A stretch of 64,000 nucleotides of DNA, taken from NCBI GenBank assembly GCA_963775685.1, contig CAVZJV010000001.1, forward strand, positions 32,001 to 96,000. Reading direction: 5' to 3'. Below are positions 1-64,000 of this stretch, piece by piece. Under the pieces are notes generated by a model that was not told where the DNA came from, did not search any database, and saw only the letters and a list, made by a program, of their open reading frames with translations. A program made the translations under genes and the position numbers. Source of the stretch: Candidatus Bathyarchaeota archaeon (GTDB taxonomy: Archaea > Thermoproteota > Bathyarchaeia > Bathyarchaeales > Bathycorpusculaceae). Position 1 is the first letter of the stretch; the number at the start of each line of letters is the position of its first letter.

Positions 1-1
1 T

Positions 2-976
2 ATTGACGAGCATATCTACCATAACACACCAGTTGAACGGCTGAAAACGTTTGCTGATGAAGTAAAAGCTAACGTGGTAATTGTTGGGCATTCCCACGAA
101 CAGTTTTGGAGAGAGGTAAAAGGAGCCAGCTTCATCAACCCTGGAAGCGTGGGAAGACCTGGGGATGGGAATCCTCAGGCGGCTTACGCGATCTTGAGCT
201 TCAAACCTTTCAAAGTCGACTTAATTCGGTTGGATTACGACGTTGAAGCTGCAGTTCATGCTATTAGGAAGAAGAGTTTGCCTGAAAGTTTTGCTCAGAT
301 GCTTCTTCGCGGTGTATCGCTTGACACAATTATAAAAGAAGACCAAATTAAAGAAGACCTGATGGTTCAAGACTGCAAAGGCATGGCGAAAGCTTCAAGT
401 GACATCTCAAAAGAGTATTGGCCGGACATTGACCATTACCTTCAGGTTAAGAAACTCGCGTTAATGGTCTTCGACGGGTCTATCAGGATACACAAGTTTG
501 GTATGAGGGAAAGATGCTGGCTCGAATGCGCCACAATCCTGCACGATGTTGGCTTGTCAAAATCCAGACGCGGGCACCAAAAAGAATCAGCCACACTTAT
601 CCTAAATGATGCCCGGTTGCCCTTTGCTTCCAAGGAAAGACGTATAATAGCAAGCATCGCCCGGTACCACCGCAAAGCCTTACCCAAACAAAATGACAAC
701 ATCCTCGTCGCATTCAATCGGGAAACGATGCGTAAAATAATAACTCTGGCAGGCATTCTGCGTGTAGCTGACAGCTTGGATTATTCACATCAGTCAATCG
801 TAGAAGTTTTAAATTTTAAAGTTGGAACTAAAAGAATTGTTATAGAATACATTTCCGAATCGAAGTCCCCGCCGGAAGAGCAGGCTTTTAATAAGAAGAA
901 GGATTTGTTTGAAAAGGTCTTCGCTAAAAGAATGGTGCTAATATGGAAGCAACCGTCAAAAACGCTGGACATGTAG
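2..976 (+). CDS. Metallophosphoesterase (YfcE-like) fused to a Ppx/GppA-type HD domain; 5' end lies outside the window
   Basis: Frame is open from base 2. GHSH and INPGSVG phosphoesterase motifs are followed by LHDVG and ARYHRK HD motifs resembling the C-terminus of the downstream Ppx. Confidence 0.8.
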   Translation: MDEHIYHNTPVERLKTFADEVKANVVIVGHSHEQFWREVKGASFINPGSVGRPGDGNPQAAYAILSFKPFKVDLIRLDYDVEAAVHAIRKKSLPESFAQMLLRGVSLDTIIKEDQIKEDLMVQDCKGMAKASSDISKEYWPDIDHYLQVKKLALMVFDGSIRIHKFGMRERCWLECATILHDVGLSKSRRGHQKESATLILNDARLPFASKERRIIASIARYHRKALPKQNDNILVAFNRETMRKIITLAGILRVADSLDYSHQSIVEVLNFKVGTKRIVIEYISESKSPPEEQAFNKKKDLFEKVFAKRMVLIWKQPSKTLDM

Positions 977-2523
977 TTGGGTTCGTGGACATTGGAACAA
1001 ACGCAGTGCGTCTTTTAGTAGTAAGAATAAACCCCAATTTTTCGTACACAATTATCAGTCAAGAAAAAGAAGTGGTCAGACTCGGCGAAGATGAATTCAA
1101 AGATAACATACTTAAACCTCAAGCTATAGAACGCGCCATTTTTGTCTGCGGAAAATTTGCTAACCTCGCCAAAACCTACGGTGCCTCAAAAATAATAGCA
1201 GTCGGAACCTCAGCAATTCGAGAAGCCAAAAACCAATGCGACTTCCTCCAAAGCCTCCACGAGAAAACGGGCCTCAATGTTTCCGTTATTTCAGGAGATG
1301 AAGAAGCACGCTTCATTTGGTTGGGTGTTTCCAGCGGTATAGATATTGGCGACCAAAAAGCCATTTTCATTGATTTAGGCGGCGGCAGCACTGAAATTGC
1401 CATCGGAAACCAACATGAATATTTCTATTTGAACAGTCTTAGGTTAGGGGCTATCCGGCTAACTTCAAAGTTTATTGGTGAAGGCTGGACAGGAGCTATA
1501 AAAACTGAAACCTACAAGAAGATTAAACATTACGCCTGCAGCAAGATAAAGGTAGTTAAACCGAGAGTTTTAGAGTATGGCGCTAGGTTGGCATGGGGCT
1601 CGTCAGGAACAATGATAAACTTAGCAGAGGTCTCAAATAAGCTGTTCAAGAAAAACAGCGCCAGCAACGAGTTAGTGTTATCTAGGAAAAACCTCAAAAA
1701 GTTGGCGACGGTTCTTTGTTGGCTGCCTCTAGCGGAAAGGAAAAAAGTACCTGCCATCAACCCAGAGCGCGCTGACATTATAATAGCAGGAGCAGCTATA
1801 ATTGATGCAATCATGGAGCAATTTGGCATAGAGGAAATCCGTATTAGTCATCGAGAACTCCGAGACGGATTGCTTGCTGATTACTTATCGAATTTTGAGG
1901 GCTTTCGGGAACTCCAAAAAGAACCGATGAGAAACAGGGGAATTCTGCATTTAGGCAGGTCGTGTAATTTTGATGAGAAGCATTCAGAAACAGTTGCTTT
2001 CTTGGCATTACAACTTTTCGATAGCGCAAAACAAATTGGGCTACATAATCTGGGCGAGCCAGAGAGGGAGCTCTTAAAGCACGCTGCGACTTTGCATGAC
2101 GTTGGCGATTTCCTCTCATTTAATAACCATCAGCTTCATTCTCACTACATAATCAGTAACGCCGAACTTCTGGGTTTTGACAAGAGGGAAATCCAAGTAA
2201 TGGCTAACATTGCGCGTTTTCACAGGAAAAAGTTGCCTACTAAGAAAGCTTTGAAAAACACAGGTTTGGACGATAAGACTAACAATTCCATTGCAGTACT
2301 TTCGACGTTTTTGCGATTTGCCGAAAAGCTTGATCGAACCCACTCTTGTCTTGTTGAAAAGGCAGAATTCGTTAAAGTAAATAAAGAACAGATATTACTC
2401 TCTTTTTATTCCGCTTCAGATTGCAGCTTGGAACAGTGGAGCGTCATCCAGAATCGGCAAGCATTCTTTGAAGCTTTCGGAAAACAACTTGATGCTCAAT
2501 GCACAGTAACAGTTAGCAAGTAA
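943..2523 (+). CDS. ppx: Ppx/GppA exopolyphosphatase with C-terminal HD domain
   Basis: DIGTNAVR, GTSAIREA, ISGDEEA and DLGGGSTE ASKHA motifs; LHDVG HD domain. Confidence 0.92.
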   Translation: MEATVKNAGHVVGFVDIGTNAVRLLVVRINPNFSYTIISQEKEVVRLGEDEFKDNILKPQAIERAIFVCGKFANLAKTYGASKIIAVGTSAIREAKNQCDFLQSLHEKTGLNVSVISGDEEARFIWLGVSSGIDIGDQKAIFIDLGGGSTEIAIGNQHEYFYLNSLRLGAIRLTSKFIGEGWTGAIKTETYKKIKHYACSKIKVVKPRVLEYGARLAWGSSGTMINLAEVSNKLFKKNSASNELVLSRKNLKKLATVLCWLPLAERKKVPAINPERADIIIAGAAIIDAIMEQFGIEEIRISHRELRDGLLADYLSNFEGFRELQKEPMRNRGILHLGRSCNFDEKHSETVAFLALQLFDSAKQIGLHNLGEPERELLKHAATLHDVGDFLSFNNHQLHSHYIISNAELLGFDKREIQVMANIARFHRKKLPTKKALKNTGLDDKTNNSIAVLSTFLRFAEKLDRTHSCLVEKAEFVKVNKEQILLSFYSASDCSLEQWSVIQNRQAFFEAFGKQLDAQCTVTVSK

Positions 2524-2536
2524 TCAAATCAGACGG

Positions 2537-3439
2537 TTATTCTTTTTTCAGTTCCGTCTTCGCTTCTTCAAAGGCAACGCATTGCTCTTTGCTCAAAACA
2601 GGATATTTCAGATCCAACTTTTTGATTTGTGACAGAATAATCTCAGAAATCGATGCATGAGTAACCCATTTCTTATCAGCAGGTATAACATACCAAGGTG
2701 CCCATTCAGTGCTTGTTTTGTTAAGCATCTCCTCGTATGCTTCCATGTAATCCTTCCATTTTGATCGTTCAGAAATGTCAGTGAGCGAAAATTTCCATTC
2801 CTTATCAGGGTCTTCGAGGCGTTCAAGCAGACGTTGTTTTTGTTTTTTCATTGAAACGTTAAGGAAAAATTTTAACACTACTGTACCACTACGAACCAGA
2901 TGGCGTTCAAACATGTTTATGTCTTCGTAGCGTCGATTCCAGAAAAGTTTTTCGTCATCTCCTGGAGGCGATTTCTGTTTTTTCAAGACTTCTGGTCGAA
3001 CCTTAACTATTAACACGTCCTCGTAATATGAGCGGTTAAAAATTCCTATACTTCCTCTTTCTGGAAGGGCTTTTTCGTGGCGCCATAAGAAATCGTGATT
3101 TAGTTCCTCTTCCGTTGGAGTTTTGAAACTCGACACTTGGCAGCCTTGCGGGTTAATTCCTGACATTACATGCCTAATTGTGCTATCTTTACCTGCTGCA
3201 TCCATACCTTGAAGTATAATCAGCATTGAATATCTACCGCTCGCCCAAAAAAGCTCCTGCATCTCAACCAGTTTTTTTCTGTTTGTTTCAAGAATAGCTA
3301 ATGCTTGTTCTTTGATTCCTCTTTTCCCCTCTTTTTCTTCCTGTTTTTTAGCCCATTTAGGAATCCACCCAGGATCGTAAGCCGTCACGCTTACGCCTTT
3401 TCCTACAGGTACCTTGAACTCGTTTACATCTATTGACAA
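2537..3439 (-). CDS. ppk2: Polyphosphate kinase 2 family protein
   Basis: GMDAAGKD Walker A, HDFLWR, FNRSYYEDV and APWYVIPADKKW motifs. Confidence 0.92.
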   Translation of the reverse strand: MSIDVNEFKVPVGKGVSVTAYDPGWIPKWAKKQEEKEGKRGIKEQALAILETNRKKLVEMQELFWASGRYSMLIILQGMDAAGKDSTIRHVMSGINPQGCQVSSFKTPTEEELNHDFLWRHEKALPERGSIGIFNRSYYEDVLIVKVRPEVLKKQKSPPGDDEKLFWNRRYEDINMFERHLVRSGTVVLKFFLNVSMKKQKQRLLERLEDPDKEWKFSLTDISERSKWKDYMEAYEEMLNKTSTEWAPWYVIPADKKWVTHASISEIILSQIKKLDLKYPVLSKEQCVAFEEAKTELKKE

Positions 3440-3716
3440 CCCTAAAACCTTCCCAAGAGATTAAGTTAAGGCGCCTAATATTAGCTATGGCTCTGCATTC
3501 GGCATGAATATTTCATGACCTTTTCCGAAAGAGGATCAAAAATCCTGATGCCTTTAAAGAAAAAATCTCCACGCCCTTTTATAGCTAAATCTAAGAGTCA
3601 AGGATTAAAGCTTGGAAGTGGAGAACAACCTTGTGGAGCGTTAAGTGAATATATTAGTTTTAAAACAAACTGGGCGGAGGATAACTTTTGTCTTCAAAGT
3701 AGCTTGACTTGTACGT

Positions 3717-4361
3717 TTAGTCCAAGTTTATTTTTTCGCCTGTTACTATGTACACAATGGATTCACATACGTAAGTCGCGTGGTCAGCAATTCGCTCTAA
3801 ATATCTTGTCATTAAAGCGCTTGATATTATACATTTACTGTTGGTGTGCTCAGTATTTATTAGTTTATGGAGATAATCAAAGTACATTCTGTCTACTTCG
3901 CGTTCGGTTTGAGAGATAGTTTTGGCAAGGACAACATCCTGTTTTTTGAGGGAATCTACGCTTATTTTGACCATTGAAAGAACTTTTTCGCTCATTTCGC
4001 TGATATAGTCTTTTGTCCAGGGTTCGCATTGTTTTAAGCCGTTTAATTGGTCGCTGATATAGGAAATGTCTAGAGCATATCTGCCGTATCTTGCAAAATC
4101 ATTGGCTATCTTCATGTGTGATTTTATTGTTCTAAGGTCCGTAGCGACTGGCTGAAACCGAGCAATTAACTGGAAGGTTTCATCTTCTATTTTATCAGCC
4201 ATAGAAAGTAAAATATCTGAAAGTTCCCGTACGTGGTTATGAACATTTTTGTCTTGAAGATAACCATGTATGGCTATGGCAAGGGTTTCGAATGTTAACT
4301 CGCCCATTCTAACAATCATAACTGATTGTTCTTCTAGTCCATAATCTATTATTCTACTCAT
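3717..4361 (-). CDS. phoU: Phosphate transport regulator PhoU
   Basis: RFQPVATDLR and LERIADHA PhoU repeats; directly follows pstB. Confidence 0.9.
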   Translation of the reverse strand: MSRIIDYGLEEQSVMIVRMGELTFETLAIAIHGYLQDKNVHNHVRELSDILLSMADKIEDETFQLIARFQPVATDLRTIKSHMKIANDFARYGRYALDISYISDQLNGLKQCEPWTKDYISEMSEKVLSMVKISVDSLKKQDVVLAKTISQTEREVDRMYFDYLHKLINTEHTNSKCIISSALMTRYLERIADHATYVCESIVYIVTGEKINLD

Positions 4362-4370
4362 AACTATCTC

Positions 4371-5132
4371 CTATCCAAATTCTCCTGTTATGTATTTTTC
4401 TGTTAACGGGTTCTTTGGAGACTCAAAAATGTCCTTTGTTGGACCAAACTCTATTAACTCACCCAGGTAGAGGAAAGCCGTATAGTCAGATACTCTTGAG
4501 GCTTGCTGCATATTATGAGTTACAATACCGACTGTATAATCACGTTTAAGCTCAACAACCAATCGCTCAATCTTGGCGGAGGCAATCGGGTCTAATGCTG
4601 AAGTGGGCTCATCCATTAAGATAATCTCAGGCTGCAATGCAATAGCCCGCGCAATACATAGCCTCTGTTGCTGTCCTCCGGAGATGCTTGTACCCGGCTT
4701 CTTTAAATCATCTTTCACTTCATCCCAAAGCGTTGACCTCTCTAGACTACGCCTAACCACCTCATCAAGGTTCTTTCCCTTTCTGGCACCAGTCAACTTC
4801 AAGCCTGCTGCAACATTATCGTAAATAGACATTGTTGGGAAAGGGTTTGGTTTCTGGAAAACCATTCCGACCCGCCGTCTAATCATTACGGGGTCTACAC
4901 TTGGGTCATAAATATTTTGACCATCAAGAAGGACCTGCCCAGATATTTTGGACCCTGACACCAATTCATGCATTCTGTTTAAGGTACGGATAAATGTGGA
5001 TTTTCCACATCCTGATGGTCCAATTATGGCTGTAATTGCGTTTGTCTTAAGTGAAATATTGATATCCTTTAGGGCTTGCTTTGTACCAAACCAAGCGTTC
5101 AAGTTTACACTTTGCATTTTTACATTATTCAA
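4371..5132 (-). CDS. pstB: Phosphate ABC transporter ATPase
   Basis: [46 protein letters not shown]. Confidence 0.96.
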
Positions 5133-5139
5133 TATTGTG

Positions 5140-5982
5140 TCACCTGGAAAATAGACCTCTACCTCGGCTTGCTAATCTAACACCTATGTTGAGAGCCAAA
5201 ACTATTAAAATTAACACCAACGACGCCCCCCAAGCTTGAGCTTGCAATTCCGGTGAGGGCAGCCGCGAGTCAAGAAAAATCCTAAGCGGTAAGGCATCCA
5301 TTGGCGCATTGAGACCTTGAAAAAAGAAGCTACTGCCTAATATTGTAAGCAATATGGGCGCAGTCTCTCCAGCAATTCTAGCAATGGCTAGAAGGGTACC
5401 AGTTATTAATCCACCTTTTGCGGAGGGTATTACAATACTAAAGATTGTTCTCCATCTGTGTACTCCTAAAGCCATTGAAGCCTCACGTACACTATTAGAA
5501 ACGAGCTTCATTGATTCTTCAGTGGTTCTTGCTACAATAGGAATCAACATGAAAGAAAGCGCTATGGCTCCAGCAAAGGGTGAAAAAGTGCCTATTAATC
5601 CAATTACGATTATAATATACGCAGTAATGCCTACTATTATGGATGGAAACTCTGTGATTATGTCATTCACAGTTCTCAACCAGGACGCATACTTGTTATT
5701 TCCAAACTCGGATAAGTACACTCCCGACAATACACCTATTGGGACCCCAATTAAGCTAGTTAACCCTATAAGAATTAAGGATCCCTGAATTGCAGGTCCG
5801 ATACCATTATGCAAACCGTTAGCAGTTAAAAAGTTCAGGCTTAGCGCAGGGGCTCCGCGAACTATAACTTCATAGAGGATACTAATCAAAGGCACTATTG
5901 CAATCAAAACGCAGGCTAGGCATAGAATGTAGAAAAACTTATTCTTGAATTTTCGGAAATGGTAGTTATCAAACTTGAACAC
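5140..5982 (-). CDS. pstA: Phosphate ABC transporter permease
   Basis: Multi-TM protein with ARIAGETAP motif, within the pst operon. Confidence 0.93.
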
Positions 5983-6011
5983 CTGGAATAGCCGGAAAAG
6001 CTTGTTGACCT

Positions 6012-6974
6012 TTATTCCACGGCGCCTCCCTTGATTTTCAGAACCCGGGTTACCATTATATGGGCTAATATGTTAATGATTAGACTAATTACAAGCAAAG
6101 TCAATCCTGCACCTATGTATGCAGCGCTTTCAAGCGGTGTTTGAGCGTCAAAGAAACCATTAGCAATCAATGAAGGCAATGTCTGACCTGGCTGAAAAAG
6201 CGTTGTTGGCATTGCATTTGGGCCAATGGCGTTACCAATAACCATTGTCACGGCCATAGTTTCGCCCACAGCCCTTCCTAAACCAAGAATTACTGCTCCG
6301 AAAATTCCCGAGCGCCCGTAGCAGATCACCCAATGGCGGATGACCTCCCATTTTGTTGCGCCGATGCTGTAGGCCGCTTCTCGGATCGAATTTGGAACTG
6401 CGCTGATGACTTCTCTAGTTACCGAAGCAACTGTTGGAATAATCATTATTGAAAGGATAATTCCCGCCGTAAAGAAATCTAACCCGAATGGTGCTCCGCT
6501 GAAAATGGGGATCCAGCCAAGACACGCATGTAAAGGTCTTTCAATATAATCTAGAACCCAAAACCGAAGAATAAACAAGCCCCAGAGCCCAAAAATAACG
6601 CTGGGTACGGCGGCGAGCAACTCAACTAGGTATGAAAATGGAACTTTTATGGCTTTGGGCGACATCTCTACAAGGAAAACGGCAATGCCTAAACTTAAAG
6701 GAACACCAATCAGCAAAGCGATGCCTGCTGTGATAAGTGTTCCAAAAACATAAGGGAGGACACCGAAAGTTTGTGTGACATGGTTCCAACTAGTTCCAAC
6801 CAGAAAGTTGAAACCAAACCTACCGACGACAACAGTTGATCCTGAGATAAGAATGTAAGCGTTAATTATAAGAATGACAGCGGCTGAGGCTGCGATAACT
6901 CCTACTAAGACTTTGAAGATGTTGTCGCCTGTCAGCTTACGCATCATGCAAATCTGCTCGCATTTTTTATACAT
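6012..6974 (-). CDS. pstC: Phosphate ABC transporter permease
   Basis: ELLAAVPSVIFGLWG and GRAVGETMAV motifs; true start may be the second or third Met. Confidence 0.93.
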   Translation of the reverse strand: MYKKCEQICMMRKLTGDNIFKVLVGVIAASAAVILIINAYILISGSTVVVGRFGFNFLVGTSWNHVTQTFGVLPYVFGTLITAGIALLIGVPLSLGIAVFLVEMSPKAIKVPFSYLVELLAAVPSVIFGLWGLFILRFWVLDYIERPLHACLGWIPIFSGAPFGLDFFTAGIILSIMIIPTVASVTREVISAVPNSIREAAYSIGATKWEVIRHWVICYGRSGIFGAVILGLGRAVGETMAVTMVIGNAIGPNAMPTTLFQPGQTLPSLIANGFFDAQTPLESAAYIGAGLTLLVISLIINILAHIMVTRVLKIKGGAVE

Positions 6975-7021
6975 TAAACAAAAAAAGGTTTGGAATAAGA
7001 TTAAACCAATCTCATGAAATT

Positions 7022-8143
7022 TTAATGTGTTGGCACCAACTGCCCATTGAAGGTTATTGAGTTCAGTGTGGTTTCGTCGAGTTGAACTAGGTTCGATGGA
7101 AGTCTTGCATATTCAAGTGCACCAGCTTGTTGCTGACCATCATGCACGACATACCAGATGTATTGAACTATTGCTGTTGCTTTGTCCATTGTCATTCCTG
7201 GAACGACTTTGAGTTCTTTGTATACTAGCAGGTAGGTTGGATTAACGATTGGATAAGCTTGATCGCCAGAGGTATTAAGTATGGCTACGTTTGCCCAGCT
7301 GTCACTTCCGGATGGAAGTCCACTTGTTGGGAGGGATGCGGCTGCTGCGGTTGTGGAGTCAAGAGAAGGTAGCACATAGTTTCCTGCTGGGTTTTGGAGG
7401 GCAACAACTGGGATGGAGTTTTGAAGAGCATAAGCTAATTCGATATATCCGATTGCGTAGTCTGTTTGGGTAACTGTGGCTGCAACATTGGCATTTCCGC
7501 TTGCACCGACGCCTACAGGCCATTCAACTGTGGTGCTAGCTCCCACGTTTGAGCTCCAGGCAGGACTAACCAGCGAAAGATATTTTGTGAACCAGTTGGT
7601 CGTTCCAGAGCCATCAGACCTGTGAGCAACTATTATGGCTTGGTTTGGCAAGGGCAAATCTGGGTTAATTGCTGTTATTGCGGGGTCATTCCATTTTGTA
7701 ATAGTTCCAAGATATATGTCAGCAAGTAAACTGCCTGTAAGTTTTAGGCCTGAATCAATTCCAGGTAAGTTATAGGCTACTGTGATTGCTCCGACGGTTT
7801 CTGGGATGTGAAGTGCATTTGATGCTACGGCTCTTTGGTCATTTGTTAATGGGGCGTCTGAGCCTGCGAAGTCAACAACTCCGTTTGTGAAATCAGTGAT
7901 GCCTTTTCCGCTGCCTCCTCCTTGATAGTTAATTTGTACATTTGGCTTTATTGAGGAATATGCGATAATTGTGGCGTTGAGAAATGGCTGGGGGAATGTT
8001 GCTCCTGAGGCGTTGAGGTTTACGGATGTTGAGGTTGAGGGGTTTGAGAGATAAATGTATGCCACTACAGAGCCAAGTATTATGGCAATTGCAATTATGG
8101 CTATTATAATTGTGTATTTAGTATTCATATTTTTTATCCTCAT
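7022..8143 (-). CDS. pstS: Phosphate-binding protein with N-terminal membrane anchor
   Basis: SGATFP, GGGSGKG, DFAGSDAP and HRSDGSGTT motifs. Confidence 0.95.
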   Translation of the reverse strand: MRIKNMNTKYTIIIAIIAIAIILGSVVAYIYLSNPSTSTSVNLNASGATFPQPFLNATIIAYSSIKPNVQINYQGGGSGKGITDFTNGVVDFAGSDAPLTNDQRAVASNALHIPETVGAITVAYNLPGIDSGLKLTGSLLADIYLGTITKWNDPAITAINPDLPLPNQAIIVAHRSDGSGTTNWFTKYLSLVSPAWSSNVGASTTVEWPVGVGASGNANVAATVTQTDYAIGYIELAYALQNSIPVVALQNPAGNYVLPSLDSTTAAAASLPTSGLPSGSDSWANVAILNTSGDQAYPIVNPTYLLVYKELKVVPGMTMDKATAIVQYIWYVVHDGQQQAGALEYARLPSNLVQLDETTLNSITFNGQLVPTH

Positions 8144-8159
8144 TTTTAATTCATAAAAG

Positions 8160-8245
8160 GAAAGCCATTGGTTATATAGTAAATCTCCATAAAATTTATA
8201 GTCTATATAGACATACCTAATATAACTACAACTTATAGAGGAATT
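8160..8245. promoter_or_regulatory. Divergent pstS / regulator promoter with TATA-like and CTATATAG palindromic elements
   Basis: AT-rich ~100 bp gap between divergent genes containing GTCTATATAGAC (8202-8213) and TTATATAG. Confidence 0.45.
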
Positions 8246-8248
8246 AAC

Positions 8249-9310
8249 TTGGAGTCAAGAGTGACCAAAGAAAAAGAAAAATTAAGTGAAGAACAACGAA
8301 AACTACAGGTAACAGGCGGTTCTACATTCATAATTTCCTTGCCTAAAGAATGGGCCACCAAAAATGAATTAAAAAGGGGAAGCTCTATGATGGTCCGCGA
8401 AGAAGAAGACGGCTCGCTATCCATAGCACCATCGAGTTTCCCTAAGAAAGAAAAACATGACGAAGCCTACATCAAAACTGCCTCAAACGATAACCCTGAT
8501 GCCATCATGAGAACTGCAATCTCCGCGTACTTAAGCGGCTACAACATCTTACACATAAAATCCCAAGGACAAAAAGTTCTTTCTTGGAAACTTCGAAATC
8601 ACCTTAAGGGGTTTGCCAGAAATTACTTAGTGGGAACAGAAATCGTCATCGATACCCCAATTGACCTTACCTTACAGGTATTACTAAATTATCCAGAATT
8701 AACAGTTCAAAACGCACTAAGCAGGATGTCGATAATTGCATCATCTATGCATAAAGAGGCAATAGCGTCGTTAAAGAGACTGGATTACTCTAGTGCTAAA
8801 GCCGTCATTGAAACTGACCGAGAAGTAAACCGCTTTGGTCTTTACATTGTACGACTTTTGAAGTTGGCCGTTTCAAACCAAAGAATTGTGAAAGAAATCG
8901 GATTAACCAGTCAAAAAGAATGCTTAGGATACAGGCTTTTAGCAAAAGCAGTTGAGAGAACCGCTGACCACGCAACTAAAATCGCCGAAAACACTCTGCT
9001 ACTTAAAGAGCCCGTAAACGAGGAACTTTTAGAAAAAATAAGTCAACTGAGTAGTTTGGCTATTTCAATGTTTGAGAATTCGATGGAAGCGTTGTTTAAG
9101 CATGATTTTAACTTGGCTGAAAATGTCATTGAAAGACTATGTCAAGTGCATAAGCTTGAGAAAGAAGTAGTTTTGTACGCGCACAATGCTAAGATTGAGG
9201 AAATAGTTAACTTGAGATTGCTAATTGAAAGTGTTAGGCGAACCGCTGAGTATGCAGCCGACATTTCCGAGGTTGTTCTAAATTTAAATGTTGAATCAGT
9301 TTTAAATTAA
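8249..9310 (+). CDS. Archaeal phosphate uptake regulator (AbrB N-terminal domain plus two PhoU domains)
   Basis: RKLQVTGGSTFIISLPKEW AbrB motif; ERTADHA and RRTAEYAADI PhoU repeats. Confidence 0.9.
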   Translation: MESRVTKEKEKLSEEQRKLQVTGGSTFIISLPKEWATKNELKRGSSMMVREEEDGSLSIAPSSFPKKEKHDEAYIKTASNDNPDAIMRTAISAYLSGYNILHIKSQGQKVLSWKLRNHLKGFARNYLVGTEIVIDTPIDLTLQVLLNYPELTVQNALSRMSIIASSMHKEAIASLKRLDYSSAKAVIETDREVNRFGLYIVRLLKLAVSNQRIVKEIGLTSQKECLGYRLLAKAVERTADHATKIAENTLLLKEPVNEELLEKISQLSSLAISMFENSMEALFKHDFNLAENVIERLCQVHKLEKEVVLYAHNAKIEEIVNLRLLIESVRRTAEYAADISEVVLNLNVESVLN

Positions 9311-9497
9311 TTTATTAGCTTGCTCTTGATGAGATAATCTTGAGGGTCTACTGATTCTTCCTTTTTGACTATGCCGAATAACACTTTCTGCTGAAACACT
9401 CATATTGAAAGCACATTTGATTGCTAAAATTTAAAAAAAAGAGCAGGTATTACTCGTTTTCAAACTGCTGTGTTTAGATGTCGATTGAGTGATTGTA

Positions 9498-9671
9498 TCA
9501 TTGAAACGCTTGAAGGAAACAGAGTATTTCTGAATTTTGACTTACACTTGAACTATCAATTAGGTGAGCTGTACCGTCAGGGCAGTATACTTTGTCCCCT
9601 TTCCGGGTTTTTTGGTAGCGTCTGCTACACTCTCTAAGTTTTGAGCAACCATCACAATCTCTTGATAGCAT
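9498..9671 (-). CDS. Small Cys-rich protein (57 aa), not in the ORF track
   Basis: MLSRDCDGCSKLRECSRRYQKTRKGDKVYCPDGTAHLID..., preceded by a GAGGTGA Shine-Dalgarno and a TATA-rich region. Confidence 0.55.
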   Translation of the reverse strand: MLSRDCDGCSKLRECSRRYQKTRKGDKVYCPDGTAHLIDSSSVSQNSEILCFLQAFQ

Positions 9672-9833
9672 TCTTTCTTTTCACCTCTAATTATATTCAA
9701 GAGATACATCATCGCAGACACCTATAGAGATGGTCCCCATAAACTATATATAAAATATAGAAGCATGCAAAAAAATTGTTAAACCGCACGGCAACGTTTA
9801 AGAAACAAAGAAAACACTCAAACCCAGACATCA

Positions 9834-10490
9834 ATGAACTACAAACGATGGAAACCAAAAGGCATTTTTCTAGACTTAGACGGAACCATCGTAGATTCAA
9901 CAGGGGCCTACATTGAAGCCGCCAGAATTGCCTTCAAAGCCGCGAGCAAATCAATACCTGAAACAAGAGTTCTCCTTGAAATCCCAAAAAGAATAGAGCA
10001 ACACCTCACAATCGATGACTTAACACTTGGAAACACAAAAGATTTCATGCAAGTCTACCTAAAAGCGTACTATTCCGTAACGGAAACAAAAACTAAACTT
10101 ATGCCAAATGTTTCAGATACACTGCAGACATTCTCAGCAAGCGCGAAGCTTGCGTTAATAACTATGCGTCACTGTCCAAGCCAAGTCATCCAAAAAGAAC
10201 TTGACTATTTTGGCATCGCAAAATACTTCACTCACATAGTAACCGCCATGGATACCTCAAAGCCTAAACCTTCGCCTGAAGCATTAATCCGATGTGTAAA
10301 AGCTTTGGATCTTGAAATGTGTGATTGCATCATAGCTGGGGACTCAGTTAACGATGTGCGAGCCGGAAAAGCGGCAGGCGCAAGAACTGTTGCTTTGCTT
10401 TCAGGGTTGTTTGAACGTGACGAATTGGCCAGAGAATGCCCAGATTTGATATTGCCCAACCTCAATGCGCTTCCGGCGTTCATTGAGTAG
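9834..10490 (+). CDS. HAD-superfamily hydrolase (phosphoglycolate phosphatase-like)
   Basis: DLDGTIVD, KPSPE and GDSVND motifs. Confidence 0.88.
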   Translation: MNYKRWKPKGIFLDLDGTIVDSTGAYIEAARIAFKAASKSIPETRVLLEIPKRIEQHLTIDDLTLGNTKDFMQVYLKAYYSVTETKTKLMPNVSDTLQTFSASAKLALITMRHCPSQVIQKELDYFGIAKYFTHIVTAMDTSKPKPSPEALIRCVKALDLEMCDCIIAGDSVNDVRAGKAAGARTVALLSGLFERDELARECPDLILPNLNALPAFIE

Positions 10491-10589
10491 AACCTTTTCG
10501 GTATATCAGAATTTGATATATTGCTATAATCTGCTTAGGCAGTTATATGCGTAAGAAAAAATAAGGTTTAATTAAAACCTCAATCTTAA

Positions 10590-11246
10590 GTGACTATGGA
10601 GAAGGAGAAGGGCTTCGGAGCGGAAATCAGTATGAACTTTGTGGAGATTATGTTAGGGGAGAAATTGAAAGATGCGGATCCAGCTCTCGATATAATGGGG
10701 TCGGACCGTAAAGTATTACAGGTAGCCTGTCAGGACTTCACCAACTACCTAAAGTTCCATTGGAACCTAATAGGGAAAGAAGCAAACCAATGTGAACTAG
10801 TGGAAAAACTAGAGAAGCTTTTCAAGGAAGATGCCCAAGAATTGGATGCATTTTTGACCGTTTGGACAGGCATTTGGTTTAATAAATGGAAGGAACGGGT
10901 GAAATTGCTTATAGGCAATCAGAACGCCAACAAATGGAACAAGATGTCCAAAACACTCGCCAACGCCGAACCACTCTGGCGAAAAATCGAGCACAAACAA
11001 GAGCTACAAGAAATCGTGGTCTCAACTCTAATAAAGAATGGTGAGGTTTGCGGCACCGAAATCTTGGCAGAGAACCTCTTAAAAATGGAACTCGGAGAAA
11101 AAAACCTGCAGACCATCAGCGACAAAGAACGCCTATTTACAACTTTGAATAATGCATTACGGAAAGCTCGAGAAATGGCTCAAAGTAAAGGTCCACTAAT
11201 CTTTGTTAAAGTTGACAAAGGCTACTACAACCCATTCAACGAGTAA
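10590..11246 (+). CDS. Hypothetical helical protein
   Basis: 218-aa ORF followed by a T-tract terminator; no motif recognised. Confidence 0.65.
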   Translation: MTMEKEKGFGAEISMNFVEIMLGEKLKDADPALDIMGSDRKVLQVACQDFTNYLKFHWNLIGKEANQCELVEKLEKLFKEDAQELDAFLTVWTGIWFNKWKERVKLLIGNQNANKWNKMSKTLANAEPLWRKIEHKQELQEIVVSTLIKNGEVCGTEILAENLLKMELGEKNLQTISDKERLFTTLNNALRKAREMAQSKGPLIFVKVDKGYYNPFNE

Positions 11247-11354
11247 GCAGCGTATTTTTTTTTCTTCCATTATTTTTTATTTTACGATTTTAACGCGATA
11301 TTACGAAAAATAAAAGATTAATAAATTGAAATTAGAAAAGTTGACTTTGGCAGT

Positions 11355-11543
11355 TTAGCATACTCTTTGTCTTTGCAGAGTCTTTGTCTGCCACTTATAA
11401 TGTCTAATAGTTGTGGTTTCCCCAAAACCGCAAGCCGCGCAACGCTTATGTCTTACATGGTATGCGCGTCTGCCGCAGCGCCTGCACATGATGTGTACAG
11501 TTTTTCCCTGGCGCTTGCCCATTGATGGAGTTCCTTTTCCCAT
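11355..11543 (-). CDS. rpl37e: 50S ribosomal protein L37e
   Basis: [16 protein letters not shown]...CAACGFG zinc ribbon. Confidence 0.97.
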
Positions 11544-11548
11544 TTAAC

Positions 11549-11776
11549 TCACCTTGGTGGGGGCGAAATAAGGACTACGTTGTCTCCGCGGACAATAATG
11601 AGTCCAAGTTTTCTTTGATCTTCAACGACAGTAGTGTCTTCTGTTTCTTCTAAAACAAGGTTTAAGTGCTGATCGAAACCCTTCAATCTGCCTCTAAGGC
11701 TTTTGCCGCCTTTTAAACGGACTAGCACGATTTTGCTGAGGTTTTGTTCAAGGATTTCAGTTGTCATTTCGCTCAT
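11549..11776 (-). CDS. Sm/Lsm RNA-binding protein (SmAP1)
   Basis: GRLKGFDQHLNLVL Sm1 and IVRGDNV Sm2 motifs; conserved linkage to rpl37e. Confidence 0.95.
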   Translation of the reverse strand: MSEMTTEILEQNLSKIVLVRLKGGKSLRGRLKGFDQHLNLVLEETEDTTVVEDQRKLGLIIVRGDNVVLISPPPR

Positions 11777-11950
11777 ATAGGAATCCTCATGTATCTTATT
11801 CTCTTCTATACTTTATCTCTCCCAATTTAAACCTATCTCACGGACTCTGAAAAAGAGACACCTAATAGAATATTTTTCGTAGGAAGAAAATGTTTGGTGT
11901 CTTTTGGTTTTTAATATGGTCTTTTGTTAACTCGTAAATTAATTCATAGA

Positions 11951-13625
11951 CTAATGCTCAGCCGGCAGATAAACTGAAAAAATAGTTCCAGTGTTAAGAG
12001 CACTCTTGACTTTAATTTTGCCTCCGTGGGCTTCTACTATTCTTTTACAGATTGACAATCCAATACCCATGCCTTTTGCTTTTGTGGTAAAGAATGGTGT
12101 CCAGAGCAATCTTAATGTCTCTTCAGACATTCCTTGTCCAGAGTCAGAAAAATCAACAATAACTTGATTTCTTACTTTTCTATTGGTTACTACTAGTTTC
12201 CCACCGTTGGGCATAGCATCAAATGCATTCTTGACTAAATTAGAGAAAACACGCTTGGTTTTTAATGAATCTACTAAAATAGAAAAATATCGCTTGACTC
12301 ATTAATCACTTGTATGTTACTGGGCACTATAAAGCTTGACAAAGAAGAATCAATCAATTTTTTAGGAGTAGTTTTAACCTTGTCCAACTTGATTTTGCTT
12401 GAAAAGTCAAGTAAATCTTGAACAATTTTATCGGAATAATCAACACAATTCTCAATCATTTTAATTGTTAACTTTCCGTTCTCATCCAAATTTTGTGAAT
12501 ATTTTTTCCTCAGAATATACGCAGAGTTCTTGATACCTGCAAGTGGATTTCTTAAGTCATGTGCCACCATTTTTGAGACATCATTCATCGCCTCAAACTT
12601 TTTGTTGAGAGTATCCTCTACTGCATTTGAGACGATTTCTATCTCTTCTGTTTGGAACTTGGACTTATTCTCACTCAGCTTTTGATTGAAAGGCATTGTT
12701 TTGACGGACGCGGACATCTTCTTGAGAGGTTTTATGATGCTTACTTCCAGCAGAACTAATATAACAGAGCCTATAGCAACTGAAAAGGCAATTGATGAAG
12801 CTAGAAATACATATTCGACCCATAATGCTTGTTGATAAGCTGTTCTTTCACTTAGAACTGTCAAGACAAAAAGCGGCTTAGAGTGAAAATCATTAAGGGA
12901 TAAATATCCGGAAACAACTTTGCTGTTCGCGTTTATTATGCTAACTTGGGGATTTGTAAGCAATAAATTTGCAGTCTGACTATTCGCCTGTGACAATTGA
13001 GAGAGAGGTTTAATATCGAAAGTAAGGTTAGTGATTGATTCTAAACTTGAAAGTTCTGGTTCATCTAAAGTATTTTCCAAACAGCATTCCGCCCCTTGCT
13101 GGTCCTTCACCTATACCAGTTAAGATGGGGGCGATTGCCATCATCATTGGTTGATTATCAAGGAGAATTAGCCCTGAAACTGCTGTATTTCGTGATGAGT
13201 ACTCCCCGATGTATGATGAAAGAGTCTGTTTCGTTTCTTGAGAGGTTAGGCTTTTACCCGAATTATTGAGGTCATAGGATTGCATATAAACTACGTTTTT
13301 GTTGTTGTCCATAATCGCAACTATGTTTAGTTTTAAATTTTGAAACGTCGAATCAATAAAATTAGTGTCAACAAATTGCTGGTTTTGGTTTTGAACAAAG
13401 TTGTAAGTTTCATCCCAACTTGCATAGTCTACCAAATTAGTTTCTACCTGTGAAAGACGATAATTTAATGAAGTCAAGGCTTGGTTGAGGTTTTGTTGGT
13501 TTTTTTCCTTGTCTAAAACTTCAAACCCTGGAGTAATAACAAAAACTGCTACTTAAATGAAGTAAAAGAAAAGTAACTAGAGCAATAAATACAATTAGGA
13601 TAGCACTTTTTGTCCTAATTTTCAT
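11951..13625 (-). pseudogene. CHASE4-HisKA-HATPase sensor histidine kinase broken by at least 3 frameshifts
   Basis: Pieces in different frames: TM leader from ATG 13625, DYASWDETY (CHASE4), AHDLRNPL (H-box), NAFDAM / DSGQG / PFFTTK / GIGL (HATPase). Confidence 0.85.
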
Positions 13626-14081
13626 GACCATATTTCCTGTAGACTCTTTAATTCAAACTATTTCTAATTTAAGTCTAGTGGATTTAAAATATTGTCAGAC
13701 AGTGTTACTCTAAAAACTCAACTTGTACTCTTTCATCTTATTTAACGAATAACTTTTTCGCATATAGCATGAAAACAATACCAAAGGATTTAATGCTGAC
13801 CGCTTTTATGGCAGCCTAACTCTTCTTCACATTCGCCAGAAAACAATCTGAACAAACCTAAAACAATAACCCGCCAATTGCACTCACAACCCAATCTTGA
13901 AAAATACACATCACAACCACATCCTCCCCACCCAACAGTGATCACAACATGGAAGATAACCACAACCAACCCCAACGCAATCCAAAAACAAACAAAAACC
14001 AACTAGAAACCTACAAAACAAAAAACAAGAAACAATGGAAATCTCAACTTAAAGCATAACATTTGACCAAACAGCAGAGTA

Positions 14082-14750
14082 ATGTTCAAAAGCAACATTT
14101 CAACACTCCAATTTTCAATGATACCTGTTCTGAATGTTAATTGGCAAAGCCATCTAGCCGACTACAGCCTTAGCGAGCGCGACGCTGATGTGTTGGCGCT
14201 TATCGAAAACGAAGACTTAGCCACCTTTACATTCGACGGACTCAAAAGAAGGACAGGCCTACATCCTGAAACGCTCTCACGCATATTAAGCCGCCTCGAA
14301 GAAGAAGGCATAATCAAAAAAGAACACACAGGATACCGTGTAACCCCAAAAATAACCGAACTCAAACTTCATACCCTAAGAAAAGAAAAGCCCACAACCC
14401 CGCTTATACAGACTTTTCTGCCCTCTGACCTTATGACCCAACAGCTAATCCTCAACCTCAAAGGTAAATGGTTTGGCTTGCTCCGTTGGCTTGGCATATC
14501 CGAAAACAGCCAAGGCGTAACCCTCAAATGGATTACAGAGGACGGCGCAATCCAGATAGCTGCAAACATTCAAGGCACGGCACTCAACATAGAAGCAAAA
14601 TTCTTAACAAGCAACAACCTCAACTTAGCGTTGAAGGCTTCTTACCAGTTGATGTCGCTGATTGGTAAAATGTGCATAAACTCCCAATTGTCTAGACCAG
14701 CTATAGCCAGAAACGTTGGATACTTTGGCGGCTCAATGATGCCAGCCTAA
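14082..14750 (+). CDS. Winged-helix DNA-binding domain protein
   Basis: FDGLKRRTGLHPETLSRILSRLEEEGII wHTH segment. Confidence 0.7.
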   Translation: MFKSNISTLQFSMIPVLNVNWQSHLADYSLSERDADVLALIENEDLATFTFDGLKRRTGLHPETLSRILSRLEEEGIIKKEHTGYRVTPKITELKLHTLRKEKPTTPLIQTFLPSDLMTQQLILNLKGKWFGLLRWLGISENSQGVTLKWITEDGAIQIAANIQGTALNIEAKFLTSNNLNLALKASYQLMSLIGKMCINSQLSRPAIARNVGYFGGSMMPA

Positions 14751-14811
14751 ATTTTGTGACTGACTTTGCGGGTTCCTTAGTCAACAAATACCTTTTTGTA
14801 CTTATACTCTT

Positions 14812-15759
14812 TTGGAGAAAAACCAAATGAGTCAACTAACTAACCCATTAGAGGTCCTAAAATCTCTCTCAGACGCAACAAGTTTGCTCATCAAGAAAAT
14901 TTCTCAGTCGGTGGTGAGCGTCAAAGCACAGATGTCAAGGGGCACTGGCGTTGTCATAACCAAAGACGGTTACATTATCACCTGCAATCACGTACTTCAA
15001 GGATGCGGCACCCTCAAAATCGGCCAAGGAGAAAAAACCTTCAACACAAAAATCGTAGGCACGGATCCATACAACGACGTGGCTTTACTTAAAGCAGAGC
15101 AAGGGGAATTTACGCCCATCGAAATGGGAGATTCCGAGAAACTCAGTGTAGGCCAATACGTTCTGGCTCTTGCTAACCCGTTTAACAGAAATCAACCAAC
15201 CGCCACCAGCGGCATGGTCACCAGCGTAAACAGCACAATCCGAGGCTGGCGGGGGGCATCTGCAATGGAGAATGTCATAGCGACCGACGCCCAACTAAAC
15301 CCGGGCTTTAGCGGCGGACCACTCATAGACTCCCAAGGCAGGCTAATCGGCATAAACACTGCTTACGTTTGGCAAAGAGGCATCGCCATTCCCGTAAACA
15401 AGGTCAAAGGCATCGCCGACCGCTTGATGACTGGAAGAGTAGCGCAAAGAGGATATCTGGGCATAGTCGCTAACACAGTGGCTATCCCTGAGGAAATCGC
15501 TGAAGCAGCACACTTAGAACAGGAAACCGGCGTCATGATCTTTAGCGTTGAAGCAGGCTCACCCGCACGCAAAGCAGGCTTAGCCATGGGTGACGTCCTT
15601 GTCAAATTCAACGGCAAACCGGTTACCGAATTCTACGACTTACCAAGGCTTTTAAACGAAGATGTGATTGACAAAGAAACCAAACTGACCATCATCCGCA
15701 AAGAGAGCCTCATCGAAACAACCATAACCCCAACAGTTCACGGAGGCGAAGAAGACTGA
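14812..15759 (+). CDS. HtrA/DegP-family serine protease with PDZ domain
   Basis: TCNHV, DVALL, TDAQLNPGFSGGPL catalytic triad; C-terminal PDZ (GSPARKAGL). Confidence 0.92.
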   Translation: MEKNQMSQLTNPLEVLKSLSDATSLLIKKISQSVVSVKAQMSRGTGVVITKDGYIITCNHVLQGCGTLKIGQGEKTFNTKIVGTDPYNDVALLKAEQGEFTPIEMGDSEKLSVGQYVLALANPFNRNQPTATSGMVTSVNSTIRGWRGASAMENVIATDAQLNPGFSGGPLIDSQGRLIGINTAYVWQRGIAIPVNKVKGIADRLMTGRVAQRGYLGIVANTVAIPEEIAEAAHLEQETGVMIFSVEAGSPARKAGLAMGDVLVKFNGKPVTEFYDLPRLLNEDVIDKETKLTIIRKESLIETTITPTVHGGEED

Positions 15760-15767
15760 TAAGCAAA

Positions 15768-15899
15768 ATGCCCCTCGAGATTGACCCGCCCTCTCCGATG
15801 CCGACACCGCCGCTACGCCGAAGACCATCACCTATGCCACAGCTAAAAAACGCTTACGCTGTTGCACTAACTGTTCCTTTCCCTTCTGTTTTTGATTAG
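15768..15899 (+). CDS. Possible 43-aa Pro-rich peptide
   Basis: MPLEIDPPSPMPTPPLRRRPSPMPQLKNAYAVALTVPFPSVFD, 8 bp after htrA and before a T-tract. Confidence 0.35.
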   Translation: MPLEIDPPSPMPTPPLRRRPSPMPQLKNAYAVALTVPFPSVFD

Positions 15900-15972
15900 A
15901 GAGCAAAATTTCTCTTTTCTTTTTTTAATTAGCTTATAAGCAAATTAAGCTTATCAATAGATGGGGATTTGA

Positions 15973-16368
15973 ATGCATGCTGGATTTGTCTTTGCCATTG
16001 GCATTTTAATTATGATTGCAGCGTTTCTGTTTTTCGCTGGAATCTCAGGAACCACATTTTATGGATTAGCTGTGTCGGTTGAAGTAAGTATTGGAATAAC
16101 CCTCATCGTCGTTGCTTTGATTATCATCGTCATAGTCTCCATGGGAGTTAAAGCCCAGTTTAGACGGATAAAAACTGGCAAAGAAGCCTTAATCGGTGCC
16201 TCAGGCATTGCAATAACTGACCTTAAACCTAAAGGCGAAGTTCGTGTGATGGGTGAGTTCTGGGAAGCCATAGCCCAAAATGGCGAAATTGCCGCTGGTC
16301 AAGCGGTGGAAGTCGTAGGCATGGAAGGCATGTTTCTTGTGGTAAAACCAGTCGAGCAAAAAGCTTAA
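15973..16368 (+). CDS. Short NfeD-family membrane protein
   Basis: TGKEALIG, LKPKGEVRVMGEFWEA OB-fold; sits upstream of an SPFH gene. Confidence 0.88.
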   Translation: MHAGFVFAIGILIMIAAFLFFAGISGTTFYGLAVSVEVSIGITLIVVALIIIVIVSMGVKAQFRRIKTGKEALIGASGIAITDLKPKGEVRVMGEFWEAIAQNGEIAAGQAVEVVGMEGMFLVVKPVEQKA

Positions 16369-16407
16369 TTCTCCAGCGATAGAATACACCTAGTTGAGGA
16401 ATGAAGT

Positions 16408-17271
16408 TTGGTTGATGTTTTAACGCCTATTATCGGTTTCATAGTCATTGTTGTTGTACTTTTCCTGTTAAGTGGCATTCGCGTCTTAAGAGAATGGGAA
16501 CGTATGCCCGTTTTAAGGCTCGGACGTTACGTAGGCTTGAAGGGTCCAGGAATCATATATCTTGTTCCCTTAATCGATAGAGCACCCTTAAAAATCTCCA
16601 CAAGGTTAGACACTATACAATTCCGCACGGAATCAACTTTAACAAAAGACAACGTACCCGTAAATGTCGACTCAGTTTTGTATATGAAACCCGTTGATTT
16701 GGAGAAAGCGGTTCTGCAAGTAGAAAACTACTATCAAGCCACGCAGCTAGCATCACAAACAACTCTTCGGGAAGTTATAGGTAAAGTTAGCCTCAATGAA
16801 TTACTGGCTGAACGCGAAAAAGTCGGAGCCCACCTTCGCGAAATCATAGATGAAAAAACCGAAGCTTGGGGCATAAAAGCCACTGCTGTCGAAGTCCGAG
16901 ATGTCATTATCCCAGCCAACCTACAAGACGCCATGAGTCGCCAAGCACAAGCTGAACGAGAACGCATTGCAAGAGTCACCCTAGCCACAGCTGAGTTTGA
17001 AGCATCAGCAAAAATGATTGAAGCCGCAAAAATGTATGAGTCAAGCGAACAAGGTCTACGTTTAAGATGGATGAACATTATCTACGAACTTGGCCAACAA
17101 GCCGGTACAAACACAATAATGCTAATTCCCTCCTCTATGCCTGAAGCCGGTTGGCCACCTGTTGGCACGTTTGGTTTCAAAGAACTGCCCAAAGGCCAAC
17201 CAGGGGAGAAACCAGCAAAGAAACCCGTGGCCAGAGCTGAACCACCTCTATCTGAAGAACCGGAAGAATAA
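16408..17271 (+). CDS. SPFH/stomatin (band 7) protein
   Basis: LRLGR..GPG, TKDNVPV, QTTLREVIG, AMSRQAQAERE. Confidence 0.93.
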   Translation: MVDVLTPIIGFIVIVVVLFLLSGIRVLREWERMPVLRLGRYVGLKGPGIIYLVPLIDRAPLKISTRLDTIQFRTESTLTKDNVPVNVDSVLYMKPVDLEKAVLQVENYYQATQLASQTTLREVIGKVSLNELLAEREKVGAHLREIIDEKTEAWGIKATAVEVRDVIIPANLQDAMSRQAQAERERIARVTLATAEFEASAKMIEAAKMYESSEQGLRLRWMNIIYELGQQAGTNTIMLIPSSMPEAGWPPVGTFGFKELPKGQPGEKPAKKPVARAEPPLSEEPEE

Positions 17272-17275
17272 GAGC

Positions 17276-18298
17276 TTAAGCGGTTCTTACTGCTTCAACG
17301 GTACGCTTCAAAAGTAATTCAGTTGCATCCTGGCTTGGCCAGCTGCCTAAACCGCAGTCGGGACCCGTGAAAGTCATGCACGCGCCAAACTTTTCTTTGG
17401 CAAAAACAAACCTTTTCTTCATCGTTTCCACATTTTCAACTAATTGTTCAGTTGACGGCTGGGTTATGCCTTTCTCGTAGAGTTCAGCCCAGATAGTATC
17501 TATGTCTGTTCTGGTGATACCCACGCGTATCTGTTTGTCAGCTTTTTCCAGAACGCTTTTGGAGACAGCTTCAATATTTTTTGGGGATGCAGCGTACTCA
17601 AAAGATAAAACATCAAGACCTTTTACCGAAAGCAAATCGTGCACTCCCGATGCAAAGTGTAAGTGAATCTGTTTTATGGGTCCTTGAAAGTCGTAGGCTT
17701 TTTCAAGTGTTTGATGAACCAACTCAGGGGAGCCTGAAAAACTGCTGTGGCCAAGGCTTGGTTCGTCGATGGATATGACTCTGGTTTCTATGTACTTGTT
17801 GTTTAGGATGCTGTTTTTTGCGAATCGGTTTATCGTTTGAGCAAACCCTTCAAGCACATCTGGATAAGCTGTTGCGCCCACTTCAGATAGGTATTGCTCT
17901 ATTGGACCAAAAATTGAAACCCGCAATTGAATCTTTTTGCCGAACTCCTCGCTTAGGCTCTTAGCTTCTTGGTTTAACACGTAAATTTCTGGAAGAAACG
18001 CCATCTCCTCTTCAACGACGAAGGAGCCCTTCTCCATTGCTGCATGGACAGCATCGCCGACTTGTCTGATTCCGCTGAAATGTTGAGGAAAATTTGCGAC
18101 ATCTAACCCACATGCCAGCTTTTTCTTAAACGACTCAACAACGACGTTGTAAAAGTTTTTTTGAGTAAAATCTTCTTTTGACGGGTCTTGTTGGTTGATT
18201 ATTGCTTCTCTTGCAAGCTCGTAGGCTTTAGCGTACGCTTCTCTTTTGATTCCAGCCGGTAAAGGAAAACTGCCAATATCGTCAACTAAAGTGTCCAT
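17276..18298 (-). CDS. MetE-like (cobalamin-independent methionine synthase catalytic domain) protein
   Basis: IGSFP N-terminus, IDEPSL, HLH, and GPDCGL C-terminal Cys motif. Confidence 0.7.
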   Translation of the reverse strand: MDTLVDDIGSFPLPAGIKREAYAKAYELAREAIINQQDPSKEDFTQKNFYNVVVESFKKKLACGLDVANFPQHFSGIRQVGDAVHAAMEKGSFVVEEEMAFLPEIYVLNQEAKSLSEEFGKKIQLRVSIFGPIEQYLSEVGATAYPDVLEGFAQTINRFAKNSILNNKYIETRVISIDEPSLGHSSFSGSPELVHQTLEKAYDFQGPIKQIHLHFASGVHDLLSVKGLDVLSFEYAASPKNIEAVSKSVLEKADKQIRVGITRTDIDTIWAELYEKGITQPSTEQLVENVETMKKRFVFAKEKFGACMTFTGPDCGLGSWPSQDATELLLKRTVEAVRTA

Positions 18299-18370
18299 AA
18301 AGTATTATTGACTGGCGAAATTGTATTAAAGGTATATGCTACCAACAAACCGCTGAAAGGTATGAACGCA

Positions 18371-18794
18371 ATGTCTGACTGTATATTCTGCCAGATAATC
18401 AAAAAACAAGCCCCTGCCTAGCATAGTCTACGAGGATGAACAGGTTGTGGCGTTTTTGAGTAACCGCCCAGTAAACGAGGGACACACACTTGTGGTTCCC
18501 AAAAAACACTACGAGAACATCTATGGGATTTCTGAGGAGGAAGCGGCTTACTTGTTTAAGGTTGTTAAGCGGGTTGCGCACGCCGTTAGGGATGCAACGG
18601 ATGCTCAGGGGATCAGGATTGTGCAGAATAATGATTGGGCGGCTGGACAAGTGGTTTTTCACTTGCATGTGCATGTGATTCCTATGGAGCCAAATGAGGG
18701 CTTCATTCATGGCAAGGCTTTTCGAGATCACACAAATCCACGAAGTTCAGAGGAATTGGAAAAAGATGCGGAAAGAATAATTCAGCACCTTTAA
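18371..18794 (+). CDS. HIT-family nucleotide hydrolase with one +1 frameshift near 18418
   Basis: MSDCIFCQII N-terminus is out of frame with GHTLVVPKKH and the HLHVHVIP HIT motif. Confidence 0.85.
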
Positions 18795-19003
18795 AACCCC
18801 AAATCGCTGGGATGGATCTACCATTACATTCTGGCTCGGTGTTCCAATGAATATAAGTTACCTTAGTCGGTTACGGTGATGTTTTGTCCATTTAAGATTA
18901 CAATTAATGTAGAACGGGTTAAGGTGATGTTTTCCAAAGCGTTGTCGTTCGTAAGCCCAGAATGTCTAAAGGTTGAGAAAGTTCTTTTTATGATGAACGA
19001 GAA

Positions 19004-19633
19004 ATGAATCAAAACCACAACCCTAAAACCGTTTACTGGCTTGACAATACACTTTACCTAAACATTACGAATCAATGCTCAAACAACTGTTATTTCTGTT
19101 TTAAACGTTATAAGCATGGAGTTGGCGGATTCAACCTTAAACTTATCCAGGAACCAACCGTAGAAGAAGTCAAAACTGAAATAGAGGAGGTTTTACGAAT
19201 TCGCAGTTGGGACGGGTTGGTTTTCTGCGGTTTTGGTGAGCCTACAAAACGGCTTGATATGTTGCTTGAAGTTGCCAGATGGACAAGAGATCACCATGGA
19301 AGACCCCTGAAAACTCGTTTGGACACAAACGGGCATGGCTATGTGCTAAATCCCGGCAGGAATGTTGCAGCGGAGTTGAAGGCAGTTGGCGTCGAGAAAG
19401 TGAGCGTAAGCCTAAACGCCGGAGATAGTAAAACTTACCTGGAGATTTGCAAGCCAACATTCTCAGACTCATTCGAAGCAGTTATTGATTTTGTCTGCAA
19501 AGCCAAGTTGCTTCTCGAAGTTGAGGTTTCGGTTGTTAGACTGACTGAAGTAGATTTGAGTAAAGCCCAAGAGATTGCAGACAGTTTGGGCGTTAAACTC
19601 AAAGTCCGAGATTACATTCCATGCTTCTACTGA
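19004..19633 (+). CDS. TatD-associated radical SAM protein
   Basis: LYLNITNQCSNNCYFC, VFCGFGEP, RLDTNGHG. Confidence 0.88.
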   Translation: MNQNHNPKTVYWLDNTLYLNITNQCSNNCYFCFKRYKHGVGGFNLKLIQEPTVEEVKTEIEEVLRIRSWDGLVFCGFGEPTKRLDMLLEVARWTRDHHGRPLKTRLDTNGHGYVLNPGRNVAAELKAVGVEKVSVSLNAGDSKTYLEICKPTFSDSFEAVIDFVCKAKLLLEVEVSVVRLTEVDLSKAQEIADSLGVKLKVRDYIPCFY

Positions 19634-19859
19634 TTTTACAAACCTAAGAACCGTTTTTTAGTGCCCACTTCATACGACAAAACACTAAATCCTGGGCGAA
19701 AATGTTTTAAATCAAAACCGCCAATTTCAACGCCGGAGCTATTCATGAGGAAAACATTGCTCTTTGAGTTCGACGTGCCTTGCTACAGAAAACGCGCATT
19801 CGGACTTTCAGCCAAAAATAAACAACCAAGATAAACCAAATACTTGAGGCGAATTAAAC

Positions 19860-20706
19860 CTAAGTATGGTTTACATAGATGCCTTTCTCGAAGGCGAAAA
19901 AGGCTTTTTTCCTTTTAGCATAAGGCAAAACAGAGGATAAGGTTGCAACTACAAAAACTGGAATTATCCAACTTGAAAACTCTGGCACTTGATCATCATC
20001 CGAGAAGACTACAACCAAATCGCCCAACAACGGCTTATCATGTTCAGAATGCATTTGACCAAAACCACATGTATAGAGCCTTCTTTTGCTATCTCGTAGT
20101 TTATGGTGTTCCATTTTGTGTCAGTTTCTGCTGTGTAGGCATGCAGGTTGGTGGCGTTTGCTTCAATGCGCATACAAAATAAGCTGTTGAATTGTTGTTG
20201 TCTTGGGAAAGGTACGGGCAGATATTTAGGTCATATAGAAACAAGTAACTTCCATTTGTCATTTCCAGGGGTGCTCATAATGGATGCTCAGATCAAAAAA
20301 CCAGAAACATTTTCGAGCAAGCTATAGATCGTCCACCAATCACCGATTGCTGTATAATGCAAAATCTCTGGATAAGATTCGGTATAGTTTCTCCAGCTAA
20401 ACTCCTTATTGTCTAGCGATAACATGTATGTTTGTTGTTCCAGGATGCATTGGATAAACCATGGGCAATTCACCGTTAAAAATGCAATCCAGAGTGTTCT
20501 GGATTGTATATAGGGTAGTTTCCATCAATTTTTGCCCACAAGGAACCGTTGATGTTTGTTATTGTATAGTTAATGTATTCAACAGGCATGGCTAATGATG
20601 GAGTTGAGCTCGCTGGGATTTGCGGCTGCATTTGGAACAAATTCAAAGACAGCTACCGAACTTAGAAGCGCCAAGAGGAATACCAGACTAACGCAATTTT
20701 CTGCAT
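19860..20706 (-). pseudogene. Decayed secreted protein with a PEF-type C-terminal sorting tail
   Basis: Signal-peptide-like start, multiple stops and frameshifts, ending VPEFSSWIIPVFVVATL...KRKK. Confidence 0.5.
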
Positions 20707-20873
20707 AGTTGCCAAGCGATATTCAGTTTAAGTTACTTTATAATTTTTTTGGACCCCAAAATAGATGGACTCCCGTCCATACAACGCCGTAGTAAGGGAA
20801 AGAATTTTAATCCGCACACACCTCTTTTATTAAGTAAAACTGCTTATTTTTCTTGCTAGTTCTGGGATTATTA

Positions 20874-22838
20874 ATGGGTACTTGTAAAGAGAAGCCAGAA
20901 AAGAAAACAGGGGTTAAAGGTGAAGGGATAGAAAACAAGCGAACTCTTGTTGCGTTTGCTGTTTGGCTAGGCGTAACCATCCTTGTCAGCGGTTTACTGG
21001 ATCTGTTTGCTAAAGGTTTGCCGCTTGGCTTTACCATGCCAATTCTTAATATCCCCGCTACTTTGTCTATGATTCTTTACTACTTTTCAATCCTGACAGC
21101 TGCAAGCTATATTGGCGTAGTCGGCTTGAAGGAGCTGGTTTTGGAGAAACGCTTCAGCGTAGAGTTCCTCATGGCAGTTGCTGGATTAGGTGCACTTTTC
21201 CTTGACTACAGATTTGAGGCCGCAACCGTTCTGTTCCTCTACTGCTTAGCAGAATACTTTGAAGGCTACATCCAAGACAGAGCCAAGAGAACCGTTGAGA
21301 AGATATCCAGAGTTATACCTGAAAACGCAAGAATCCTAAGCGAAGGCACAGAAAAAAGCGTTAAAGTGAACGAAGTGGAAACTGGAGCAATTCTGCTCGT
21401 TAAGCCAGGAGAAAGAATCCCTCTAGATGGCAACGTAATTAATGGATTCTCGCATGTTGATCAGGCTTTGGTTACCGGCGAGTCAGTGCCCGTACCCAAA
21501 AGGGTAAACGACTGCGTGTTCGCTGGCACACAAAATACGACAGGAGTTCTCAAAATCACCGTTACTAAGAAATCCACAGAAACCCTGGTTTCTCGTATTG
21601 TTCAGCTTGTGATGGAGTCCCAAAAAAGAAAAGCATCAATAGAAACGTTGGTGGACAGGTTTGCTAAGATTTATGTGCCGATAGTGATTGCACTTGCCGT
21701 TTTCACCGCTGGAGCCTTACCGTACCTTTTGGGAGGAACCTTCCAAACCTGGTTCTACCGATCACTAATACTGCTGGTGGTTTCTTGCCCAAGCGCATTC
21801 ATCATTTCCGTGCCAGCAACAATTTTTATAGCTATAACAATTGCCGCAAAACGCGGTGTAATAATTAAGGGTGGAGTTTTCATTGAAAAACTTGCTCGAG
21901 TTAAGCATGTTGTTTTTGACAAAACGGGCACATTAACTCTTGGTCGGCAATCCGTTCACGAAATTAGGCGACCAGATAATTCTAAAGCTGAAGATGAAGC
22001 ACTAACTTACGCTGCGGCTTTGGATCAGTTTTCCAACCACCCAGTTGCCCAGGCTATCGTACGGAAGGCTATGGAACGCGGTATTGACCTTAGCAAAGTA
22101 AAAGTCACCGATGTTTTGGAGGTTCCAGGAAAAGGCATCGTGGGCATAGTGAACGGCAAACACGTAGCTATTGGCAATTTGGAGTTTATGCGTGAGTTAG
22201 GCTGTGATTGCACAGAAGCCTTTGAGGTAAGCGCAGGTGACGCCCACACTGCAATCTGTGTTTCGGTTGGCAAGACGGGCTTGGCAGCAGTTTGTGTGGT
22301 TGACCAGGTCCGCGAAGACGCCCTGGTTGCAATTCGTTCTTTAAAAAAGGCAAATATCAAGACAACTATGTTAACCGGAGATAGGAAAGAGATTGCAAAC
22401 GAAACAGCACACACATTAGGCATTGACGATTTTCAGTCGGAACTATTTCCTGAAGACAAGCTCAAATGCATCGAGGATATGAAGGGTAAAGATGGGCTTG
22501 TGGCTATGGTAGGTGACGGAGTAAATGATGCTCCTGCGCTTGCTGCTTCAGACGTTGGAATTGCAATGGGCGCACATGGCGTAGACATTGCGCTAGAATC
22601 CGCAGACGTTGTTTTAGTGAAAGATGAACTTGCCCAAATTCCCTACCTGCTAAAGTTAAGCGACAAAACAATGACCATAGCGAAACAAAACATTGCCGCA
22701 TCACTGGTTATAAAGTTGATTTTGGGTGCTTTGGGTTTAATGGGTTTGACACCACTCTGGTTTACAGTTGCCTCAGGCGACGATGGCGTTACTATGTTAC
22801 TTCTGCTCAATACATTACGGCTTGAAAGAATAAAATAA
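20874..22838 (+). CDS. Heavy-metal translocating P1B-type ATPase
   Basis: TGES, SCPS, DKTGTLT, HP, MVGDGVNDAP motifs. Confidence 0.95.
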   Translation: MGTCKEKPEKKTGVKGEGIENKRTLVAFAVWLGVTILVSGLLDLFAKGLPLGFTMPILNIPATLSMILYYFSILTAASYIGVVGLKELVLEKRFSVEFLMAVAGLGALFLDYRFEAATVLFLYCLAEYFEGYIQDRAKRTVEKISRVIPENARILSEGTEKSVKVNEVETGAILLVKPGERIPLDGNVINGFSHVDQALVTGESVPVPKRVNDCVFAGTQNTTGVLKITVTKKSTETLVSRIVQLVMESQKRKASIETLVDRFAKIYVPIVIALAVFTAGALPYLLGGTFQTWFYRSLILLVVSCPSAFIISVPATIFIAITIAAKRGVIIKGGVFIEKLARVKHVVFDKTGTLTLGRQSVHEIRRPDNSKAEDEALTYAAALDQFSNHPVAQAIVRKAMERGIDLSKVKVTDVLEVPGKGIVGIVNGKHVAIGNLEFMRELGCDCTEAFEVSAGDAHTAICVSVGKTGLAAVCVVDQVREDALVAIRSLKKANIKTTMLTGDRKEIANETAHTLGIDDFQSELFPEDKLKCIEDMKGKDGLVAMVGDGVNDAPALAASDVGIAMGAHGVDIALESADVVLVKDELAQIPYLLKLSDKTMTIAKQNIAASLVIKLILGALGLMGLTPLWFTVASGDDGVTMLLLLNTLRLERIK

Positions 22839-23052
22839 CCTACGCTTATCTTAGCCGCTATTTTTTCAATGGACCCCTATTAATAGTTAGATTGGCCGTT
22901 TAGAAAGTCACAAACGCCCGCGTTGTCCTATCAACCTTTGCTTATTGCAACCAATTGTCAAAAGGTACTTGGTTGGAAGAGCCCATTTTAGTTCATCTAG
23001 CAGTTGACTTGATCTATGAAATATTAATAAGTCCAAAAGCTCGACTTAACTT

Positions 23053-23577
23053 ATGCCTAAAAAGTCAAAGGCTTACCCTGAGCCTCATTCAAAGGGGCAA
23101 CGAAAATCCTTACCTAAAAAGACTAAACCTAAAGCTCAACCAAAAAAGGTAAACATATTAAAAAGCAAATATTACTGGGCGACTTTGACTGTGATTATTC
23201 TTATTTTTGCCGTTGCTGTAGGATATTTAGCGCAAATTTCTCTAGTTAAGGAGTTACTGATGTTAGGCACATTATTTTCGGTGATAGGTTTGGCATTTTA
23301 TATCGGGTTTAAATCCTCTGAGGGTTACAGCAAAAGAGCAACTTTCTTTTTTGTTGGAGCATCCATCATTGGCTTTGGCATTTGGGCTGTGATGGTACTT
23401 TCCTTTAATGCAACCGGGCTGACCGCTCAAATTTCAAGTTCAATCGGTATCGACTTCTTTGTTATAACAAGCCTGATAATCTGCTTAGCTTTTGGAGCAT
23501 TAATCGGTGACTTGATAGGTAAAAATAGGGAAACTATCGAGATTTTCGTTGATAAAATCCGGAATAAATTGTATTAG
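23053..23577 (+). CDS. Hypothetical 4-TM membrane protein with basic N-terminus
   Basis: Four hydrophobic segments and a Lys-rich leader. Confidence 0.65.
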   Translation: MPKKSKAYPEPHSKGQRKSLPKKTKPKAQPKKVNILKSKYYWATLTVIILIFAVAVGYLAQISLVKELLMLGTLFSVIGLAFYIGFKSSEGYSKRATFFFVGASIIGFGIWAVMVLSFNATGLTAQISSSIGIDFFVITSLIICLAFGALIGDLIGKNRETIEIFVDKIRNKLY

Positions 23578-23682
23578 TTTGCAGAAAAAGACTAATGGAA
23601 ACAATTGGTCTACGCTTCCCCAGAAACTTTAAGAGCACAGTCCTTCAGCATGTTCTAAGACCAACGTAAGGACCGACTACCA

Positions 23683-24561
23683 TTGAAATTTGGAATAATG
23701 ACAAGGAATCCAGAGGCATGGAGCAGCACTCAGGTTCGAGAAGCGCTAACCAAACGAGCCATCCGGTACGAATGTTTCACTTTTCCACGCCTCGTGGCAC
23801 GTCTCGCTTACAGACCTTACTTTAAAGTTAACGGCACTAGCATACTGGACGAGTTAGATGCTTTGATTATTCGTCCGATTGGACGTGGCTCACTAGAGGA
23901 ACTAGTTTTTCGTATGGATATGTTATACAAGCTGGAACGTCAAGGCTTCTACATGGTAAATCCACCCACAGCCATCGAGCACTGCGTCGACAAATATGAC
24001 ATCTTGGCGCTTCTGGAGGACATTGGCGTTCCTGTACCTCGCACCTTAGCCACCGAAAGCGTAAATGAAGCCATAAAAGCATTCCATGAACTAGGCGGCG
24101 ACATAGTCGTCAAACCCATATTTGGCTCACGCGGAAAAGGAGCCACCCGGGTAAACGACATAGACATCGCCGACACAGTCTTTAAAGCCATAACCTTCCA
24201 CCATGGCGTAATCTATATGCAAGAATTTGTTCCTCATGGAACTTCAGACATACGCGCCTTTGTTATCGGCAACCAGGTTGTTGCCTCAATGCGAAGAGTT
24301 GCTACAGGATGGAAAACCAACTACAGCCAAGGAGCCAAACCTGCTCCTGCAAAAATCAGTAAAGAATTTGGAGAAATAGCCATAAAATCCGCTAAAGCTG
24401 TGGGCTGCAAAATCGCCGGGGTGGACATTCTTGAGGGCCCAGATGGACCACGCATTGTGGATGTGAATAGTCAGCCGGGTTGGAAAGGCTTGCAGGTAGT
24501 TGCGAAAGTTAACATCGCCGAAGAAATAGTCAACTTTGTGCTAAAAGAACTCAAAAAGTAA
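23683..24561 (+). CDS. RimK-family ATP-grasp glutamate ligase (MptN/CofF-like)
   Basis: VPRT, KPIFGSRGKG, QEFV, DIRAFV, WKTNYSQG, GVDI, DVNSQPGW. Confidence 0.88.
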   Translation: MKFGIMTRNPEAWSSTQVREALTKRAIRYECFTFPRLVARLAYRPYFKVNGTSILDELDALIIRPIGRGSLEELVFRMDMLYKLERQGFYMVNPPTAIEHCVDKYDILALLEDIGVPVPRTLATESVNEAIKAFHELGGDIVVKPIFGSRGKGATRVNDIDIADTVFKAITFHHGVIYMQEFVPHGTSDIRAFVIGNQVVASMRRVATGWKTNYSQGAKPAPAKISKEFGEIAIKSAKAVGCKIAGVDILEGPDGPRIVDVNSQPGWKGLQVVAKVNIAEEIVNFVLKELKK

Positions 24562-25560
24562 CTATTTTCCAGAAAGAATTCGTGTGTAGGGGTCGTCAGC
24601 TATCTGGGGGAACGGCGCTTCTTTTCCTTTCTTAATTAGAATCCGTTCTGTATTCTCTGTGAATTCACCCAAAAAATAAGCCGAAAGCTCATTCTTCCTT
24701 AATGCGGCTTTCACTTTTTCTTGCGCTTCAGGCTTCACGGCTGCCAAAATCGTTCCCGTCGAAGACAAAGCCAGCATTTGGTCATCGGTGAGGTTGAAAT
24801 GGTTTTTTAGCTCATAAACTTCCTTTGAAACTGGAACTTTATCCAAATCCACCCTAAACCCAACTTTTGACGCCAAAGCCAACTCGTTTAGCGCCGCCAC
24901 AAACCCACCTTCCGTTGCATCATGCATCGCATGCACTCCCTCAATCTCGATGAGTTGGAGAGCTTCTTTTACGCAACTTTGCAAGTAGACCAGTTTTTCG
25001 AGCGCGCCTTGTTCGTCAACACCAAAGAGCGCCTGGGCTTTTTCCTTGTGGTTGAGCGAGAAGTTGGTGATTGTTTCTAAACCAAGCGGCTTAGTGCACA
25101 AGATCAAGTCATCTGACTTAGCGTTTCCCGGCGTAATCAACTTCGTGGGTTCTAAGGTTCCGTAAACGGTGCAGACTCCGAGCGGTTCTTTGAGGCTACC
25201 GTACATACCTGTGTGCCCGCGGACGATGGCTATCCCTAATTCGTCGGCAGCGCTGCAGGTTTGTTTCATGATCTTTTGGAAGACTTCAGCTTTGGTTCCT
25301 ATCGGTCCAAGAAGGTTAATGGTGCAAAATTCAGGTTTAGCCCCAAATAGCGCCACATCGGAGGCGGCATAATTAATCATTAGCCACCCAAACCAGTTTT
25401 CAGAAACCCCCGTGCATGGGTCCGTTGCAACCGCCACGTACTTGCCATGTAAAAGGTGAACCCCTGCATCATACCCAATCATAGGTGGGATGATAACTCG
25501 GAAATCTTTTTTTATGCAATTTAGCATTTTCTCTAAGTCTTTGCCGGCTAGTTTTCCCAT
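24562..25560 (-). CDS. AIR synthase-related (PurM/ThiL/HypE superfamily) protein
   Basis: GYDAG, ATDP, ASDVA, GHTG and AMHDATEGG motifs; overlaps the thiT stop (TAATG). Confidence 0.85.
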   Translation of the reverse strand: MGKLAGKDLEKMLNCIKKDFRVIIPPMIGYDAGVHLLHGKYVAVATDPCTGVSENWFGWLMINYAASDVALFGAKPEFCTINLLGPIGTKAEVFQKIMKQTCSAADELGIAIVRGHTGMYGSLKEPLGVCTVYGTLEPTKLITPGNAKSDDLILCTKPLGLETITNFSLNHKEKAQALFGVDEQGALEKLVYLQSCVKEALQLIEIEGVHAMHDATEGGFVAALNELALASKVGFRVDLDKVPVSKEVYELKNHFNLTDDQMLALSSTGTILAAVKPEAQEKVKAALRKNELSAYFLGEFTENTERILIKKGKEAPFPQIADDPYTRILSGK

Positions 25561-26096
25561 TACATGTATGCCTTCAACACATTGCTCTTATGTAGTAAGT
25601 AGATAAAGAAAACGCTAATTATCAACTCGGGCAGCATGTAACTTCCGTTGTAGATTGTTGAGTAAACCCAAGGATTCATTCCTGGAGGAGCGTAGCTTGC
25701 AAAGAAGAGTGCTCCTGAAATCAGATGCATAATAAATCTGCCTGTTATTGCAACAACCACGCCTACTAATGCATATTTCTTGAAGAAACCCGCTAACCCC
25801 AAGCAACCGAATGCTAAGGGGTAATCCAGCAAAATTTGAGTTGGGTAATATATTTGGGGCATAATCGCCAACTGCACCAACCCATAGATGACGCCTGTAA
25901 AGATGCCGATTTTTGGTCCTCTGCGCAGAGCCAGCCAAAGCATGGGCACCATTGAGCCTGCAGTAACGGATCCACCTTCTGGAAAAACGACGAATGTAAT
26001 AAGACTCAAGGCTGTGCTTAAGGCTGTAAAAATTGCTATTTCTGCGAGGATTTGAGTTCTGGGTTCAATTTTAGGTTTAGATGTATTGTGGTTCAT
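25560..26096 (-). CDS. thiT: Energy-coupling-factor thiamine S component ThiT
   Basis: PEGGSVT, LRRGPKIG, QILLDYPLAF, HLISGALFF, YSTIYNGSY; TPP riboswitch upstream places the start at ATG 26096. Confidence 0.9.
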   Translation of the reverse strand: MNHNTSKPKIEPRTQILAEIAIFTALSTALSLITFVVFPEGGSVTAGSMVPMLWLALRRGPKIGIFTGVIYGLVQLAIMPQIYYPTQILLDYPLAFGCLGLAGFFKKYALVGVVVAITGRFIMHLISGALFFASYAPPGMNPWVYSTIYNGSYMLPELIISVFFIYLLHKSNVLKAYM

Positions 26097-26099
26097 TTG

Positions 26100-26197
26100 T
26101 TTTCCCTCCGCCAGTATTACCTGGTTCAGGTTCCTAAGGGTCGACAGCAAACAGCCGTCCTCTCAGCCAGGTCATTTTCCCAGCTCCCCAAGAACTA
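26100..26197 (-). ncRNA. TPP (THI-box) riboswitch
   Basis: Minus strand reads GGGGAGCUGG...GGCUGAGA...GACCC UUAGGA ACCUGAACCAGGUAAUACUGGCGGAGGGAA, with the conserved TPP aptamer motifs (UGAGA, ACCUGA, UAAU loop, GCGnAGGGA). Confidence 0.93.
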
Positions 26198-26249
26198 TTG
26201 GGTAATGTTGCTTTGACTCATATTAGTTTTGCTAATAATTGCACTTTGT

Positions 26250-27068
26250 TTATTTGTTTTGAGTCGTGTCTTTTATTTTCATTTTATTCTTGTATGCAAA
26301 GATTGCTGCAATCGCCGAACCGGTTACGAAAACGGCGGCTATTAAGACTATTGAACTATTGTCCAAGCTTATTGATTGACCATTTTCGGTTTGTGGTTGA
26401 AGTGTTTGAGTGGGCTTAGAGTCGTTTGCGGGAGGAACAATTTGGTTTGTCGTGGAGTTATCAGGAATAGGTTGGGAAGTAGATTGCGTTTGTTTGGGAG
26501 TCATTGTGGGTGTAGGAAGTGCCTGTGTGTTTTCAAGGAGGTTTGTTATTAGATCGGCTCGCCCCCCCGATCCCGAGGCGGCGGCCGGTGAATCAACTTC
26601 ATTGTCGCCCATAGTTATGGAAACTATTTGAGCAATCCAAGATGCGCCGTTAACTCCTGGAAGGACCAAACGTAGCCCAGTTACTGGATCCCCGTCTTTT
26701 TGATAAGCTATAATCGTTTCTTGCGTCATAGCCAATTGAATGGGTATTGTGACCATGTAAGAGTCTGAAGCTGTAAATTGGATTGATTTTACTTCAGAGC
26801 TAACGTTTGCCTGTGTTAATATATAGCTGAGTTGCACTCCAGTCCAATCTCCACTGGCTACAAGGCTGCCATAACAGTAGAGTTCAGCATATAGAGTGGT
26901 TTGGGGCATTTCTGTAATTTGTTGATAAGTTAAGTTGTAGGTATCGTGTGATAGGTTTATTACTTCGATTGTGCTGTCGGCAATTGTTGTGGGTATGATG
27001 GTCATTAGCAGTACTGCCATAATTACCAATATTGGGATATATTGAACTTTCATCATCGTTCCATCCAC
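26250..27068 (-). CDS. Secreted, C-terminally anchored molybdopterin-binding (sulfite oxidase/YedY-like) domain protein
   Basis: Signal peptide, LYCYG, WTGV, ASDSY, IAYQKDG, LRLVLPG; Thr/Pro linker and TM tail. Confidence 0.75.
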   Translation of the reverse strand: MDGTMMKVQYIPILVIMAVLLMTIIPTTIADSTIEVINLSHDTYNLTYQQITEMPQTTLYAELYCYGSLVASGDWTGVQLSYILTQANVSSEVKSIQFTASDSYMVTIPIQLAMTQETIIAYQKDGDPVTGLRLVLPGVNGASWIAQIVSITMGDNEVDSPAAASGSGGRADLITNLLENTQALPTPTMTPKQTQSTSQPIPDNSTTNQIVPPANDSKPTQTLQPQTENGQSISLDNSSIVLIAAVFVTGSAIAAIFAYKNKMKIKDTTQNK

Positions 27069-27380
27069 ATATGCAATTATATGACATGTGTCATACTCTT
27101 AAAGTCTTCTCCAAAAACAGTAAGCTAAAGCCATTAACCTGTAAGAATACACATTACAGAAAACGACCCAAAGAAACTATTCAATTGACTTCAGTCAAAC
27201 AGCCGAAAAAAATAATTACCTCAAGAGGCTTGTTGCTTTTAAAAGATTTAGTGTTCTATAGCATGCTGTTGTTGCCAAAAAACCTCATATCACAACAACC
27301 AAACAAAATGCAGACAAAAAGCTCAAAAACACCTTGAGCAATCTACATTTAAATTAGATGTTGTAGTCCCCAAAACCCGC

Positions 27381-28469
27381 TTGATCTACTTAGATAACCT
27401 CAAAGTGTTCCTAATCATTCTTGTAATCCTAGTTCACTTAACGATAACTTACGGGCCTCCAACAGGCTTATGGCACTATCACGAAGGCACAGTAAGCATG
27501 CCAGAGGGCTTACTATACGTGTTTTTCCAAGTAATCTGCCAAGCGTTCTTTATGGGACTATTGTTCCTGCTCTCGGGCTATTTCACCCCTGCATCCTACG
27601 ACCGTAAAGGACAAGGACTATACATTGTGGATCGTCTATTGAGACTTGGAATCCCAATCTGAGCTTCATTTTCTTCATCGACCCCTTGATGCAGTTTGCG
27701 CTTAACGGCTTCCAAGGGTCGCTTCTAGGCTTCTTTGCTGCAAACCCTCTCGCAGGATTGGGATTTGGACCTCTGTGGTTTGTTGAGGCGTTGCTTTTCT
27801 TTGCCATAGCATTCATGGCTTGGCGAAGCCTCGCACTTAAACCTGCCAAAGCATATGGCACTCCAAAAAATCACGTCATCTTGCTCTTTGGCTTAATGCT
27901 CGGCGCAGTAACGTTTGTTACTAGACTTGTTTTTCCGGTTGGCTATGTTTTTGATTTACTCAACTTCCAGCTTCCCTTCTTTCCACAGTACATTGCATTG
28001 TTTGTAGTTGGGATAATAGGTTACAGAAACAATTGGATTCAAAGTATACTGAAAAGTACAGGCAGTTTTTGGGTTAGGGTCGCCATTTTGCTTTTGGCGT
28101 TATTGCCAATCATAATAATTGTCGGTGGCTCCAATGGCTACTTCAACCCCTTTTACGGCGGAATGTTTTGGCAGCCGGCGGCTTATGCATTTTGGGAACA
28201 ACTCTTCTGCGTCGCAGTGGTTGTTGGTTTAACGGTGTTTTTCCGAGAAAGACTGAACACCCAAAATCGGTTCACCAAAGCACTCTCTGATAGCTCATAC
28301 ACCGCATACATACTGCAAGCGCCCATACTCATCTATCTAGCTCTGGCATTGAAAAACATCCAGATGCCGCTTGCTAAAATTCGAGGTTGTAAGCCCCGTT
28401 GCTGTAGCGCTCTGTTTTCTGGTTGCTTTCTTGATTAGAAAAATTCCCAAAGTAGACAAAGTCCTTTAA
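27381..28469 (+). pseudogene. Acyltransferase-3 (OpgC/MdoC-like) membrane acyltransferase, frameshifted near 27660 and 28370
   Basis: YLDNLKV..LVH, FFMGLLFLLSGYF, RLLRLGIP, GPLWFV, SYTAYI motifs spread over three frames. Confidence 0.8.
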
Positions 28470-28540
28470 TCCCAGCTTGAGCGTAACACTTAAACAGTCA
28501 ATAGACCTTACCAGATGAAAAGTTACGGAGTCAACTAATC

Positions 28541-31024
28541 ATGCAACCTATGCCTAAGGAATACAATTTTTCTGAAATTGAGCGGAAATGGCAGATCAAA
28601 TGGGAAGAAATCGGCATCTACCACTACGACTGGAATGACAAAGAGCGCCTTCCTTTCAGCATTGACACGCCGCCGCCTTACCCGTCGGGCGAGTTGCACA
28701 TGGGCAATGTTTTAAACTGGACCTATTTTGATATGGTTGCCCGCTTCAAACGCATGCAAGGCTTCAACGTGCTGTTCCCGCAGGGTTGGGACTGCCATGG
28801 ATTAGGCATAGAAATTCAAGTGGAAAAAGCCAAAAACATCCGCAAACGTGATGTCCCACCTGATCAGTTTCGCTCATGGTGCATCGAACTGGTCGAAAAA
28901 TACATCGTCATGATGAAAGAAGGCATCCTTAAGATGGGAGCTAGCATCGATTGGACCACCGAATACAAAACGATGAACCCGGACTATTGGCGCCGCACAC
29001 AACTGAGCTTTGTTTTGCTGCACAAGAAAGGTTACATGTACCGGGGCACACATCCGGTGAATTGGTGTACCAGAGACGAAACTGCCATCGCCGACGCTGA
29101 AGTTGACCATGTAAAGAAAGAGGGGGTCCTCCATTACATTCGTTTTAACCTTGAAGGAAGTAGCGAATACCTGCTCATCGCGACGTCACGTCCTGAATTC
29201 ATACCTGCATGCGTCGCAGTGGAAGTTAACCCCAAAGACGAACGCTACAACAAGTACATTAATAGAAAAATCTCTGTGCCGCTGATGAACCGTGAAGTGA
29301 CAGTTATCGCTGAGGAATCAGTTGATCCATGCTTTGGTACGGGGGTTGTCCAGATTTGCACGTACGGCGATAAAGAAGACGTGAAGACAGTCATAAAACA
29401 TAAACTCCCAGTCATTCGACTTTTAAAGGAAAATGGGCAAATCAGCGAGGCAGGCTGCAAATACGCAGGGTTATACGTTAACCAAGCACGCGCAGCTATC
29501 GTCGCAGACTTAGCAACCGCTGGATTGCTGGAAAAATCGGAGAAGATCCAGCATGAAGTCGGAGTTTGTGACCGCTGCAAAGCCCAAGTCGAAATCCTCG
29601 AGGTTAAACAGTGGTTCATGAAAACCATGCCTCTCTCCGAAGCAATAGAGAAGAACGCTAACGAAATCCCCTGGTACCCCGACTACATGAAAAACCGCCT
29701 CATCGATTGGACCCGCGCCCTGGATTGGGATTGGGTGGTTAGCCGCCAACGCTTATTCGCCACGCCGATTCCGGTGTGGTACTGCAAGAGCTGCGGCGAA
29801 GTCCTTGTTGCCCTGGAAAGCTGGGTGCCAATTGATCCCCGAATGGAAAAACCTAAAGTTGAGGCGTGCCCTAGGTGCGGCGGAACCGACTTTGCAGGCG
29901 AAACCGATGTGCTCGACACATGGATGGATTCGTCAATTACCTGTGCTGTCCATGCTGGTTGGCCTGACCGGGCTGACTGGAAGCACCTGTTCCCCGCAAG
30001 CATGCATCCCTCAGGCACAGATATCATCCGAACATGGGCATACTACCTCATGGTACGTCACCTCGCACTTTTCGATGAGCGCCCATTCAACAGTGTCCTG
30101 ATAAACGGCATGGTACTTGGCGCTGACGGCAGAAAAATGAGTAAATCCCTGAAGAACTATGTTGCAGCACCTGAAGTACTCAACAAAAGCGGCGCAGACG
30201 CAACTCGGCAGTGGGCAGCTGGCGGAGGCGCAACAGGTTCAGATATTCCTTTCCGCGCCCAAGACGTTGAATACGGCAGACGCTTCCTAGTTAAGCTCTG
30301 GAACGTTACAGGGTTCGCAAGCAACCTACTTGCGGACTACAACCCAAAAGCCAACGCTGAAGTGGAACTGCAACTGCTCGACAAATGGATCCTTAGCAAA
30401 ACTGAGAACATAATAAAGAAAATTACTGACGCATTTGAGAAATGCCAATTCAACATCGCCGTTGAAGACATACGCAACTTCACCTGGCACGTGTTCTGCG
30501 ACTACTACATTGAATCGGTAAAAGACCGACTTTACCGTCAAGAACCCGAAAGTTCAGCGAAAAGACGAGCCGCACAGCAGACCTTATACAACGTTTTATA
30601 CAAGATTCTGCAGCTACTAGCTCCGATAACTCCCCACTTAACTGAAGAAATCTACCAAAACATGTACGCTGAAGACAAAGGATTTAAAAGCTTACAGATT
30701 ACATCCTGGCCAAAAATAGACAACGCTCTTGTCGATAAAACTGTTGAAGAGGAAGGGGATAAAGTCATGGCTTTAATTGAGGATGTGCGAAGAAAGAAAG
30801 CTGCACAAAAATTGGCGCTAAATACTCCAATTTTATCTCTTGAAGTCTATACTGGAAGTCAAACAAGTGCTGACATAATTATTTCAAGCAAAGAAGATAT
30901 CGCCGGCACTCTCAAAGTTGTAGGTGATTTCAACGTTGTTACCAAAGCCGGTCAAGGACAAGAAGTGCCGATGTTTCCGGGAGTAATTCCCGTCGCTGTC
31001 TTTGGGGCGGTAACTAAAAAATGA
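28541..31024 (+). CDS. valS: Valyl-tRNA synthetase
   Basis: DTPPPYPSGELHMGN (HIGH), GTGVVQICT, DWVVSRQR, DTWMDSS, KMSKS. Confidence 0.97.
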   Translation: MQPMPKEYNFSEIERKWQIKWEEIGIYHYDWNDKERLPFSIDTPPPYPSGELHMGNVLNWTYFDMVARFKRMQGFNVLFPQGWDCHGLGIEIQVEKAKNIRKRDVPPDQFRSWCIELVEKYIVMMKEGILKMGASIDWTTEYKTMNPDYWRRTQLSFVLLHKKGYMYRGTHPVNWCTRDETAIADAEVDHVKKEGVLHYIRFNLEGSSEYLLIATSRPEFIPACVAVEVNPKDERYNKYINRKISVPLMNREVTVIAEESVDPCFGTGVVQICTYGDKEDVKTVIKHKLPVIRLLKENGQISEAGCKYAGLYVNQARAAIVADLATAGLLEKSEKIQHEVGVCDRCKAQVEILEVKQWFMKTMPLSEAIEKNANEIPWYPDYMKNRLIDWTRALDWDWVVSRQRLFATPIPVWYCKSCGEVLVALESWVPIDPRMEKPKVEACPRCGGTDFAGETDVLDTWMDSSITCAVHAGWPDRADWKHLFPASMHPSGTDIIRTWAYYLMVRHLALFDERPFNSVLINGMVLGADGRKMSKSLKNYVAAPEVLNKSGADATRQWAAGGGATGSDIPFRAQDVEYGRRFLVKLWNVTGFASNLLADYNPKANAEVELQLLDKWILSKTENIIKKITDAFEKCQFNIAVEDIRNFTWHVFCDYYIESVKDRLYRQEPESSAKRRAAQQTLYNVLYKILQLLAPITPHLTEEIYQNMYAEDKGFKSLQITSWPKIDNALVDKTVEEEGDKVMALIEDVRRKKAAQKLALNTPILSLEVYTGSQTSADIIISSKEDIAGTLKVVGDFNVVTKAGQGQEVPMFPGVIPVAVFGAVTKK

Positions 31025-31755
31025 AACGTGTTGGGTTGATTGGTTGCGGTGCAATTGGAACAGTCTTAGCTGAATCTATGGAGCGCAAGATAGTTGTTTG
31101 TGATGAACTTGTCATTTTTGATGTGGACGGGGCAAAAGCACAAAAACTCAAAGACCGATTAAAATTCCCTGTAAAAATCATGGCAAACGTGGATGAGTTG
31201 CTTGCGTCTAAGCCGTCAATAGTTGTTGAGGCAGCATCCCAGCAAGCCGTGCGAGAATACTACAACAAAATTTTAGCAGCAAATGTTGACTTCATCGTTA
31301 TGAGTACAGGCGCTCTTTTGGATTTAAACACAAATACTCCTCGCCTTCATTTTCCCTCAGGCGCCATCGGAGGCTTAGACGCACTCTCTCCTGCCGCTTT
31401 AGCAGGAATCAGCGAGGTCACGTTGACCAGCCGCAAACCCCCTAAAGCGCTGGGAAAAACCAACAGCCAAGAAGAGACCATCTACGAGGGCTACGCAGAG
31501 CAAGCTACAAGACAGTTCCCACGCGAAATGAACGTAGCAGCAACATTAGCGTTAACCGTTAAACCTGCCAAAGTAAAAGTCAAAGTCGTCTCCGACCCCG
31601 CCGTCACACGCAACACCCACCAAATCCACGCAAAATGGCGCTACGGAGAAATAAACCTCCAATTCGCCAACGACCCCCACCCTGACAACCCCCACACCAG
31701 TGCCCTCGCGGCCTGGTCAGTCATAAACCTACTAAAATCACAACTAGAAAAATAG
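31021..31755 (+). CDS. nadX: L-aspartate dehydrogenase
   Basis: GCGAIG, VEAAS, PSGAIGGLD, FPREMNVAA, NPHTSALAA. Confidence 0.85.
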   Translation: MKRVGLIGCGAIGTVLAESMERKIVVCDELVIFDVDGAKAQKLKDRLKFPVKIMANVDELLASKPSIVVEAASQQAVREYYNKILAANVDFIVMSTGALLDLNTNTPRLHFPSGAIGGLDALSPAALAGISEVTLTSRKPPKALGKTNSQEETIYEGYAEQATRQFPREMNVAATLALTVKPAKVKVKVVSDPAVTRNTHQIHAKWRYGEINLQFANDPHPDNPHTSALAAWSVINLLKSQLEK

Positions 31756-31994
31756 CAACACCAAAAGCGTGGATACTTAGGGAAGCGACTGAATAAAGCA
31801 ATACCCCGTTAAATCATATCTCAAGGTTTACGATCAAACACAAATATAAGAAGCTGTTTTGCTGTGTTTCGTTTGTTTGGTAGATTGCTTATTTGGGGTG
31901 TTTGGTTGGGGGTTGGTAGGGCTGCCAGCGCCTGGGCGGCTGAGGGTTAAAAAATTGAAATAAACAAAAAGAAAGAAGAAGAATACAGTTTATT

Positions 31995-33848
31995 TTATTC
32001 AGTTGTGGTGTTTTCTTCGTTTTCGTCTGCTTGGTGGGTTTGGTCGCTGTCTTCGTCCGTTGTCAATTCTGAATGCGCCTGCTGAGGCGCTTCTGAAGGG
32101 TGGGCTGGACTGTGGGCCTCCTCCACCATGGAAACGGGTTCGATTGCTGGCTCTTCTAGAACTTTTTCAAGGGTTGTTTCAACTGGAGCTTGCTCTGTTA
32201 CCTCGAAGGATTGGAGTGGAGCTTCTACTTCAGGCTGTTCCTGGGCTGCTTCTGCAACTACATCTGTTGGGTCTACTATTTCTTCTGAAGCTTCAATGTT
32301 GATTGCGGGATTTTCTTTGATATCGATGGTTGGTTGCTCAACTGGGGCTACCTCTTCAACTATATCGGCTGGAGCTTCTTCAACGATTTCAGCAGCTTCT
32401 TCTACTGGTGATTCGATTACTGGAGCTTCTGTGATTGGTTCTTCGACTGCTGGCTCTGCAATTACAGCTTCGTTTATTATTTCAGTTGCTTCTGGCTCAG
32501 CAGAAACTATCGGAGCTTCTTCCATGGGGGCTACTTCAATAATTGAGGTTGCTTCAACCGATGCTACGATTGCTGGAGATTCTTCGGCTGGAGTCTCAAC
32601 TGCCGGAGCCTCAACGATTGGGGCTTCTTCAATTGAGGCGACTTCAATGGTTGGTTGCTCAACTAGAGCTACCTCTTCAACCATTTCGGCTGGAGCTTCT
32701 TCAACGATTGCTGCAGCCTCTTCAATTGGGGCAGTTTCAACTGGACCTTGTTCCATTGTGACAATCTCTACTGGAGTGGCTTCTTCAATAACTGGCTCTG
32801 CTTCTGCAACAACTTCAACCGCTGGGGCTTCCTCAACTATTGCGGGAGCAATTTCGACTAGTGTGTTTTCCATGGGGGCTGCTTCGAGGGGGGCTTCTTC
32901 AATTGGAGCTTGCTCGATTGGAGATGCTTCTTCGACCATTGCGGGAGCGACTTCTTCTGGAGCTTGCTCGACTATGGCTGCTTCTTCAATTATTTGGGCT
33001 GGAGCTTCTTCAACGATTGCAGTAGCTTCTTCTACTGGAGTTTCAATTACTAGAGTTTCTGCAACTGACTTTTCGACTGTTGGAGCGTCTATCGTTGGCG
33101 CCTCGGTTGGGATTTCAACCGCGGGAGCCTCAACAACTGGAGCTTCCTCAACAATTGGTGTACTCTCGATTATTGGAGCGGTTTCGACTTGGGCTTCGAT
33201 GGTGGCTTGCTCAACTTGAACTTCCACTGGGGCCTCTAAAGGGACCGCCATCTCAACTGGGGCTGTCTCAGCTACTGGAGCTTCAGCTGGGGCAGTTTCG
33301 ATTGGCGCTGCTTCAACTGGGCAAGTTTCTATAATTGGAGCTGACTCAACAAGTGTAGCTTCCAATGGGACCTCTAAAGGGGCCGCTTCTACCGCCGTCG
33401 GTTGAACTGCTGGAGCTTCCATTATTGGAGCTGGTTCTGGAGCTTGAATTGGTTGAGCGCTATGAAAAAGTTGGTCTGTTGCCTGTTTGATTACACCGAG
33501 TTCGTTTCTTGTTGTTTCAAGAGTGTTTGAGAGCAGACTTATTTCTCGTGCGTAGCTTTCCTCGTCTATTTCTCCGACTACATGTTGAATTTCGTAGTTA
33601 GCGAGAAGGGTTTCTAAGGTTTTTAATTGGCTTTCTAGTTCGAGGGTTTTCGCCTGCATTTTTTCGCCGAGTTCTTGGCGTTGTTTTTCGATTTCGGCTA
33701 TTGCTGCGGTTATGTCGCCTGTGAATGAGTCGCGTGTGGCTTGTGAGATTTTGCCTGACATAAAGAGGTTGTCTAAGGCATGCTTCTTTTTGTTGGCTAT
33801 TTCGTATTCTTCATTTAATCGTTTAAAGGTATATTTCCATGAAATCAC
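31995..33848 (-). CDS. CdvA-like coiled-coil protein with ~480-aa acidic Glu/Ala/Pro-rich tail
   Basis: N-terminus (ALDNLFMSGKISQ...EIQHVVGEIDEESY) resembles the CdvA coiled coil; likely GTG start at 33848; EEAP-type repeats follow. Confidence 0.65.
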   Translation of the reverse strand: MISWKYTFKRLNEEYEIANKKKHALDNLFMSGKISQATRDSFTGDITAAIAEIEKQRQELGEKMQAKTLELESQLKTLETLLANYEIQHVVGEIDEESYAREISLLSNTLETTRNELGVIKQATDQLFHSAQPIQAPEPAPIMEAPAVQPTAVEAAPLEVPLEATLVESAPIIETCPVEAAPIETAPAEAPVAETAPVEMAVPLEAPVEVQVEQATIEAQVETAPIIESTPIVEEAPVVEAPAVEIPTEAPTIDAPTVEKSVAETLVIETPVEEATAIVEEAPAQIIEEAAIVEQAPEEVAPAMVEEASPIEQAPIEEAPLEAAPMENTLVEIAPAIVEEAPAVEVVAEAEPVIEEATPVEIVTMEQGPVETAPIEEAAAIVEEAPAEMVEEVALVEQPTIEVASIEEAPIVEAPAVETPAEESPAIVASVEATSIIEVAPMEEAPIVSAEPEATEIINEAVIAEPAVEEPITEAPVIESPVEEAAEIVEEAPADIVEEVAPVEQPTIDIKENPAINIEASEEIVDPTDVVAEAAQEQPEVEAPLQSFEVTEQAPVETTLEKVLEEPAIEPVSMVEEAHSPAHPSEAPQQAHSELTTDEDSDQTHQADENEENTTTE

Positions 33849-34263
33849 GTTTAGGGCACCATACTTTCGATGGGTAAAATGAGAATTAACGTTTGTTAAC
33901 ATGTACATATATCGCTGACTATTAAATTCGGGCGAGGAGGCAGAAAAATGGATATTTTAACGTTAAAACATGGTGGGTTTGTAGGGGTTTATGTATATAA
34001 AAAGTGAAATTTTTCTTGAAATTACGTGGATTAAGATAACACTTCTATGTCAACTATCATGCATCTATGGGCAAGTTATGTAACCATATATGAAAATGAG
34101 TTTGGGCAATTTACGAAGTTTTATTGTTGAGCTTAGCTCTTCAGGTTCAAGAGCGAGAGTTTATTTTGTTTATACACTTTCAGCAGTGTCATAACTTTTT
34201 ATTTAAATCCAAATAATTCCTATATAACTAAACAAGAACAAACAACCGAAGGAACAGAATAAC

Positions 34264-34663
34264 ATGGTTGCCTTAACAATCACAGTAAACGGAGACAAAT
34301 CCGAAGCCAGAATAATCAAAAAATGCATGAACGCGTAATCAAAAGCTTCATGGACACAATAATACTGGCTGAACTCCAAAACGGCCCCATAAGCGGATAC
34401 ACCGTCACATCCTTCATATGCAAAAAATTTTGGTTCCTCGCCAGCTCAGGAACCGTCTACCCCTGCTTTATTCTCTGGAACGCAACGGTTTAGTTGAGGG
34501 AATCTGGATCGAACGCAAAAGAGTCTACAAACTCACCGAAAAAGGTGCAAAAACCATCGGAACCATCCTCAACTCCCAAGAAAAAATCAAGGGCTTCATA
34601 TCAACAATCCTTAGAGCCCAAACACCCCCATTAGCAATTCCTTTTTTTTCACTAAATCAATAG
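34264..34663 (+). pseudogene. PadR-family regulator with two single-base deletions in homopolymers
   Basis: Reconstructs as ...IKSFMDTIILAELQNGPISGY...SSGTVYP/LLYSLERNGLV...RKRVYKLTEKG. Confidence 0.75.
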
Positions 34664-34715
34664 AAATACTAAAAAACCCCTTCTTCTTTTCCTATCAGCC
34701 GCAACAAATCTTTGC

Positions 34716-34793
34716 GGGTCCGTAGCTCAGTCAGGCTAGAGCATCGGACTTTTAATCCGAGGGTCGCGGGTTCAACTCCCGTCGGACCCGCCA
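34716..34793 (+). tRNA. tRNA-Lys(TTT), intronless, encoded CCA
   Basis: GGGTCCG/CGGACCC acceptor stem, TCGGA-CTTTTAA-TCCGA anticodon arm, GGTTCAACTCC T arm. Confidence 0.97.
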
Positions 34794-35237
34794 TAAATTT
34801 CCGAGTTTTATATATTAGTTGTTGCGGAAAAGCGCCTATACTACAAACAACAGGACTATGCTGCGCTGTGCTGTTTGTCGTCTAAGTTGAATTCAAGGTG
34901 CAAGGTGGTTATGGAGGCTATAACAGGCAGAAACCAAGAACAGAGCTTGTGTATTTGCTGAATAATTAGGTGCCTGCCAGTTGACTGTGAACTTCTTCGG
35001 ATTTAGGGGTTCGTCTACTGCGCTTATGTGTCAATTTTAGAAAACTGGGTGAAAAAGGCGAAACAGAATAATTTAAGTTATCGCTCGCCCAAATGTCTGG
35101 TGCAGTGGATATAGCATTGCACTTAGAAAACCACTGCTTCTATCGCTATGAGCTCAAAATAAAGGAAAAGACGGATTGAATGGACAGATATCCAATCGGT
35201 CGAGGATTCCTGGCTATTGCGCGTCACTGGCAACGTT

Positions 35238-35432
35238 TTATTTCTTCTTGCACGGCTTATAAATAACACCTGCAATGAACAACACAATCCCAACGATGGG
35301 TAATACGAGCACCGCTTCTTGGCCTCTTGCAAAATAGAGGACAAGGCCCACAACAATTAATATTCCCCCAATTCCAAGAAGTCGCCCTTTGTTTGTTTGA
35401 TAATAATCTTTCATGTCCACCACTTTTCCCAC
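35238..35432 (-). CDS. Small 2-TM membrane protein
   Basis: 64-aa ORF with two hydrophobic helices and a GAGGAGGT Shine-Dalgarno. Confidence 0.55.
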   Translation of the reverse strand: MGKVVDMKDYYQTNKGRLLGIGGILIVVGLVLYFARGQEAVLVLPIVGIVLFIAGVIYKPCKKK

Positions 35433-35457
35433 CTCCTCCTCGGCGCTTCCAACTTTG

Positions 35458-35745
35458 CTACTTCCACTTTGTTAGTATTTCCTCTCGTTGAAAAGCTGCT
35501 TTACTTACGAAATAAAGAGCGATATCAATCGCGGAAAGGATACCTGTGATTATAAGAATCCCGTTTATGTCTAGACTTATTATGCGTATTTCGCTAGCTA
35601 AATAAATTGCTAAAAATGGCAAGAAAATAAATATCCCAAAATTATTAGCGCTGCGAACGTCGTTAACTCGAAGACTAACGTTGTCTACAGCTATCAAGTC
35701 AGAGAATTTTTTTGTTAGATTCTCAGTTTCTATAAAACCAATCAC
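35458..35745 (-). pseudogene. Deletion chimera of an ABC ATPase N-terminus and an ABC-2 permease C-terminus
   Basis: IETENLTKKFSDLIAVDNVSLRV joined in frame to ...DVRSANNFG...FQREEILTKWK. Confidence 0.7.
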
Positions 35746-36318
35746 TGGGTCATGGTGATTAGTTAGTTATGTTAAAGCATTATTAGTACGTCGCTAACCA
35801 ACACAAGGTTAGATTCTGTGGGTTCGAATTGTCTTAATCAGGTTGCCTTGGTTTTTTTAAGGCTTGTTTCTGCCCAAAGAAAAAGTTCGTCCACTATAAT
35901 GGTGAAAAAATGATTAAGTGCCAATTAGAGACGAAGGGGGTTTATGGAAAGTTTATGACATTCCATTAAATGGAACATTAACTAAATCAACTGACAGCAA
36001 AAGCCATCCGTAGTTGTCTTTGTCGCAGGCAGCGGACCAATAGCCCCCAGTCGCTCGCGATTTCGAAAAGTCATAAGTTGAGCTTTTATTGTGGGTTCAA
36101 TGGACGAATATGCTAGATAAATTTCCAGCAGTAGCCCTATTTGCGGCTGAAAACTGTTGTATCCTTTTAATGCGGTTTTTTCCCATCAGAAAGATGAGGC
36201 GAAGGCTTGGTGCAGTAGTGGGCATTCTTGCTGGTTTAGTTTAATGTTTTTTGGCGGGTGCAAACTGCGCTAACTTAAAAAAATGGGCCAACCTGATGGG
36301 TTTGAATTTTTGTTTGGT

Positions 36319-37356
36319 TTACCAGAATTTGAGTGGTGACTTGAAGCTCTCTTCAATTTCTTTTCTGGTCTTGGTGCCTAGCTTAACTGGGGCATCCTCT
36401 AGCCATGGGATGTACTCCCATTTCCAAATCCTCTCGTTCGCGTCGTGTTCAGCCATGGCGTGGTTTGCTGTGTTTACAAACATCACAGGGTGTTTATGGT
36501 CTACGAAATAGTACGTGATTGGATGTTTTGGTGCTGGTGGAGGTTTGTCGCCGTGGATTGAATCGGCATTCATTCCGGTCTCGTAGCTGTATATTCCTTC
36601 GAAGGTAAATCTATTATTAGCCGGATCCTTGGCGACAAGAATCTTGAATGATTCTAGATCCATCACCCTTCCGTAGATTATTTGTCGTAGTCCTTGGTAG
36701 ATAGAATTCAAGATCCCGTGCTGGCGAAGTCTTTCGTTGTTGAATAGAAGAGAAACCTCCATTTCATAAGATCCATCTTGGTTGGTAGGTCCTCTTGCGC
36801 AGTGGACTTCGCGAAGGAAGTTTTTCAAGGCGTCAACGCTCGGCTGATATACAACGGGAATTACCCTGTTGTCTTGCACATTTACCTGTACATCGAAGAT
36901 ATTATTTGGATTCTTCGATGGATGACCCAATTCATTCACTATCTCAGTATACAAACTGTAGATTGTTGAATCGGTGATGTCTACGCCTTGCTGTGCCCAC
37001 TCCCAGATCCAATGTTTATCATCAAGCTGAAAGACCCAACGATTTTTTGGGCCTTCTCTTCTATTTGGTATATTATTCCTCGCAGTATACAGCTCAGTTT
37101 TGGGTTCAGATGGTTTTGTCGAAATCTCAAAGCCCAGCATGTACCTTAGCATAACTTCTTTTTCCATGAAATTACTAAGTATTGTTTGGCTGCTTCGGAC
37201 AACAATCAGGCACTCATTGTTTAGAGTTCTCGCAAAACTCATCGTGCAATTATCCGAGTCCCAGAAATCTTCCTCACCAGTCCAAGAAAACTTGCCAAAG
37301 TAACCAACCTGCCATTTTTTCTCTTTAACAGTAAACCAAACTGGTTTTGAAAACAT
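36319..37356 (-). CDS. Hypothetical protein (345 aa)
   Basis: Intact long ORF, Trp/aromatic rich, with a VNTANH His motif; family not recognised. Confidence 0.7.
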   Translation of the reverse strand: MFSKPVWFTVKEKKWQVGYFGKFSWTGEEDFWDSDNCTMSFARTLNNECLIVVRSSQTILSNFMEKEVMLRYMLGFEISTKPSEPKTELYTARNNIPNRREGPKNRWVFQLDDKHWIWEWAQQGVDITDSTIYSLYTEIVNELGHPSKNPNNIFDVQVNVQDNRVIPVVYQPSVDALKNFLREVHCARGPTNQDGSYEMEVSLLFNNERLRQHGILNSIYQGLRQIIYGRVMDLESFKILVAKDPANNRFTFEGIYSYETGMNADSIHGDKPPPAPKHPITYYFVDHKHPVMFVNTANHAMAEHDANERIWKWEYIPWLEDAPVKLGTKTRKEIEESFKSPLKFW

Positions 37357-37439
37357 CGTTAACCTAAGTTATGTTACTCTCTGATCTATTTGATGTTTCT
37401 TCTCCACAGAACAGTGCGAATTTCTGACATGGTCCTTTG

Positions 37440-37675
37440 TTAGTTTAAAGAAGTAGGTTTTGCAGTAGAGAAAAAACCCGTTAAATGAATTATAGTTGCA
37501 CACTTGTTGCATTGAATTATCACTTCATCCAGACTCTGTGTTTTGACCTTTATCTCCAAAATTGATTATCCTTCTTCGGCGCAGTCATCGGGGATATTCT
37601 ATTTCCACATTCTGGACATAGAAATGCTCCTTCTCCATCTATTGAGTTAAGTCCAATACATGCGATTGGACTCAT
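37440..37675 (-). pseudogene. Decayed zinc-ribbon protein
   Basis: IDGEGAFLCPECGNRISP...DEVIIQCNKCATIIHLTGF interrupted by a frameshift and a stop. Confidence 0.55.
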
Positions 37676-38149
37676 TCCATTTGTTGTCCGCATATATAGT
37701 TAGAGTTTTCAAAATCGTTCATGTTTAAGATCTTATTAATTGGTTTTTCCATTTTGCGCTAAATTCTTCCCAAATTGTTGCCTAATTCGAAAAAAAGATC
37801 ATTAAAAAGAGAAAGTTGGTGGACTAAACTTAATCTCCACACACACCTCAACTCAACATAGGCTGCGACAGGAACGCCTACTTCTTCCCAAAACCCTGCG
37901 CCCTCGCCAACAATTCCAAATTATCATGGTTGATACTTCTACCCTTATTCATCTGCGCACTATCAATTGTAAGCGTAGTTAAGTTAAGAAGGATATCTTT
38001 GAGAATAACCCAACATTCAGCTCATCTCCCGGTCAAACAGAAAAGAAGTGCGCAAGCAAAAAGATCACGTGTTCCAAAAGAGGAACAACATGTTCCAAGA
38101 ATAGAACTAAAAGTGCCTCCTTAGTAATAGCTATTGTCTGGTGTTATAG

Positions 38150-39235
38150 ATGAGGAAAGCGACTCTTATGTTGGCGATTCTTCTTCCATGTCTGTTAATG
38201 TCAGTCGCGGCAGAGTTGGGCACTGTTAAGGCACAAGATATTTCTATTGACGTAGAATTTGTGTCGCCTCCACCTGCATATGTGAATCAAACGTTTGAAA
38301 TCAGGGCAACAGTTAGTGGTGGAACGCCGCCCTATACTTATCAGTGGTATACTAAGTGGTTTCCTCCTTGGGAGGCAGGCATGGATCCAGCCCAATATCG
38401 GGCAAGTGGCGGAAATGAAATCGCTGCGCCTGAAGCTACGTCTGCAACATTCTGGTTTACTCCAACAGTCGAAGGGATCTACTGGATTTCCGTTGGCGTA
38501 TCGGACTCTGCTGGACATTCTGTATCACATTATCCATCTATTCAGCCATTCCAACTTATCGTTCAAAACCCACAACCATTGGACCTTGAAAAACTGTTTG
38601 ATGTTGACTTGATGTATGCATACATTCAGCAAGGTGCTTCTTCTGCAATTGCCGTGATCAACTTTACCAGTATTTCTAACGTTACATTGCCCACTGATTC
38701 GGGTGTAACTGAAGTCTACACAATTCAGGTTTTCTCAGGTGGAAACGTTGTTGGTACAAAAGGAGCGATTGGGTGTTCAATTGGCAAGGATGTAAACAGT
38801 AGTTTTCTCATGGATTTAGCTATGAGTTTCGGTCACTTTTCAGGGGCACAAGGAGGGGGATTGCGGTATTGTGAAGTTTTTTACGAACCCCTAAATCCAG
38901 CTTTGAGGGAACCTATCTCTATCAGTGTGATAAGGCTGGGGTGGATTACTGTCAACGGAAATGATACTCAAACCAATCTTTTACATAATGAAACAGTAAC
39001 TCATGTCGAACTATCAAAATACCAAAACGGCTTCCTATACAATAAACTACTATCTCAAGAGCAACTTATGAAAACAAACATGTTTGAACCATTAAATACG
39101 TCCTCTTCAAACTCAAGCCCAACATCAACGCCTACCGTTCCAGAGTTTTCTTGGTTGATAATTATTCTTGCATTGTTGGGTACAGCGACCTTTGCGGTAG
39201 TCTTCCACTACAGAGGAAAAAGAGCTAATACCTGA
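38150..39235 (+). CDS. Secreted surface protein (PKD/Ig-like N-domain) with PEF-type sorting tail
   Basis: Signal peptide, SGGTPPYTYQWY, Ser/Thr/Pro linker, then VPEFSW, TM helix and basic end. Confidence 0.75.
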   Translation: MRKATLMLAILLPCLLMSVAAELGTVKAQDISIDVEFVSPPPAYVNQTFEIRATVSGGTPPYTYQWYTKWFPPWEAGMDPAQYRASGGNEIAAPEATSATFWFTPTVEGIYWISVGVSDSAGHSVSHYPSIQPFQLIVQNPQPLDLEKLFDVDLMYAYIQQGASSAIAVINFTSISNVTLPTDSGVTEVYTIQVFSGGNVVGTKGAIGCSIGKDVNSSFLMDLAMSFGHFSGAQGGGLRYCEVFYEPLNPALREPISISVIRLGWITVNGNDTQTNLLHNETVTHVELSKYQNGFLYNKLLSQEQLMKTNMFEPLNTSSSNSSPTSTPTVPEFSWLIIILALLGTATFAVVFHYRGKRANT

Positions 39236-39392
39236 ACTTTTTCAGGCAAAGGAGAGTTCTCCAACAAATCGTTTGGTGCCAACCTTATTAAAATTGCTCC
39301 GATAAGATCATCATGATTGTTTTAGTTATAATGTCAATAGATAATTTTGAGATTTCTTAAAAATAAAAAAAGAAAAGAAGGGTGATTTTGTT

Positions 39393-42195
39393 TTATTTTT
39401 TTCGAAGAATCATCAGTATGGCTGCGCCGATGATAACCAATATGACTATTATGGCAATTCCAGTGCCTAACACATAGGTGTCAGTCATTGAGACGGGTGG
39501 TGCTGCTGTTGGTGTTGAGGTTGCATGTGGTTCTGGGACAGTAAAGGTGGTCTCCGAACTTGATGGCCAGTAACCATTTGTTCCAGCGAATGTTGCGACT
39601 ACTTTGAAGTCCCCTGAAATGTCAGGTGTCCATGTTAGGCTGTACATTCCATATTCGTCAGTTGTTGCTGACCCGATGCTTCGGAAGTTGCCGTTAGAAT
39701 CCACAACATTTATCGTAACATCAACGCCTGTAAAGTTATCATAAAGTGGCTTCTGCTGATAGACATAGCCCATCCAATCTTTCATGCCTAGCGTCGGATG
39801 CAACAGGAACACTGCTTGGGAAGCGTGCCGATTGCTCATCTTGTTGTGTGCCTGCGGAGATATCTGTCACTGTACCTCTAATGACTATTGATGAATCAAA
39901 AGCTTGAGCTGAAACACTCATGGCGCTGGGTCCTCTGCCTATACTGTAAACTCGGTTGTCAAGACCGTTTATGAATACGCTAAAGCCATCTGCGGTAGCC
40001 CATGAATAAGCTTCGCTGAAACCCCACTCGCTGGGGTATTCTGAAAGTTGCCATATTTCTTCTCCTGTGGTGGCGTTAATAGCACGTGCTGTAGCACCTT
40101 TGTAGAATGGGTTTGGCATAGTGTGTTCATCAGTAGCCACGTATACTACTCCGTTAGCAATAGCTTGTATCATAGTTGGGTAAACTCCATAGAAGATCTG
40201 CAAGCCACCGTTAGTGCTGTTGCCTTCTCCGCCGTTACCGTAAGTCCACAATAATTCGCCAGTTAAATCGTCATAGCAGTAGGTTACTCCTCCGAAGCCA
40301 GCATTATAGAATTTCCCATAAGCAATTGTGCCTAAAACGGGCTGTCCAGGGTCGAAATAGTAGTTCCAAACCGATTGGGGTTGTGTTGTCCAAAGCAAGC
40401 TGCCGTCCTTCAAACTGTATCCCTGCCAATTTAGAGTTTCCATTAGTTGTATAACAAAGACGCCTGTATCAAAATCTACTGCGCTTTGCAACATAGTGAC
40501 GTTGCCTGCTACTGGATTATATGTTTTCGTCCACATTACAGTGCCAACTTGTCCTTTAGATGCGTTGAGGTTAACAGCGAAGTATGTGTAAGGAGCTTGA
40601 TCTGCGCCGTTCCGATTTGCTGCGAAACCTGAAGGCAGGTTGCCGCTTCTGAGAAGCATCATATCACCATAGTTAGCTGCTTGTACAGAGGGTGCTGGGG
40701 TCATGGTGTTGAGCCATGGTATCGAAATGTTCCAGTCATAAGTAGTTAAACCGTGACTGGGCGCGTTAGGATTGATAGTAGTAGAGTTAATGGGGATATC
40801 CGCATCGACTATGATATAATCTGTGTATTGGCTAGTACCTAACTGTGCTGGATTTTTTGTAATGAGAGCGTTGTTGGTTGCATTTACAAGTGCTGGTGAA
40901 AGACTGCCAGCGCCGGTGAATGGATTAATGTCGTACTGCCACAGTTTAGATGAGTTCCATTGAGACAAATACCATTGTGGATTCGCAGTTGTGCCTGCGT
41001 TGCGCATAACATACCTTATTATTTCGCCGCTTGGACCCATAACTGACGTACCTGAAGGGACATTTTTTGTGTCGAATAGCCAGTTTCCTGTGTATGCATC
41101 ATAAGCACTGCCAAAGTTGGATGTGAACAATATTGGTGTAAAAGTCCCATGCTGTTCTTGATCCCAAAGATTGAATATATAGCCAAATGAAAGTGGTGGG
41201 ACATCGTTGCGAGACCAGAGAACCTTTCCCGTGCGAAGATCCATAGCGGTAGTTGGTCCACTGGCTGTGCCTGTGAATGATACTGGTTCAGTGTAAATGA
41301 GGATTCCACTGATTATTATCGGACCGACGAATCTTGGCTGGTATGCTGACCCCTCGTAATATTGGACTCCTTGAACAGCGCCGTTGGGATTTGTGCCGCC
41401 TTCAACAAACTGGTTTCCGCCGACAACTCCTCCGAACTGAAGCGGACGCGTCCACATAATGTGAGGAGTTAAGGGTCCTATGGCATCGTTATGGTACATT
41501 GTTGCGTCTGAGGTGCTAGCGGCGCCTCCTGGAACTGGGGAGCCTCTACCTAGCCAGTTGGACGAAATTGCCCACCAGTCGGTGTTTTCTCCGTATATTG
41601 GGTGTGTCCAGTATTCCTTTGGAAGCGGATAGCTAGTTATGGGCGAAGATATGGGATCTTGTTGCACAATAAGCGTTGTAGATGCTTGGGCTGGCAAATA
41701 GGTATCGTTAATCAGAATTGATTTTTCATAGCCGTTTCCGTTCTCTCCATAGGCTTGTCCAGGAAAGCTGAAGTCTAGAGTGTAGGTACCAATTTGGTCA
41801 GGAGTAAATTTGGTAAATTGATTTGATGTAGTATCAAAGACAGTCTCAAAAATCTGTGTTGTCGCATGACCGTCAGGCGCTATGATTGTAAGATTGTAGT
41901 TTTTGAATCGATAGCTGTTTGATAGCAACGCCGCGCTGGCTGTAGAGCCATTTGTGCCAACGGCAGCAGCGGATCCACCTGCTACTCCGTAGACAGGGTC
42001 AAGCCACATATAGACATGTGCTTCTTGCCCGACACCTATAGGATCAGGTGCTGCAACAACGTAAGCATATGTAGGAATATCCCATGGCGGAGAATGTGCA
42101 CTAGTAGCCGGTACTAGTATCATTGAAGCGCCCATAGAAATTGTTAAAAGCAAAGCAATCAAAATAGCCATAGTTTTATTTTTTAATTTTTGCAT
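39393..42195 (-). CDS. Large secreted PQQ-like beta-propeller surface protein with TM anchor; one frameshift near 39790
   Basis: Signal peptide; repeated DLRTGKVLW / TGELLWTY / ATTGEEIW motifs; C-terminal Ig-like domain and TM segment in a second frame. Confidence 0.8.
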
Positions 42196-43250
42196 TTTGT
42201 TTTTCTTTTCCGTTCATTTTATTTTCAGTTGAAAAAAACAGTCTACATTTAAATTCTTCCAATTAAACAACCTTTCAGATATTATATTTATAAATAAACA
42301 AAATAGATCTGCAATTTTTCAACTAAATAACAACTTAAGACCATAAAGCTTAAATAATTTTCGGTTTAATTGTCATAAAAAATAACTTGAAAATACGTCT
42401 ATAACCAGGGTAAAAAGTTTGAATCAATTTAGCCAGATTACTAAAAAAGTCCAAAACCAAAAATTGATTTAGAAAAAACCTGATTCTTATAGGCACCCAA
42501 AATAATCTTTAATTACAGACAACTACCATTATTTTCCAAAGGATCGCTCTATTGTTTGCCTATTTGCTCTAAGTCACTTTGTTGCAGTTCAGCTTACTCT
42601 TCCCAAACAAGTTTACCCACTCCAGCGGTATCCAGAACTTCACCGACACTTATTTTGGAGTCGATCCTTACACCATCTATATCCTTTAAACAAATACTAT
42701 GCCGAGATATGGTCAAACCCAGTTATTGTTGACGGAGTAGTTTAAGTTGGTGTTGAGAGCGTTCATATTTAGGAAGTCTATACATATGATTAACCTCTTG
42801 GAACTGGAAAATGCACAGTTACAGTTAAAAAAGTGTCCACTATATGTGGGGAGGAATTAATTTTTTTCCTCTCCGCCTTCTGCCATATGTATGAAACCGA
42901 AAACTGCTTATGCGTTACTGCATTAGATAAGGGATTGATGGAAACAATGTTTTCTGTCCAACAAGGAATCATATTCTTCGAATTAAAAATTTTTAGAGGT
43001 ATAAAGAAATGACATCGAAAAAATCTAAAGTAAATAGTTTAGCACATAATACGGACTTCAAATATCGACTCAAAGAGGTCCAAAAGAAAAATCAAAGCCC
43101 CAACAAAAGAATTGAGACATTTTTGCCCATTTCAAATGAAGCGGCACCAAAAACTAACTAACCATGGAAATAATTGATGCGCCCTTTTCGGTGAATTTGC
43201 TGTAAGGATGCTGTCAATGATTAAAACTTGTTAAAATTTTATTAAAAATT

Positions 43251-43478
43251 CTATAGCTTGGAAACGGTCAAGTAGTTGTTGTTCATTTTGCATGACAAGG
43301 CTCTTTTTTTAACAAATAGGTTAATTGCGGAACGATCATAATCTCCTCTGATCTGTAATCGATACCCGTCTGGTTCATCGTGTTCAATAAGAACTAATTG
43401 GGGATTAACAAGGTTGTTAGCTCCTAATTCATTTAATAAAACTATTGCTTCTTCTTTCTTCATATGCTTTTCCACCAT
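43251..43478 (-). CDS. Small hypothetical protein
   Basis: 75-aa globular-looking ORF. Confidence 0.55.
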   Translation of the reverse strand: MVEKHMKKEEAIVLLNELGANNLVNPQLVLIEHDEPDGYRLQIRGDYDRSAINLFVKKRALSCKMNNNYLTVSKL

Positions 43479-43910
43479 ATCAATTATGAACCGTACAAGA
43501 TTAAGATTATGCAGTTAAATCAAATAAGCCAATGGATTGATTCTTACAAATGAAAATAGATAATTATTTGACAATATGAAAGGCTTATGGGTCTTGGTTG
43601 GTTTGTTAGGTTAGATGTTAGGTTTAAAGGCAGTACTTGCAATCTTCAAAGCTCCTCTTTCTCATGTGATTTAACGCCATCGATTCTAAGTTGAGTCTCA
43701 GGCGGCTTAATTCCCTTCAAATAATGCTTTATCCAAATCTCACAATAACCCACACAAGCGCAAAAATCAGAAGCCGACGATGTGATTTAACCATAAAATC
43801 GCCTTCGGACGCTTGCTTTATCTCTATCATAACCTCACAAACCGCAAAGAGAGTAAAAGCCATTAAGTCAAATTCAAAATACCCCTCTAAAAAGAAAAAG
43901 TCGATTAACT

Positions 43911-43949
43911 AGTAGAAGAAAAAACTTGAAAAAATCGCGGTTCTTCTTC
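43911..43949 (+). repeat. Island hairpin repeat copy
   Basis: AGTAGAAGAA-aaaac-TTGAAAAAAT-cgcgg-TTCTTCTTC. Confidence 0.65.
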
Positions 43950-43999
43950 CAACCAAACATTATCTATGGGTATACACGAAAAATCAGAATTTCGCTAAA

Positions 44000-44043
44000 G
44001 AGCTGGGATGGGAGTTGAACCTGTATATCTGGTCTGCAGTCTG
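44000..44043 (-). pseudogene. Degenerate 3' half of a tRNA-Cys(GCA)-like sequence
   Basis: Minus strand: GA-CTGCAGA-CC...AGG-TTCAACT-CCC-ATCCCAGCT (anticodon loop, T loop, acceptor 3' strand); no 5' half. Confidence 0.4.
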
Positions 44044-44053
44044 TAAGGGAGAT

Positions 44054-44449
44054 CTATTGGATGCTCTCTAATGTGGAAGCGTTTGTTGTAGGTGTTATCT
44101 TTTTGATTAATCGGGCATCTTCTGTTATTAATCTAAGATCTTTTACTTTAGCAAAATAAGCATATGAAGCGTCGTAAAAAGTAATCTTGAGTTTTATTGC
44201 TGTATCCAATATTTCCTCTTCGCTCCCCGCTACTTCTATTAGGTCCATTAAGTTTAGGATATGATTGATTGTTTTCTCCATCATTTTTGCTTCTTGCTCT
44301 GAAACTTTAGCATGTAAGACACAGTCTTTCCAAATGATGTTTCCCAATTCATATCTTGCTAACTCTATCGTGTAGTTTCCAGCCAAAAACTCGATTTTGT
44401 TTTCTTTAACGGCTCTAAAAATGGCTGATGAATCAAAAAGAAACTTCAT
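44054..44449 (-). CDS. vapC: VapC PIN-domain toxin
   Basis: FLFDSSA, YELGN, TFYDASY, LITED PIN acidic motifs. Confidence 0.9.
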   Translation of the reverse strand: MKFLFDSSAIFRAVKENKIEFLAGNYTIELARYELGNIIWKDCVLHAKVSEQEAKMMEKTINHILNLMDLIEVAGSEEEILDTAIKLKITFYDASYAYFAKVKDLRLITEDARLIKKITPTTNASTLESIQ

Positions 44450-44679
44450 CGGCTGTCCCGGTCTTTTCTAATGCTTTTCACGATGTCTTCGACACTGACC
44501 TTATCAAGTATTGGCTTTAGCTTGTCTATCTCTACTTTTAGCTCTTCCATTTCTCTTTTCTTTACTTCATCTTCAAGGGCTTTTCGCAAAATCTTGGATG
44601 GCTTGATTTTGAATTTCTGAATTTTTTCTTTAAGTTGCTTGGGGATTTTTGTAGAGACGGTTGCGGATTGCTGTACCAA
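44446..44679 (-). CDS. VapB/CcdA-like RHH antitoxin
   Basis: TVSTKIPKQLKEK...ILRKALEDEV, SIRKDRDSR; 4-bp overlap with vapC. Confidence 0.85.
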   Translation of the reverse strand: MVQQSATVSTKIPKQLKEKIQKFKIKPSKILRKALEDEVKKREMEELKVEIDKLKPILDKVSVEDIVKSIRKDRDSR

Positions 44680-44829
44680 ATTACTCTCACCAAAAATTAC
44701 TACTTTAAAGTAAGATAAAATAGTTTCCATAGAGTGTAAGAAAATTATTAATCATCTGTCGAACAGAGGTGAGAGTTGAGCTCATTAGTCCTATCCCAGA
44801 GTAGAAATTTCGCTCAGTGAAATTAACAA

Positions 44830-44871
44830 AAGAACAACAACAAACTGGAATTTTGGCGTGTTGTTGTTCTT
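44830..44871 (+). repeat. Island hairpin repeat copy with covarying arms
   Basis: AAGAACAACAAC-aaac-TGGAATTTT-ggcgt-GTTGTTGTTCTT, a perfect 12-bp inverted repeat. Confidence 0.7.
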
Positions 44872-44997
44872 CCGATAAAAACAGGTTTATTTTTAGGTCT
44901 ATCGAGCCGCAGCTTTAAGAAAATATTTTTGTTGTTCTGGTCCTCATTTTGTCTACACAACACATATATGATTTCTTAATATTCTTGCAATCACCTG

Positions 44998-45633
44998 GTG
45001 GCCGAATTGGAAAGCAATCAACAAGTCGTAAAAAAAACCATACTTAGCAAAAAATTAATCGCAATAATTATAGTGGCGGTTATAGCAATTGCAACAGTCG
45101 CCTCTACTACGGCGATTTTAACGACAGGCAACAAATCACCCAATAGCCAAATTAACACGGAGAATAGTTTGACAGATAACCAGAATAGCCCGGAATCTTG
45201 GATCAAAAAGGGAGCTTATGCAACCTATGCAGGCCAAGCTGAAATCTTATCTTTGAGCATCGCCTTTAGCGCGAGAATAGAAATAGTTGATTTCAACCAA
45301 ACTCACCTGCAAATATCCACCGACTACATCATGTCGACATCTTTCGGTGCAACAGAAAACACAACCACGATCTGGGTGAGCAGAGAAGACATGAATTTCC
45401 AACCAGAAGACCTACCACTAAACAACACGTACACTACACAAATAACCATACCGAACCTTGGAACAAGAACCTGCACCGTTTACGAATATAGCAACGAAGG
45501 AATCAGCGCAGCCTACTATGTGGACAACAGCGTCCAATGGCCAATCAAAATGGTAATGACCTCGCCAGCAGTTGAAGGACAAACCTACAACATGGATATA
45601 AACCTGGTAGATACAAACATACCCGGCCTCTAA
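44998..45633 (+). CDS. Membrane-anchored beta-rich secreted protein
   Basis: N-terminal TM helix, Asn/Ser linker, beta-strand-rich domain ending LVDTNIPGL. Confidence 0.7.
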   Translation: MAELESNQQVVKKTILSKKLIAIIIVAVIAIATVASTTAILTTGNKSPNSQINTENSLTDNQNSPESWIKKGAYATYAGQAEILSLSIAFSARIEIVDFNQTHLQISTDYIMSTSFGATENTTTIWVSREDMNFQPEDLPLNNTYTTQITIPNLGTRTCTVYEYSNEGISAAYYVDNSVQWPIKMVMTSPAVEGQTYNMDINLVDTNIPGL

Positions 45634-46039
45634 TAATTGCCGGCTATCAAATTTGTCTGGGTAATGGGTATTTGCTTAAATGAGCTTTAATTTGTCTTCT
45701 TTTTATCTCCTTAAAATCTTTGCGTCGGAGCAAAATTTTTGTGTACCAAATTGCATTTTGTATTAAAGAACTTCTTCTGAGAGCAAGAACTTCCATTACT
45801 GAGAGGTAGCATGCAAGTGTGTGTTTTTATTTTTTGTTCTTGTTGAGAGAGTAACATAGAGAGTTGGGTTTGGGGATTAAATCTTAATCTTTTTCCCTTT
45901 CGTAACTTCCTAACTACTTAACTTCTCTCCACTCCTATCTACTCCTCTTCTCACAAAATACAAAACCTAAACCTAAAAAAATAAAACTCACACACAAAGA
46001 CTATATGAATAATATCAGTTGAATAATATCAGTCAGTCA

Positions 46040-46934
46040 TCTTGTTTATTCGAGATAGTCAAAGTTCTTTTTTAGATTTTTATTTTAGAATTTGACATAT
46101 TTCTTTATTGTTCGAACATTTGTTCTATGGAAAAATGACATAAAAATTCAGCAATTTCCCAAGTTCATAAAGTATGTCGATTGTCTGTTCCCTAACTTTA
46201 ATTGTGCCGTTGTTTTAAATTTCAAAATTAAAATGTGCTATGGCATTCTTAATTTTCGATTTGCCTCATTGTTAAATAATTCAAAACCAAGTTCTTTCAA
46301 GAACGCTTCTTTAATCAGAGCATACCAATGTCTGAAATGGCTTCAAAATAACGTGCAAATCTATTTTCGAATGAATTATAAAGGTCATATCCCAGCAAAA
46401 CAAGCAAAAAACACACATAATTCATACCGTTGGAAAATCCTCCTTCTACAAGAGGCAAGTAAAATATCAGTTAAGAGAAAAGGGTATTGGCATTTCTTTC
46501 TATTGATAAAATATATGTACCGAATTTCGTTCGAATAGAGTTTTCTGGTAAAAGCGGAGCTTCTTAGAAGTAATAGAGTGACCCGTTTAGTCGCTGTTTC
46601 TCTCTTGAAGTTTCCTTGCTTCTCTTTGAATCTGTTCTAGAGCATATGCAATTAGTAAGCATAGACCGTTGTTTCCCACAAGCATTTCGCTGTCTTTTAA
46701 TGAAGTAGCCATATCGTAAAAAATATTCTCAATTTCTTCTTCTGCATCGGGTTGCAACTTTAGTAATGATAAGTCAAGGTGTGTTTCTGCAAAAGGAAAT
46801 TTCTCTTGCAGCTCTCGAAGTATTGTTCTTTGTTCGCATAACTGCCTGGTTTCTTTTATCGGCATACCTTTTCCTTTGTCAACGAGCATGTTCAAATTAA
46901 AAGTCAAATAGGTCAATAGGCTGATTTTTACCAT
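46040..46934 (-). pseudogene. Decayed gene with a HEPN-like R-N-x-x-x-H motif
   Basis: ORF 46587-46934 plus downstream fragments EAFLKELGFELFNNEANRKLR / NAIAHFNFEI*NNGTIKV. Confidence 0.45.
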
Positions 46935-46991
46935 GTATTGAACCTCATAGCAGTGTCATTCGAATCGATTATTAGTTTTTCTATCTTTGCT

Positions 46992-47156
46992 TTAGCACGA
47001 AGAATCTAAAAAATTAAGCTTCGGTTTTTCGTCCTTCAAAACTAACTTGTAACATTCACATTTAGGTTTAGTACATACTCTATCTAAAAAATATGAATGT
47101 TCACTTTTAAGATGTCCGCACGTGCACATTTCATCTTTAATTTTAGCTTTTTCCAT
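46992..47156 (-). CDS. Small Cys/His zinc-binding protein (54 aa), not in the ORF track
   Basis: MEKAKIKDEMCTCGHLKSEHSYFLDRVCTKPKCECYK... Confidence 0.6.
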   Translation of the reverse strand: MEKAKIKDEMCTCGHLKSEHSYFLDRVCTKPKCECYKLVLKDEKPKLNFLDSSC

Positions 47157-47372
47157 CAAGATTTCTCTGTGTTAAATAAACAACTTTAGCCTTGAAAAGG
47201 TTTTAGGTGTGGTTCTAATTAAATTTTGGTGCACACACACAATTTTTATTATATTTTTTTCAATAACCTATAAACCGCTAATTGCAAATAAACATTTATG
47301 GTGATAACGCTAAAATGGGTAAATAATCTTATGTTACTTTGTATTATGTGAAGTAATGTGAGGGCTGCTTCG

Positions 47373-47609
47373 ATGGTGAAAAATGTAATCGATTTAAATG
47401 AAAGGGACAGCCGAGTAATCAACATAGTTAAGGCAAAGTATGGGCTCAAAGATAAAAGCCAAGCTTTAAGCATAATTATCCAGCATTATGAAAAGTGTGA
47501 ACTTGAACCCCCGCTTAGACCCGCGTTTGAGAAGGAAATAGAGGAAACCGTTAAGAACGGCAAATTTGTCAAAGTTAAGAATTTCGCGGAAGACTACGGG
47601 CTAAAGTGA
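47373..47609 (+). CDS. DUF2683-like antitoxin, copy 1
   Basis: MVKNVIDL..VINIVKAKYGLKDKSQA...LEP.LRP; followed by a truncated toxin start. Confidence 0.75.
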   Translation: MVKNVIDLNERDSRVINIVKAKYGLKDKSQALSIIIQHYEKCELEPPLRPAFEKEIEETVKNGKFVKVKNFAEDYGLK

Positions 47610-47644
47610 TTGCTTGTGCAGCCTTGAAATTGAGGAAGAAAGAA

Positions 47645-48043
47645 ATGACAAAAGAAGATATTTACAAAGACTATGGCAAGTTCAGCGGTGTCAAAAGTAG
47701 GTCAAAAACCAAAACACAAAAACCTCCAAAGAAACTAAACCAGTGTTCCAAATGCGGCAGAGTAGGCGACGAAATGACTAAACACTCCCTCACAGGTGAA
47801 CATAAGCCACCTTTCATATGGCTGTGCAGGCAACCATGCCACGACGAAGTGCACAAGTTCGGCCTAAAAATGACAAAAGAACAAAAAGCAGCACTAAAGC
47901 GGCAGCCACCCTGCAGCATACAATTTCCCACAGAAAACAACATAGCCAATCCTTATACAAAACTGATTGAGCCTGAATCGCTGGAGGGGGAAAAATTCAA
48001 GCAGTCTTTCAAGCGAATAAATTCTGAAAATGAAGAAACGTAA
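47645..48043 (+). CDS. HNH-like zinc-binding protein
   Basis: CSKCG...TKH...LCRQPCHDEVH pattern. Confidence 0.55.
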   Translation: MTKEDIYKDYGKFSGVKSRSKTKTQKPPKKLNQCSKCGRVGDEMTKHSLTGEHKPPFIWLCRQPCHDEVHKFGLKMTKEQKAALKRQPPCSIQFPTENNIANPYTKLIEPESLEGEKFKQSFKRINSENEET

Positions 48044-48364
48044 TACTCGAGAACAAACTGTAGAAGAAGAATAAATCGTGTTTTTTCCAAGCAGCACATG
48101 TTTTTTTTCTTTCAAACTTCAGCATTGCAGTACTCTCAAGAGAAGAAGAACAACATTTGAAAAATATTGCAGATTAAAGCGTTTTTCTATCGATTGCATG
48201 CAATGTTGCAGCAACCAACAATTGGTTAACTGATAGAAGAAGAAACGTAATAGATATGGATACAGGTTTAACCCTGCTTTCGATGGGGTTAAAGAGTTAT
48301 AATTAATGAACAGTTGAAAACTGGCTGCTAACTTTTTTCTATCAGTTCATCCTTGCGTTTGTGT

Positions 48365-50250
48365 TTATGGTTGTTTGATGGTGAGGATGCGTCCATAGTT
48401 GCTGTGGACGTTGATTATTCGTGTTTCGCTTTGGGCTATGTTGCCTATGTCTTGGTATCCAGGAAGTTCATCGATGTAGTTGCCTGCAAAATCGAAGGTG
48501 AATGGCACGTTTTGTTCTTGGTCGCTAAAGTTTAATGCTATCAGGCTAAAGTTTTGGCCGTCGACACGGTGGAAAATAAGGATTCCTTTTTTTGTAGGTT
48601 GGCTTGGTCGTCATGGAAATAAGCTTCTCCTTGTCTTATTTGGGGGTTTTTTCTGCGGATTTTAATAAGGTTTCTGACGAGACCGACTGTTGATTTGCCG
48701 ATCTGATCGTAGAAGTAGTCCCAGCGTACTGGTCGGAAAAGAAGCACACGTCCCATTGATGCGGTGTCTGAGGGGTTTGGCAGGTAATAGTTTTCTGCGA
48801 ATTCTTGGCCTTGCCAAAGCAGTGGAATCCCTTTAGCCATGAGCATCCCGATTAGGTATGGTTGCAGTTTATAGAATAAGCTTCTGTTTCCCTGCCAAAT
48901 TAGCGGATCTCCCTCTACATTGCTGAAGTTGCAGATGAATCGTGAGTGGTCATGATTTTCAAAGTATTGGAGCGCAGTCTTTTTCAGAGTGTCTCCGTTG
49001 GTGGTTTGTACTCTTGGGAATTGGTCAAGGCAAAACATGAAGCCCAAATTTGTAAGTTCGTTCATGTTTCCTTTGGCGATTTTTTCGCCTGCGTTAAGGG
49101 TTTTGTCTTGCCAGGTTGTGTTTGAGTAGCTCTCTGTTAGAATTCCTTTTGGATCGTTTAGTTGTTCGGCACATTGGATAAGATTGATTTTTTCGTTATT
49201 GTAGAATCGTTGCCAATCTGGGTCATCTTTCTTTGATTTTATTAGTTGATACGTTTGGTACGTAAGTGCCGCATATTTATTTCCGGTGGGGCCATCCCAA
49301 AAATTAGGGACATTATCGTAGCGGAATCCATCTATGTGGAATTGTTTGAGCCATTGGTAGTTGACTGTGTAGAAGAAATTTTGTGTGAATGCTTTGTCGT
49401 AATTGGGAGTTTTTCCGTATTCATCGGTGCCTTTTATGAAGGGGTTGTCTTGGTACTGTAGAGCATCGTAAATGTAGAAGTAGGCAAAGTCGGCGGCTGT
49501 GTGGGCGTATACTGAGTCAACGATAACTGCTATTCCATGTTGGTGCGCTGCATCGATGAGTTTTTGCATATCTTTTCTGTTTCCAAAGCGTTCGTCCACG
49601 CCAAAGTAGCCGATGGGTAAGTAGCCCCAATCTATTGTTGCTGCAACATTGGATAGAGGCATTAGCTCTATGCAGTTTATCCCTAAGTCTGCTAAGTAAT
49701 CTAATCTGGCTATGGTTTGATCGACGCTTCCGCCAAATTCGTTAATCATTAACTCATAAATTATTAGGTCTTCTAGATCTGGCGTTTTCCAGGTGGCTTC
49801 GCTTGGACTCCATTGGTATGGCTTGTAGCCTAAGGTTATGGCTGAGAGTTTGCCTATGCCAAATTCACTGGCGCAGGGGTCGATAATCCAATCTAGCAGT
49901 TTTTGGGGGTATTTGCTTTCGTCTAGGTTTGGGTTTTCCAAACAGTATCGGTAGACGTATCGTCCATTGGTTCCCCAGACTGAATCTGGTGTAGGTTTAG
50001 CAATTGACGGTATGTCTAGACTTGTTGACCAGTAATCACCATAATCCGGATCTGTTGAATGATCCAATTCAAATTTGAGAGGCTGGATATTTTGAAGAAA
50101 CTGATCTTTCTCGTGGATAATTTTGACGAAAAGCTTGTTGCCGTCAACGGCTGATATCCATGGTAAAAAGATTCCAAAATTAACGGTTCCTATTGGTCCT
50201 TCACGAGCACCTAGTTTAGTTAATGGCAGAAGTTTCAAAAGAATCCCCAT
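48365..50250 (-). CDS. GH13 alpha-amylase-family (branching enzyme/trehalohydrolase-like) enzyme; frameshift in an A7 run near 48590
   Basis: IIYEL, IELMP, WGY, DSVYAH, DGFRYD, AE and ENHD motifs; C-terminal beta domain continues in another frame to 48365. Confidence 0.88.
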
Positions 50251-50600
50251 AAGCTAAATGGTAATTCTAGTTTTTTAACACTCCTACGTTAGGAAGATTA
50301 AGAAAAAGGGAAGCTGTTGTTTACCTTGAAATTTCACATAGAACAGCTACTTCTAAGATTATGTTTTTTTTAGCTTTCTCCTTTTAAATGCATAGGTTGC
50401 AGGCGATTTTTCTTAAAATTGTGGGACACAAAGAAGTGTCAAAAGATAGAATTCGAAAAGCTGAGCATGTTAACTACTGCACATAATGGTAGGTTCTAAA
50501 CGTGGGTAAGTTATCGGTTCTCTATTGTAAGCGATGTAATTGTTTTTATTCTCAGAGCTTCATAGGGGTAATTTGGAAACAGAAGGAGTTGAAATGAAGA

Positions 50601-51590
50601 ATGAGCTGGGCATCTGATGCATGGAATTGGGTTAAAGATAAAGCAGGAGAGGTAGGTAATGCTATTGGGGATAGCGTAAAGACTTTTTCTGGAGGGTTAA
50701 TTGACTTTTTTACTAATGCTAGTGCTGTGCTTGAACGGTTTAAAACGGTTGAACAGCCGAAAATTGAGGCTATTATGGATTCGGTTGATGGTAACCTTGA
50801 GGAATCAAAAGAAGTTCTCGAACAAGTGGACAAACTATTTGTGACAAAGAAGAAAATACCGCTTGGAGTAACGGAAATAGACCAACTGCCTGGTTTCACC
50901 AAATTGAAGCTTCAGTTTCTATTGGATGAAGTAAATAGCCTTGAGAGCTCAGTGACAAGGGATTTGACGTTGTTATCTCATTATAGAGCGATCAAGGCGG
51001 GTTTTCAGCCGACTGATTTACAGATTCAGAACGAGATTGATTCGATAAAATTGGGCATTTTCTCTAAAAGTTCGCTTGATGATATAACAAAGAAATCTCT
51101 GGACAATGCTGCAAAAGAAACTGTAGCATACATGCCTCCACCAGTGCTTAGTTTAACAAAGGAACTTACTCCCACAATAGACAAATACTTTGCATTAAAC
51201 TCCAGATATGAATCTTTCAAGGCATACCAGATTTTCCATTGGGGAGAAATCGACAAGCTACATGGAGAAATCGACAAGATTAAGTATGCATACATTGAGG
51301 AACCTGGCGTAATTCCGAGAACTTTAGCAAATATTGAGAATATTGTTGCCAGAGTCAATGCGGAAGAGCAACCAAGAATCGAGAAGATAATGGACTCAGT
51401 AAATGGAAACTTGGTGGAGTCGCAAGGGATACTCAACAAGATAAATGGAATTGCAGGAAAAGTAACTGGTTTTGTAGGCAACAACACTCTATTGCTTAAG
51501 ATCGGTATTGGCATTGCAGGTGCCGGAATTGTTCTTACCTTAATATTAATACCCATATTGTTAATCAGATGGATAGTTTGGGGCGTCTAG
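50601..51590 (+). CDS. Helical hypothetical protein with internal repeat and C-terminal TM anchor
   Basis: EQPKIEAIMDSVDGNLEES and EQPRIEKIMDSVNGNLVES duplication; hydrophobic C-terminus. Confidence 0.7.
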   Translation: MSWASDAWNWVKDKAGEVGNAIGDSVKTFSGGLIDFFTNASAVLERFKTVEQPKIEAIMDSVDGNLEESKEVLEQVDKLFVTKKKIPLGVTEIDQLPGFTKLKLQFLLDEVNSLESSVTRDLTLLSHYRAIKAGFQPTDLQIQNEIDSIKLGIFSKSSLDDITKKSLDNAAKETVAYMPPPVLSLTKELTPTIDKYFALNSRYESFKAYQIFHWGEIDKLHGEIDKIKYAYIEEPGVIPRTLANIENIVARVNAEEQPRIEKIMDSVNGNLVESQGILNKINGIAGKVTGFVGNNTLLLKIGIGIAGAGIVLTLILIPILLIRWIVWGV

Positions 51591-51644
51591 CGAATATTCA
51601 CTTTTTTATTAGCCCAAGAACCTTTTTAGTTTAGAAGCTAATTT

Positions 51645-53135
51645 TCAGTGTGAGCTTATGAGTTTTTTCCCGATTTTCAACACTTCTTTTACCATAGTCT
51701 CGAAGTCTTCCCGGCGACTCCTATGATTGGTGTTAGCCACACGAAGAACATATCTGCCATTGATTACTGTCCCTGTTAAAACGGCAATGCCGCTTTCCTG
51801 TAACTCAATGGCAATCTGCTTGTTAACTTCATCAAGCACAATGTCATCTACCTCAGTTGAAACAAACCGGAAGCAGACAATATTAAGGCTAATGGGTGCT
51901 GAAAGCTCCAGATCAGACGAAGCTTCGATTAGTTCGCCCAAATAAAACGCTTGATCGATGTTCTGCTGAATTATCCTAGCGTATTTCTTTGAGCCATGCT
52001 CTTTAATCGACATCCAAGCCTTAAGCGCGTGAAATCCTCGTGAAAGCTCATAACCGTAATCGCTAAACCAAGGTAAATCGCCTCCAGCAACACCGCGTTC
52101 TCCTTTCCCGTGAGCAAGGTAATCAGGCGTTAAAGAGAAAGCCTTACGATGATACTTTTCTTGCTGCACTAGAACACATCCAATTTCGTAGGGCATGTAC
52201 ATCCACTTATGCAGATCCAAAGCCAACGAGTCAGCCAACTCAATTCCCATTACCAATTTTTTTGCTTTAGGCGACAGGCGAGCCCAAGCACCGAACGCTC
52301 CGTCAACATGGAACCAAAGTTTTTCTCTTCTGCATAAGGCAGCCAAGGAATAAAGGTCATCAACGCTTCCGGTGTTTGTTGTGCCTGCAGCTCCAACAAC
52401 GCAGAAAGGCGCGAAGCCCTCTTTGCGGTCTTGTATGATGGCTACATTGAGCTTTGCAACGTCAATTTGGAAATGATCGTTAACCGGCAACAATCGCAGG
52501 GCCTCATTTCCAAGTCCAAGAAGTTCAACCGCTTTCTGAATTGAACTGTGGGCTTCTTCGCTGGCATAAAGCACCATCTTTTCAGGTGAAAGTTGCAGTC
52601 CTTTCTTACGTAGGTCAAAGCTTGCTTTCATGTTGCGCGCGACTGCTAAACCGATCAAGTTAGAAGCTGAGCAACCGCTGGTTAATATTCCGCTTGCTGA
52701 AGCTGGAAATCCAAGCATTTCCTTAATCCAGTCCAGGACCTGTTTTTCAACGTGGTTAGCGATATGGTTGCCCCCTCCATTGTTTGTGTTCATAGAGGTT
52801 GCCAACAGTTCGGCAAAGGCACCAGTTACGGTTCCCGTTCCCAGTATCCAACCCCAAAAGCGTGGGTGGATATTTCCCATTGGATACGGCAACACTTTTT
52901 CCACAAATTCCCGGTAGACTTCTTCAGGTTGTTCAGGATTGAGCGGCACGGGTGCAGTAAACTGGGATTTGACTTGATCGGGAATATTTTGCCAGACAGG
53001 ACGCTCTCGAACAGTTTTCAGGTAATCTATTATGTCGTCAATCATCTTGTGACCTAGCTTTCGAGTAGATTCCCAATCTTTAGGATCTAGCGTTTCTTCA
53101 GTCGTGGCTTTGTTGGTTTCTCGCGTCACATTCAT
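51645..53135 (-). CDS. Group II PLP-dependent (aromatic amino acid-type) decarboxylase
   Basis: HPRFWG, AHSSIQKA, AGTTNTGSVD, HVDGAFG, DLHKW (PLP lysine). Confidence 0.92.
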   Translation of the reverse strand: MNVTRETNKATTEETLDPKDWESTRKLGHKMIDDIIDYLKTVRERPVWQNIPDQVKSQFTAPVPLNPEQPEEVYREFVEKVLPYPMGNIHPRFWGWILGTGTVTGAFAELLATSMNTNNGGGNHIANHVEKQVLDWIKEMLGFPASASGILTSGCSASNLIGLAVARNMKASFDLRKKGLQLSPEKMVLYASEEAHSSIQKAVELLGLGNEALRLLPVNDHFQIDVAKLNVAIIQDRKEGFAPFCVVGAAGTTNTGSVDDLYSLAALCRREKLWFHVDGAFGAWARLSPKAKKLVMGIELADSLALDLHKWMYMPYEIGCVLVQQEKYHRKAFSLTPDYLAHGKGERGVAGGDLPWFSDYGYELSRGFHALKAWMSIKEHGSKKYARIIQQNIDQAFYLGELIEASSDLELSAPISLNIVCFRFVSTEVDDIVLDEVNKQIAIELQESGIAVLTGTVINGRYVLRVANTNHRSRREDFETMVKEVLKIGKKLISSH

Positions 53136-53737
53136 CCTCTGTTTAATCCCTATTGAATACTGGCTTTATTTGTTACTATAAAATTGTTAAATAATTTCAG
53201 CCGAAAGTTAACGTTCCAAACTATTCGCCTCATCTTTTTCTCGGTTTTTTGATTACAAAGCTATGTATGATGCGGTACAGGTTAGTACGAATATAAATTC
53301 CCAAGGCAATGGGGCTATTTTTTGGGGGCTTTTGTTCTAAAAATGGTGCCGATCCTTTGTCTGTTATTGTTGCGGTTCGTAAAGAAGGAAGCCATCTGTA
53401 GGTGGTGCAGATTGAACGCCGTTTGGGGGAGAACTGGATAAGGCTTGGGTAAAGGGGGTATCTAATCATTTGCAGGCTAAAAATGAATTTGTGCTTAGCC
53501 AAGAAAAATTGAAAGATTCAGTTAAACGTGGAGTACTTCTAACGTTACGAGATACATTTGGTAAGAATGCCTTGTCTATTCCAAATAAGTTTACCCAACT
53601 TGTTGAAAGCGTTTATAAATAAGTTTTTTCTCCGGACTTAAAAAAAGACTAACTTGCTTCGTGGGTTTAAGACCGCAGCACAACCACCTCTCCCACGCTT
53701 CAAATATTTTAGAAGAAACAAACACTTCTCGCCTAAC

Positions 53738-53788
53738 AGAAGTAGAAGTAGACCAGAAAATATTTCACTGTTCTTCTACTACCCATAA
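53738..53788 (-). repeat. Island hairpin repeat, subtype A copy 1
   Basis: AGTAGAAGTAGACCAGAAAATATTTCACTGTTCTTCTACTACCCATAA. Confidence 0.9.
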
Positions 53789-53895
53789 AGACCTCTCTTT
53801 GGGGTGGGTAAATCAACAACTTACGTTTTTCCAAACTAATCATTTCAAATTTATTAGTAAGTTTGTATCTGTTTATCATTAGTTCGGTGGGTTTG

Positions 53896-54132
53896 ATGGC
53901 TAAACCTGCGTATTTAGATGAGGACGACCTTAAACTTCTTTTTGAAACTAAACAAAAGTTAGATGAAGCTACCAAACTGATGGGTGAACTTATGGAAACC
54001 ATTGATGTTTTAAATGATCCTGAAATGATGAAAGCCCTCAATCAAGGACAAGAGGACATTAAAGCTGGCAGAATCAAAGATTTGTGGTCGCTTCTAAAGG
54101 ATGAGAAAGCGATGAAAACAAAGAACTCTTGA
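53896..54132 (+). CDS. Putative orphan antitoxin (RelB/YefM C-terminus-like)
   Basis: LMETIDVLNDPEMMKALNQGQEDIKAGRI; no toxin gene follows. Confidence 0.6.
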   Translation: MAKPAYLDEDDLKLLFETKQKLDEATKLMGELMETIDVLNDPEMMKALNQGQEDIKAGRIKDLWSLLKDEKAMKTKNS

Positions 54133-54271
54133 GTTTATTTTGAAAGATGACACTGTTGTGTAAAATTGGTTTGCTTCATTATACCATCATGATTATCTCT
54201 TTGGCCAAGTCTCCTTTTTTTGAATGTAAAAGGGGTAAGGCTTAAGAATTTCGAAAACGCTATGCAATCAT

Positions 54272-54475
54272 ATGCTACGCTATAGAGTTATAATAGAAAA
54301 AGATGAAGATGGCATGCTTGTCGCTAAAGTTCCTGACTTGCCTGGTTGTGCTACCGAGGGAAAAACAAGAGTGGAACTTATGAAAAATGTCAAGGAAGCG
54401 ATACAGGCGTACATTGAGGCGTTAAAGGAACATGGTGAGCCAGTTCCTATTGAAACGGTGCAAGTTAGTGTCTAA
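54272..54475 (+). CDS. hicB: HicB-family antitoxin
   Basis: VIIEKDEDG..VAKVPDLPGCATEGKT..E...NVKEAI. Confidence 0.92.
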   Translation: MLRYRVIIEKDEDGMLVAKVPDLPGCATEGKTRVELMKNVKEAIQAYIEALKEHGEPVPIETVQVSV

Positions 54476-54725
54476 ACTAAAGACGCTTGATTATGATGTT
54501 GTATTAAAGGCTCTCGTAAAAATCGGCTATGTTGTTAATAATCAGAGGGGTAGCCACATCGTTATGCGATTTGTAGACAAACAAAAGTACATTACTTTAT
54601 TTGGCTGTAGAAATAACGAGGTTATGGTGGTTATCCCTGCCCATAAACCTCTGGGAAAAGGTATGTTACGTACCATTATCAGGGAAATTGACCTCTCAGT
54701 TGAGGAATTCAACGAGTTTCTTTGA
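54468..54725 (+). CDS. hicA: HicA-family toxin
   Basis: QRGSH, VVIPAH, GKGMLRTIIRE; overlaps hicB. Confidence 0.88.
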   Translation: MSKLKTLDYDVVLKALVKIGYVVNNQRGSHIVMRFVDKQKYITLFGCRNNEVMVVIPAHKPLGKGMLRTIIREIDLSVEEFNEFL

Positions 54726-54831
54726 AATCTTATTCAATGGAATTGAATTATGAGGGCTCCTATCGGTTTGGGGTTAAGCGGAGGGAATCTAGTTTGTTTC
54801 TGTTAATTAGAATAATCTGGGATTAGACTGA

Positions 54832-54880
54832 AAGTAGAAGTAGACCAGAAATTTTTTCACTGTTCTTCTACTACCCATAA
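54832..54880 (-). repeat. Island hairpin repeat, subtype A copy 2
   Basis: AAGTAGAAGTAGACCAGAAATTTTTTCACTGTTCTTCTACTACCCATAA; 2 loop differences from copy 1. Confidence 0.9.
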
Positions 54881-55109
54881 AAACACCCATCTGTGGTTGG
54901 CGGTTGATTGCTGCCCATTAAAGTTGGATAAAGAAAAACTCACAATAAAAAGTTGCGTTTTAATTGATGTTGTGGGGATTCGAACCTCTACTCGATAGAG
55001 ATGTCACCGCTTGTCTTCTTTTTTTATTTGAATTACTAACTTTCTGAAGATGTGGAGAGATAGATAGAAAAAAAGTTGTAACTGGATTTAGTTTCTTTTG
55101 AAGAACAAT

Positions 55110-55715
55110 CTATCTTGTGATTTCTTTCTCTATCTTTTCAAATAGTTCTACAAAAGTCTGTTCCGGCTGAGCACCTACAATTGTATATTCATCATTTATA
55201 ATAAACGTAGGAACACCAGTAATGTTGCGTTTTTTTGCTTCAGCACAGTTATTTGCATATGTTTTTTGGAGCAAGGGGTCTTCCAACGCATTTTCAACAT
55301 CCTTTTTTGTTAAGCCAATTTTCTTTGCTAAATCTATGATGACCTCGTCATTTCCGATGTCCAGGCAGTCTTCAAAGTAGGCTTTGAATATTGTATCAGT
55401 AAATTCTTCATTTTTGCCCATTATCCGTGAATATTCACCCACTATAAGAGGTCGTCTTGAATTAGGCATCACCATAACATCACAAAAGTTCAAACCGTAC
55501 TCTCTGCCTCTATTTCTCAAATGTTCTTACATTTCATTTGTTTGAGAAATGTATTTTCTTAAATCGACGCCGCAGATGGGCGTTTCTGGATGAATTTCAA
55601 TTCCAACGTGTTCAAGCTCAATATCAAACTGATTTTTGAGTTTATCAATAATAGCTTTGCCAAGGTAACAAAAGGGGCAAATGTAATCTGAAAACATTCT
55701 AATTTTTATCTTCAT
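55110..55715 (-). pseudogene. DsbA/FrnE-family oxidoreductase with one in-frame TAA at 55527-55529
   Basis: SDYICPFC and ITGVPTFII..GAQP lie in the same frame, separated only by a single stop (NEM*EHLR). Confidence 0.85.
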
Positions 55716-55723
55716 TAAATCGC

Positions 55724-56536
55724 CTATTGACTGTCTGGTTTTTTTCCTTCTTCTGTTTGCTTAGGTAACGAGTGCGCTTCTGTTGAAAAAGCACCGACGG
55801 TTTTAATCAGTTTTAGTCCTCTTTGAGTTATGACGTAGTCTCCTTTGGATGCTTCTTGCGCCATCAGATTTGCATCAATAAGCTTCTTTAGATGAAATGC
55901 TAAGTGGCCTGCCTTTAGATCTACTGTTCTGGACAATTCTGAGAAGCTTCGTTTTCCTTCGCTAACTGAAAATAGAATCTTGAGCCGTGAATGGTTTGAG
56001 AGCGGTTCAAACAGTGAATCAATGAGAAATTGAGTGTCAATGACTTCAGGGTTCTTGGTTTTGTTACTGCCTTCAACTAATACAATTTCATGGTAGGCTC
56101 TTTTTTCACGCTTTAGCTTCTTATCAAAGTTGGAGAAACAGTTTCCGCATTGCTGACCTTTGGTCTTTTCAACCATTAACTCGTTTTCAGCTATTTTATC
56201 ATCTAAGTCTGCAAGAGCTTCTTTTGTTCCAGATTGTTTGATAACTTGTGTGTTTTCCTCTATTGTGTTTTTGTAATGCTCAAGGCATTTGTTTCTGTTT
56301 TGGCAATCTTCTTTGAGCAACGTTGCAATGTCTTGATTTAGAGATTGCGACCTGTGGCCAGCATAGACCGATAGGTGATTTTGTATAAGAGTATCTTCAA
56401 TTGCACGAAGACGTTCCTTCAAAACGGTTTCTTCTACCCTGTTCATGTCTGTTCTTAAGCCTTTAATCTCCATCTTCAACTCAGCGATTGCACCAATTAT
56501 GTAATCGTATGATGAATCCTTGCCTGTGTGAGTCAA
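55724..56536 (-). CDS. ArsR-type wHTH regulator with Cys-containing coiled-coil N-terminus
   Basis: EPLSNHSRLKIL, SFSELS, GHLAFHLKKL, YVITQRG; CxxxxxC and CxxC motifs. Confidence 0.8.
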   Translation of the reverse strand: MTHTGKDSSYDYIIGAIAELKMEIKGLRTDMNRVEETVLKERLRAIEDTLIQNHLSVYAGHRSQSLNQDIATLLKEDCQNRNKCLEHYKNTIEENTQVIKQSGTKEALADLDDKIAENELMVEKTKGQQCGNCFSNFDKKLKREKRAYHEIVLVEGSNKTKNPEVIDTQFLIDSLFEPLSNHSRLKILFSVSEGKRSFSELSRTVDLKAGHLAFHLKKLIDANLMAQEASKGDYVITQRGLKLIKTVGAFSTEAHSLPKQTEEGKKPDSQ

Positions 56537-56632
56537 ATACTGTGCTTCCCTTTCATTTGCTGAGTATATTCTACTTCCCTAAAAGTATATTAGAGTTTTG
56601 CAGTTATGCTTACATTATAGGATGTGTGAATT

Positions 56633-57031
56633 TTGGTTAGTATCCCTAAAGATGTAATGGATGTTTTAAATGCAAGTGATTCAGCGAAAATGATAGCAAC
56701 TATCGACGATAAAGGCATTCCAAACGTAGTTCCATTATGGTTTGTAGTAGTAGACCCTGAAACTATTGTGTTCGCAGAAGTTTTCATCAAGAAGACAAAA
56801 GAAAACCTTGAAAAAAACAAGCAAGTTGCTCTTGCAGTGTTCAAAGGACCAATGACAGGCTACCAACTAAAGGGAACATTCAGTGGTTTCCAAACAAGTG
56901 GCCCAATTTTCGATGACTTCGCAAAGAAGAGCATGGAAACTATGAAAATAAAAATAAAAAGTGTTGGCATAATAAAAGTCACTGAAGTCTTCTCTGCTTC
57001 GCCAGGACAAGGCAGCAAAAAACTAGCATAA
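56633..57031 (+). CDS. Pyridoxamine 5'-phosphate oxidase-like FMN-binding protein
   Basis: IATIDDKGIPNVVP, KTKENLEKN, GYQLKG, SASPG. Confidence 0.85.
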   Translation: MVSIPKDVMDVLNASDSAKMIATIDDKGIPNVVPLWFVVVDPETIVFAEVFIKKTKENLEKNKQVALAVFKGPMTGYQLKGTFSGFQTSGPIFDDFAKKSMETMKIKIKSVGIIKVTEVFSASPGQGSKKLA

Positions 57032-57290
57032 CCTTGTCAAATGCGGACTTACTTTCTTTCCCAGTTTTTTATCCTGGAAAACAAATTCCTTTGATTCAAA
57101 TCTAAGCGTTTAAGATTGGCTTATGGGCAGCAGTTGCAGTTGTTGGTGTTGAGCCATTTTTTGTGCCACTTAAAGTGTGCACTCGGAGTAAGAATGTTTT
57201 ATTGAATTAATTCAATCACTCGGATTGTTGGTATGCCCTAAATTATCTTGTGTTACTTTGTGTTATGTGAGGTAATTGGAGGCTGCTTTA

Positions 57291-57527
57291 ATGGTGAAAA
57301 ATGTTATCGATTTAAACGAAAGGGACAGCCGAGTAATCAACATAGTTAAGGCAAAGTATGGGCTTAAAGATAAAAGCCAAGCTTTAAGCATAATTATCCA
57401 GCATTATGAAAAGTGTGAGCTTGAACCTCAGCTTAGACCCGAGTTTGTGAAGGAAATAGCGGACACCGTTAAGAGGGGTAAATTTGTCAAGGTTAAGGAT
57501 TTCGCGGAAGAGTATGGACTAAAGTGA
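57291..57527 (+). CDS. DUF2683-like antitoxin, copy 2
   Basis: Near-identical to 47373-47609, including the upstream leader. Confidence 0.75.
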   Translation: MVKNVIDLNERDSRVINIVKAKYGLKDKSQALSIIIQHYEKCELEPQLRPEFVKEIADTVKRGKFVKVKDFAEEYGLK

Positions 57528-57611
57528 TTGCTTGAATAGTCTTGAAATCGAGGAAGAGGTTTCTAAAACTTTTCACAACCTGCTTCAGTTAGCTTACCCA
57601 AGACCCTCCAT

Positions 57612-58124
57612 TTACATTTTGTCTATTAATTCCATTATCTTAGCGTAGGTTTCCACATTGCAGCGCCAACCTAAAGAAATCATATCCTTAACAGCCCCTT
57701 TAGCTTGCTCTTTTAACAGTAGCCCTTCAAAAACCGCCCGTGCCAAAATGTAGGGTGTGCCCACATAGCTGATTTTGTATATTTTAGCGGTTTTTCTTGC
57801 TACTTCATCATCAATAACCGCCAATCCTTTATGCTCTTTGGCAAGCGCTAAAACCTCTGCGTCGGCGGCATGAAGCCCCTGTGTCTTGGACAATTGTGAA
57901 AGGAACAGTTTGTCTTTGGGTTTGTAAAGTTCAAAAACTCCGTTTTCGAAGAGTTTTTCTAGCGCAATTGCATCTGGAACTCCTTTTTGTTTGCCTTTAT
58001 CTACAACTTCAGTTTTCACCAGTAGAGAGGTCAACTTTTTCTCTTGAAGGTTTTCAATAATTCCGCTTAACCCTACTTTGGATAGATATATTAAAGGGGT
58101 GGAATTGAAAACTAACGGTTTCAA
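57612..58124 (-). CDS. DUF3368 PIN-like toxin
   Basis: VFNSTPLIYL, DAEVLALA, IDDEVARK, GTPYIL. Confidence 0.85.
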   Translation of the reverse strand: MKPLVFNSTPLIYLSKVGLSGIIENLQEKKLTSLLVKTEVVDKGKQKGVPDAIALEKLFENGVFELYKPKDKLFLSQLSKTQGLHAADAEVLALAKEHKGLAVIDDEVARKTAKIYKISYVGTPYILARAVFEGLLLKEQAKGAVKDMISLGWRCNVETYAKIMELIDKM

Positions 58125-58477
58125 TTTTGTTCCGCCGCTGATGCTGATGTAAATTCGTTCTCGACTTCTTCTGGATCAAACCTGACCCATTCAACGTTAT
58201 GTTGTTTTAATAGATCTGCAAATTCCCAAAGAGAGAGTTTTGCAATGTCTGCTGCTTGGGCAAAAGTGACTTTGCCTTTACTTAAGAGTTCTAAGGCGGT
58301 TTGCTTTCGCCATTCGGTTATGCCTGTTTGAAGAAGATTTCGGACAACTGTTGCTTTATCAAGTTTTTCTTTTTTTATGATTTCAGAAATTTCTTTATCT
58401 AATTCAGCTGGGACGCGAACTGCTAATGGTTTGAGTGTCAAACACCTGTCACCGTATACAATAGATGCCATTTGCAT
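58121..58477 (-). CDS. UPF0175-family antitoxin (RHH plus HTH); true start probably nearer 58440
   Basis: LAVRVP, DKATVVR, GKVTFAQAADIAKLSLWEF. Confidence 0.8.
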   Translation of the reverse strand: MQMASIVYGDRCLTLKPLAVRVPAELDKEISEIIKKEKLDKATVVRNLLQTGITEWRKQTALELLSKGKVTFAQAADIAKLSLWEFADLLKQHNVEWVRFDPEEVENEFTSASAAEQN

Positions 58478-58662
58478 ACATAAGTATTTTGCATAAAATT
58501 ATGCGATAACACGTAATTTTCTCTTTAAACTCTGTCTACATTTTTTATTAAAAATAGGTGTTAAGAGTAAAGAAGTTGTCTCAAAAAAGCTTAATCACAT
58601 AGTTTTATCAAAAGTATGTGGTTAGCCACTAAAATAATTTTCAAAGCCCACTTTTAATTGAA

Positions 58663-58706
58663 AGAAGAAGTAGACCAGAAAATATTTCACTGTTCTTCTA
58701 CTACCT
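58663..58706 (-). repeat. Island hairpin repeat, subtype A copy 3
   Basis: AGAAGAAGTAGACCAGAAAATATTTCACTGTTCTTCTACTACC. Confidence 0.9.
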
Positions 58707-58866
58707 CTATAAGCTTAGAAAATTTGGCTGGTTAAAAGAAGACAGTAACCCCGTTTGGCAATCGAGCGTACCTGATAGGCTTACATATAGAAAGTCTGTT
58801 CATTCAGAACTTGAGAACAAACTATAGAAGAAGAACGGAGTGTCAAGAAAAAATTCACTGTCTAAG

Positions 58867-58908
58867 ATGGGTAGTAGTCGTCTGGCAAGCTCTATAGACG
58901 ACTACTTC
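58867..58908 (+). repeat. Island hairpin repeat variant
   Basis: ATGGGT-AGTAGTCGTCT-ggcaagctctat-AGACGACTACT, an 11-bp perfect inverted repeat with the ATGGGTAG foot. Confidence 0.7.
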
Positions 58909-59078
58909 TAATGTTTGCCGATGTTGAAAAAGCGTGATTTCCTGCGGCAAGTATTTTTTCTTCTTTTTTCAACTTTAAGCAAATTTACTATTGGATTCAC
59001 CAGATAATGGGTAAACGAGATGTAAGGGCTTTTTCTGGATGGACCTCCGATAAGCCGTATGATATCGGCGGTACAAAA

Positions 59079-59867
59079 ATGAGTGAAGTAGTCGTTGGGT
59101 TGGATGTTCACCTGAAGAATACTCAGGTGACAGTTATGAAGAATGACTTAATTGGAGAAATAGTGAAAAAAGAAAGAGTAGGAACTAACAAAGCTGAACT
59201 GCAGAAGTCTTTAGCATCCGTTCCTAAAGGCAGTAAGGTAGCTTTGGAATCGGTTGGTTCCTGTTGGCCATGGATTGATTTTCTAGAAGAGCTTGGATAC
59301 GAAGTATTGCTTGCTAATCCAGTGAAAGTGAAGCTGCGAGCGGAAGATATTAAGAATGATAAGGTAGATAGTAGGACGTTGGCTGAATTGGTTAGGGTGA
59401 ACTGGTTGCCAACATGTTACATACCGCCAGCTGAGCTTCGTTGGCTGCGTAGTCTATTGCGTCATAGATCTTATCGAACGAGACTTTCTACCAGTGTTAA
59501 AAATAGAAGCAAATCTGAGTTTAGAAAGCGAGATATCCAGTTGGATGTTAATCTTGGAACTATTAAAGGAAGGAAAGCGGCTGGTATGCTTGATGTTTTT
59601 GAGGTTAATCAGAATATTGAACTGCTTGACTTGATTGTAAGACAAAACAAGGAAGTGGAAAAGCAGCTTTTGAAAAAGTATGGAAAGATCAAGCCTGTTG
59701 AGTTATTGACGTCTATTCCCGAGATTGGGGGTCATCTTGCATGTGTTTATAGGGACGCTTTTAAAAGGAAAGGGAAGGGTGCTGACGCGATTAAGGTTGT
59801 TGCGCGTAAGTTAGTAAATGTGGTTTGGGCTGTTTGGATGTATGAGAAAGAGTTCATGGTAAAGTAG
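59079..59867 (+). CDS. IS110 DEDD transposase/recombinase lacking the core of the C-terminal Tnp domain
   Basis: GLDVH, ALES, ANP, KNDKVDS (DEDD); SIPEIG runs directly into ...AIKVVARKL without the GLxP...SG segment. Confidence 0.88.
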   Translation: MSEVVVGLDVHLKNTQVTVMKNDLIGEIVKKERVGTNKAELQKSLASVPKGSKVALESVGSCWPWIDFLEELGYEVLLANPVKVKLRAEDIKNDKVDSRTLAELVRVNWLPTCYIPPAELRWLRSLLRHRSYRTRLSTSVKNRSKSEFRKRDIQLDVNLGTIKGRKAAGMLDVFEVNQNIELLDLIVRQNKEVEKQLLKKYGKIKPVELLTSIPEIGGHLACVYRDAFKRKGKGADAIKVVARKLVNVVWAVWMYEKEFMVK

Positions 59868-60030
59868 GACAAACAACAGGGGATGTCTTCTGTCTTCTTC
59901 TGCGGTTTGACCGCTTTCGGGTAGAGTGGAGTGTTCCTTTGTTGTTGGCTGAAGCCGATGTGCGACTTGGTTCGCTGATAGGAGAATGCTGTCTGAAATA
60001 CAGGTTTGAGTAAAAGGATTTAAGAAAGAA
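59868..60030 (+). ncRNA. Putative bridge/seekRNA
   Basis: Stem 59871-59884 / 59933-59947 encloses TCTTCTTCT (59893-59901), hairpin GCGGT-TTG-ACCGC and GGGTAGA (59919-59925), which match the two insertion-site flanks; ATAGGA (59978-59983) matches the element's right end. Confidence 0.65.
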
Positions 60031-60098
60031 ATGAGGTGAGATGGTTAGGTAGTCGGGGTCTGTTTAGAGCTGGCCTTCGTCTGGTCTTCTTACATAGG

Positions 60099-60146
60099 AG
60101 AAGAAGAAGCGTAATTTTTTCATTCTTCTTCTTTTGACGCTGATCT
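60099..60146 (+). repeat. Island hairpin repeat, subtype B (target of the IS)
   Basis: AGAAGAAGAAgcgTAATTTTTTCAtTCTTCTTCTTTTGACGCTGATCT. Confidence 0.8.
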
Positions 60147-60194
60147 TAATGTGCATAGCTTGCCTTTATAGAAGTTTAGGTGTTCGGTTTACGG

Positions 60195-61697
60195 TTAATT
60201 TGTGGTGGTTGTGAAGGTCTTCTTGTCTTTCTTGCATAGTTCATGCACAAGGTCTCTTCCCATTAGGCAAACTGTACTGATTCCAAATGTTCCTCCAGCC
60301 CATTGTCCAACCATGTAAAAATTCTGCAATCCAGGTAATGTTTTGCTAACACCCTTCTTATTTATTTCTTTAGCTAGTTCTTTAGGTGGCGGCCAAGGCT
60401 GAGCAAATCCACGATAACCGCCCGTCCAATGCTCCACAGAAACCGGTGTTACAACATCGAAAGCTTCGATTTGTTTTGTGAATCCAGGAAAACGCTTCTC
60501 TAATCTCGTAGCAACCATATCCGCTAACTGTTGCTTGTGTTCTCTGTAATGTTCTTGATTTGCTGATAGTTTTTTCCAATACTCATAGTTCGAGTCAAAA
60601 TTAATTTTGATAACACATTTGCCAACTGGTGCTAATGATTGATCAAAGTTTAATATTTCAATGTCGAGTCTATCTTTTTCTTTTTCCTCTACAGTTATTG
60701 GTTGGTCCAAAAAGAGCACCATTGCATGGGGTTCGTTCGAAAAACTTCTGTTAACTCCATACCAAATCTCAAGCCCAAAAGGTTGAGTCTTGGGACATGA
60801 ATTGTAGTAAGAGTGGATGAGTTTATTAGAATATTTTTCTTTTAGCATTCCAAATATTGTTGAATAGCCATCAGCTGCCGAAATTACTAAGTCTGCAAAA
60901 TGTTCCGATCCATCTTCAAGCACAATTCCTTTCGCTACGTCGTTTTCAATGATTATCTTCTTTACTTTTGAATTATAGCGTACTTCTCCACCGAGTTCTT
61001 TGTAGCGTTTCTCAATGTTGCGTGAAAGAGCTGCTGAACCTCCGATTGGCCATCCTGCGTCAGCTATACTTAACATCGAGAGAAAAATTATGGGCACTAT
61101 TGTAGGTACTTCTTCTATATCGTATTGAATTGTGGAGAATGCTTTTTTTAGAAATGGATCTGTGAATTTTTGGGCGTATTCTTTTAAATTAATTTTTCCA
61201 TACTTCATAAAGAAACTCATTAGTGGCAGAATTTTCAGTTTTCCGCCTACACCGCCAAACATTGCGCCAAATACATCTTGACCGCTGAATTTCCGAATTG
61301 CTTTTGTGAATTCTTCGATTAGTCTTGTATCGGCTGGTGAGAGTTCTTTCATGTGTTTTTCCAGTTTTTCGATATCTGAGTAGACTGTGAAAGCTTTTCC
61401 GTTTACGTCTTCAACTTGGACAAATTCATTAAAAGCGTAGGCGTTGGTTCCTTTTAGTGCTCCAAGTTCTTGCCATATTTTATTGTATAAGGTTCCTGTT
61501 GGTTTGGGGGAAACACCAAAGACGTTGTGAACTGCATAATCAAAATGGTAATCATTGCGTTTCCATGAAACACAGACGCCGCCGGGTTTGTTTTGCATTT
61601 CGCAGATTTGGGTTTTATATCCGTTCATTTGGCTGTAGCAGCCAGTGGATAAGCCGGCTAAGCCACCGCCTATAATTATTATGGATTTTTCTGCCAT
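60195..61697 (-). CDS. Phytoene desaturase-family FAD-dependent oxidoreductase
   Basis: IIGGGLAGL, KPGG, WPIGGS, TLPGLQNFYMVGQW. Confidence 0.85.
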   Translation of the reverse strand: MAEKSIIIIGGGLAGLSTGCYSQMNGYKTQICEMQNKPGGVCVSWKRNDYHFDYAVHNVFGVSPKPTGTLYNKIWQELGALKGTNAYAFNEFVQVEDVNGKAFTVYSDIEKLEKHMKELSPADTRLIEEFTKAIRKFSGQDVFGAMFGGVGGKLKILPLMSFFMKYGKINLKEYAQKFTDPFLKKAFSTIQYDIEEVPTIVPIIFLSMLSIADAGWPIGGSAALSRNIEKRYKELGGEVRYNSKVKKIIIENDVAKGIVLEDGSEHFADLVISAADGYSTIFGMLKEKYSNKLIHSYYNSCPKTQPFGLEIWYGVNRSFSNEPHAMVLFLDQPITVEEKEKDRLDIEILNFDQSLAPVGKCVIKINFDSNYEYWKKLSANQEHYREHKQQLADMVATRLEKRFPGFTKQIEAFDVVTPVSVEHWTGGYRGFAQPWPPPKELAKEINKKGVSKTLPGLQNFYMVGQWAGGTFGISTVCLMGRDLVHELCKKDKKTFTTTTN

Positions 61698-61813
61698 TGA
61701 AGTCCACCCAGAACATTATTGCTAATTACAAAAGTCGCAATTAAACTTTAACAAAAAGGGAACCTTAGCTCAATAACTTGTTACATTGTTTGAATTTTAC
61801 ATTTTTTAATTTG

Positions 61814-61857
61814 GAAGTAGTTGTCGAAGCTGAAAATTTCAACTAGACTGCTACTTC
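61814..61857 (+). repeat. Island hairpin repeat variant
   Basis: GAAGTAGTTGTC-gaagc-TGAAAATTTCA-acta-GACTGCTACTTC. Confidence 0.7.
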
Positions 61858-61876
61858 TCTTTATTTGAAGAACTTT

Positions 61877-62194
61877 TTACTGATTACCTTTGCAATGTGT
61901 TTCAAAATGACTTGTTAACGAGCAGAAGAAGACTAAATTTTTCAATCTTCTTCTTCTTTTGACACCTGATCTATTGGCGCACATATTTATTTTAGCAAAG
62001 TCAAGGTAGAAGTTGTTGTTCACCTGAAATTTCAATCTTTCTGGGGCAAACTTTTCACGGTATTTCGCGTAAGCCCTTTTGCGGGCAAACAACCAAATGG
62101 AAACGTTGCTGAAGGATATTCCTTCAACTTTGATTTCTTCTTGATTATTGTAATCTTCAAAGAGAATCTTGTAATCTAGTTTGGGGTAAGACAT
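61877..62194 (-). pseudogene. 5' fragment of an unknown gene that runs out into a hairpin repeat
   Basis: About 70 protein-like codons, then VKRRRRLKNL encoded by the repeat itself. Confidence 0.45.
61924..61972 (+). repeat. Island hairpin repeat, subtype B copy 2
   Basis: AGAAGAAGAcTAAATTTTTCAaTCTTCTTCTTCTTTTGACACCTGATCT; shares its flank with the 60099 copy. Confidence 0.8.
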
Positions 62195-62390
62195 TGCGAC
62201 TCACTCTGGATAAGCGGTATTGTTTTAAATTCCTCATATAATTACTCAAACATTTTTATGACAATCTTTGATCAGAACGGCATCACCGTTAATATCGGGG
62301 TGGGATAGTTTTTGAGCCGAAAGAGAGCTGGGAATGCCACCACTACGACTATAGCTGCCTCTGTGATGAGCGAGAATAAAGGTGGATAAA

Positions 62391-62539
62391 ATGGCTGAAG
62401 AAAAAGAATGTAGAAAATGTAAGGTTTGTGGGAAGGAGATCAGTGCCCAAGACATGAAAGCTTCGATGGTATGTGTTGGGAGTGCTGGGATGACCAACTA
62501 ACTGAGGAATCTGACAGTATGTTTGACGAATTAATGTAG
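62391..62539 (+). pseudogene. Small CxxC...CxxC acidic zinc-finger gene with one frameshift
   Basis: MAEEKECRKCKVCGKEISAQ / HESFDGMCWECWDDQLTEES. Confidence 0.55.
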
Positions 62540-62553
62540 AGGTAGGTGTTGTT

Positions 62554-62697
62554 TTGTGGCTGTGTAAGAATTGTGGACACGATAATCCTGATGATGCGGT
62601 AGCCTGCGAGGTCTGTGGTGCCTTAATGGATGAAATCGGTGACTCTGGCGATAACAAAGATTCAGAAGACCTCTTTTTCGATGATGAAGGCATCTAA
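62554..62697 (+). CDS. RanBP2-like zinc-ribbon microprotein (47 aa)
   Basis: WLCKNCGHDNPDDAVACEVCG plus acidic tail; AGGTG Shine-Dalgarno before a TTG start. Confidence 0.65.
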   Translation: MWLCKNCGHDNPDDAVACEVCGALMDEIGDSGDNKDSEDLFFDDEGI

Positions 62698-62761
62698 GGA
62701 CTGTGGAAGGTTTCTTGGAGTTTAGTTATGCTTTCTGGATTTGGCTGGCGCACTATGCGGT

Positions 62762-62965
62762 TTATAGTGATGGTGTTTTTGCGTGTCTTTCTGAATGCAA
62801 TTGTCCGCCCGTTGCCCAATTATTTTTTGGCGCTTCATAAATCACTATATGCACTGCTTCCTTAGGAACCCCCATTTCTTCAAAAACTTTAGTTATCCCT
62901 TCAACTGTTTTCTTCTTATTCTCAGAAGTCATTCCTTCCCACACAGAAACTTGAACTATCGGCAT
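62762..62965 (-). CDS. 4-oxalocrotonate tautomerase family protein
   Basis: Pro-1 (MPIV), ENKKK, EAVHIVIYEAPKNNWATGG. Confidence 0.9.
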   Translation of the reverse strand: MPIVQVSVWEGMTSENKKKTVEGITKVFEEMGVPKEAVHIVIYEAPKNNWATGGQLHSERHAKTPSL

Positions 62966-63069
62966 TACATTTTACCTCAAATAACTGTGATATTTCGTCC
63001 AATTAATGTGTTCTTATCGAGTGTGCACGTGATAGTGTTAAAATTCAAGTGTTCTTACCAAGTGTAAGT

Positions 63070-63762
63070 ATGCCTAAGATACGAGCAATCCTGTTTGACC
63101 TTGACAATACGTTAATTGACTTTATTCGTATGAAAGAGGAATCTTGCAGAGCAGCGGTTAAGGCGATGGTAGCGTCAGGATTGCAGATGAAGGAAGACCA
63201 AGCGTTTGAAATTTTACTGAATACCTACTTTGACGTGGAAATAGAATCAAACATAGCCTTCTCAGAGTTTCTAAAAAGCATCGATCAGTTTAATCACAAA
63301 ATACTTGCTTCAGGCATCAACACCTACCTAAAAACAAAAAACAAATTCCTAAAACCCTATCCTAATGTCAAACCAGTCCTTGGAAAGCTAAAAAGAAAAG
63401 GCATTTTTCTCTCAATTGTTACCGATGCACCAAAAACCAAGGCTTACCAACGATTATTAGGTATGGGAATAGAACCTTACTTCAAATTTGTAGTTGGATA
63501 CGAAGATACAAACAAAAGCAAACATACCGGCTTACCACTTCTGCGGGCTTTGGAAATACTGAGAAAAGAATGCCCAAACATAGAAAACTCGGAAATTCTA
63601 ATGGTCGGCGATTCAATAGAAAAAGACATAGTTCCAGCAAAAGACCTTGGGCTAAGAACAGCACTCGCCAAATATGGGCAAAAAACCCCTGAAAGTGGAT
63701 TCGCAGATTACCAGCTAGTAAATTTCATAGAAATCATCGATATTGTCGAATCAATCCAGTAA
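63070..63762 (+). CDS. HAD-superfamily hydrolase
   Basis: LFDLDNTLID, IVTD, MVGDSIEKD motifs. Confidence 0.88.
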   Translation: MPKIRAILFDLDNTLIDFIRMKEESCRAAVKAMVASGLQMKEDQAFEILLNTYFDVEIESNIAFSEFLKSIDQFNHKILASGINTYLKTKNKFLKPYPNVKPVLGKLKRKGIFLSIVTDAPKTKAYQRLLGMGIEPYFKFVVGYEDTNKSKHTGLPLLRALEILRKECPNIENSEILMVGDSIEKDIVPAKDLGLRTALAKYGQKTPESGFADYQLVNFIEIIDIVESIQ

Positions 63763-64000
63763 GCCAAGACATCACTATAGTAGCCAAAAATAAATTATAA
63801 CTAAACAATATTTCCCATTTTTTGATGTTCAGTTAGCTTCTCGTTTGCCAAAGTATAAGATCAATTTTCTTAGTATCAGATATCCCCGAATTCGGAACTC
63901 TATTGCCAATTCGGCAAGTTGAGTTTTGCCTTTTATAATTGTTCTTGCAGGTCGGGGTGTGTAGCTGAAATGTCCTAGCAGAAGGATTTTGAGAATGAAT

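Follow-up and report, generated by a model that had tools for sequence, protein, structure and literature searches.

A small hairpin family of soil archaea and their head-tailed viruses, possibly REP-like, is a target of IS110-family insertions

In bacteria, REP sequences are described as sitting behind genes and sometimes within them (PMC3733652), and in Pseudomonas they are described as insertion targets of IS110-family elements (PMC12288879, 10.64898/2026.03.19.712850), with circular intermediates reported for ISPpu9 that enable modular transposition (PMC12288879). The window analysed here, a 64,000-nt stretch of a Candidatus Bathyarchaeota archaeon genome (GCA_963775685.1, contig CAVZJV010000001.1, positions 32,001 to 96,000), carries hairpins that invite this comparison: with a probability that we put at about 0.5, its copies are the chromosomal solo members of a REP-like, structure-maintained palindrome family that forms an insertion hot spot.

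Inverted repeats are present at all nine positions that the initial annotation had listed. On either strand the unit reads as a purine-rich triplet arm, an A/T-rich loop and a pyrimidine arm, making a 35-50-nt palindrome, and the C/U-rich arm often continues into TTTT, which is read on both strands. A covariance model, R1 (A1/R1), was seeded with eight window copies and six copies from elsewhere in the 3.06-Mb genome of the window (G000; the relatives compared are G001 etc.). It matches A, B, C, D, E, G, H and I (8/9) with E values of 1e-7 to 1e-11; these eight match by construction, because they are seed members, and the independent support for R1 comes from non-seed copies in G000 and in 24 other genomes. 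The ninth, hairpin F, is unmatched by R1; it has a perfect 11-bp stem and belongs to a sister subtype (GTAGTC) that occurs elsewhere.

34716..34793, + strand: tRNA-Lys(UUU), marking the start of the variable region
43911..43950, + strand: hairpin A, GAA-type arms with TTGAAAAAAT in the loop, decayed; R1 42.8 bits at 43906-43958
44830..44871, + strand: hairpin B, CAA-type arms, 13-bp perfect stem; R1 42.7 bits at 44823-44875; z −3.1
48140..48175, + strand: truncated copy lacking the 3′ arm, with 5′ arm and loop (TTTGAAAAATATTGC)
53738..53786, − strand: hairpin C, GTAG-GAA-type arms, ATGGGTAG lead; R1 58.7 bits at 53736-53788; z −2.2
54832..54878, − strand: hairpin D, almost identical to C, orientation as in C; R1 58.5 bits at 54828-54880
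58663..58705, − strand: hairpin E, C/D subtype, partly decayed; R1 54.6 bits at 58658-58710; z −0.7
58867..58915, + strand: hairpin F, GTAGTC-type arms, 11-bp perfect stem, ATGGGTAG lead; z −5.1
60099..60132, − strand: hairpin G, (GAA)3 arms, 10-bp perfect stem; R1 52.6 bits at 60091-60143; z −3.6
61814..61860, + strand: hairpin H, GTAGTT-type arms; R1 40.7 bits at 61808-61860; z −3.5
61924..61957, − strand: hairpin I, (GAA)3 arms; R1 50.5 bits at 61913-61965; z −2.3

When folded as single-stranded DNA, seven of the nine copies surpass shuffled sequences (z −2.2 to −5.1); the exceptions, A and E (z −0.5 and −0.7), we therefore regard as decayed. The oriented TGAAAWWWT loop core that had been noticed in most copies is found in seven (B and F are without it), and the common flanks also stand, ATGGGTAG at C, D and F and TTTTGAC..TGATCT at G and I, the latter two in the same orientation. 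GTAG occurs in 6/9 window copies, within the paired arm and never as an unpaired tag. Further half copies had been proposed as well, and these match the model only faintly (15.4 bits, E 0.68, at 48136-48196; 15.0 bits, E 0.84, at 48057-48118); by reading the sequence, 58825 is a 5′ arm alone. As had been claimed, bases 1-34,700 hold no copy, the best R1 match there having 15.7 bits (E 0.57, at 11304), and a search downstream for an att-like repeat of the tRNA-Lys(UUU) found none. Several copies recur in relatives: A has orthologues in G012, G023 and G001, and B directly adjoins it in G023:C5 and G001:C1; F lies within a stretch of ~190 nt (58777-58966) that recurs in G001, G010, G012 and G023; H recurs with ~45 nt of flank in G010 and G023. 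The genes for HicA and DsbA converge on hairpin D.

Arm covariation was checked in 88 rows aligned to R1, which are both strands of 55 places. Pairing is kept in 92% of cells, compared with 80% in shuffles, and 9 of 11 stem pairs show double changes, which bears out the compensatory arm changes that had been suspected; at column pair 13-68, for example, 67 rows have GC, 21 have CG and none is unpaired. Since the arms vary yet remain complementary, it is the hairpin as such that is conserved.

At E ≤ 0.01 the genome contains 19 distinct places in 7 loci, 8 of the places being in the window. R1 also matches 24/36 other genomes of the genus, 1 to 47 times each; in 11 other families of the order, one genome out of 24 is matched. 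In an exact-pattern scan of ~185,000 species genomes, 67 among the 80 loci listed came from records titled Bathyarchaeota or Bathyarchaeia. The family is thus small and almost limited to one genus of soil archaea and its head-tailed viruses. Solo copies occupy spacers, for the most part downstream of genes, either singly or as tandem sets of one to four units, and their number per spacer differs between species: the conserved spacer where rSAM and dph converge, in which hairpins are kept in at least six species, has one in G023, a truncated one in G010, two in G079, and three each in G068 and G075. The view that the repeats are confined to a plastic region therefore applies to the window; genome-wide it fails, with six other loci, this conserved core-gene spacer and a virus gene all holding copies.

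Such placement could suggest plain two-way terminators or protectors of RNA 3′ ends that travel with accessory genes. Both strands do read in the order expected, often into TTTT, 28 of 34 classifiable places are behind at least one gene (14 convergent, 14 tandem, 6 divergent), and the convergent rSAM and dph genes keep hairpins between them. Archaeal terminators, however, are generally described as oligo-T tracts that need no hairpin. The genome of some 3,000 genes has only ~19-30 places, six of the 34 fall between divergent starts, the conserved oriented loop core (7/9) is not required for a terminator, and a position in the middle of a virus gene (terS, below) would be odd. An even spread over core gene ends had been named as the mark of a plain terminator; the motif is not so spread (19 places in 3.06 Mb). 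The family is no general terminator, and we regard this explanation of the hairpins as improbable.

Use of the hairpins by a recombinase is shown for IS110-family elements only, which take them as insertion targets.

59007..59014, + strand: displaced 5′ lead of hairpin G (ATGGGTAA), from a junction comparison of four ISa copies
59015..60098, + strand: ISa, an IS110-family element; insertion point where the 5′ arm of hairpin G begins

Hairpin G is the target of ISa, the insertion of which split off its 5′ lead. Homology of ISa with three G023 copies begins at 59015, and all four copies end in ..ACATAGG immediately before AGAAGAAG. Its transposase (Pfam DEDD_Tnp_IS110, 4e-17) is the sole IS110 match in G000. 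In 4/4 copies examined (the window and G023:C7, C1 and C5), ISa sits where the 5′ arm begins, and a second element, ISb, lies within the 3′ arm of CAA-type hairpins in 2/2 (G005 and G023:C5); insertion is specific in both IS110 lineages, each at a fixed point of the hairpin. In one case the IS110 insertion disrupts the terS gene of a virus. An Rfam search found nothing and no bridge RNA was identified, and G010 and G012, both rich in hairpins, gave no IS110 match.

Gene content, too, differs between species exactly beside or between hairpins, in agreement with the proposals that genes are gained or lost at the repeats and that these lie between small accessory modules.

44054..44730, − strand: putative vapC-like/vapB-like pair in the A-B interval (ORF reading)
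53863..54725, + strand: 89-aa ORF, HicB and HicA between units C and D

The first pair, vapC-like/vapB-like in our reading, has no Pfam match at E ≤ 0.001. In G023:C5 and G001:C1 a gap of 22-24 nt, with no vapBC in it, separates A from B, versus 879 nt in the window, and the module is found at other places in G023:C10, G012:C6 and G007 (76-93% identity). The second has clear Pfam families (HicB_lk_antitox 3e-12, HicA_toxin 4e-10). Its borders C and D are a direct-repeat pair with C as the left copy; G001:C1 has one unit, and the HicAB block is missing between the same flanks. A deletion in G001 between direct repeats would explain the C/D difference equally well. In the rSAM/dph spacer, G000 has 1,489 extra nt and G012 ~3.1 kb next to the resident hairpin. 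By our own count, 8 of ~80 long alignment-block ends fall within 30 nt of a hairpin versus ~3.6 expected. The coincidence of hairpins and modules is partly trivial, because module boundaries must fall in spacers, where the hairpins are. A precise single-copy presence/absence with target duplication was not found in the genomes compared, so that hairpin transposition is only conjectural.

The hairpins might also be sites of cassette recombination, attC-like in function, with circular modules bearing one hairpin being inserted at chromosomal hairpins by a recombinase from elsewhere, for example an IS110-type bridge recombinase acting in trans. The direct repeats that bound HicAB, reduced to a single unit in G001, have the pattern of a Campbell-type insertion; G and I, with the same flanks and orientation, surround an FAD-oxidoreductase gene; vapBC adjoins different hairpins in G000, G023:C10 and G012:C6; and IS110 recombinases demonstrably recombine at the hairpins, circular intermediates being described for ISPpu9 (PMC12288879). 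Nevertheless, vapBC lies between two different pre-existing hairpins without a flanking duplicated hairpin, the 1.49-kb block of the rSAM/dph spacer has a hairpin on one side only, G010 and G012 are rich in hairpins without IS110, and the enzyme and gene-order results below also count against it. A cassette system thus appears quite unlikely.

An attC-like cassette system had been suspected on structural grounds, and a link to HUH/RAYT genes had been put forward for testing; neither found support in the profile searches. The best integron integrase match reached 45 bits, compared with a cut-off of 265, and none of the 20 tyrosine recombinase matches is on the contig of the window. The GTTRRRY attC core is absent from all nine window copies and the genes are not co-oriented, as had been seen from the start. 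An integron/attC system was accordingly rejected (no IntI, no attC core, no co-orientation). Y1/RAYT (HUH) transposase was not found in G000, and across the genus survey Y1 occurs in 22/61 genomes without relation to hairpin numbers (22-37 hairpin matches and no Y1 in G000, G001, G010 and G012; ten Y1 and one hairpin match in G002), so that a RAYT link was rejected as well. No dedicated transposase or integrase for the hairpins was found.

The head-tailed viruses of the genus also carry a single copy of the hairpin, in frame, within the linker of a small-terminase-like gene, terS. The 150-aa product has an HTH and a coiled coil, and the gene is directly upstream of the terminase-large gene (TerL, PHROGs phrog_2, E 2e-28) in 26 of 30 loci. 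It has no PHROG match, and fold searches gave nothing at E ≤ 0.001, with the small terminases of phages G20C and P74-26 appearing only at E 0.36-0.72; we call it small-terminase-like from its position and architecture. The linker hairpin is kept in 16/26 proviral and 34/34 distinct viral-contig terS genes. It is strong in 16/16 members of one TerS clade (MFE −14 to −30), and its presence is a single split of the TerS tree (support 97/98), at one site throughout the virus gene clade down to ~35-45% protein identity. In 231 kb of viral contigs, R1 matches occur in 28/41 loci, all at the terS spot and none elsewhere, and the same spot alone is matched in four 40-kb provirus neighbourhoods. The arm changes force paired residue changes (EEE/SSS, QQQ/CCC, VV/TT) while pairing persists, which argues for selection at the nucleic-acid level; the co-variation of the arms shows that the stem is still constrained. 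Solo and terS copies have subtypes in common, with identical leads of up to 18 nt. This fixed in-frame copy points to a specific function, and a “selfish repeat” does not account for it.

One such function would be that of a pac site, with the solo copies as pseudo-pac or satellite/decoy sites. If so, solo copies would either serve terminase as packaging starts or divert the enzyme, with preferential transduction of the TA/defence modules that flank them. The position directly before terL, the retention in one clade and in every distinct viral-contig gene, the single copy per virus, the selection on nucleic acid and the subtypes in common with solo copies all fit, and there is precedent in P22, the pac site of which is described as lying within its TerS gene (PMC9611059), and in transduction driven by pseudo-pac sites (PMC10996546). 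Against it, the TerS identity is positional and architectural, some solo copies that are stable in a core-gene spacer over at least six species are hard to square with harmful pseudo-pac sites, and one R1 match per 40 kb is about the expectation from chromosomal density. Moreover, pac sites are not known to be hairpins. We consider a packaging role unlikely, if less so than cassette recombination or termination.

Taken together, solo and terS hairpins are maintained as hairpins, in line with the idea of structure-selected sites, and they behave in a REP-like manner. As REP-like palindromes, they would serve as landing pads and breakpoints: IS110 may find the hairpin through pairing of a guide RNA with an arm, and other insertions could arise by recombination at palindromes or from replication trouble in them. 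With such a landing-pad role, accessory modules would be expected to accumulate around the hairpins. When transcribed, the unit would give a two-way 3′-end hairpin and then a U/C-rich run, and it may have spread by an in-trans activity or by exchange with the viral copies. The absence of a mobilising enzyme, a copy number low for a REP family and the unexplained fixed viral copy speak against a REP-like nature.

Among known systems, integron attC/IntI shares with this locus structure-defined hairpins between small, often TA-type, accessory modules; here there is no IntI, no R′/R″ core, no array beside an integrase and no co-orientation of genes. The attC sites are also much longer than the window hairpins. 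P22 pac and pseudo-pac sites (PMC9611059, PMC10996546) are alike in that each virus genome has one cis element, within coding sequence upstream of terL, and look-alikes stand on the host chromosome, whereas P22 pac is described as a 22-bp asymmetric sequence (PMC9611059) and here we have a hairpin and a positional TerS. ISPpu9, ISPpu10 and IS621 are, as described (PMC12288879, 10.64898/2026.03.19.712850; see also PMC11208160), likewise DEDD-transposase elements that insert with specific orientation at a fixed palindrome point; here the elements live in archaea, the two IS lineages differ in the arm subtype that they target, one of the insertions is within viral terS, and no bridge RNA was identified. 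Rickettsia palindromic elements and intragenic REPs (PMC3733652) also place an in-frame palindrome, as a short peptide, at a tolerant site, in contrast to the one site in a whole virus gene clade seen here. The bacterial REP/BIME families, GTAG- and CGTC-tagged, as described (PMC3733652; see also PMC2817692), resemble the present family in being short imperfect palindromes kept as stem-loops, in having lineage-specific subfamilies that lie single or in tandem in spacers mostly behind genes, in occasional in-frame intragenic copies and in being IS targets; the CGTC class is described as likewise without a dedicated transposase (PMC3733652). The present family differs in its archaeal host, its only tens of copies per genome and no RAYT link, in A/T-rich triplet arms (GAA, CAA, GTA) versus G+C-rich stems, in 12-20-nt loops with a conserved core, in GTAG inside the paired arm, and in one copy fixed in a virus gene.

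All nine places that the initial annotation had singled out as hairpins are inverted repeats and lie where it had put them, as listed here with the strands assigned by a covariance model of the family (R1).

43911 (+), hairpin A
44830 (+), hairpin B
53738 (-), hairpin C
54832 (-), hairpin D
58663 (-), hairpin E
58867, hairpin F, of a sister subtype
60099 (-), hairpin G, split by an IS110-family element (ISa, 59015..60098)
61814 (+), hairpin H
61924 (-), hairpin I

The R1 seed consisted of eight of these copies and six others from the same genome found by an exact-stem scan, with an 11-bp stem and the consensus TAGAAGAAGAAGA-TTGAAAAATTT-GCGC-TTCTTCTTCT. On scanning, hairpins A, B, C, D, E, G, H and I match at 40.7-58.7 bits; these eight are themselves seed members, and the independent support comes from the non-seed matches. 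Hairpin F has no R1 match and a perfect 11-bp stem. The absence of copies from bases 1-34,700 is borne out by a best R1 score of 15.7 bits there, while the supposed half copies are weak matches (E 0.68 and 0.84). The proposed loop core TGAAAWWWT is present in seven of the nine copies and missing from the other two. As single-stranded DNA, seven copies fold better than their shuffles (z -2.2 to -5.1), and A and E fold no better. GTAG is found in six of the nine, within the paired arm, where a REP-type tag would be unpaired. At gathering scores Rfam returned tRNA and the TPP riboswitch and no more, and for the hairpins at 43-63 kb of the window it gave no match at E≤1. The TPP riboswitch match (window 26087-26200, minus strand) scores 55.2 bits against a gathering score of 54.3, in an apparently archaeal genome. 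Separately, window 58825-58866 holds a lone 5' arm, TAGAAGAAGAAC, followed by ACGGAGTGTCAAGAAAAAATTC; the latter resembles the left end of ISa (ACGGGATGTAAAGACTTTTTCT), and this likeness suggests that an isolated IS end may have stayed behind in a hairpin.

In the whole source genome (G000, 3.06 Mb in 14 contigs, of which the window covers C1:32001-96000), with 150 of 2,052 first-look candidates scored, R1 finds 48 matches at E≤10 on both strands and 19 distinct places at E≤0.01. Eight of these places are within the window, and the remainder are on contig C14 at 554-566 kb, 748 kb, 1,070 kb, 2,035 kb, 2,210 kb and 2,296 kb. A model-free stem scan gave 42 candidates, 23 of them family-type and at those same seven loci; a looser scan returned 409 purine-arm hairpins and was discarded as too noisy. 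Among 60 further genomes searched at E≤0.001, matches occur in 24 of the 36 from the same genus (1-47 each) and in one of the 24 drawn from 11 other families of the order. The exact (GAA)3-form pattern was found at 80 loci or more over about 185,000 species genomes, and 67 of the 80 matches listed come from records titled Candidatus Bathyarchaeota or Bathyarchaeia.

The compensatory arm changes seen in the window hold across the family. In an alignment of 88 rows, which represent both strands of 55 places and were fitted to the model, so that structure is favoured, 9 of the 11 pairs have changed on both sides and 92% of cells are paired versus 80% in shuffles. G-C to C-G flips are frequent (columns 13-68 hold 67 GC, 21 CG and no unpaired combinations). 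When the partner is slid by three columns, pairing is still 84-87%, which is what triplet-periodic arms would be expected to give.

As had been suggested, the hairpins lie between small accessory modules. The seven G000 loci hold toxin-antitoxin (TA) pairs (HicAB, UPF0175/DUF3368-PIN, MazE and PIN), an ABC-3C defence set, methyltransferase paralogues, tyrosine recombinases near one cluster, and a provirus remnant. The hairpins occur in tandem sets of one to four. When ORFs of at least 90 aa are called in a crude way, the 55 places, which come from 30 genomes, divide into 14 convergent, 14 tandem and 6 divergent settings, with a further 13 within an open frame and 8 at the edge of a locus, so that 28 of the 34 classifiable places are convergent or tandem. 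Most of the 13 in-frame places are spurious read-through frames, and we read four (L008, L019, L032 and L028) as genuine genes of terS, the small-terminase-like viral gene described below. That the family consists of plain terminators is very unlikely: in place of an even spread over core-gene ends, by which a plain terminator was to be recognised, 19 places at E≤0.01 were found in 3.06 Mb. With these few places and 23 family-type stems confined to seven loci, the hairpin is therefore not a general terminator, and an intrinsic terminator behind many transcription units was rejected.

Several other features of these surroundings were recorded. Two paralogous 83-aa DUF2683 genes are at window 47358-47609 and 57276-57527 (both plus strand), and a third relative in G001, one of the related genomes compared, sits between two hairpins on contig C1, adjoining a small toxin-like ORF. 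A DsbA-like thioredoxin gene is split into ORFs at 55110-55520 and 55527-55715 (minus strand), with the N-part covering profile positions 2-53 and the C-part 75-189, and is probably a broken gene. The stretch of about 190 nt around hairpin F (58777-58966) recurs about ten times in G001, G010, G012 and G023, with no adjacent IS110 gene, and may be a separate small repeat element. Two short stretches resembling tRNA 3' halves, each unique in G000, adjoin the vapBC and HicAB modules at 44005-44025 and 54965-55010; on the opposite strand they read like a T-arm (GGTTCAACTCCC / GGTTCGAATCCCC), and they may be what is left of att sites used by an integrase. No tRNA-Lys att repeats were found downstream of 34716.

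Species differ in the modules found at the hairpins. Only 22 nt in G023:C5 and 24 nt in G001:C1 separate the counterparts of hairpins A and B, against 879 nt in G000, where vapBC occupies the interval; this module stands beside other hairpins in G023:C10 and G012:C6. Units C and D, each consisting of the hairpin and some 40 nt more, are direct repeats at a distance of 1,094 nt that enclose HicAB and an 89-aa ORF, and G001:C1 has a single unit between flanks matching the C/D site. The difference fits either insertion by recombination at the unit or deletion between the repeats. The spacer between the radical-SAM and diphthamide-synthase genes measures 106-376 nt with one to three hairpins in five species; in G000 it is longer by 1,489 nt, and this extra sequence ends in a hairpin beside the resident one, and in G012 by about 3.1 kb, with four hairpins. 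Parts of the 1.49-kb block (L010:4544-4608 and 4896-4964, within G000:C14:2034544-2034964) are themselves short repeats, matched dozens of times in genomes of the genus. No single-hairpin insertion with target duplication was seen in this spacer, where the alignments are too diverged, and comparison of the radical-SAM/diphthamide, vapBC and C/D spacers revealed neither a target duplication nor a clean empty site. Of about 80 ends of long alignment blocks, only 8 are 30 nt or less from a hairpin, against about 3.6 expected, with the caveats that the blocks are non-independent and that module borders fall in spacers anyway. We read the window copies, at about even odds (probability roughly 0.5), as REP-like palindromic repeats serving as insertion and rearrangement hot spots.

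The analogy to attC or REP sites drawn in the initial annotation stands on its REP side, with arms that co-vary, and fails on its attC side, there being neither IntI nor core; this is not an integron. The best match to the integron integrase profile TIGR02249 reaches 45 bits versus a cut-off of 265, and none of the 20 PF00589 matches is on contig C1. As had been noted, GTTRRRY is absent within 20 nt of all nine copies (RYYYAAC occurs near one), and the genes between hairpins are on both strands, with hairpin orientations mixed. The suggested link to an HUH/RAYT gene was not upheld: the Y1 transposase (PF01797) has no match in G000, and its occurrence across the genus (22 of 61 genomes) does not follow the number of hairpins, and if anything runs against it. 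The one TnpB-type match in G000 is sub-threshold. An IS200/IS605-derived PATE or MITE was rejected on the lack of Y1 in G000 and of any duplication or clean empty site.

Two IS110-family lineages, ISa and ISb, insert into the hairpins. The window ISa is the sole IS110 in G000, and its body is common to three copies in G023. In all four, the left flank ends in a hairpin lead (ATGGGTAA, TTAAAAG, TTGAAAG and GGTAGAAG) and the end ..ACATAGG stands directly before AGAAGAAG-loop-CTTCTTCTT; the copy in G023:C1 splits a terS gene at its hairpin. Both ISb copies, one in a G005 terS gene and one in G023:C5, interrupt CAA-type hairpins within the 3' arm, at TGTTGT|TGATGGTATGGGAAG. Independent copies at the same point and in the same orientation of the repeat (ISa 4/4, ISb 2/2) mark it as a target site, and IS110 elements in REPs or conserved intergenic repeats have been reported (PMC12288879; 10.64898/2026.03.19.712850). 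IS110 is present in 24 of 61 genomes; as mobiliser of the family it was rejected, since it was not found in the hairpin-rich G010 and G012. IS110 uses the hairpins and does not explain them. A true cassette-recombination system, with a recombinase that is perhaps IS110-type, could account for the C/D difference by insertion at the unit; given the integron results and the hairpin-rich genomes lacking IS110, we consider it improbable. If IS110 targeting proceeds by RNA pairing to the arms, the hairpins would be natural archaeal targets for such recombinases.

The hairpin at C14:748730 lies within a conserved 150-aa ORF, P0001. In the genus it has homologues in 31 of 61 genomes, often in several copies, with as many as 15 matches in a single genome, and in 26 of 30 loci they stand directly upstream of a terminase-large gene (PHROG phrog_2, E 2e-28). 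The AlphaFold model (mean pLDDT 80) combines a three-helix HTH and long helices with a linker, residues 51-70, that is modelled at low confidence. By gene position and modelled architecture, P0001 is a predicted terS. It belongs to no PHROG family; Pfam gave weak GcrA-like HTH matches in 9 of 26 members and no more, and neither PDB nor BFVD yielded a Foldseek match at E≤0.001. In G000 (L008), what follows terS is no more than the initial ~15-53 codons of terL, beyond which lies a surface-protein gene in convergent orientation (L008:4990-5029; G000:C14:748990-749029); with terL so shortened, this provirus is therefore a remnant.

The R1 hairpin is in the terS linker at 17 of 30 loci, among them every one of the 14 closest homologues, and by coordinates at least nine R1 places from the 60-genome survey fall in TerS matches. 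Folding of the linker DNA splits 26 aligned genes into two groups, a hairpin clade with minimum free energies of -14 to -30 kcal/mol in 16/16 members and another group at -1.7 to -13 in 10/10 (z near 0). In a tree computed without the linker columns, the two groups form one split with support 97/98; L073 had been labelled a hairpin member from its VV...TTT peptide before the tree, and linker folding later agreed. Among 41 IMG/VR viral contigs encoding relatives, R1 matches 28, and over these 231 kb of viral contigs every match falls in the linker, as do all R1 matches in four provirus neighbourhoods. RNAfold gives a long linker stem in 33 of 34 distinct viral sequences (of the 41 loci, the motif search missed four and three were duplicates); in L138 the minimum-energy fold pairs other bases, with the arms present.

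The terS reading frame is maintained across arm variants, which encode the linker peptides KEEED..SSSS, KEQQQ..CCCS, EVVEQ..CSTTS, EVVVG..PTTTS and RVVVS..ITTR. Since the peptide changes with the arms and the frame is kept, selection or a copying mechanism therefore acts on base pairing, not on residues. In paralogues that lack the hairpin, the linker is shorter by about 12 residues. At L027 (G002:C2:17424-17769), L062 and L074, terS has a frame change or stop exactly at the hairpin; these could be pseudogenes, assembly slips at the palindrome or recoding. The solo copies, chromosomal and outside terS, form subtypes that mirror those of terS, and L007:8857 and the L070 terS gene have an identical 18-nt lead and arm. 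The window copies are not remains of terS, as tblastn with 26 TerS proteins hits the hairpin-encoded peptides alone, with no flanking similarity.

The fixed viral copy needs an explanation of its own, of which packaging, or another cis-acting site in terS, is the most attractive. The P22 pac site is within its TerS gene (PMC9611059), and pseudo-pac sites have been described (PMC10996546). The terS hairpin might be the packaging signal of a widespread group of Bathyarchaeia head-tailed viruses, with the solo copies as functional look-alikes (pseudo-pac, satellite or decoy). In favour are the unique cis site in the terS linker (28 of 41 viral loci and the four provirus neighbourhoods, with TerS identity positional) and a pairing that dictates the linker residues (E/S, Q/C and V/T pairs). 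For the family as a whole we still regard this as rather unlikely. If true, adjacent TA and defence modules would be preferentially packaged and transferred, or alternatively the solo copies would divert terminase as a defence, and IS110 elements would exploit the same sites. Within the literature covered, our search found no description of an archaeal terS hairpin or of this repeat. To our knowledge, Bathyarchaeia viruses exist as metagenomic sequences only. The terS hairpin is the first concrete candidate cis element, for packaging or otherwise, in these viruses, and an unusually clean case of hairpin selection overriding protein sequence across a gene clade. The portions consulted of one paper on Bathyarchaeia viruses mention the large terminase and no hairpin (PMC10848311).

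For the chromosomal copies, a tractable REP-like family in archaea makes the link between palindromes and accessory-gene turnover testable there, and the comparative basis is given by a conserved spacer in which the tandem sets vary, by module slots that are filled in some genomes and empty in others, and by the exact insertion points of two IS110 lineages. REPs are short extragenic palindromes, mostly behind genes and often clustered, and the hairpin family shares these features; unlike typical REPs, it has a low copy number and no RAYT link. Bacterial REPs are described behind and inside genes, with or without RAYT (PMC3733652), and REP-like palindromes have been reported from archaeal genomes (PMC12306157).

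Follow-up and report, generated by a model that had tools for sequence, protein, structure and literature searches.

The insertion at 59013-60098 (+) of the window, i.e. the entire stretch of 64,000 nucleotides of a Bathyarchaeia genome analyzed here, raises the question of whether an archaeal mobile element could have been directed to the foot of a hairpin by a guide encoded in its own non-coding end. This 1086-bp insertion is an IS110-family element with the IS1111 layout, in which the transposase gene is followed by a 231-nt non-coding region (NCR), and it sits at the hairpin foot flanked by GGGT on the left and AGAAGAAGAAG on the right. Both junctions can be read directly from the sequence: the left one passes from ...CCAGATAATGGGT into AAACGAGATGTAAGG and the right one from ...CTTCTTACATAGG into AGAAGAAGAAGCGTAATTTTTTCATTCTTCTTCTT. 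Hence, excision of 59013-60098 joins ATGGGT to AGAAGAAGAAG, in agreement with an earlier note on this DNA, which had described an IS1111-type element and its rejoined site. Given that the core dinucleotide is common to both junctions, the limits may also be written as 59015-60100.

The fold of the NCR alone, which the same note had proposed as a check, proved not to be unusually stable (z = -0.38 for the single-sequence fold of 59868-60098), and the target in the window is a low-complexity GAA repeat, with 403 occurrences of GAAGAAGA in the genome. For these two reasons a comparison with relatives was needed, and it is this comparison that shows the matches to be more than chance. The set comprises 37 unique complete elements, including the window copy, from Bathyarchaeia genomes and metagenomes. 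Outside it are L121-L146 (26 of the 80 metagenome loci, matching the query at 28-42% identity), as well as 26 of L067-L120 and L061, in which one or both ends were not recognizable; L071 and L077 were removed as duplicates.

The ends of the window copy align with those of the 36 relatives, all 37 elements having in common a left end of the form AGA(C/T)GG.ATGTAAA and a right end of the form CTT(A/T)CAT(A/G)xx. The core AG is present at both junctions in 36 of the 37, the exception being the window copy, whose left-junction core (59013-59014, +) reads AA as against AG in 36/36 relatives; a second G>A change at that end has turned ACGGG into ACGAG. Insertion is site-specific, with a shared core dinucleotide and no target duplication, as defines the IS110 family, and an uninterrupted homologous site in a relative genome (L158) contains a single AG. 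The sub-terminal inverted repeats, ATGTAAG (59020-59026, +, 7 nt from the left end; ATGTAA(A)G in the relatives) and CTTACAT (60089-60095, +, 3 nt from the right end), lie where the earlier note had placed them and span 7 bp in the window copy and 6-7 bp in the relatives. The window value falls at the lower limit of the 7-17 bp given for the IS1111 subgroup in PMC11208160. The long NCR is likewise placed as in that subgroup, with 231 nt downstream of the gene as against 66 nt upstream of its ATG at 59079.

The reading frame itself (59079-59867, +) is a transposase remnant of 262 aa plus a stop codon; the ATG at 59007 from the list of open reading frames lies in the flank and is not its start. 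It retains the DEDD_Tnp_IS110 domain only (PF01548, E 4.3e-17, 62.8 bits against a cut-off of 29), with no match to Transposase_20 (PF02371) in a Pfam domain search. A 69-aa in-frame deletion at about 59729/59730 takes out most of the latter domain, including the GLVPxVxQSG serine motif. Intact relatives contain both domains (L035 and L039) and show, with a length of 329-331 aa and the motif GLVP(K/S/R/T)V(R/H/S)QSG, the features by which the IS1111 subgroup is recognized (330-350 aa, GL-P----S(t)G). They also pass the NCBIfam model NF033542, 'IS110 family RNA-guided transposase' (189.4 bits, cut-off 140), and match the IS621 transposase (PDB 8wt6) with E 7.5e-7 over ~200 aa. Because the serine motif is deleted and the window ORF, at 101.7, falls below the NF033542 cut-off of 140, while the intact relatives pass, the window copy is a degraded member of the family and, judging from its sequence, a non-autonomous relic and not a working recombinase.

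It could be argued that such a copy is still mobile, being moved in trans by another transposase with its own intact guide RNA, inasmuch as its NCR and termini are for the most part preserved, its guides continue to fit the insertion site, and internally deleted copies occur elsewhere (L036, 475 nt; L042, 102 nt). However, the assembly (completeness 96.9%) yielded no other IS110-family gene or domain in DNA, protein and Pfam-family searches, and of the two left-end G>A changes one affects the core. A same-genome search for further copies returned the hairpin-only matches L002 and L003. Furthermore, the sites occupied by L036 and L042 in two genomes look identical, suggesting old, immobile relics. 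We regard mobility in trans as very improbable, and treat the window copy as a relic in what follows.

Downstream of the remnant, the consensus structure (alifold) of the 37 NCRs predicts a guide RNA of the seekRNA or bridge-RNA type at 59868-59993 (+), in which two arms, one for binding the target (59873-59945) and one for binding the donor (59947-59990), are closed by a terminal GAC/GUC helix. In the target arm a long stem, formed by 59873-59890 with 59928-59945, encloses both target guides and a small hairpin, GCGG-TTTGA-CCGC (59902-59914, +), which caps the target loop; the enclosed guide, hairpin and GGGTAGA segment had already been recognized from the window sequence. Another small hairpin, GCGA-CTTGGT-TCGC (59962-59975, +), caps the donor loop. 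These two hairpins (helices 5 and 7) are each 100% paired, the first with compensatory changes in 3 of its 4 pairs. The three-way fold as a whole consists of 30 conserved pairs with 97.6% of cells paired across the 37 NCRs, a value that drops to 39-54% when the partners are slid by 1-3 columns. Compensatory changes are seen in 15 of the 30 pairs, and none of 500 shuffles reached any of five structure measures. Many G-U pairs in the helices fit the + strand only. A third conserved stem, AGGU with GCCU, is located in the right end (60034-60076, +; helix 8, 96.5% paired). A helix GATAG/CTGTC, obtained by alifold with 13 sequences, was dropped, as it was lost with 37 sequences and is broken in L053, which keeps its guide-to-end match. 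An Rfam 15 scan of 52000-64000 at E up to 1 assigned the NCR to no family, the sole match in that interval being a weak one to snoR130 inside the ORF (E 0.56). A search of sequencing runs for the element stretch returned, among the runs listed, only soil-metagenome DNA contigs of small share and no RNA run.

Within the target loop, the candidate 5' target guide TCTTCTT+CT (TCTTCTTCT; 59893-59901, +) is the reverse complement of the core AG (60099-60100) plus the right target AAGAAGA (60101-60107), and the candidate 3' target guide GGGT+AG+A (59919-59925, +) has the same sense as the core plus the left target GGGT (59009-59012, +), which was delimited by sequence reading, guide-flank comparison and the L158 site. 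The complement of the top strand thus lies 5' of that of the bottom strand, the two overlapping at the core; the same order and overlap are reported for IS1111-family seekRNAs in PMC11187229. In a metagenome relative that is nearly identical, position 59920 shows G>A, and a left junction with the flank ...CGAGT occurs in the same runs.

If these segments are guides, they should vary with the flanks of each element, and covariation in homologues with the same ends had been set beforehand as the test on which the proposal would stand or fall. L085, whose contig stops 2 nt beyond the element, was left out, giving n=36. For the 5' guide, the longest run identical to the reverse complement of AG plus the element's own right target reaches at least 6 nt in 26 of 36 elements; for the 3' guide, the run shared with the element's own left target plus AG does so in 32 of 36. 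Over the 30 distinct guide pairs the own and other means are 6.6 versus 3.75 for the 5' guide and 6.8 versus 3.48 for the 3' guide, and for neither did any of 20,000 permutations attain the observed sum, in a test that collapses identical guide pairs and retains in its statistic some residual relatedness among elements. The outcome of this test thus favors the proposal. Subfamilies differ by 0-1 nt in the register between 5' guide and core. The non-coding RNA with target and donor loops that typifies IS110 elements is thus represented here by putative loops that covary in sequence with what they would read.

These figures bear on the view that the matches arise by low-complexity chance and that the sites are chosen by protein-DNA contacts or by hairpin shape alone. 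The GAA repeat at the window site, with its many genomic occurrences, would readily produce such matches, and the 5' guide match is shorter than 6 nt in 10 of 36 elements (e.g. 3 in L092, and 4 in L086, L088 and L108). Against this, relatives with quite different, non-repetitive targets still match their own guides, as with GGCTTGTCC-CT, AAGGTTT, TGTGCCA-AG and TCTGAT-AG, and chance is equally hard to reconcile with the permutation result for either guide. We find this explanation exceedingly improbable and favor guides that read the target.

The donor side of the earlier proposal survived in part. The 3' donor guide ATAGG+AG+A (ATAGGAGA; 59978-59985, +) is conserved and has the same sense as the right end CATAGG plus core; in 36 of 37 elements the xx of ATA[xx]AG agrees with the final dinucleotide of the right end, which takes the states GG, AG, GA and CG, with L068 as the exception, and L040 also fits this match. 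The GTTT near 60003 that had been paired with it as a donor guide was rejected, as the relatives' alignment is variable and gapped there. A tentative candidate for the 5' donor guide is GCCGA (59954-59958, +), which many relatives have as GCCGT and those with the left end AGATGG as GCCAT; it covaries with the left end in L041, L043 and L078 and misfits in L098.

The right sub-terminal segment is also partly, if weakly, complementary to the core and right target. Scored as a third guide, it gives own and other means of 2.69 versus 1.93 of 6, with 7 of 20,000 permutations attaining the observed value. This signal may reflect shared ancestry, because 12 elements share GGTCTT in this segment despite very different right targets.

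The covariation leaves room for guides made of DNA, with the right part of the + strand folding and pairing with the target during an RNA-free, single-strand transposition of the IS200/IS605 kind. Covariation and helices tolerant of G-T or G-U would look alike for a single-stranded + strand DNA, and the segment just described is partly complementary to the adjacent target. Yet the transposase is an IS110-family DEDD enzyme, classed by NCBIfam as RNA-guided and related to that of IS621. IS200/IS605 enzymes are HUH proteins, unrelated to IS110-family transposases. Moreover, both RNA co-purification and RNA reprogramming are reported for the IS110 family in PMC11187229 and PMC11208160. DNA guides accordingly have only a slim probability, and from homology and covariation we infer that the guide acts as RNA.

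Turning to the insertion site, the target hairpin (60099-60133, +) has the form AGAAGAAGAAG-CGTAATTTTTTCA-TTCTTCTTCTT. Its foot, ATGGGTAG, recurs near 53772 and 54864 on the minus strand and at 58867, so that the foot noted earlier as common to other copies is indeed present there. The 12/13 identity claimed for the 13-mer GGGTAGAAGAAGA at two unoccupied places was re-confirmed: both 53772-53784 (genome C1:85772) and 54864-54876 (C1:86864), on the minus strand, read GGGTAGTAGAAGA at the foot of a related hairpin. The genome contains 15 sites within one mismatch of the 13-mer target. The pattern GAAGAAGA-N6-34-TCTTCTTC has 20 matches over both strands, i.e. 10 loci, as against 2 for the direct-repeat control; the hairpin family is thus modest, with about 10 strict loci in the genome. 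Hairpin sites with GAA/CTT stems are found in 4 of the 6 elements that have the right target AAGAAG or AAGAAC and enough flank, whereas the targets of other subfamilies are unrelated to the hairpin repeat. The idea that the element is programmed against an archaeal repeat family would therefore apply to one subfamily and not to the others.

An uninterrupted site with the exact 13-mer GGGTAGAAGAAGA occurs at L158, where a conserved left-flank module leads directly into GGGTAGAAGAAGAAG-loop-CTTCTTCTTCTTT; this locus shares the left module and hairpin with the window and differs in the right-hand gene. Such linker modules are single-copy in the window genome and recurrent in other genomes of the genus. 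Of the empty allele and circle junction that had been suggested as checks, the former has a counterpart in L158 as a homologous uninterrupted site. A search of 120 genomes of the genus, using 2.9 kb of sequence surrounding the element, found no syntenic empty site, the nearest right flank (in G102, 92%) and left flank (in G023, 92%) being on separate contigs. No circle junction or contig joined across the element was seen in four soil-metagenome runs, in which relatives, and not the window copy, were detected. Two joints in these runs, skipping 287 and 75 nt, trace to a single contig, their sides being 29 nt long at 90% likeness.

Taken together, it is highly probable that an IS110-family element with IS1111 organization survives at 59013-60098 as a fossil copy, and that its intact kin are RNA-guided by way of the NCR. 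The earlier designation as an RNA-guided recombinase thus appears apt for the family, given homology and guide covariation, but not for the window copy with its deleted serine motif. The mechanism we propose builds on what was computed here (limits, protein family and truncation, conserved RNA-type structure, covariation of guides with flanks and ends, and the uninterrupted site), and borrows transcription, RNA-protein binding, the circular intermediate and the strand-exchange chemistry from bacterial ISEc11 and IS621. In intact members the 3' NCR would be transcribed from the + strand, probably by read-through from the transposase gene, to yield a three-way RNA of ~126 nt with two internal loops. 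The 5' strand of the target loop would pair with the top target strand over the core AG and ~7 nt rightward, and its 3' strand with the bottom strand over ~4-8 nt leftward plus the core; the 3' strand of the donor loop would read the right end of the element plus core, and a short 5' segment of that loop probably the left end. Recombination between the circular junction and the target, carried out at the AG core by the RNA-bound DEDD/serine transposase, would then leave an AG on each side of the element without duplicating the target. The window copy would have been aimed at GGGT-AG-AAGAAGA, the 5' foot of the GAA/CTT-stem hairpin, inserted there, and only afterwards lost 69 aa of its catalytic C-terminal domain and gained the two left-end G>A changes.

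An A/T-rich motif at 60013-60025 (+; AAAGGATTTAAGA) is conserved in the relatives' alignment as TTTAAG, TTTAAA or TTTATA, and speculatively we take it to resemble a BRE/TATA box of the archaeal promoter consensus pointing out of the right end. By extension, this box might drive the transposase and guide RNA only once the element is circularized, a terminator-like hairpin (the CTT stem followed by T's) might stop read-out from integrated copies, and the right sub-terminal segment might be a third target-reading element undescribed for IS1111; we consider this extension doubtful.

To our knowledge, RNA-guided recombination by IS110/IS1111 elements has been demonstrated experimentally in bacterial elements only. 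Of these, ISEc11, ISXne4 and other IS1111 seekRNA elements, as described in PMC11187229, share with the present family an NCR downstream of the transposase gene, sub-terminal inverted repeats, a transposase of ~330 aa with GL-P----SG (here in the intact relatives), two short target matches overlapping at the insertion point in the same order, and close relatives that have been naturally re-targeted; the target arm of 73 nt is also close to their short seekRNAs of 82-96 nt. In contrast to them, we observe an archaeal host, inverted repeats of only 6-7 bp, a dead window copy, evident donor-reading nucleotides in the second loop, and a natural series that is far longer, at 30 distinct guide pairs. 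IS621 reportedly inserts into REP hairpin repeats. Its description in PMC11208160, which cites work on REP sequences as targets of insertion sequences, has in common with our elements a DEDD-plus-serine recombinase and target and donor loops reading both strands around a 2-nt core; it differs in that its RNA lies upstream of the transposase gene and its guides stand in the reverse order, the core here being AG, and the protein similarity, as noted above, is remote. IS1111-attC elements and the REP-targeting ISPpu9 (PMC12288879) likewise insert into hairpin-forming repeats at a defined position, whereas here one subfamily only is found at hairpins and the hairpin family is small.

Among archaeal relatives, those annotated proteins of the plasmid collection that come closest are haloarchaeal IS110-family proteins of the ISHvo9 type, which align over 95-99% of the length at only 32-35% identity. 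The assignment to IS1111 follows from layout, motif and guide order. The part of Siddiquee et al. (PMC11187229) dealing with Hvo9 gives no clear target logo. As many as 662 archaeal IS110 recombinases are catalogued according to bioRxiv 10.1101/2024.06.21.599552, and large surveys, including Durrant 2024 and a 2026 preprint on IS110-adjacent intergenic clusters (10.64898/2026.10.21.760802), may already contain this element family unnamed. Our literature search found no paper linking Bathyarchaeota with IS110 or Bathyarchaeia with bridge RNA.

For genome annotation, the ORF is to be labeled a truncated IS110-family transposase and not a gene starting at 59007. The guide-RNA mechanism is already known from bacteria; what the present comparison would add is an archaeal family apparently using it, with many naturally re-targeted relatives. 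With 30 natural guide-target pairs that share a single conserved scaffold of 126 nt, and with small recombinases of 329-331 aa, this family would provide a specificity table for archaeal bridge/seek recombinases and a handle on the natural re-writing of guides.

The insertion sequence described in the earlier note at 59013-60098 was borne out on direct reading of the sequence, with the left junction at 59012/59013 (...ATAATGGGT|AAACGAGATGTAAGG), the right junction and its hairpin at 60098/60099 (...CTTCTTACATAGG|AGAAGAAGAAG-CGTAATTTTTTCA-TTCTTCTTCTT), and a 7-bp inverted repeat (ATGTAAG at 59020-59026, CTTACAT at 60089-60095) set in from the ends by 7 and 3 nt. Automatic ORF prediction gives 59007-59867 (286 aa); alignment with relatives places the ATG at 59007 in the flank and the true transposase start at the ATG at 59079 (MSEVVVGLDVH...). 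Six intact relatives (329-331 aa) contain both the DEDD_Tnp_IS110 and Transposase_20 domains and a GLVPxVxQSG motif, the counterpart of the GL-P----S(t)G motif given for IS1111-family transposases by Siddiquee et al. (PMC11187229). In the window protein the N-terminal DEDD_Tnp_IS110 is the sole domain found, and the same alignment shows that 69 residues are missing in frame, in a single gap near 59729/59730 that takes out the motif. Against the NCBIfam model NF033542 ("IS110 family RNA-guided transposase", cut-off 140 bits) it scores 101.7 bits, as opposed to 189.4 bits for the related locus L035. Compared to all 36 relatives, the left end also carries two G>A changes, one converting the core AG to AA and the other ACGGG to ACGAG. 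Within the assembly that contains the window (3.06 Mb, 96.9% complete), searches at the DNA, protein and Pfam-family level detected neither a second copy nor another IS110-family domain. The window copy is a relic that no longer moves, although its guides continue to match its own site.

Relatives were collected by a protein search of 61 related genomes (matches in 19), a nucleotide search using the 231-nt non-coding region downstream of the transposase as query (matches in 11 of 120 congeneric genomes), and scans of genome contigs (14 loci) and metagenome contigs (80 loci kept of 148 relatives). Acceptance depended on both conserved end motifs 1100-1450 nt apart, with the flanks playing no part; L036, a 475-nt deletion derivative, entered via BLAST rather than end-motif spacing. 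Removal of same-place duplicates (L058 occupies the same place as L035, an identical locus in a genome of the same genus) left 37 unique complete elements, a set without L121-L146, 26 of L067-L120, and L061. The last of these is a relative with a 61%-identical transposase and a similar left end (AGACGGCATGTTGAG) in an Aenigmatarchaeota MAG; as this is another archaeal phylum, the find gives a hint of movement between lineages of archaea. Among annotated proteins of the plasmid collection, the closest, at 32-35% identity, are IS110-family transposases from haloarchaea, one of them of the ISHvo9 family. The ends are common to all 37 elements (left, AGA(C/T)GG.ATGTAAA; right, CTT(A/T)CAT(A/G)xx), and both junctions carry AG, usually AGA, a pattern indicative of a recombination core and not of target duplication.

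An RNAalifold run on the alignment of the 37 non-coding regions predicted a terminal GAC/GUC helix (59868-59870 with 59991-59993) closing two arms, the first (59873-59945) with three stacked helices, an internal loop and a cap hairpin GCGG-TTTGA-CCGC, and the second (59947-59990) with a 3-bp helix, an internal loop and a cap GCGA-CTTGGT-TCGC. Standard pairing is observed in 97.6% of 1078 cells across 30 pairs, and shifting the 3' partners by 1-3 columns lowers this to 39-54%; 15 of the 30 pairs show changes on both sides, and none of 500 shuffles matched the observed value on any of the five measures. Positions that are mostly G-U (e.g. 14:82, 93:138 and 191:236) fit the plus strand and not its complement. 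This fold agrees with the two-loop or multi-loop right-end RNA predicted for 93% of IS1111 elements by Durrant et al. (PMC11208160).

Within loop 1, the predicted target loop, the 5' strand is the reverse complement of the core and right flank, while the 3' strand repeats the left flank and core in the same sense. Thus, the window target GGGT-AG-AAGAAGA is matched by the guides TCTTCTT-CT (5') and GGGT-AG-A (3'), that of L067 (TCTGAT-AG-AACAACAA) by TTGTTGTT-CT and TCTGAT-AG, that of L090 (AATTT-AG-GGACAAGC) by GCTTGTCC-CT and AATTT-AG, and that of L039 (CTTGGTCA-AG-AAACTTT) by AAAGTTT and CTTGGTCA-AG; in L041 the right flank AAACCTT faces the 5' guide AAGGTTT. Even the single left-flank difference between L105 and L075 (TGTGCCA versus TGTGTCA) is mirrored in their guides, and one subfamily has one extra base between the right-flank complement and CT. 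For the 36 elements in which 12 nt of flank were available on each side, we scored the longest exact match of each guide to its own site, which reached at least 6 nt for the 5' guide in 26 and for the 3' guide in 32; weak cases include L092 (3), L086, L088 and L108 (4), and L036 (5 and 3). Over 30 distinct guide pairs the mean own-site match was 6.6 nt (5') and 6.8 nt (3') as against 3.75 and 3.48 nt for the sites of others, and 0 of 20,000 permuted pairings reached the observed sum for either guide, bearing out the covariation of guides with insertion flanks that the earlier note had proposed as a check. As reported for ISEc11, ISPa11 and ISKpn4 (PMC11187229), the top-strand complement precedes the other match, and the two overlap at the insertion point; whereas that work describes one case of natural re-targeting (ISEc11 versus ISXne4), the present family offers 30 natural guide variants. 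A metagenome contig with a near-identical non-coding region (3 differences in 155 nt) has G>A at 59920, changing GGGT to GAGT, and the same two metagenome runs contain a contig end with the left junction ...GGTTAACGAGT|AGACGGGATG; as these lie on different contigs, their linkage is only inferred by us.

In loop 2, the predicted donor loop, GATA[xx]AGAA in the 3' strand corresponds to CATA[xx] at the element's own right end, where xx is GG, AG, GA (L069, also the partial L040) or CG (L089). Guide and right end agree in 36 of 37 elements, the sole exception being L068 (right end CATGGG, guide GATAGG). Of the donor match suggested earlier, ATAGGA...GTTT, the ATAGG portion therefore stands, as it tracks the right end; GTTT was rejected, as this stretch is variable and gapped in relatives. 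The 5' strand contains GCCG(T/A), complementary to the left-end ACGG, with GCCAT in L041, L043 and L078, each of which has the left end AGATGG. Since L098 combines GCCAT with the left end AGACGGC, this 5' donor guide is only tentative. Separately, the six bases immediately preceding the right inverted repeat (60081-60088 and equivalents) tend to complement the first right-target bases, as in TCTTCT/AGAAGA, GTTTCT/AGAAAC and CCCT/AGGG (own mean 2.69 versus 1.93 of 6 for others; the observed value was attained in 7 of 20,000 permutations). GGTCTT occupies this position in 12 elements despite very different targets, and the signal may reflect shared ancestry or a third target-reading segment.

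An uninterrupted homologous site is present at L158 in a genome of the same genus: a homolog of the conserved left-flank module, 90.6% identical to 58960-59012, is followed without a break by GGGTAGAAGAAGAAG-loop-CTTCTTCTTCTTT, the exact 13-mer target without insertion, which fixes the insertion point. At L157 the same module is followed by CTGAT-AG-AAGAAGA, the L068 site type. In the window's genome GAAGAAGA-N6-34-TCTTCTTC occurs 20 times on both strands, i.e. at 10 loci (direct-repeat control 2, single arms 403), and no site matches the 13-mer exactly, 15 match it with one mismatch and 129 with two, several of these near matches being hairpins of this kind. The target hairpin repeat family is modest there, and may be terminator-like or a BIME-like mosaic. 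Linker modules adjacent to the hairpins are single-copy in this genome and recurrent in others of the genus. Among elements whose right target starts with AAGAAG/AAGAAC, a hairpin lies alongside in 4 of the 6 with enough flank; none is seen beside L036 and L068, while the contigs of L091 and L085 end too early. Targets of other subfamilies are unrelated (GTCA-AG-AAACTTTGAC, TGTGTCA-AG-AAATCTTTAC, AAAAA-AG-GGAAA). Accordingly, the proposal of an element programmed against a hairpin repeat family holds for the AAGAAG/AAGAAC subfamily. The flanks at 58700-59012 and 60099-60167 are themselves mosaics, built from conserved linker modules and from hairpins with GAA/CTT or GTAGAAG stems; short pieces of them (35-190 nt) recur across many genomes of the genus at identities of 75-94%, as might fit either a conserved non-coding locus or a BIME-like mosaic. 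Upstream of the element, two adjacent small ORFs on the minus strand (57612-58477; 118 and 170 aa, 4-nt overlap) look by arrangement like a putative toxin-antitoxin pair. Here, positions 1-400 of a 2.9-kb query around the element have matches at 70-85% identity in many of these genomes, with one further match in the window's genome (C14:1071310-1071694).

A conserved A/T-rich motif at 60013-60025 (AAAGGATTTAAGA) faces outward from the right end and is followed downstream by a conserved GAGGTGA (60033-60039). The relatives' variants of the former are restricted to TTTAAG, TTTAAA and TTTATA, a variation that we take to resemble that of a TATA box. Internally deleted derivatives are represented by L036 (genome G029, 475 nt) and L042 (genome G132, 102 nt), apparently one and the same ancient insertion seen in two genomes, their seemingly shared site suggesting its stepwise decay. 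A unit of roughly 415-440 nt, present four times in these genomes (L047, L050, L051 and L052), joins the last ~135 nt of the insertion sequence (donor loop and right end) to unrelated upstream sequence and lacks the left end and target loop; each copy adjoins an AG-AAA(C/G)TTTGA(C/T) target.

Taken as a whole, the window element is best interpreted from sequence as an IS1111-type, RNA-guided insertion sequence, for which transcription, RNA-protein binding, a circular intermediate and the chemistry are presumed by analogy with bacterial systems. Among sequencing runs, no RNA run was found to contain this stretch. RNA guidance became known as a mechanism in 2024, a catalogue of archaeal IS110-family recombinases exists (bioRxiv 10.1101/2024.06.21.599552), ISfinder-wide predictions are published (PMC11208160), and a 2026 preprint clustered IS110-adjacent intergenic regions of bacteria and archaea and analysed their covariation (10.64898/2026.10.21.760802). 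A literature search found no paper joining Bathyarchaeota with IS110 or Bathyarchaeia with "bridge RNA", and the supplements of that preprint might list this family. The value of the family lies in providing a natural specificity series in archaea.
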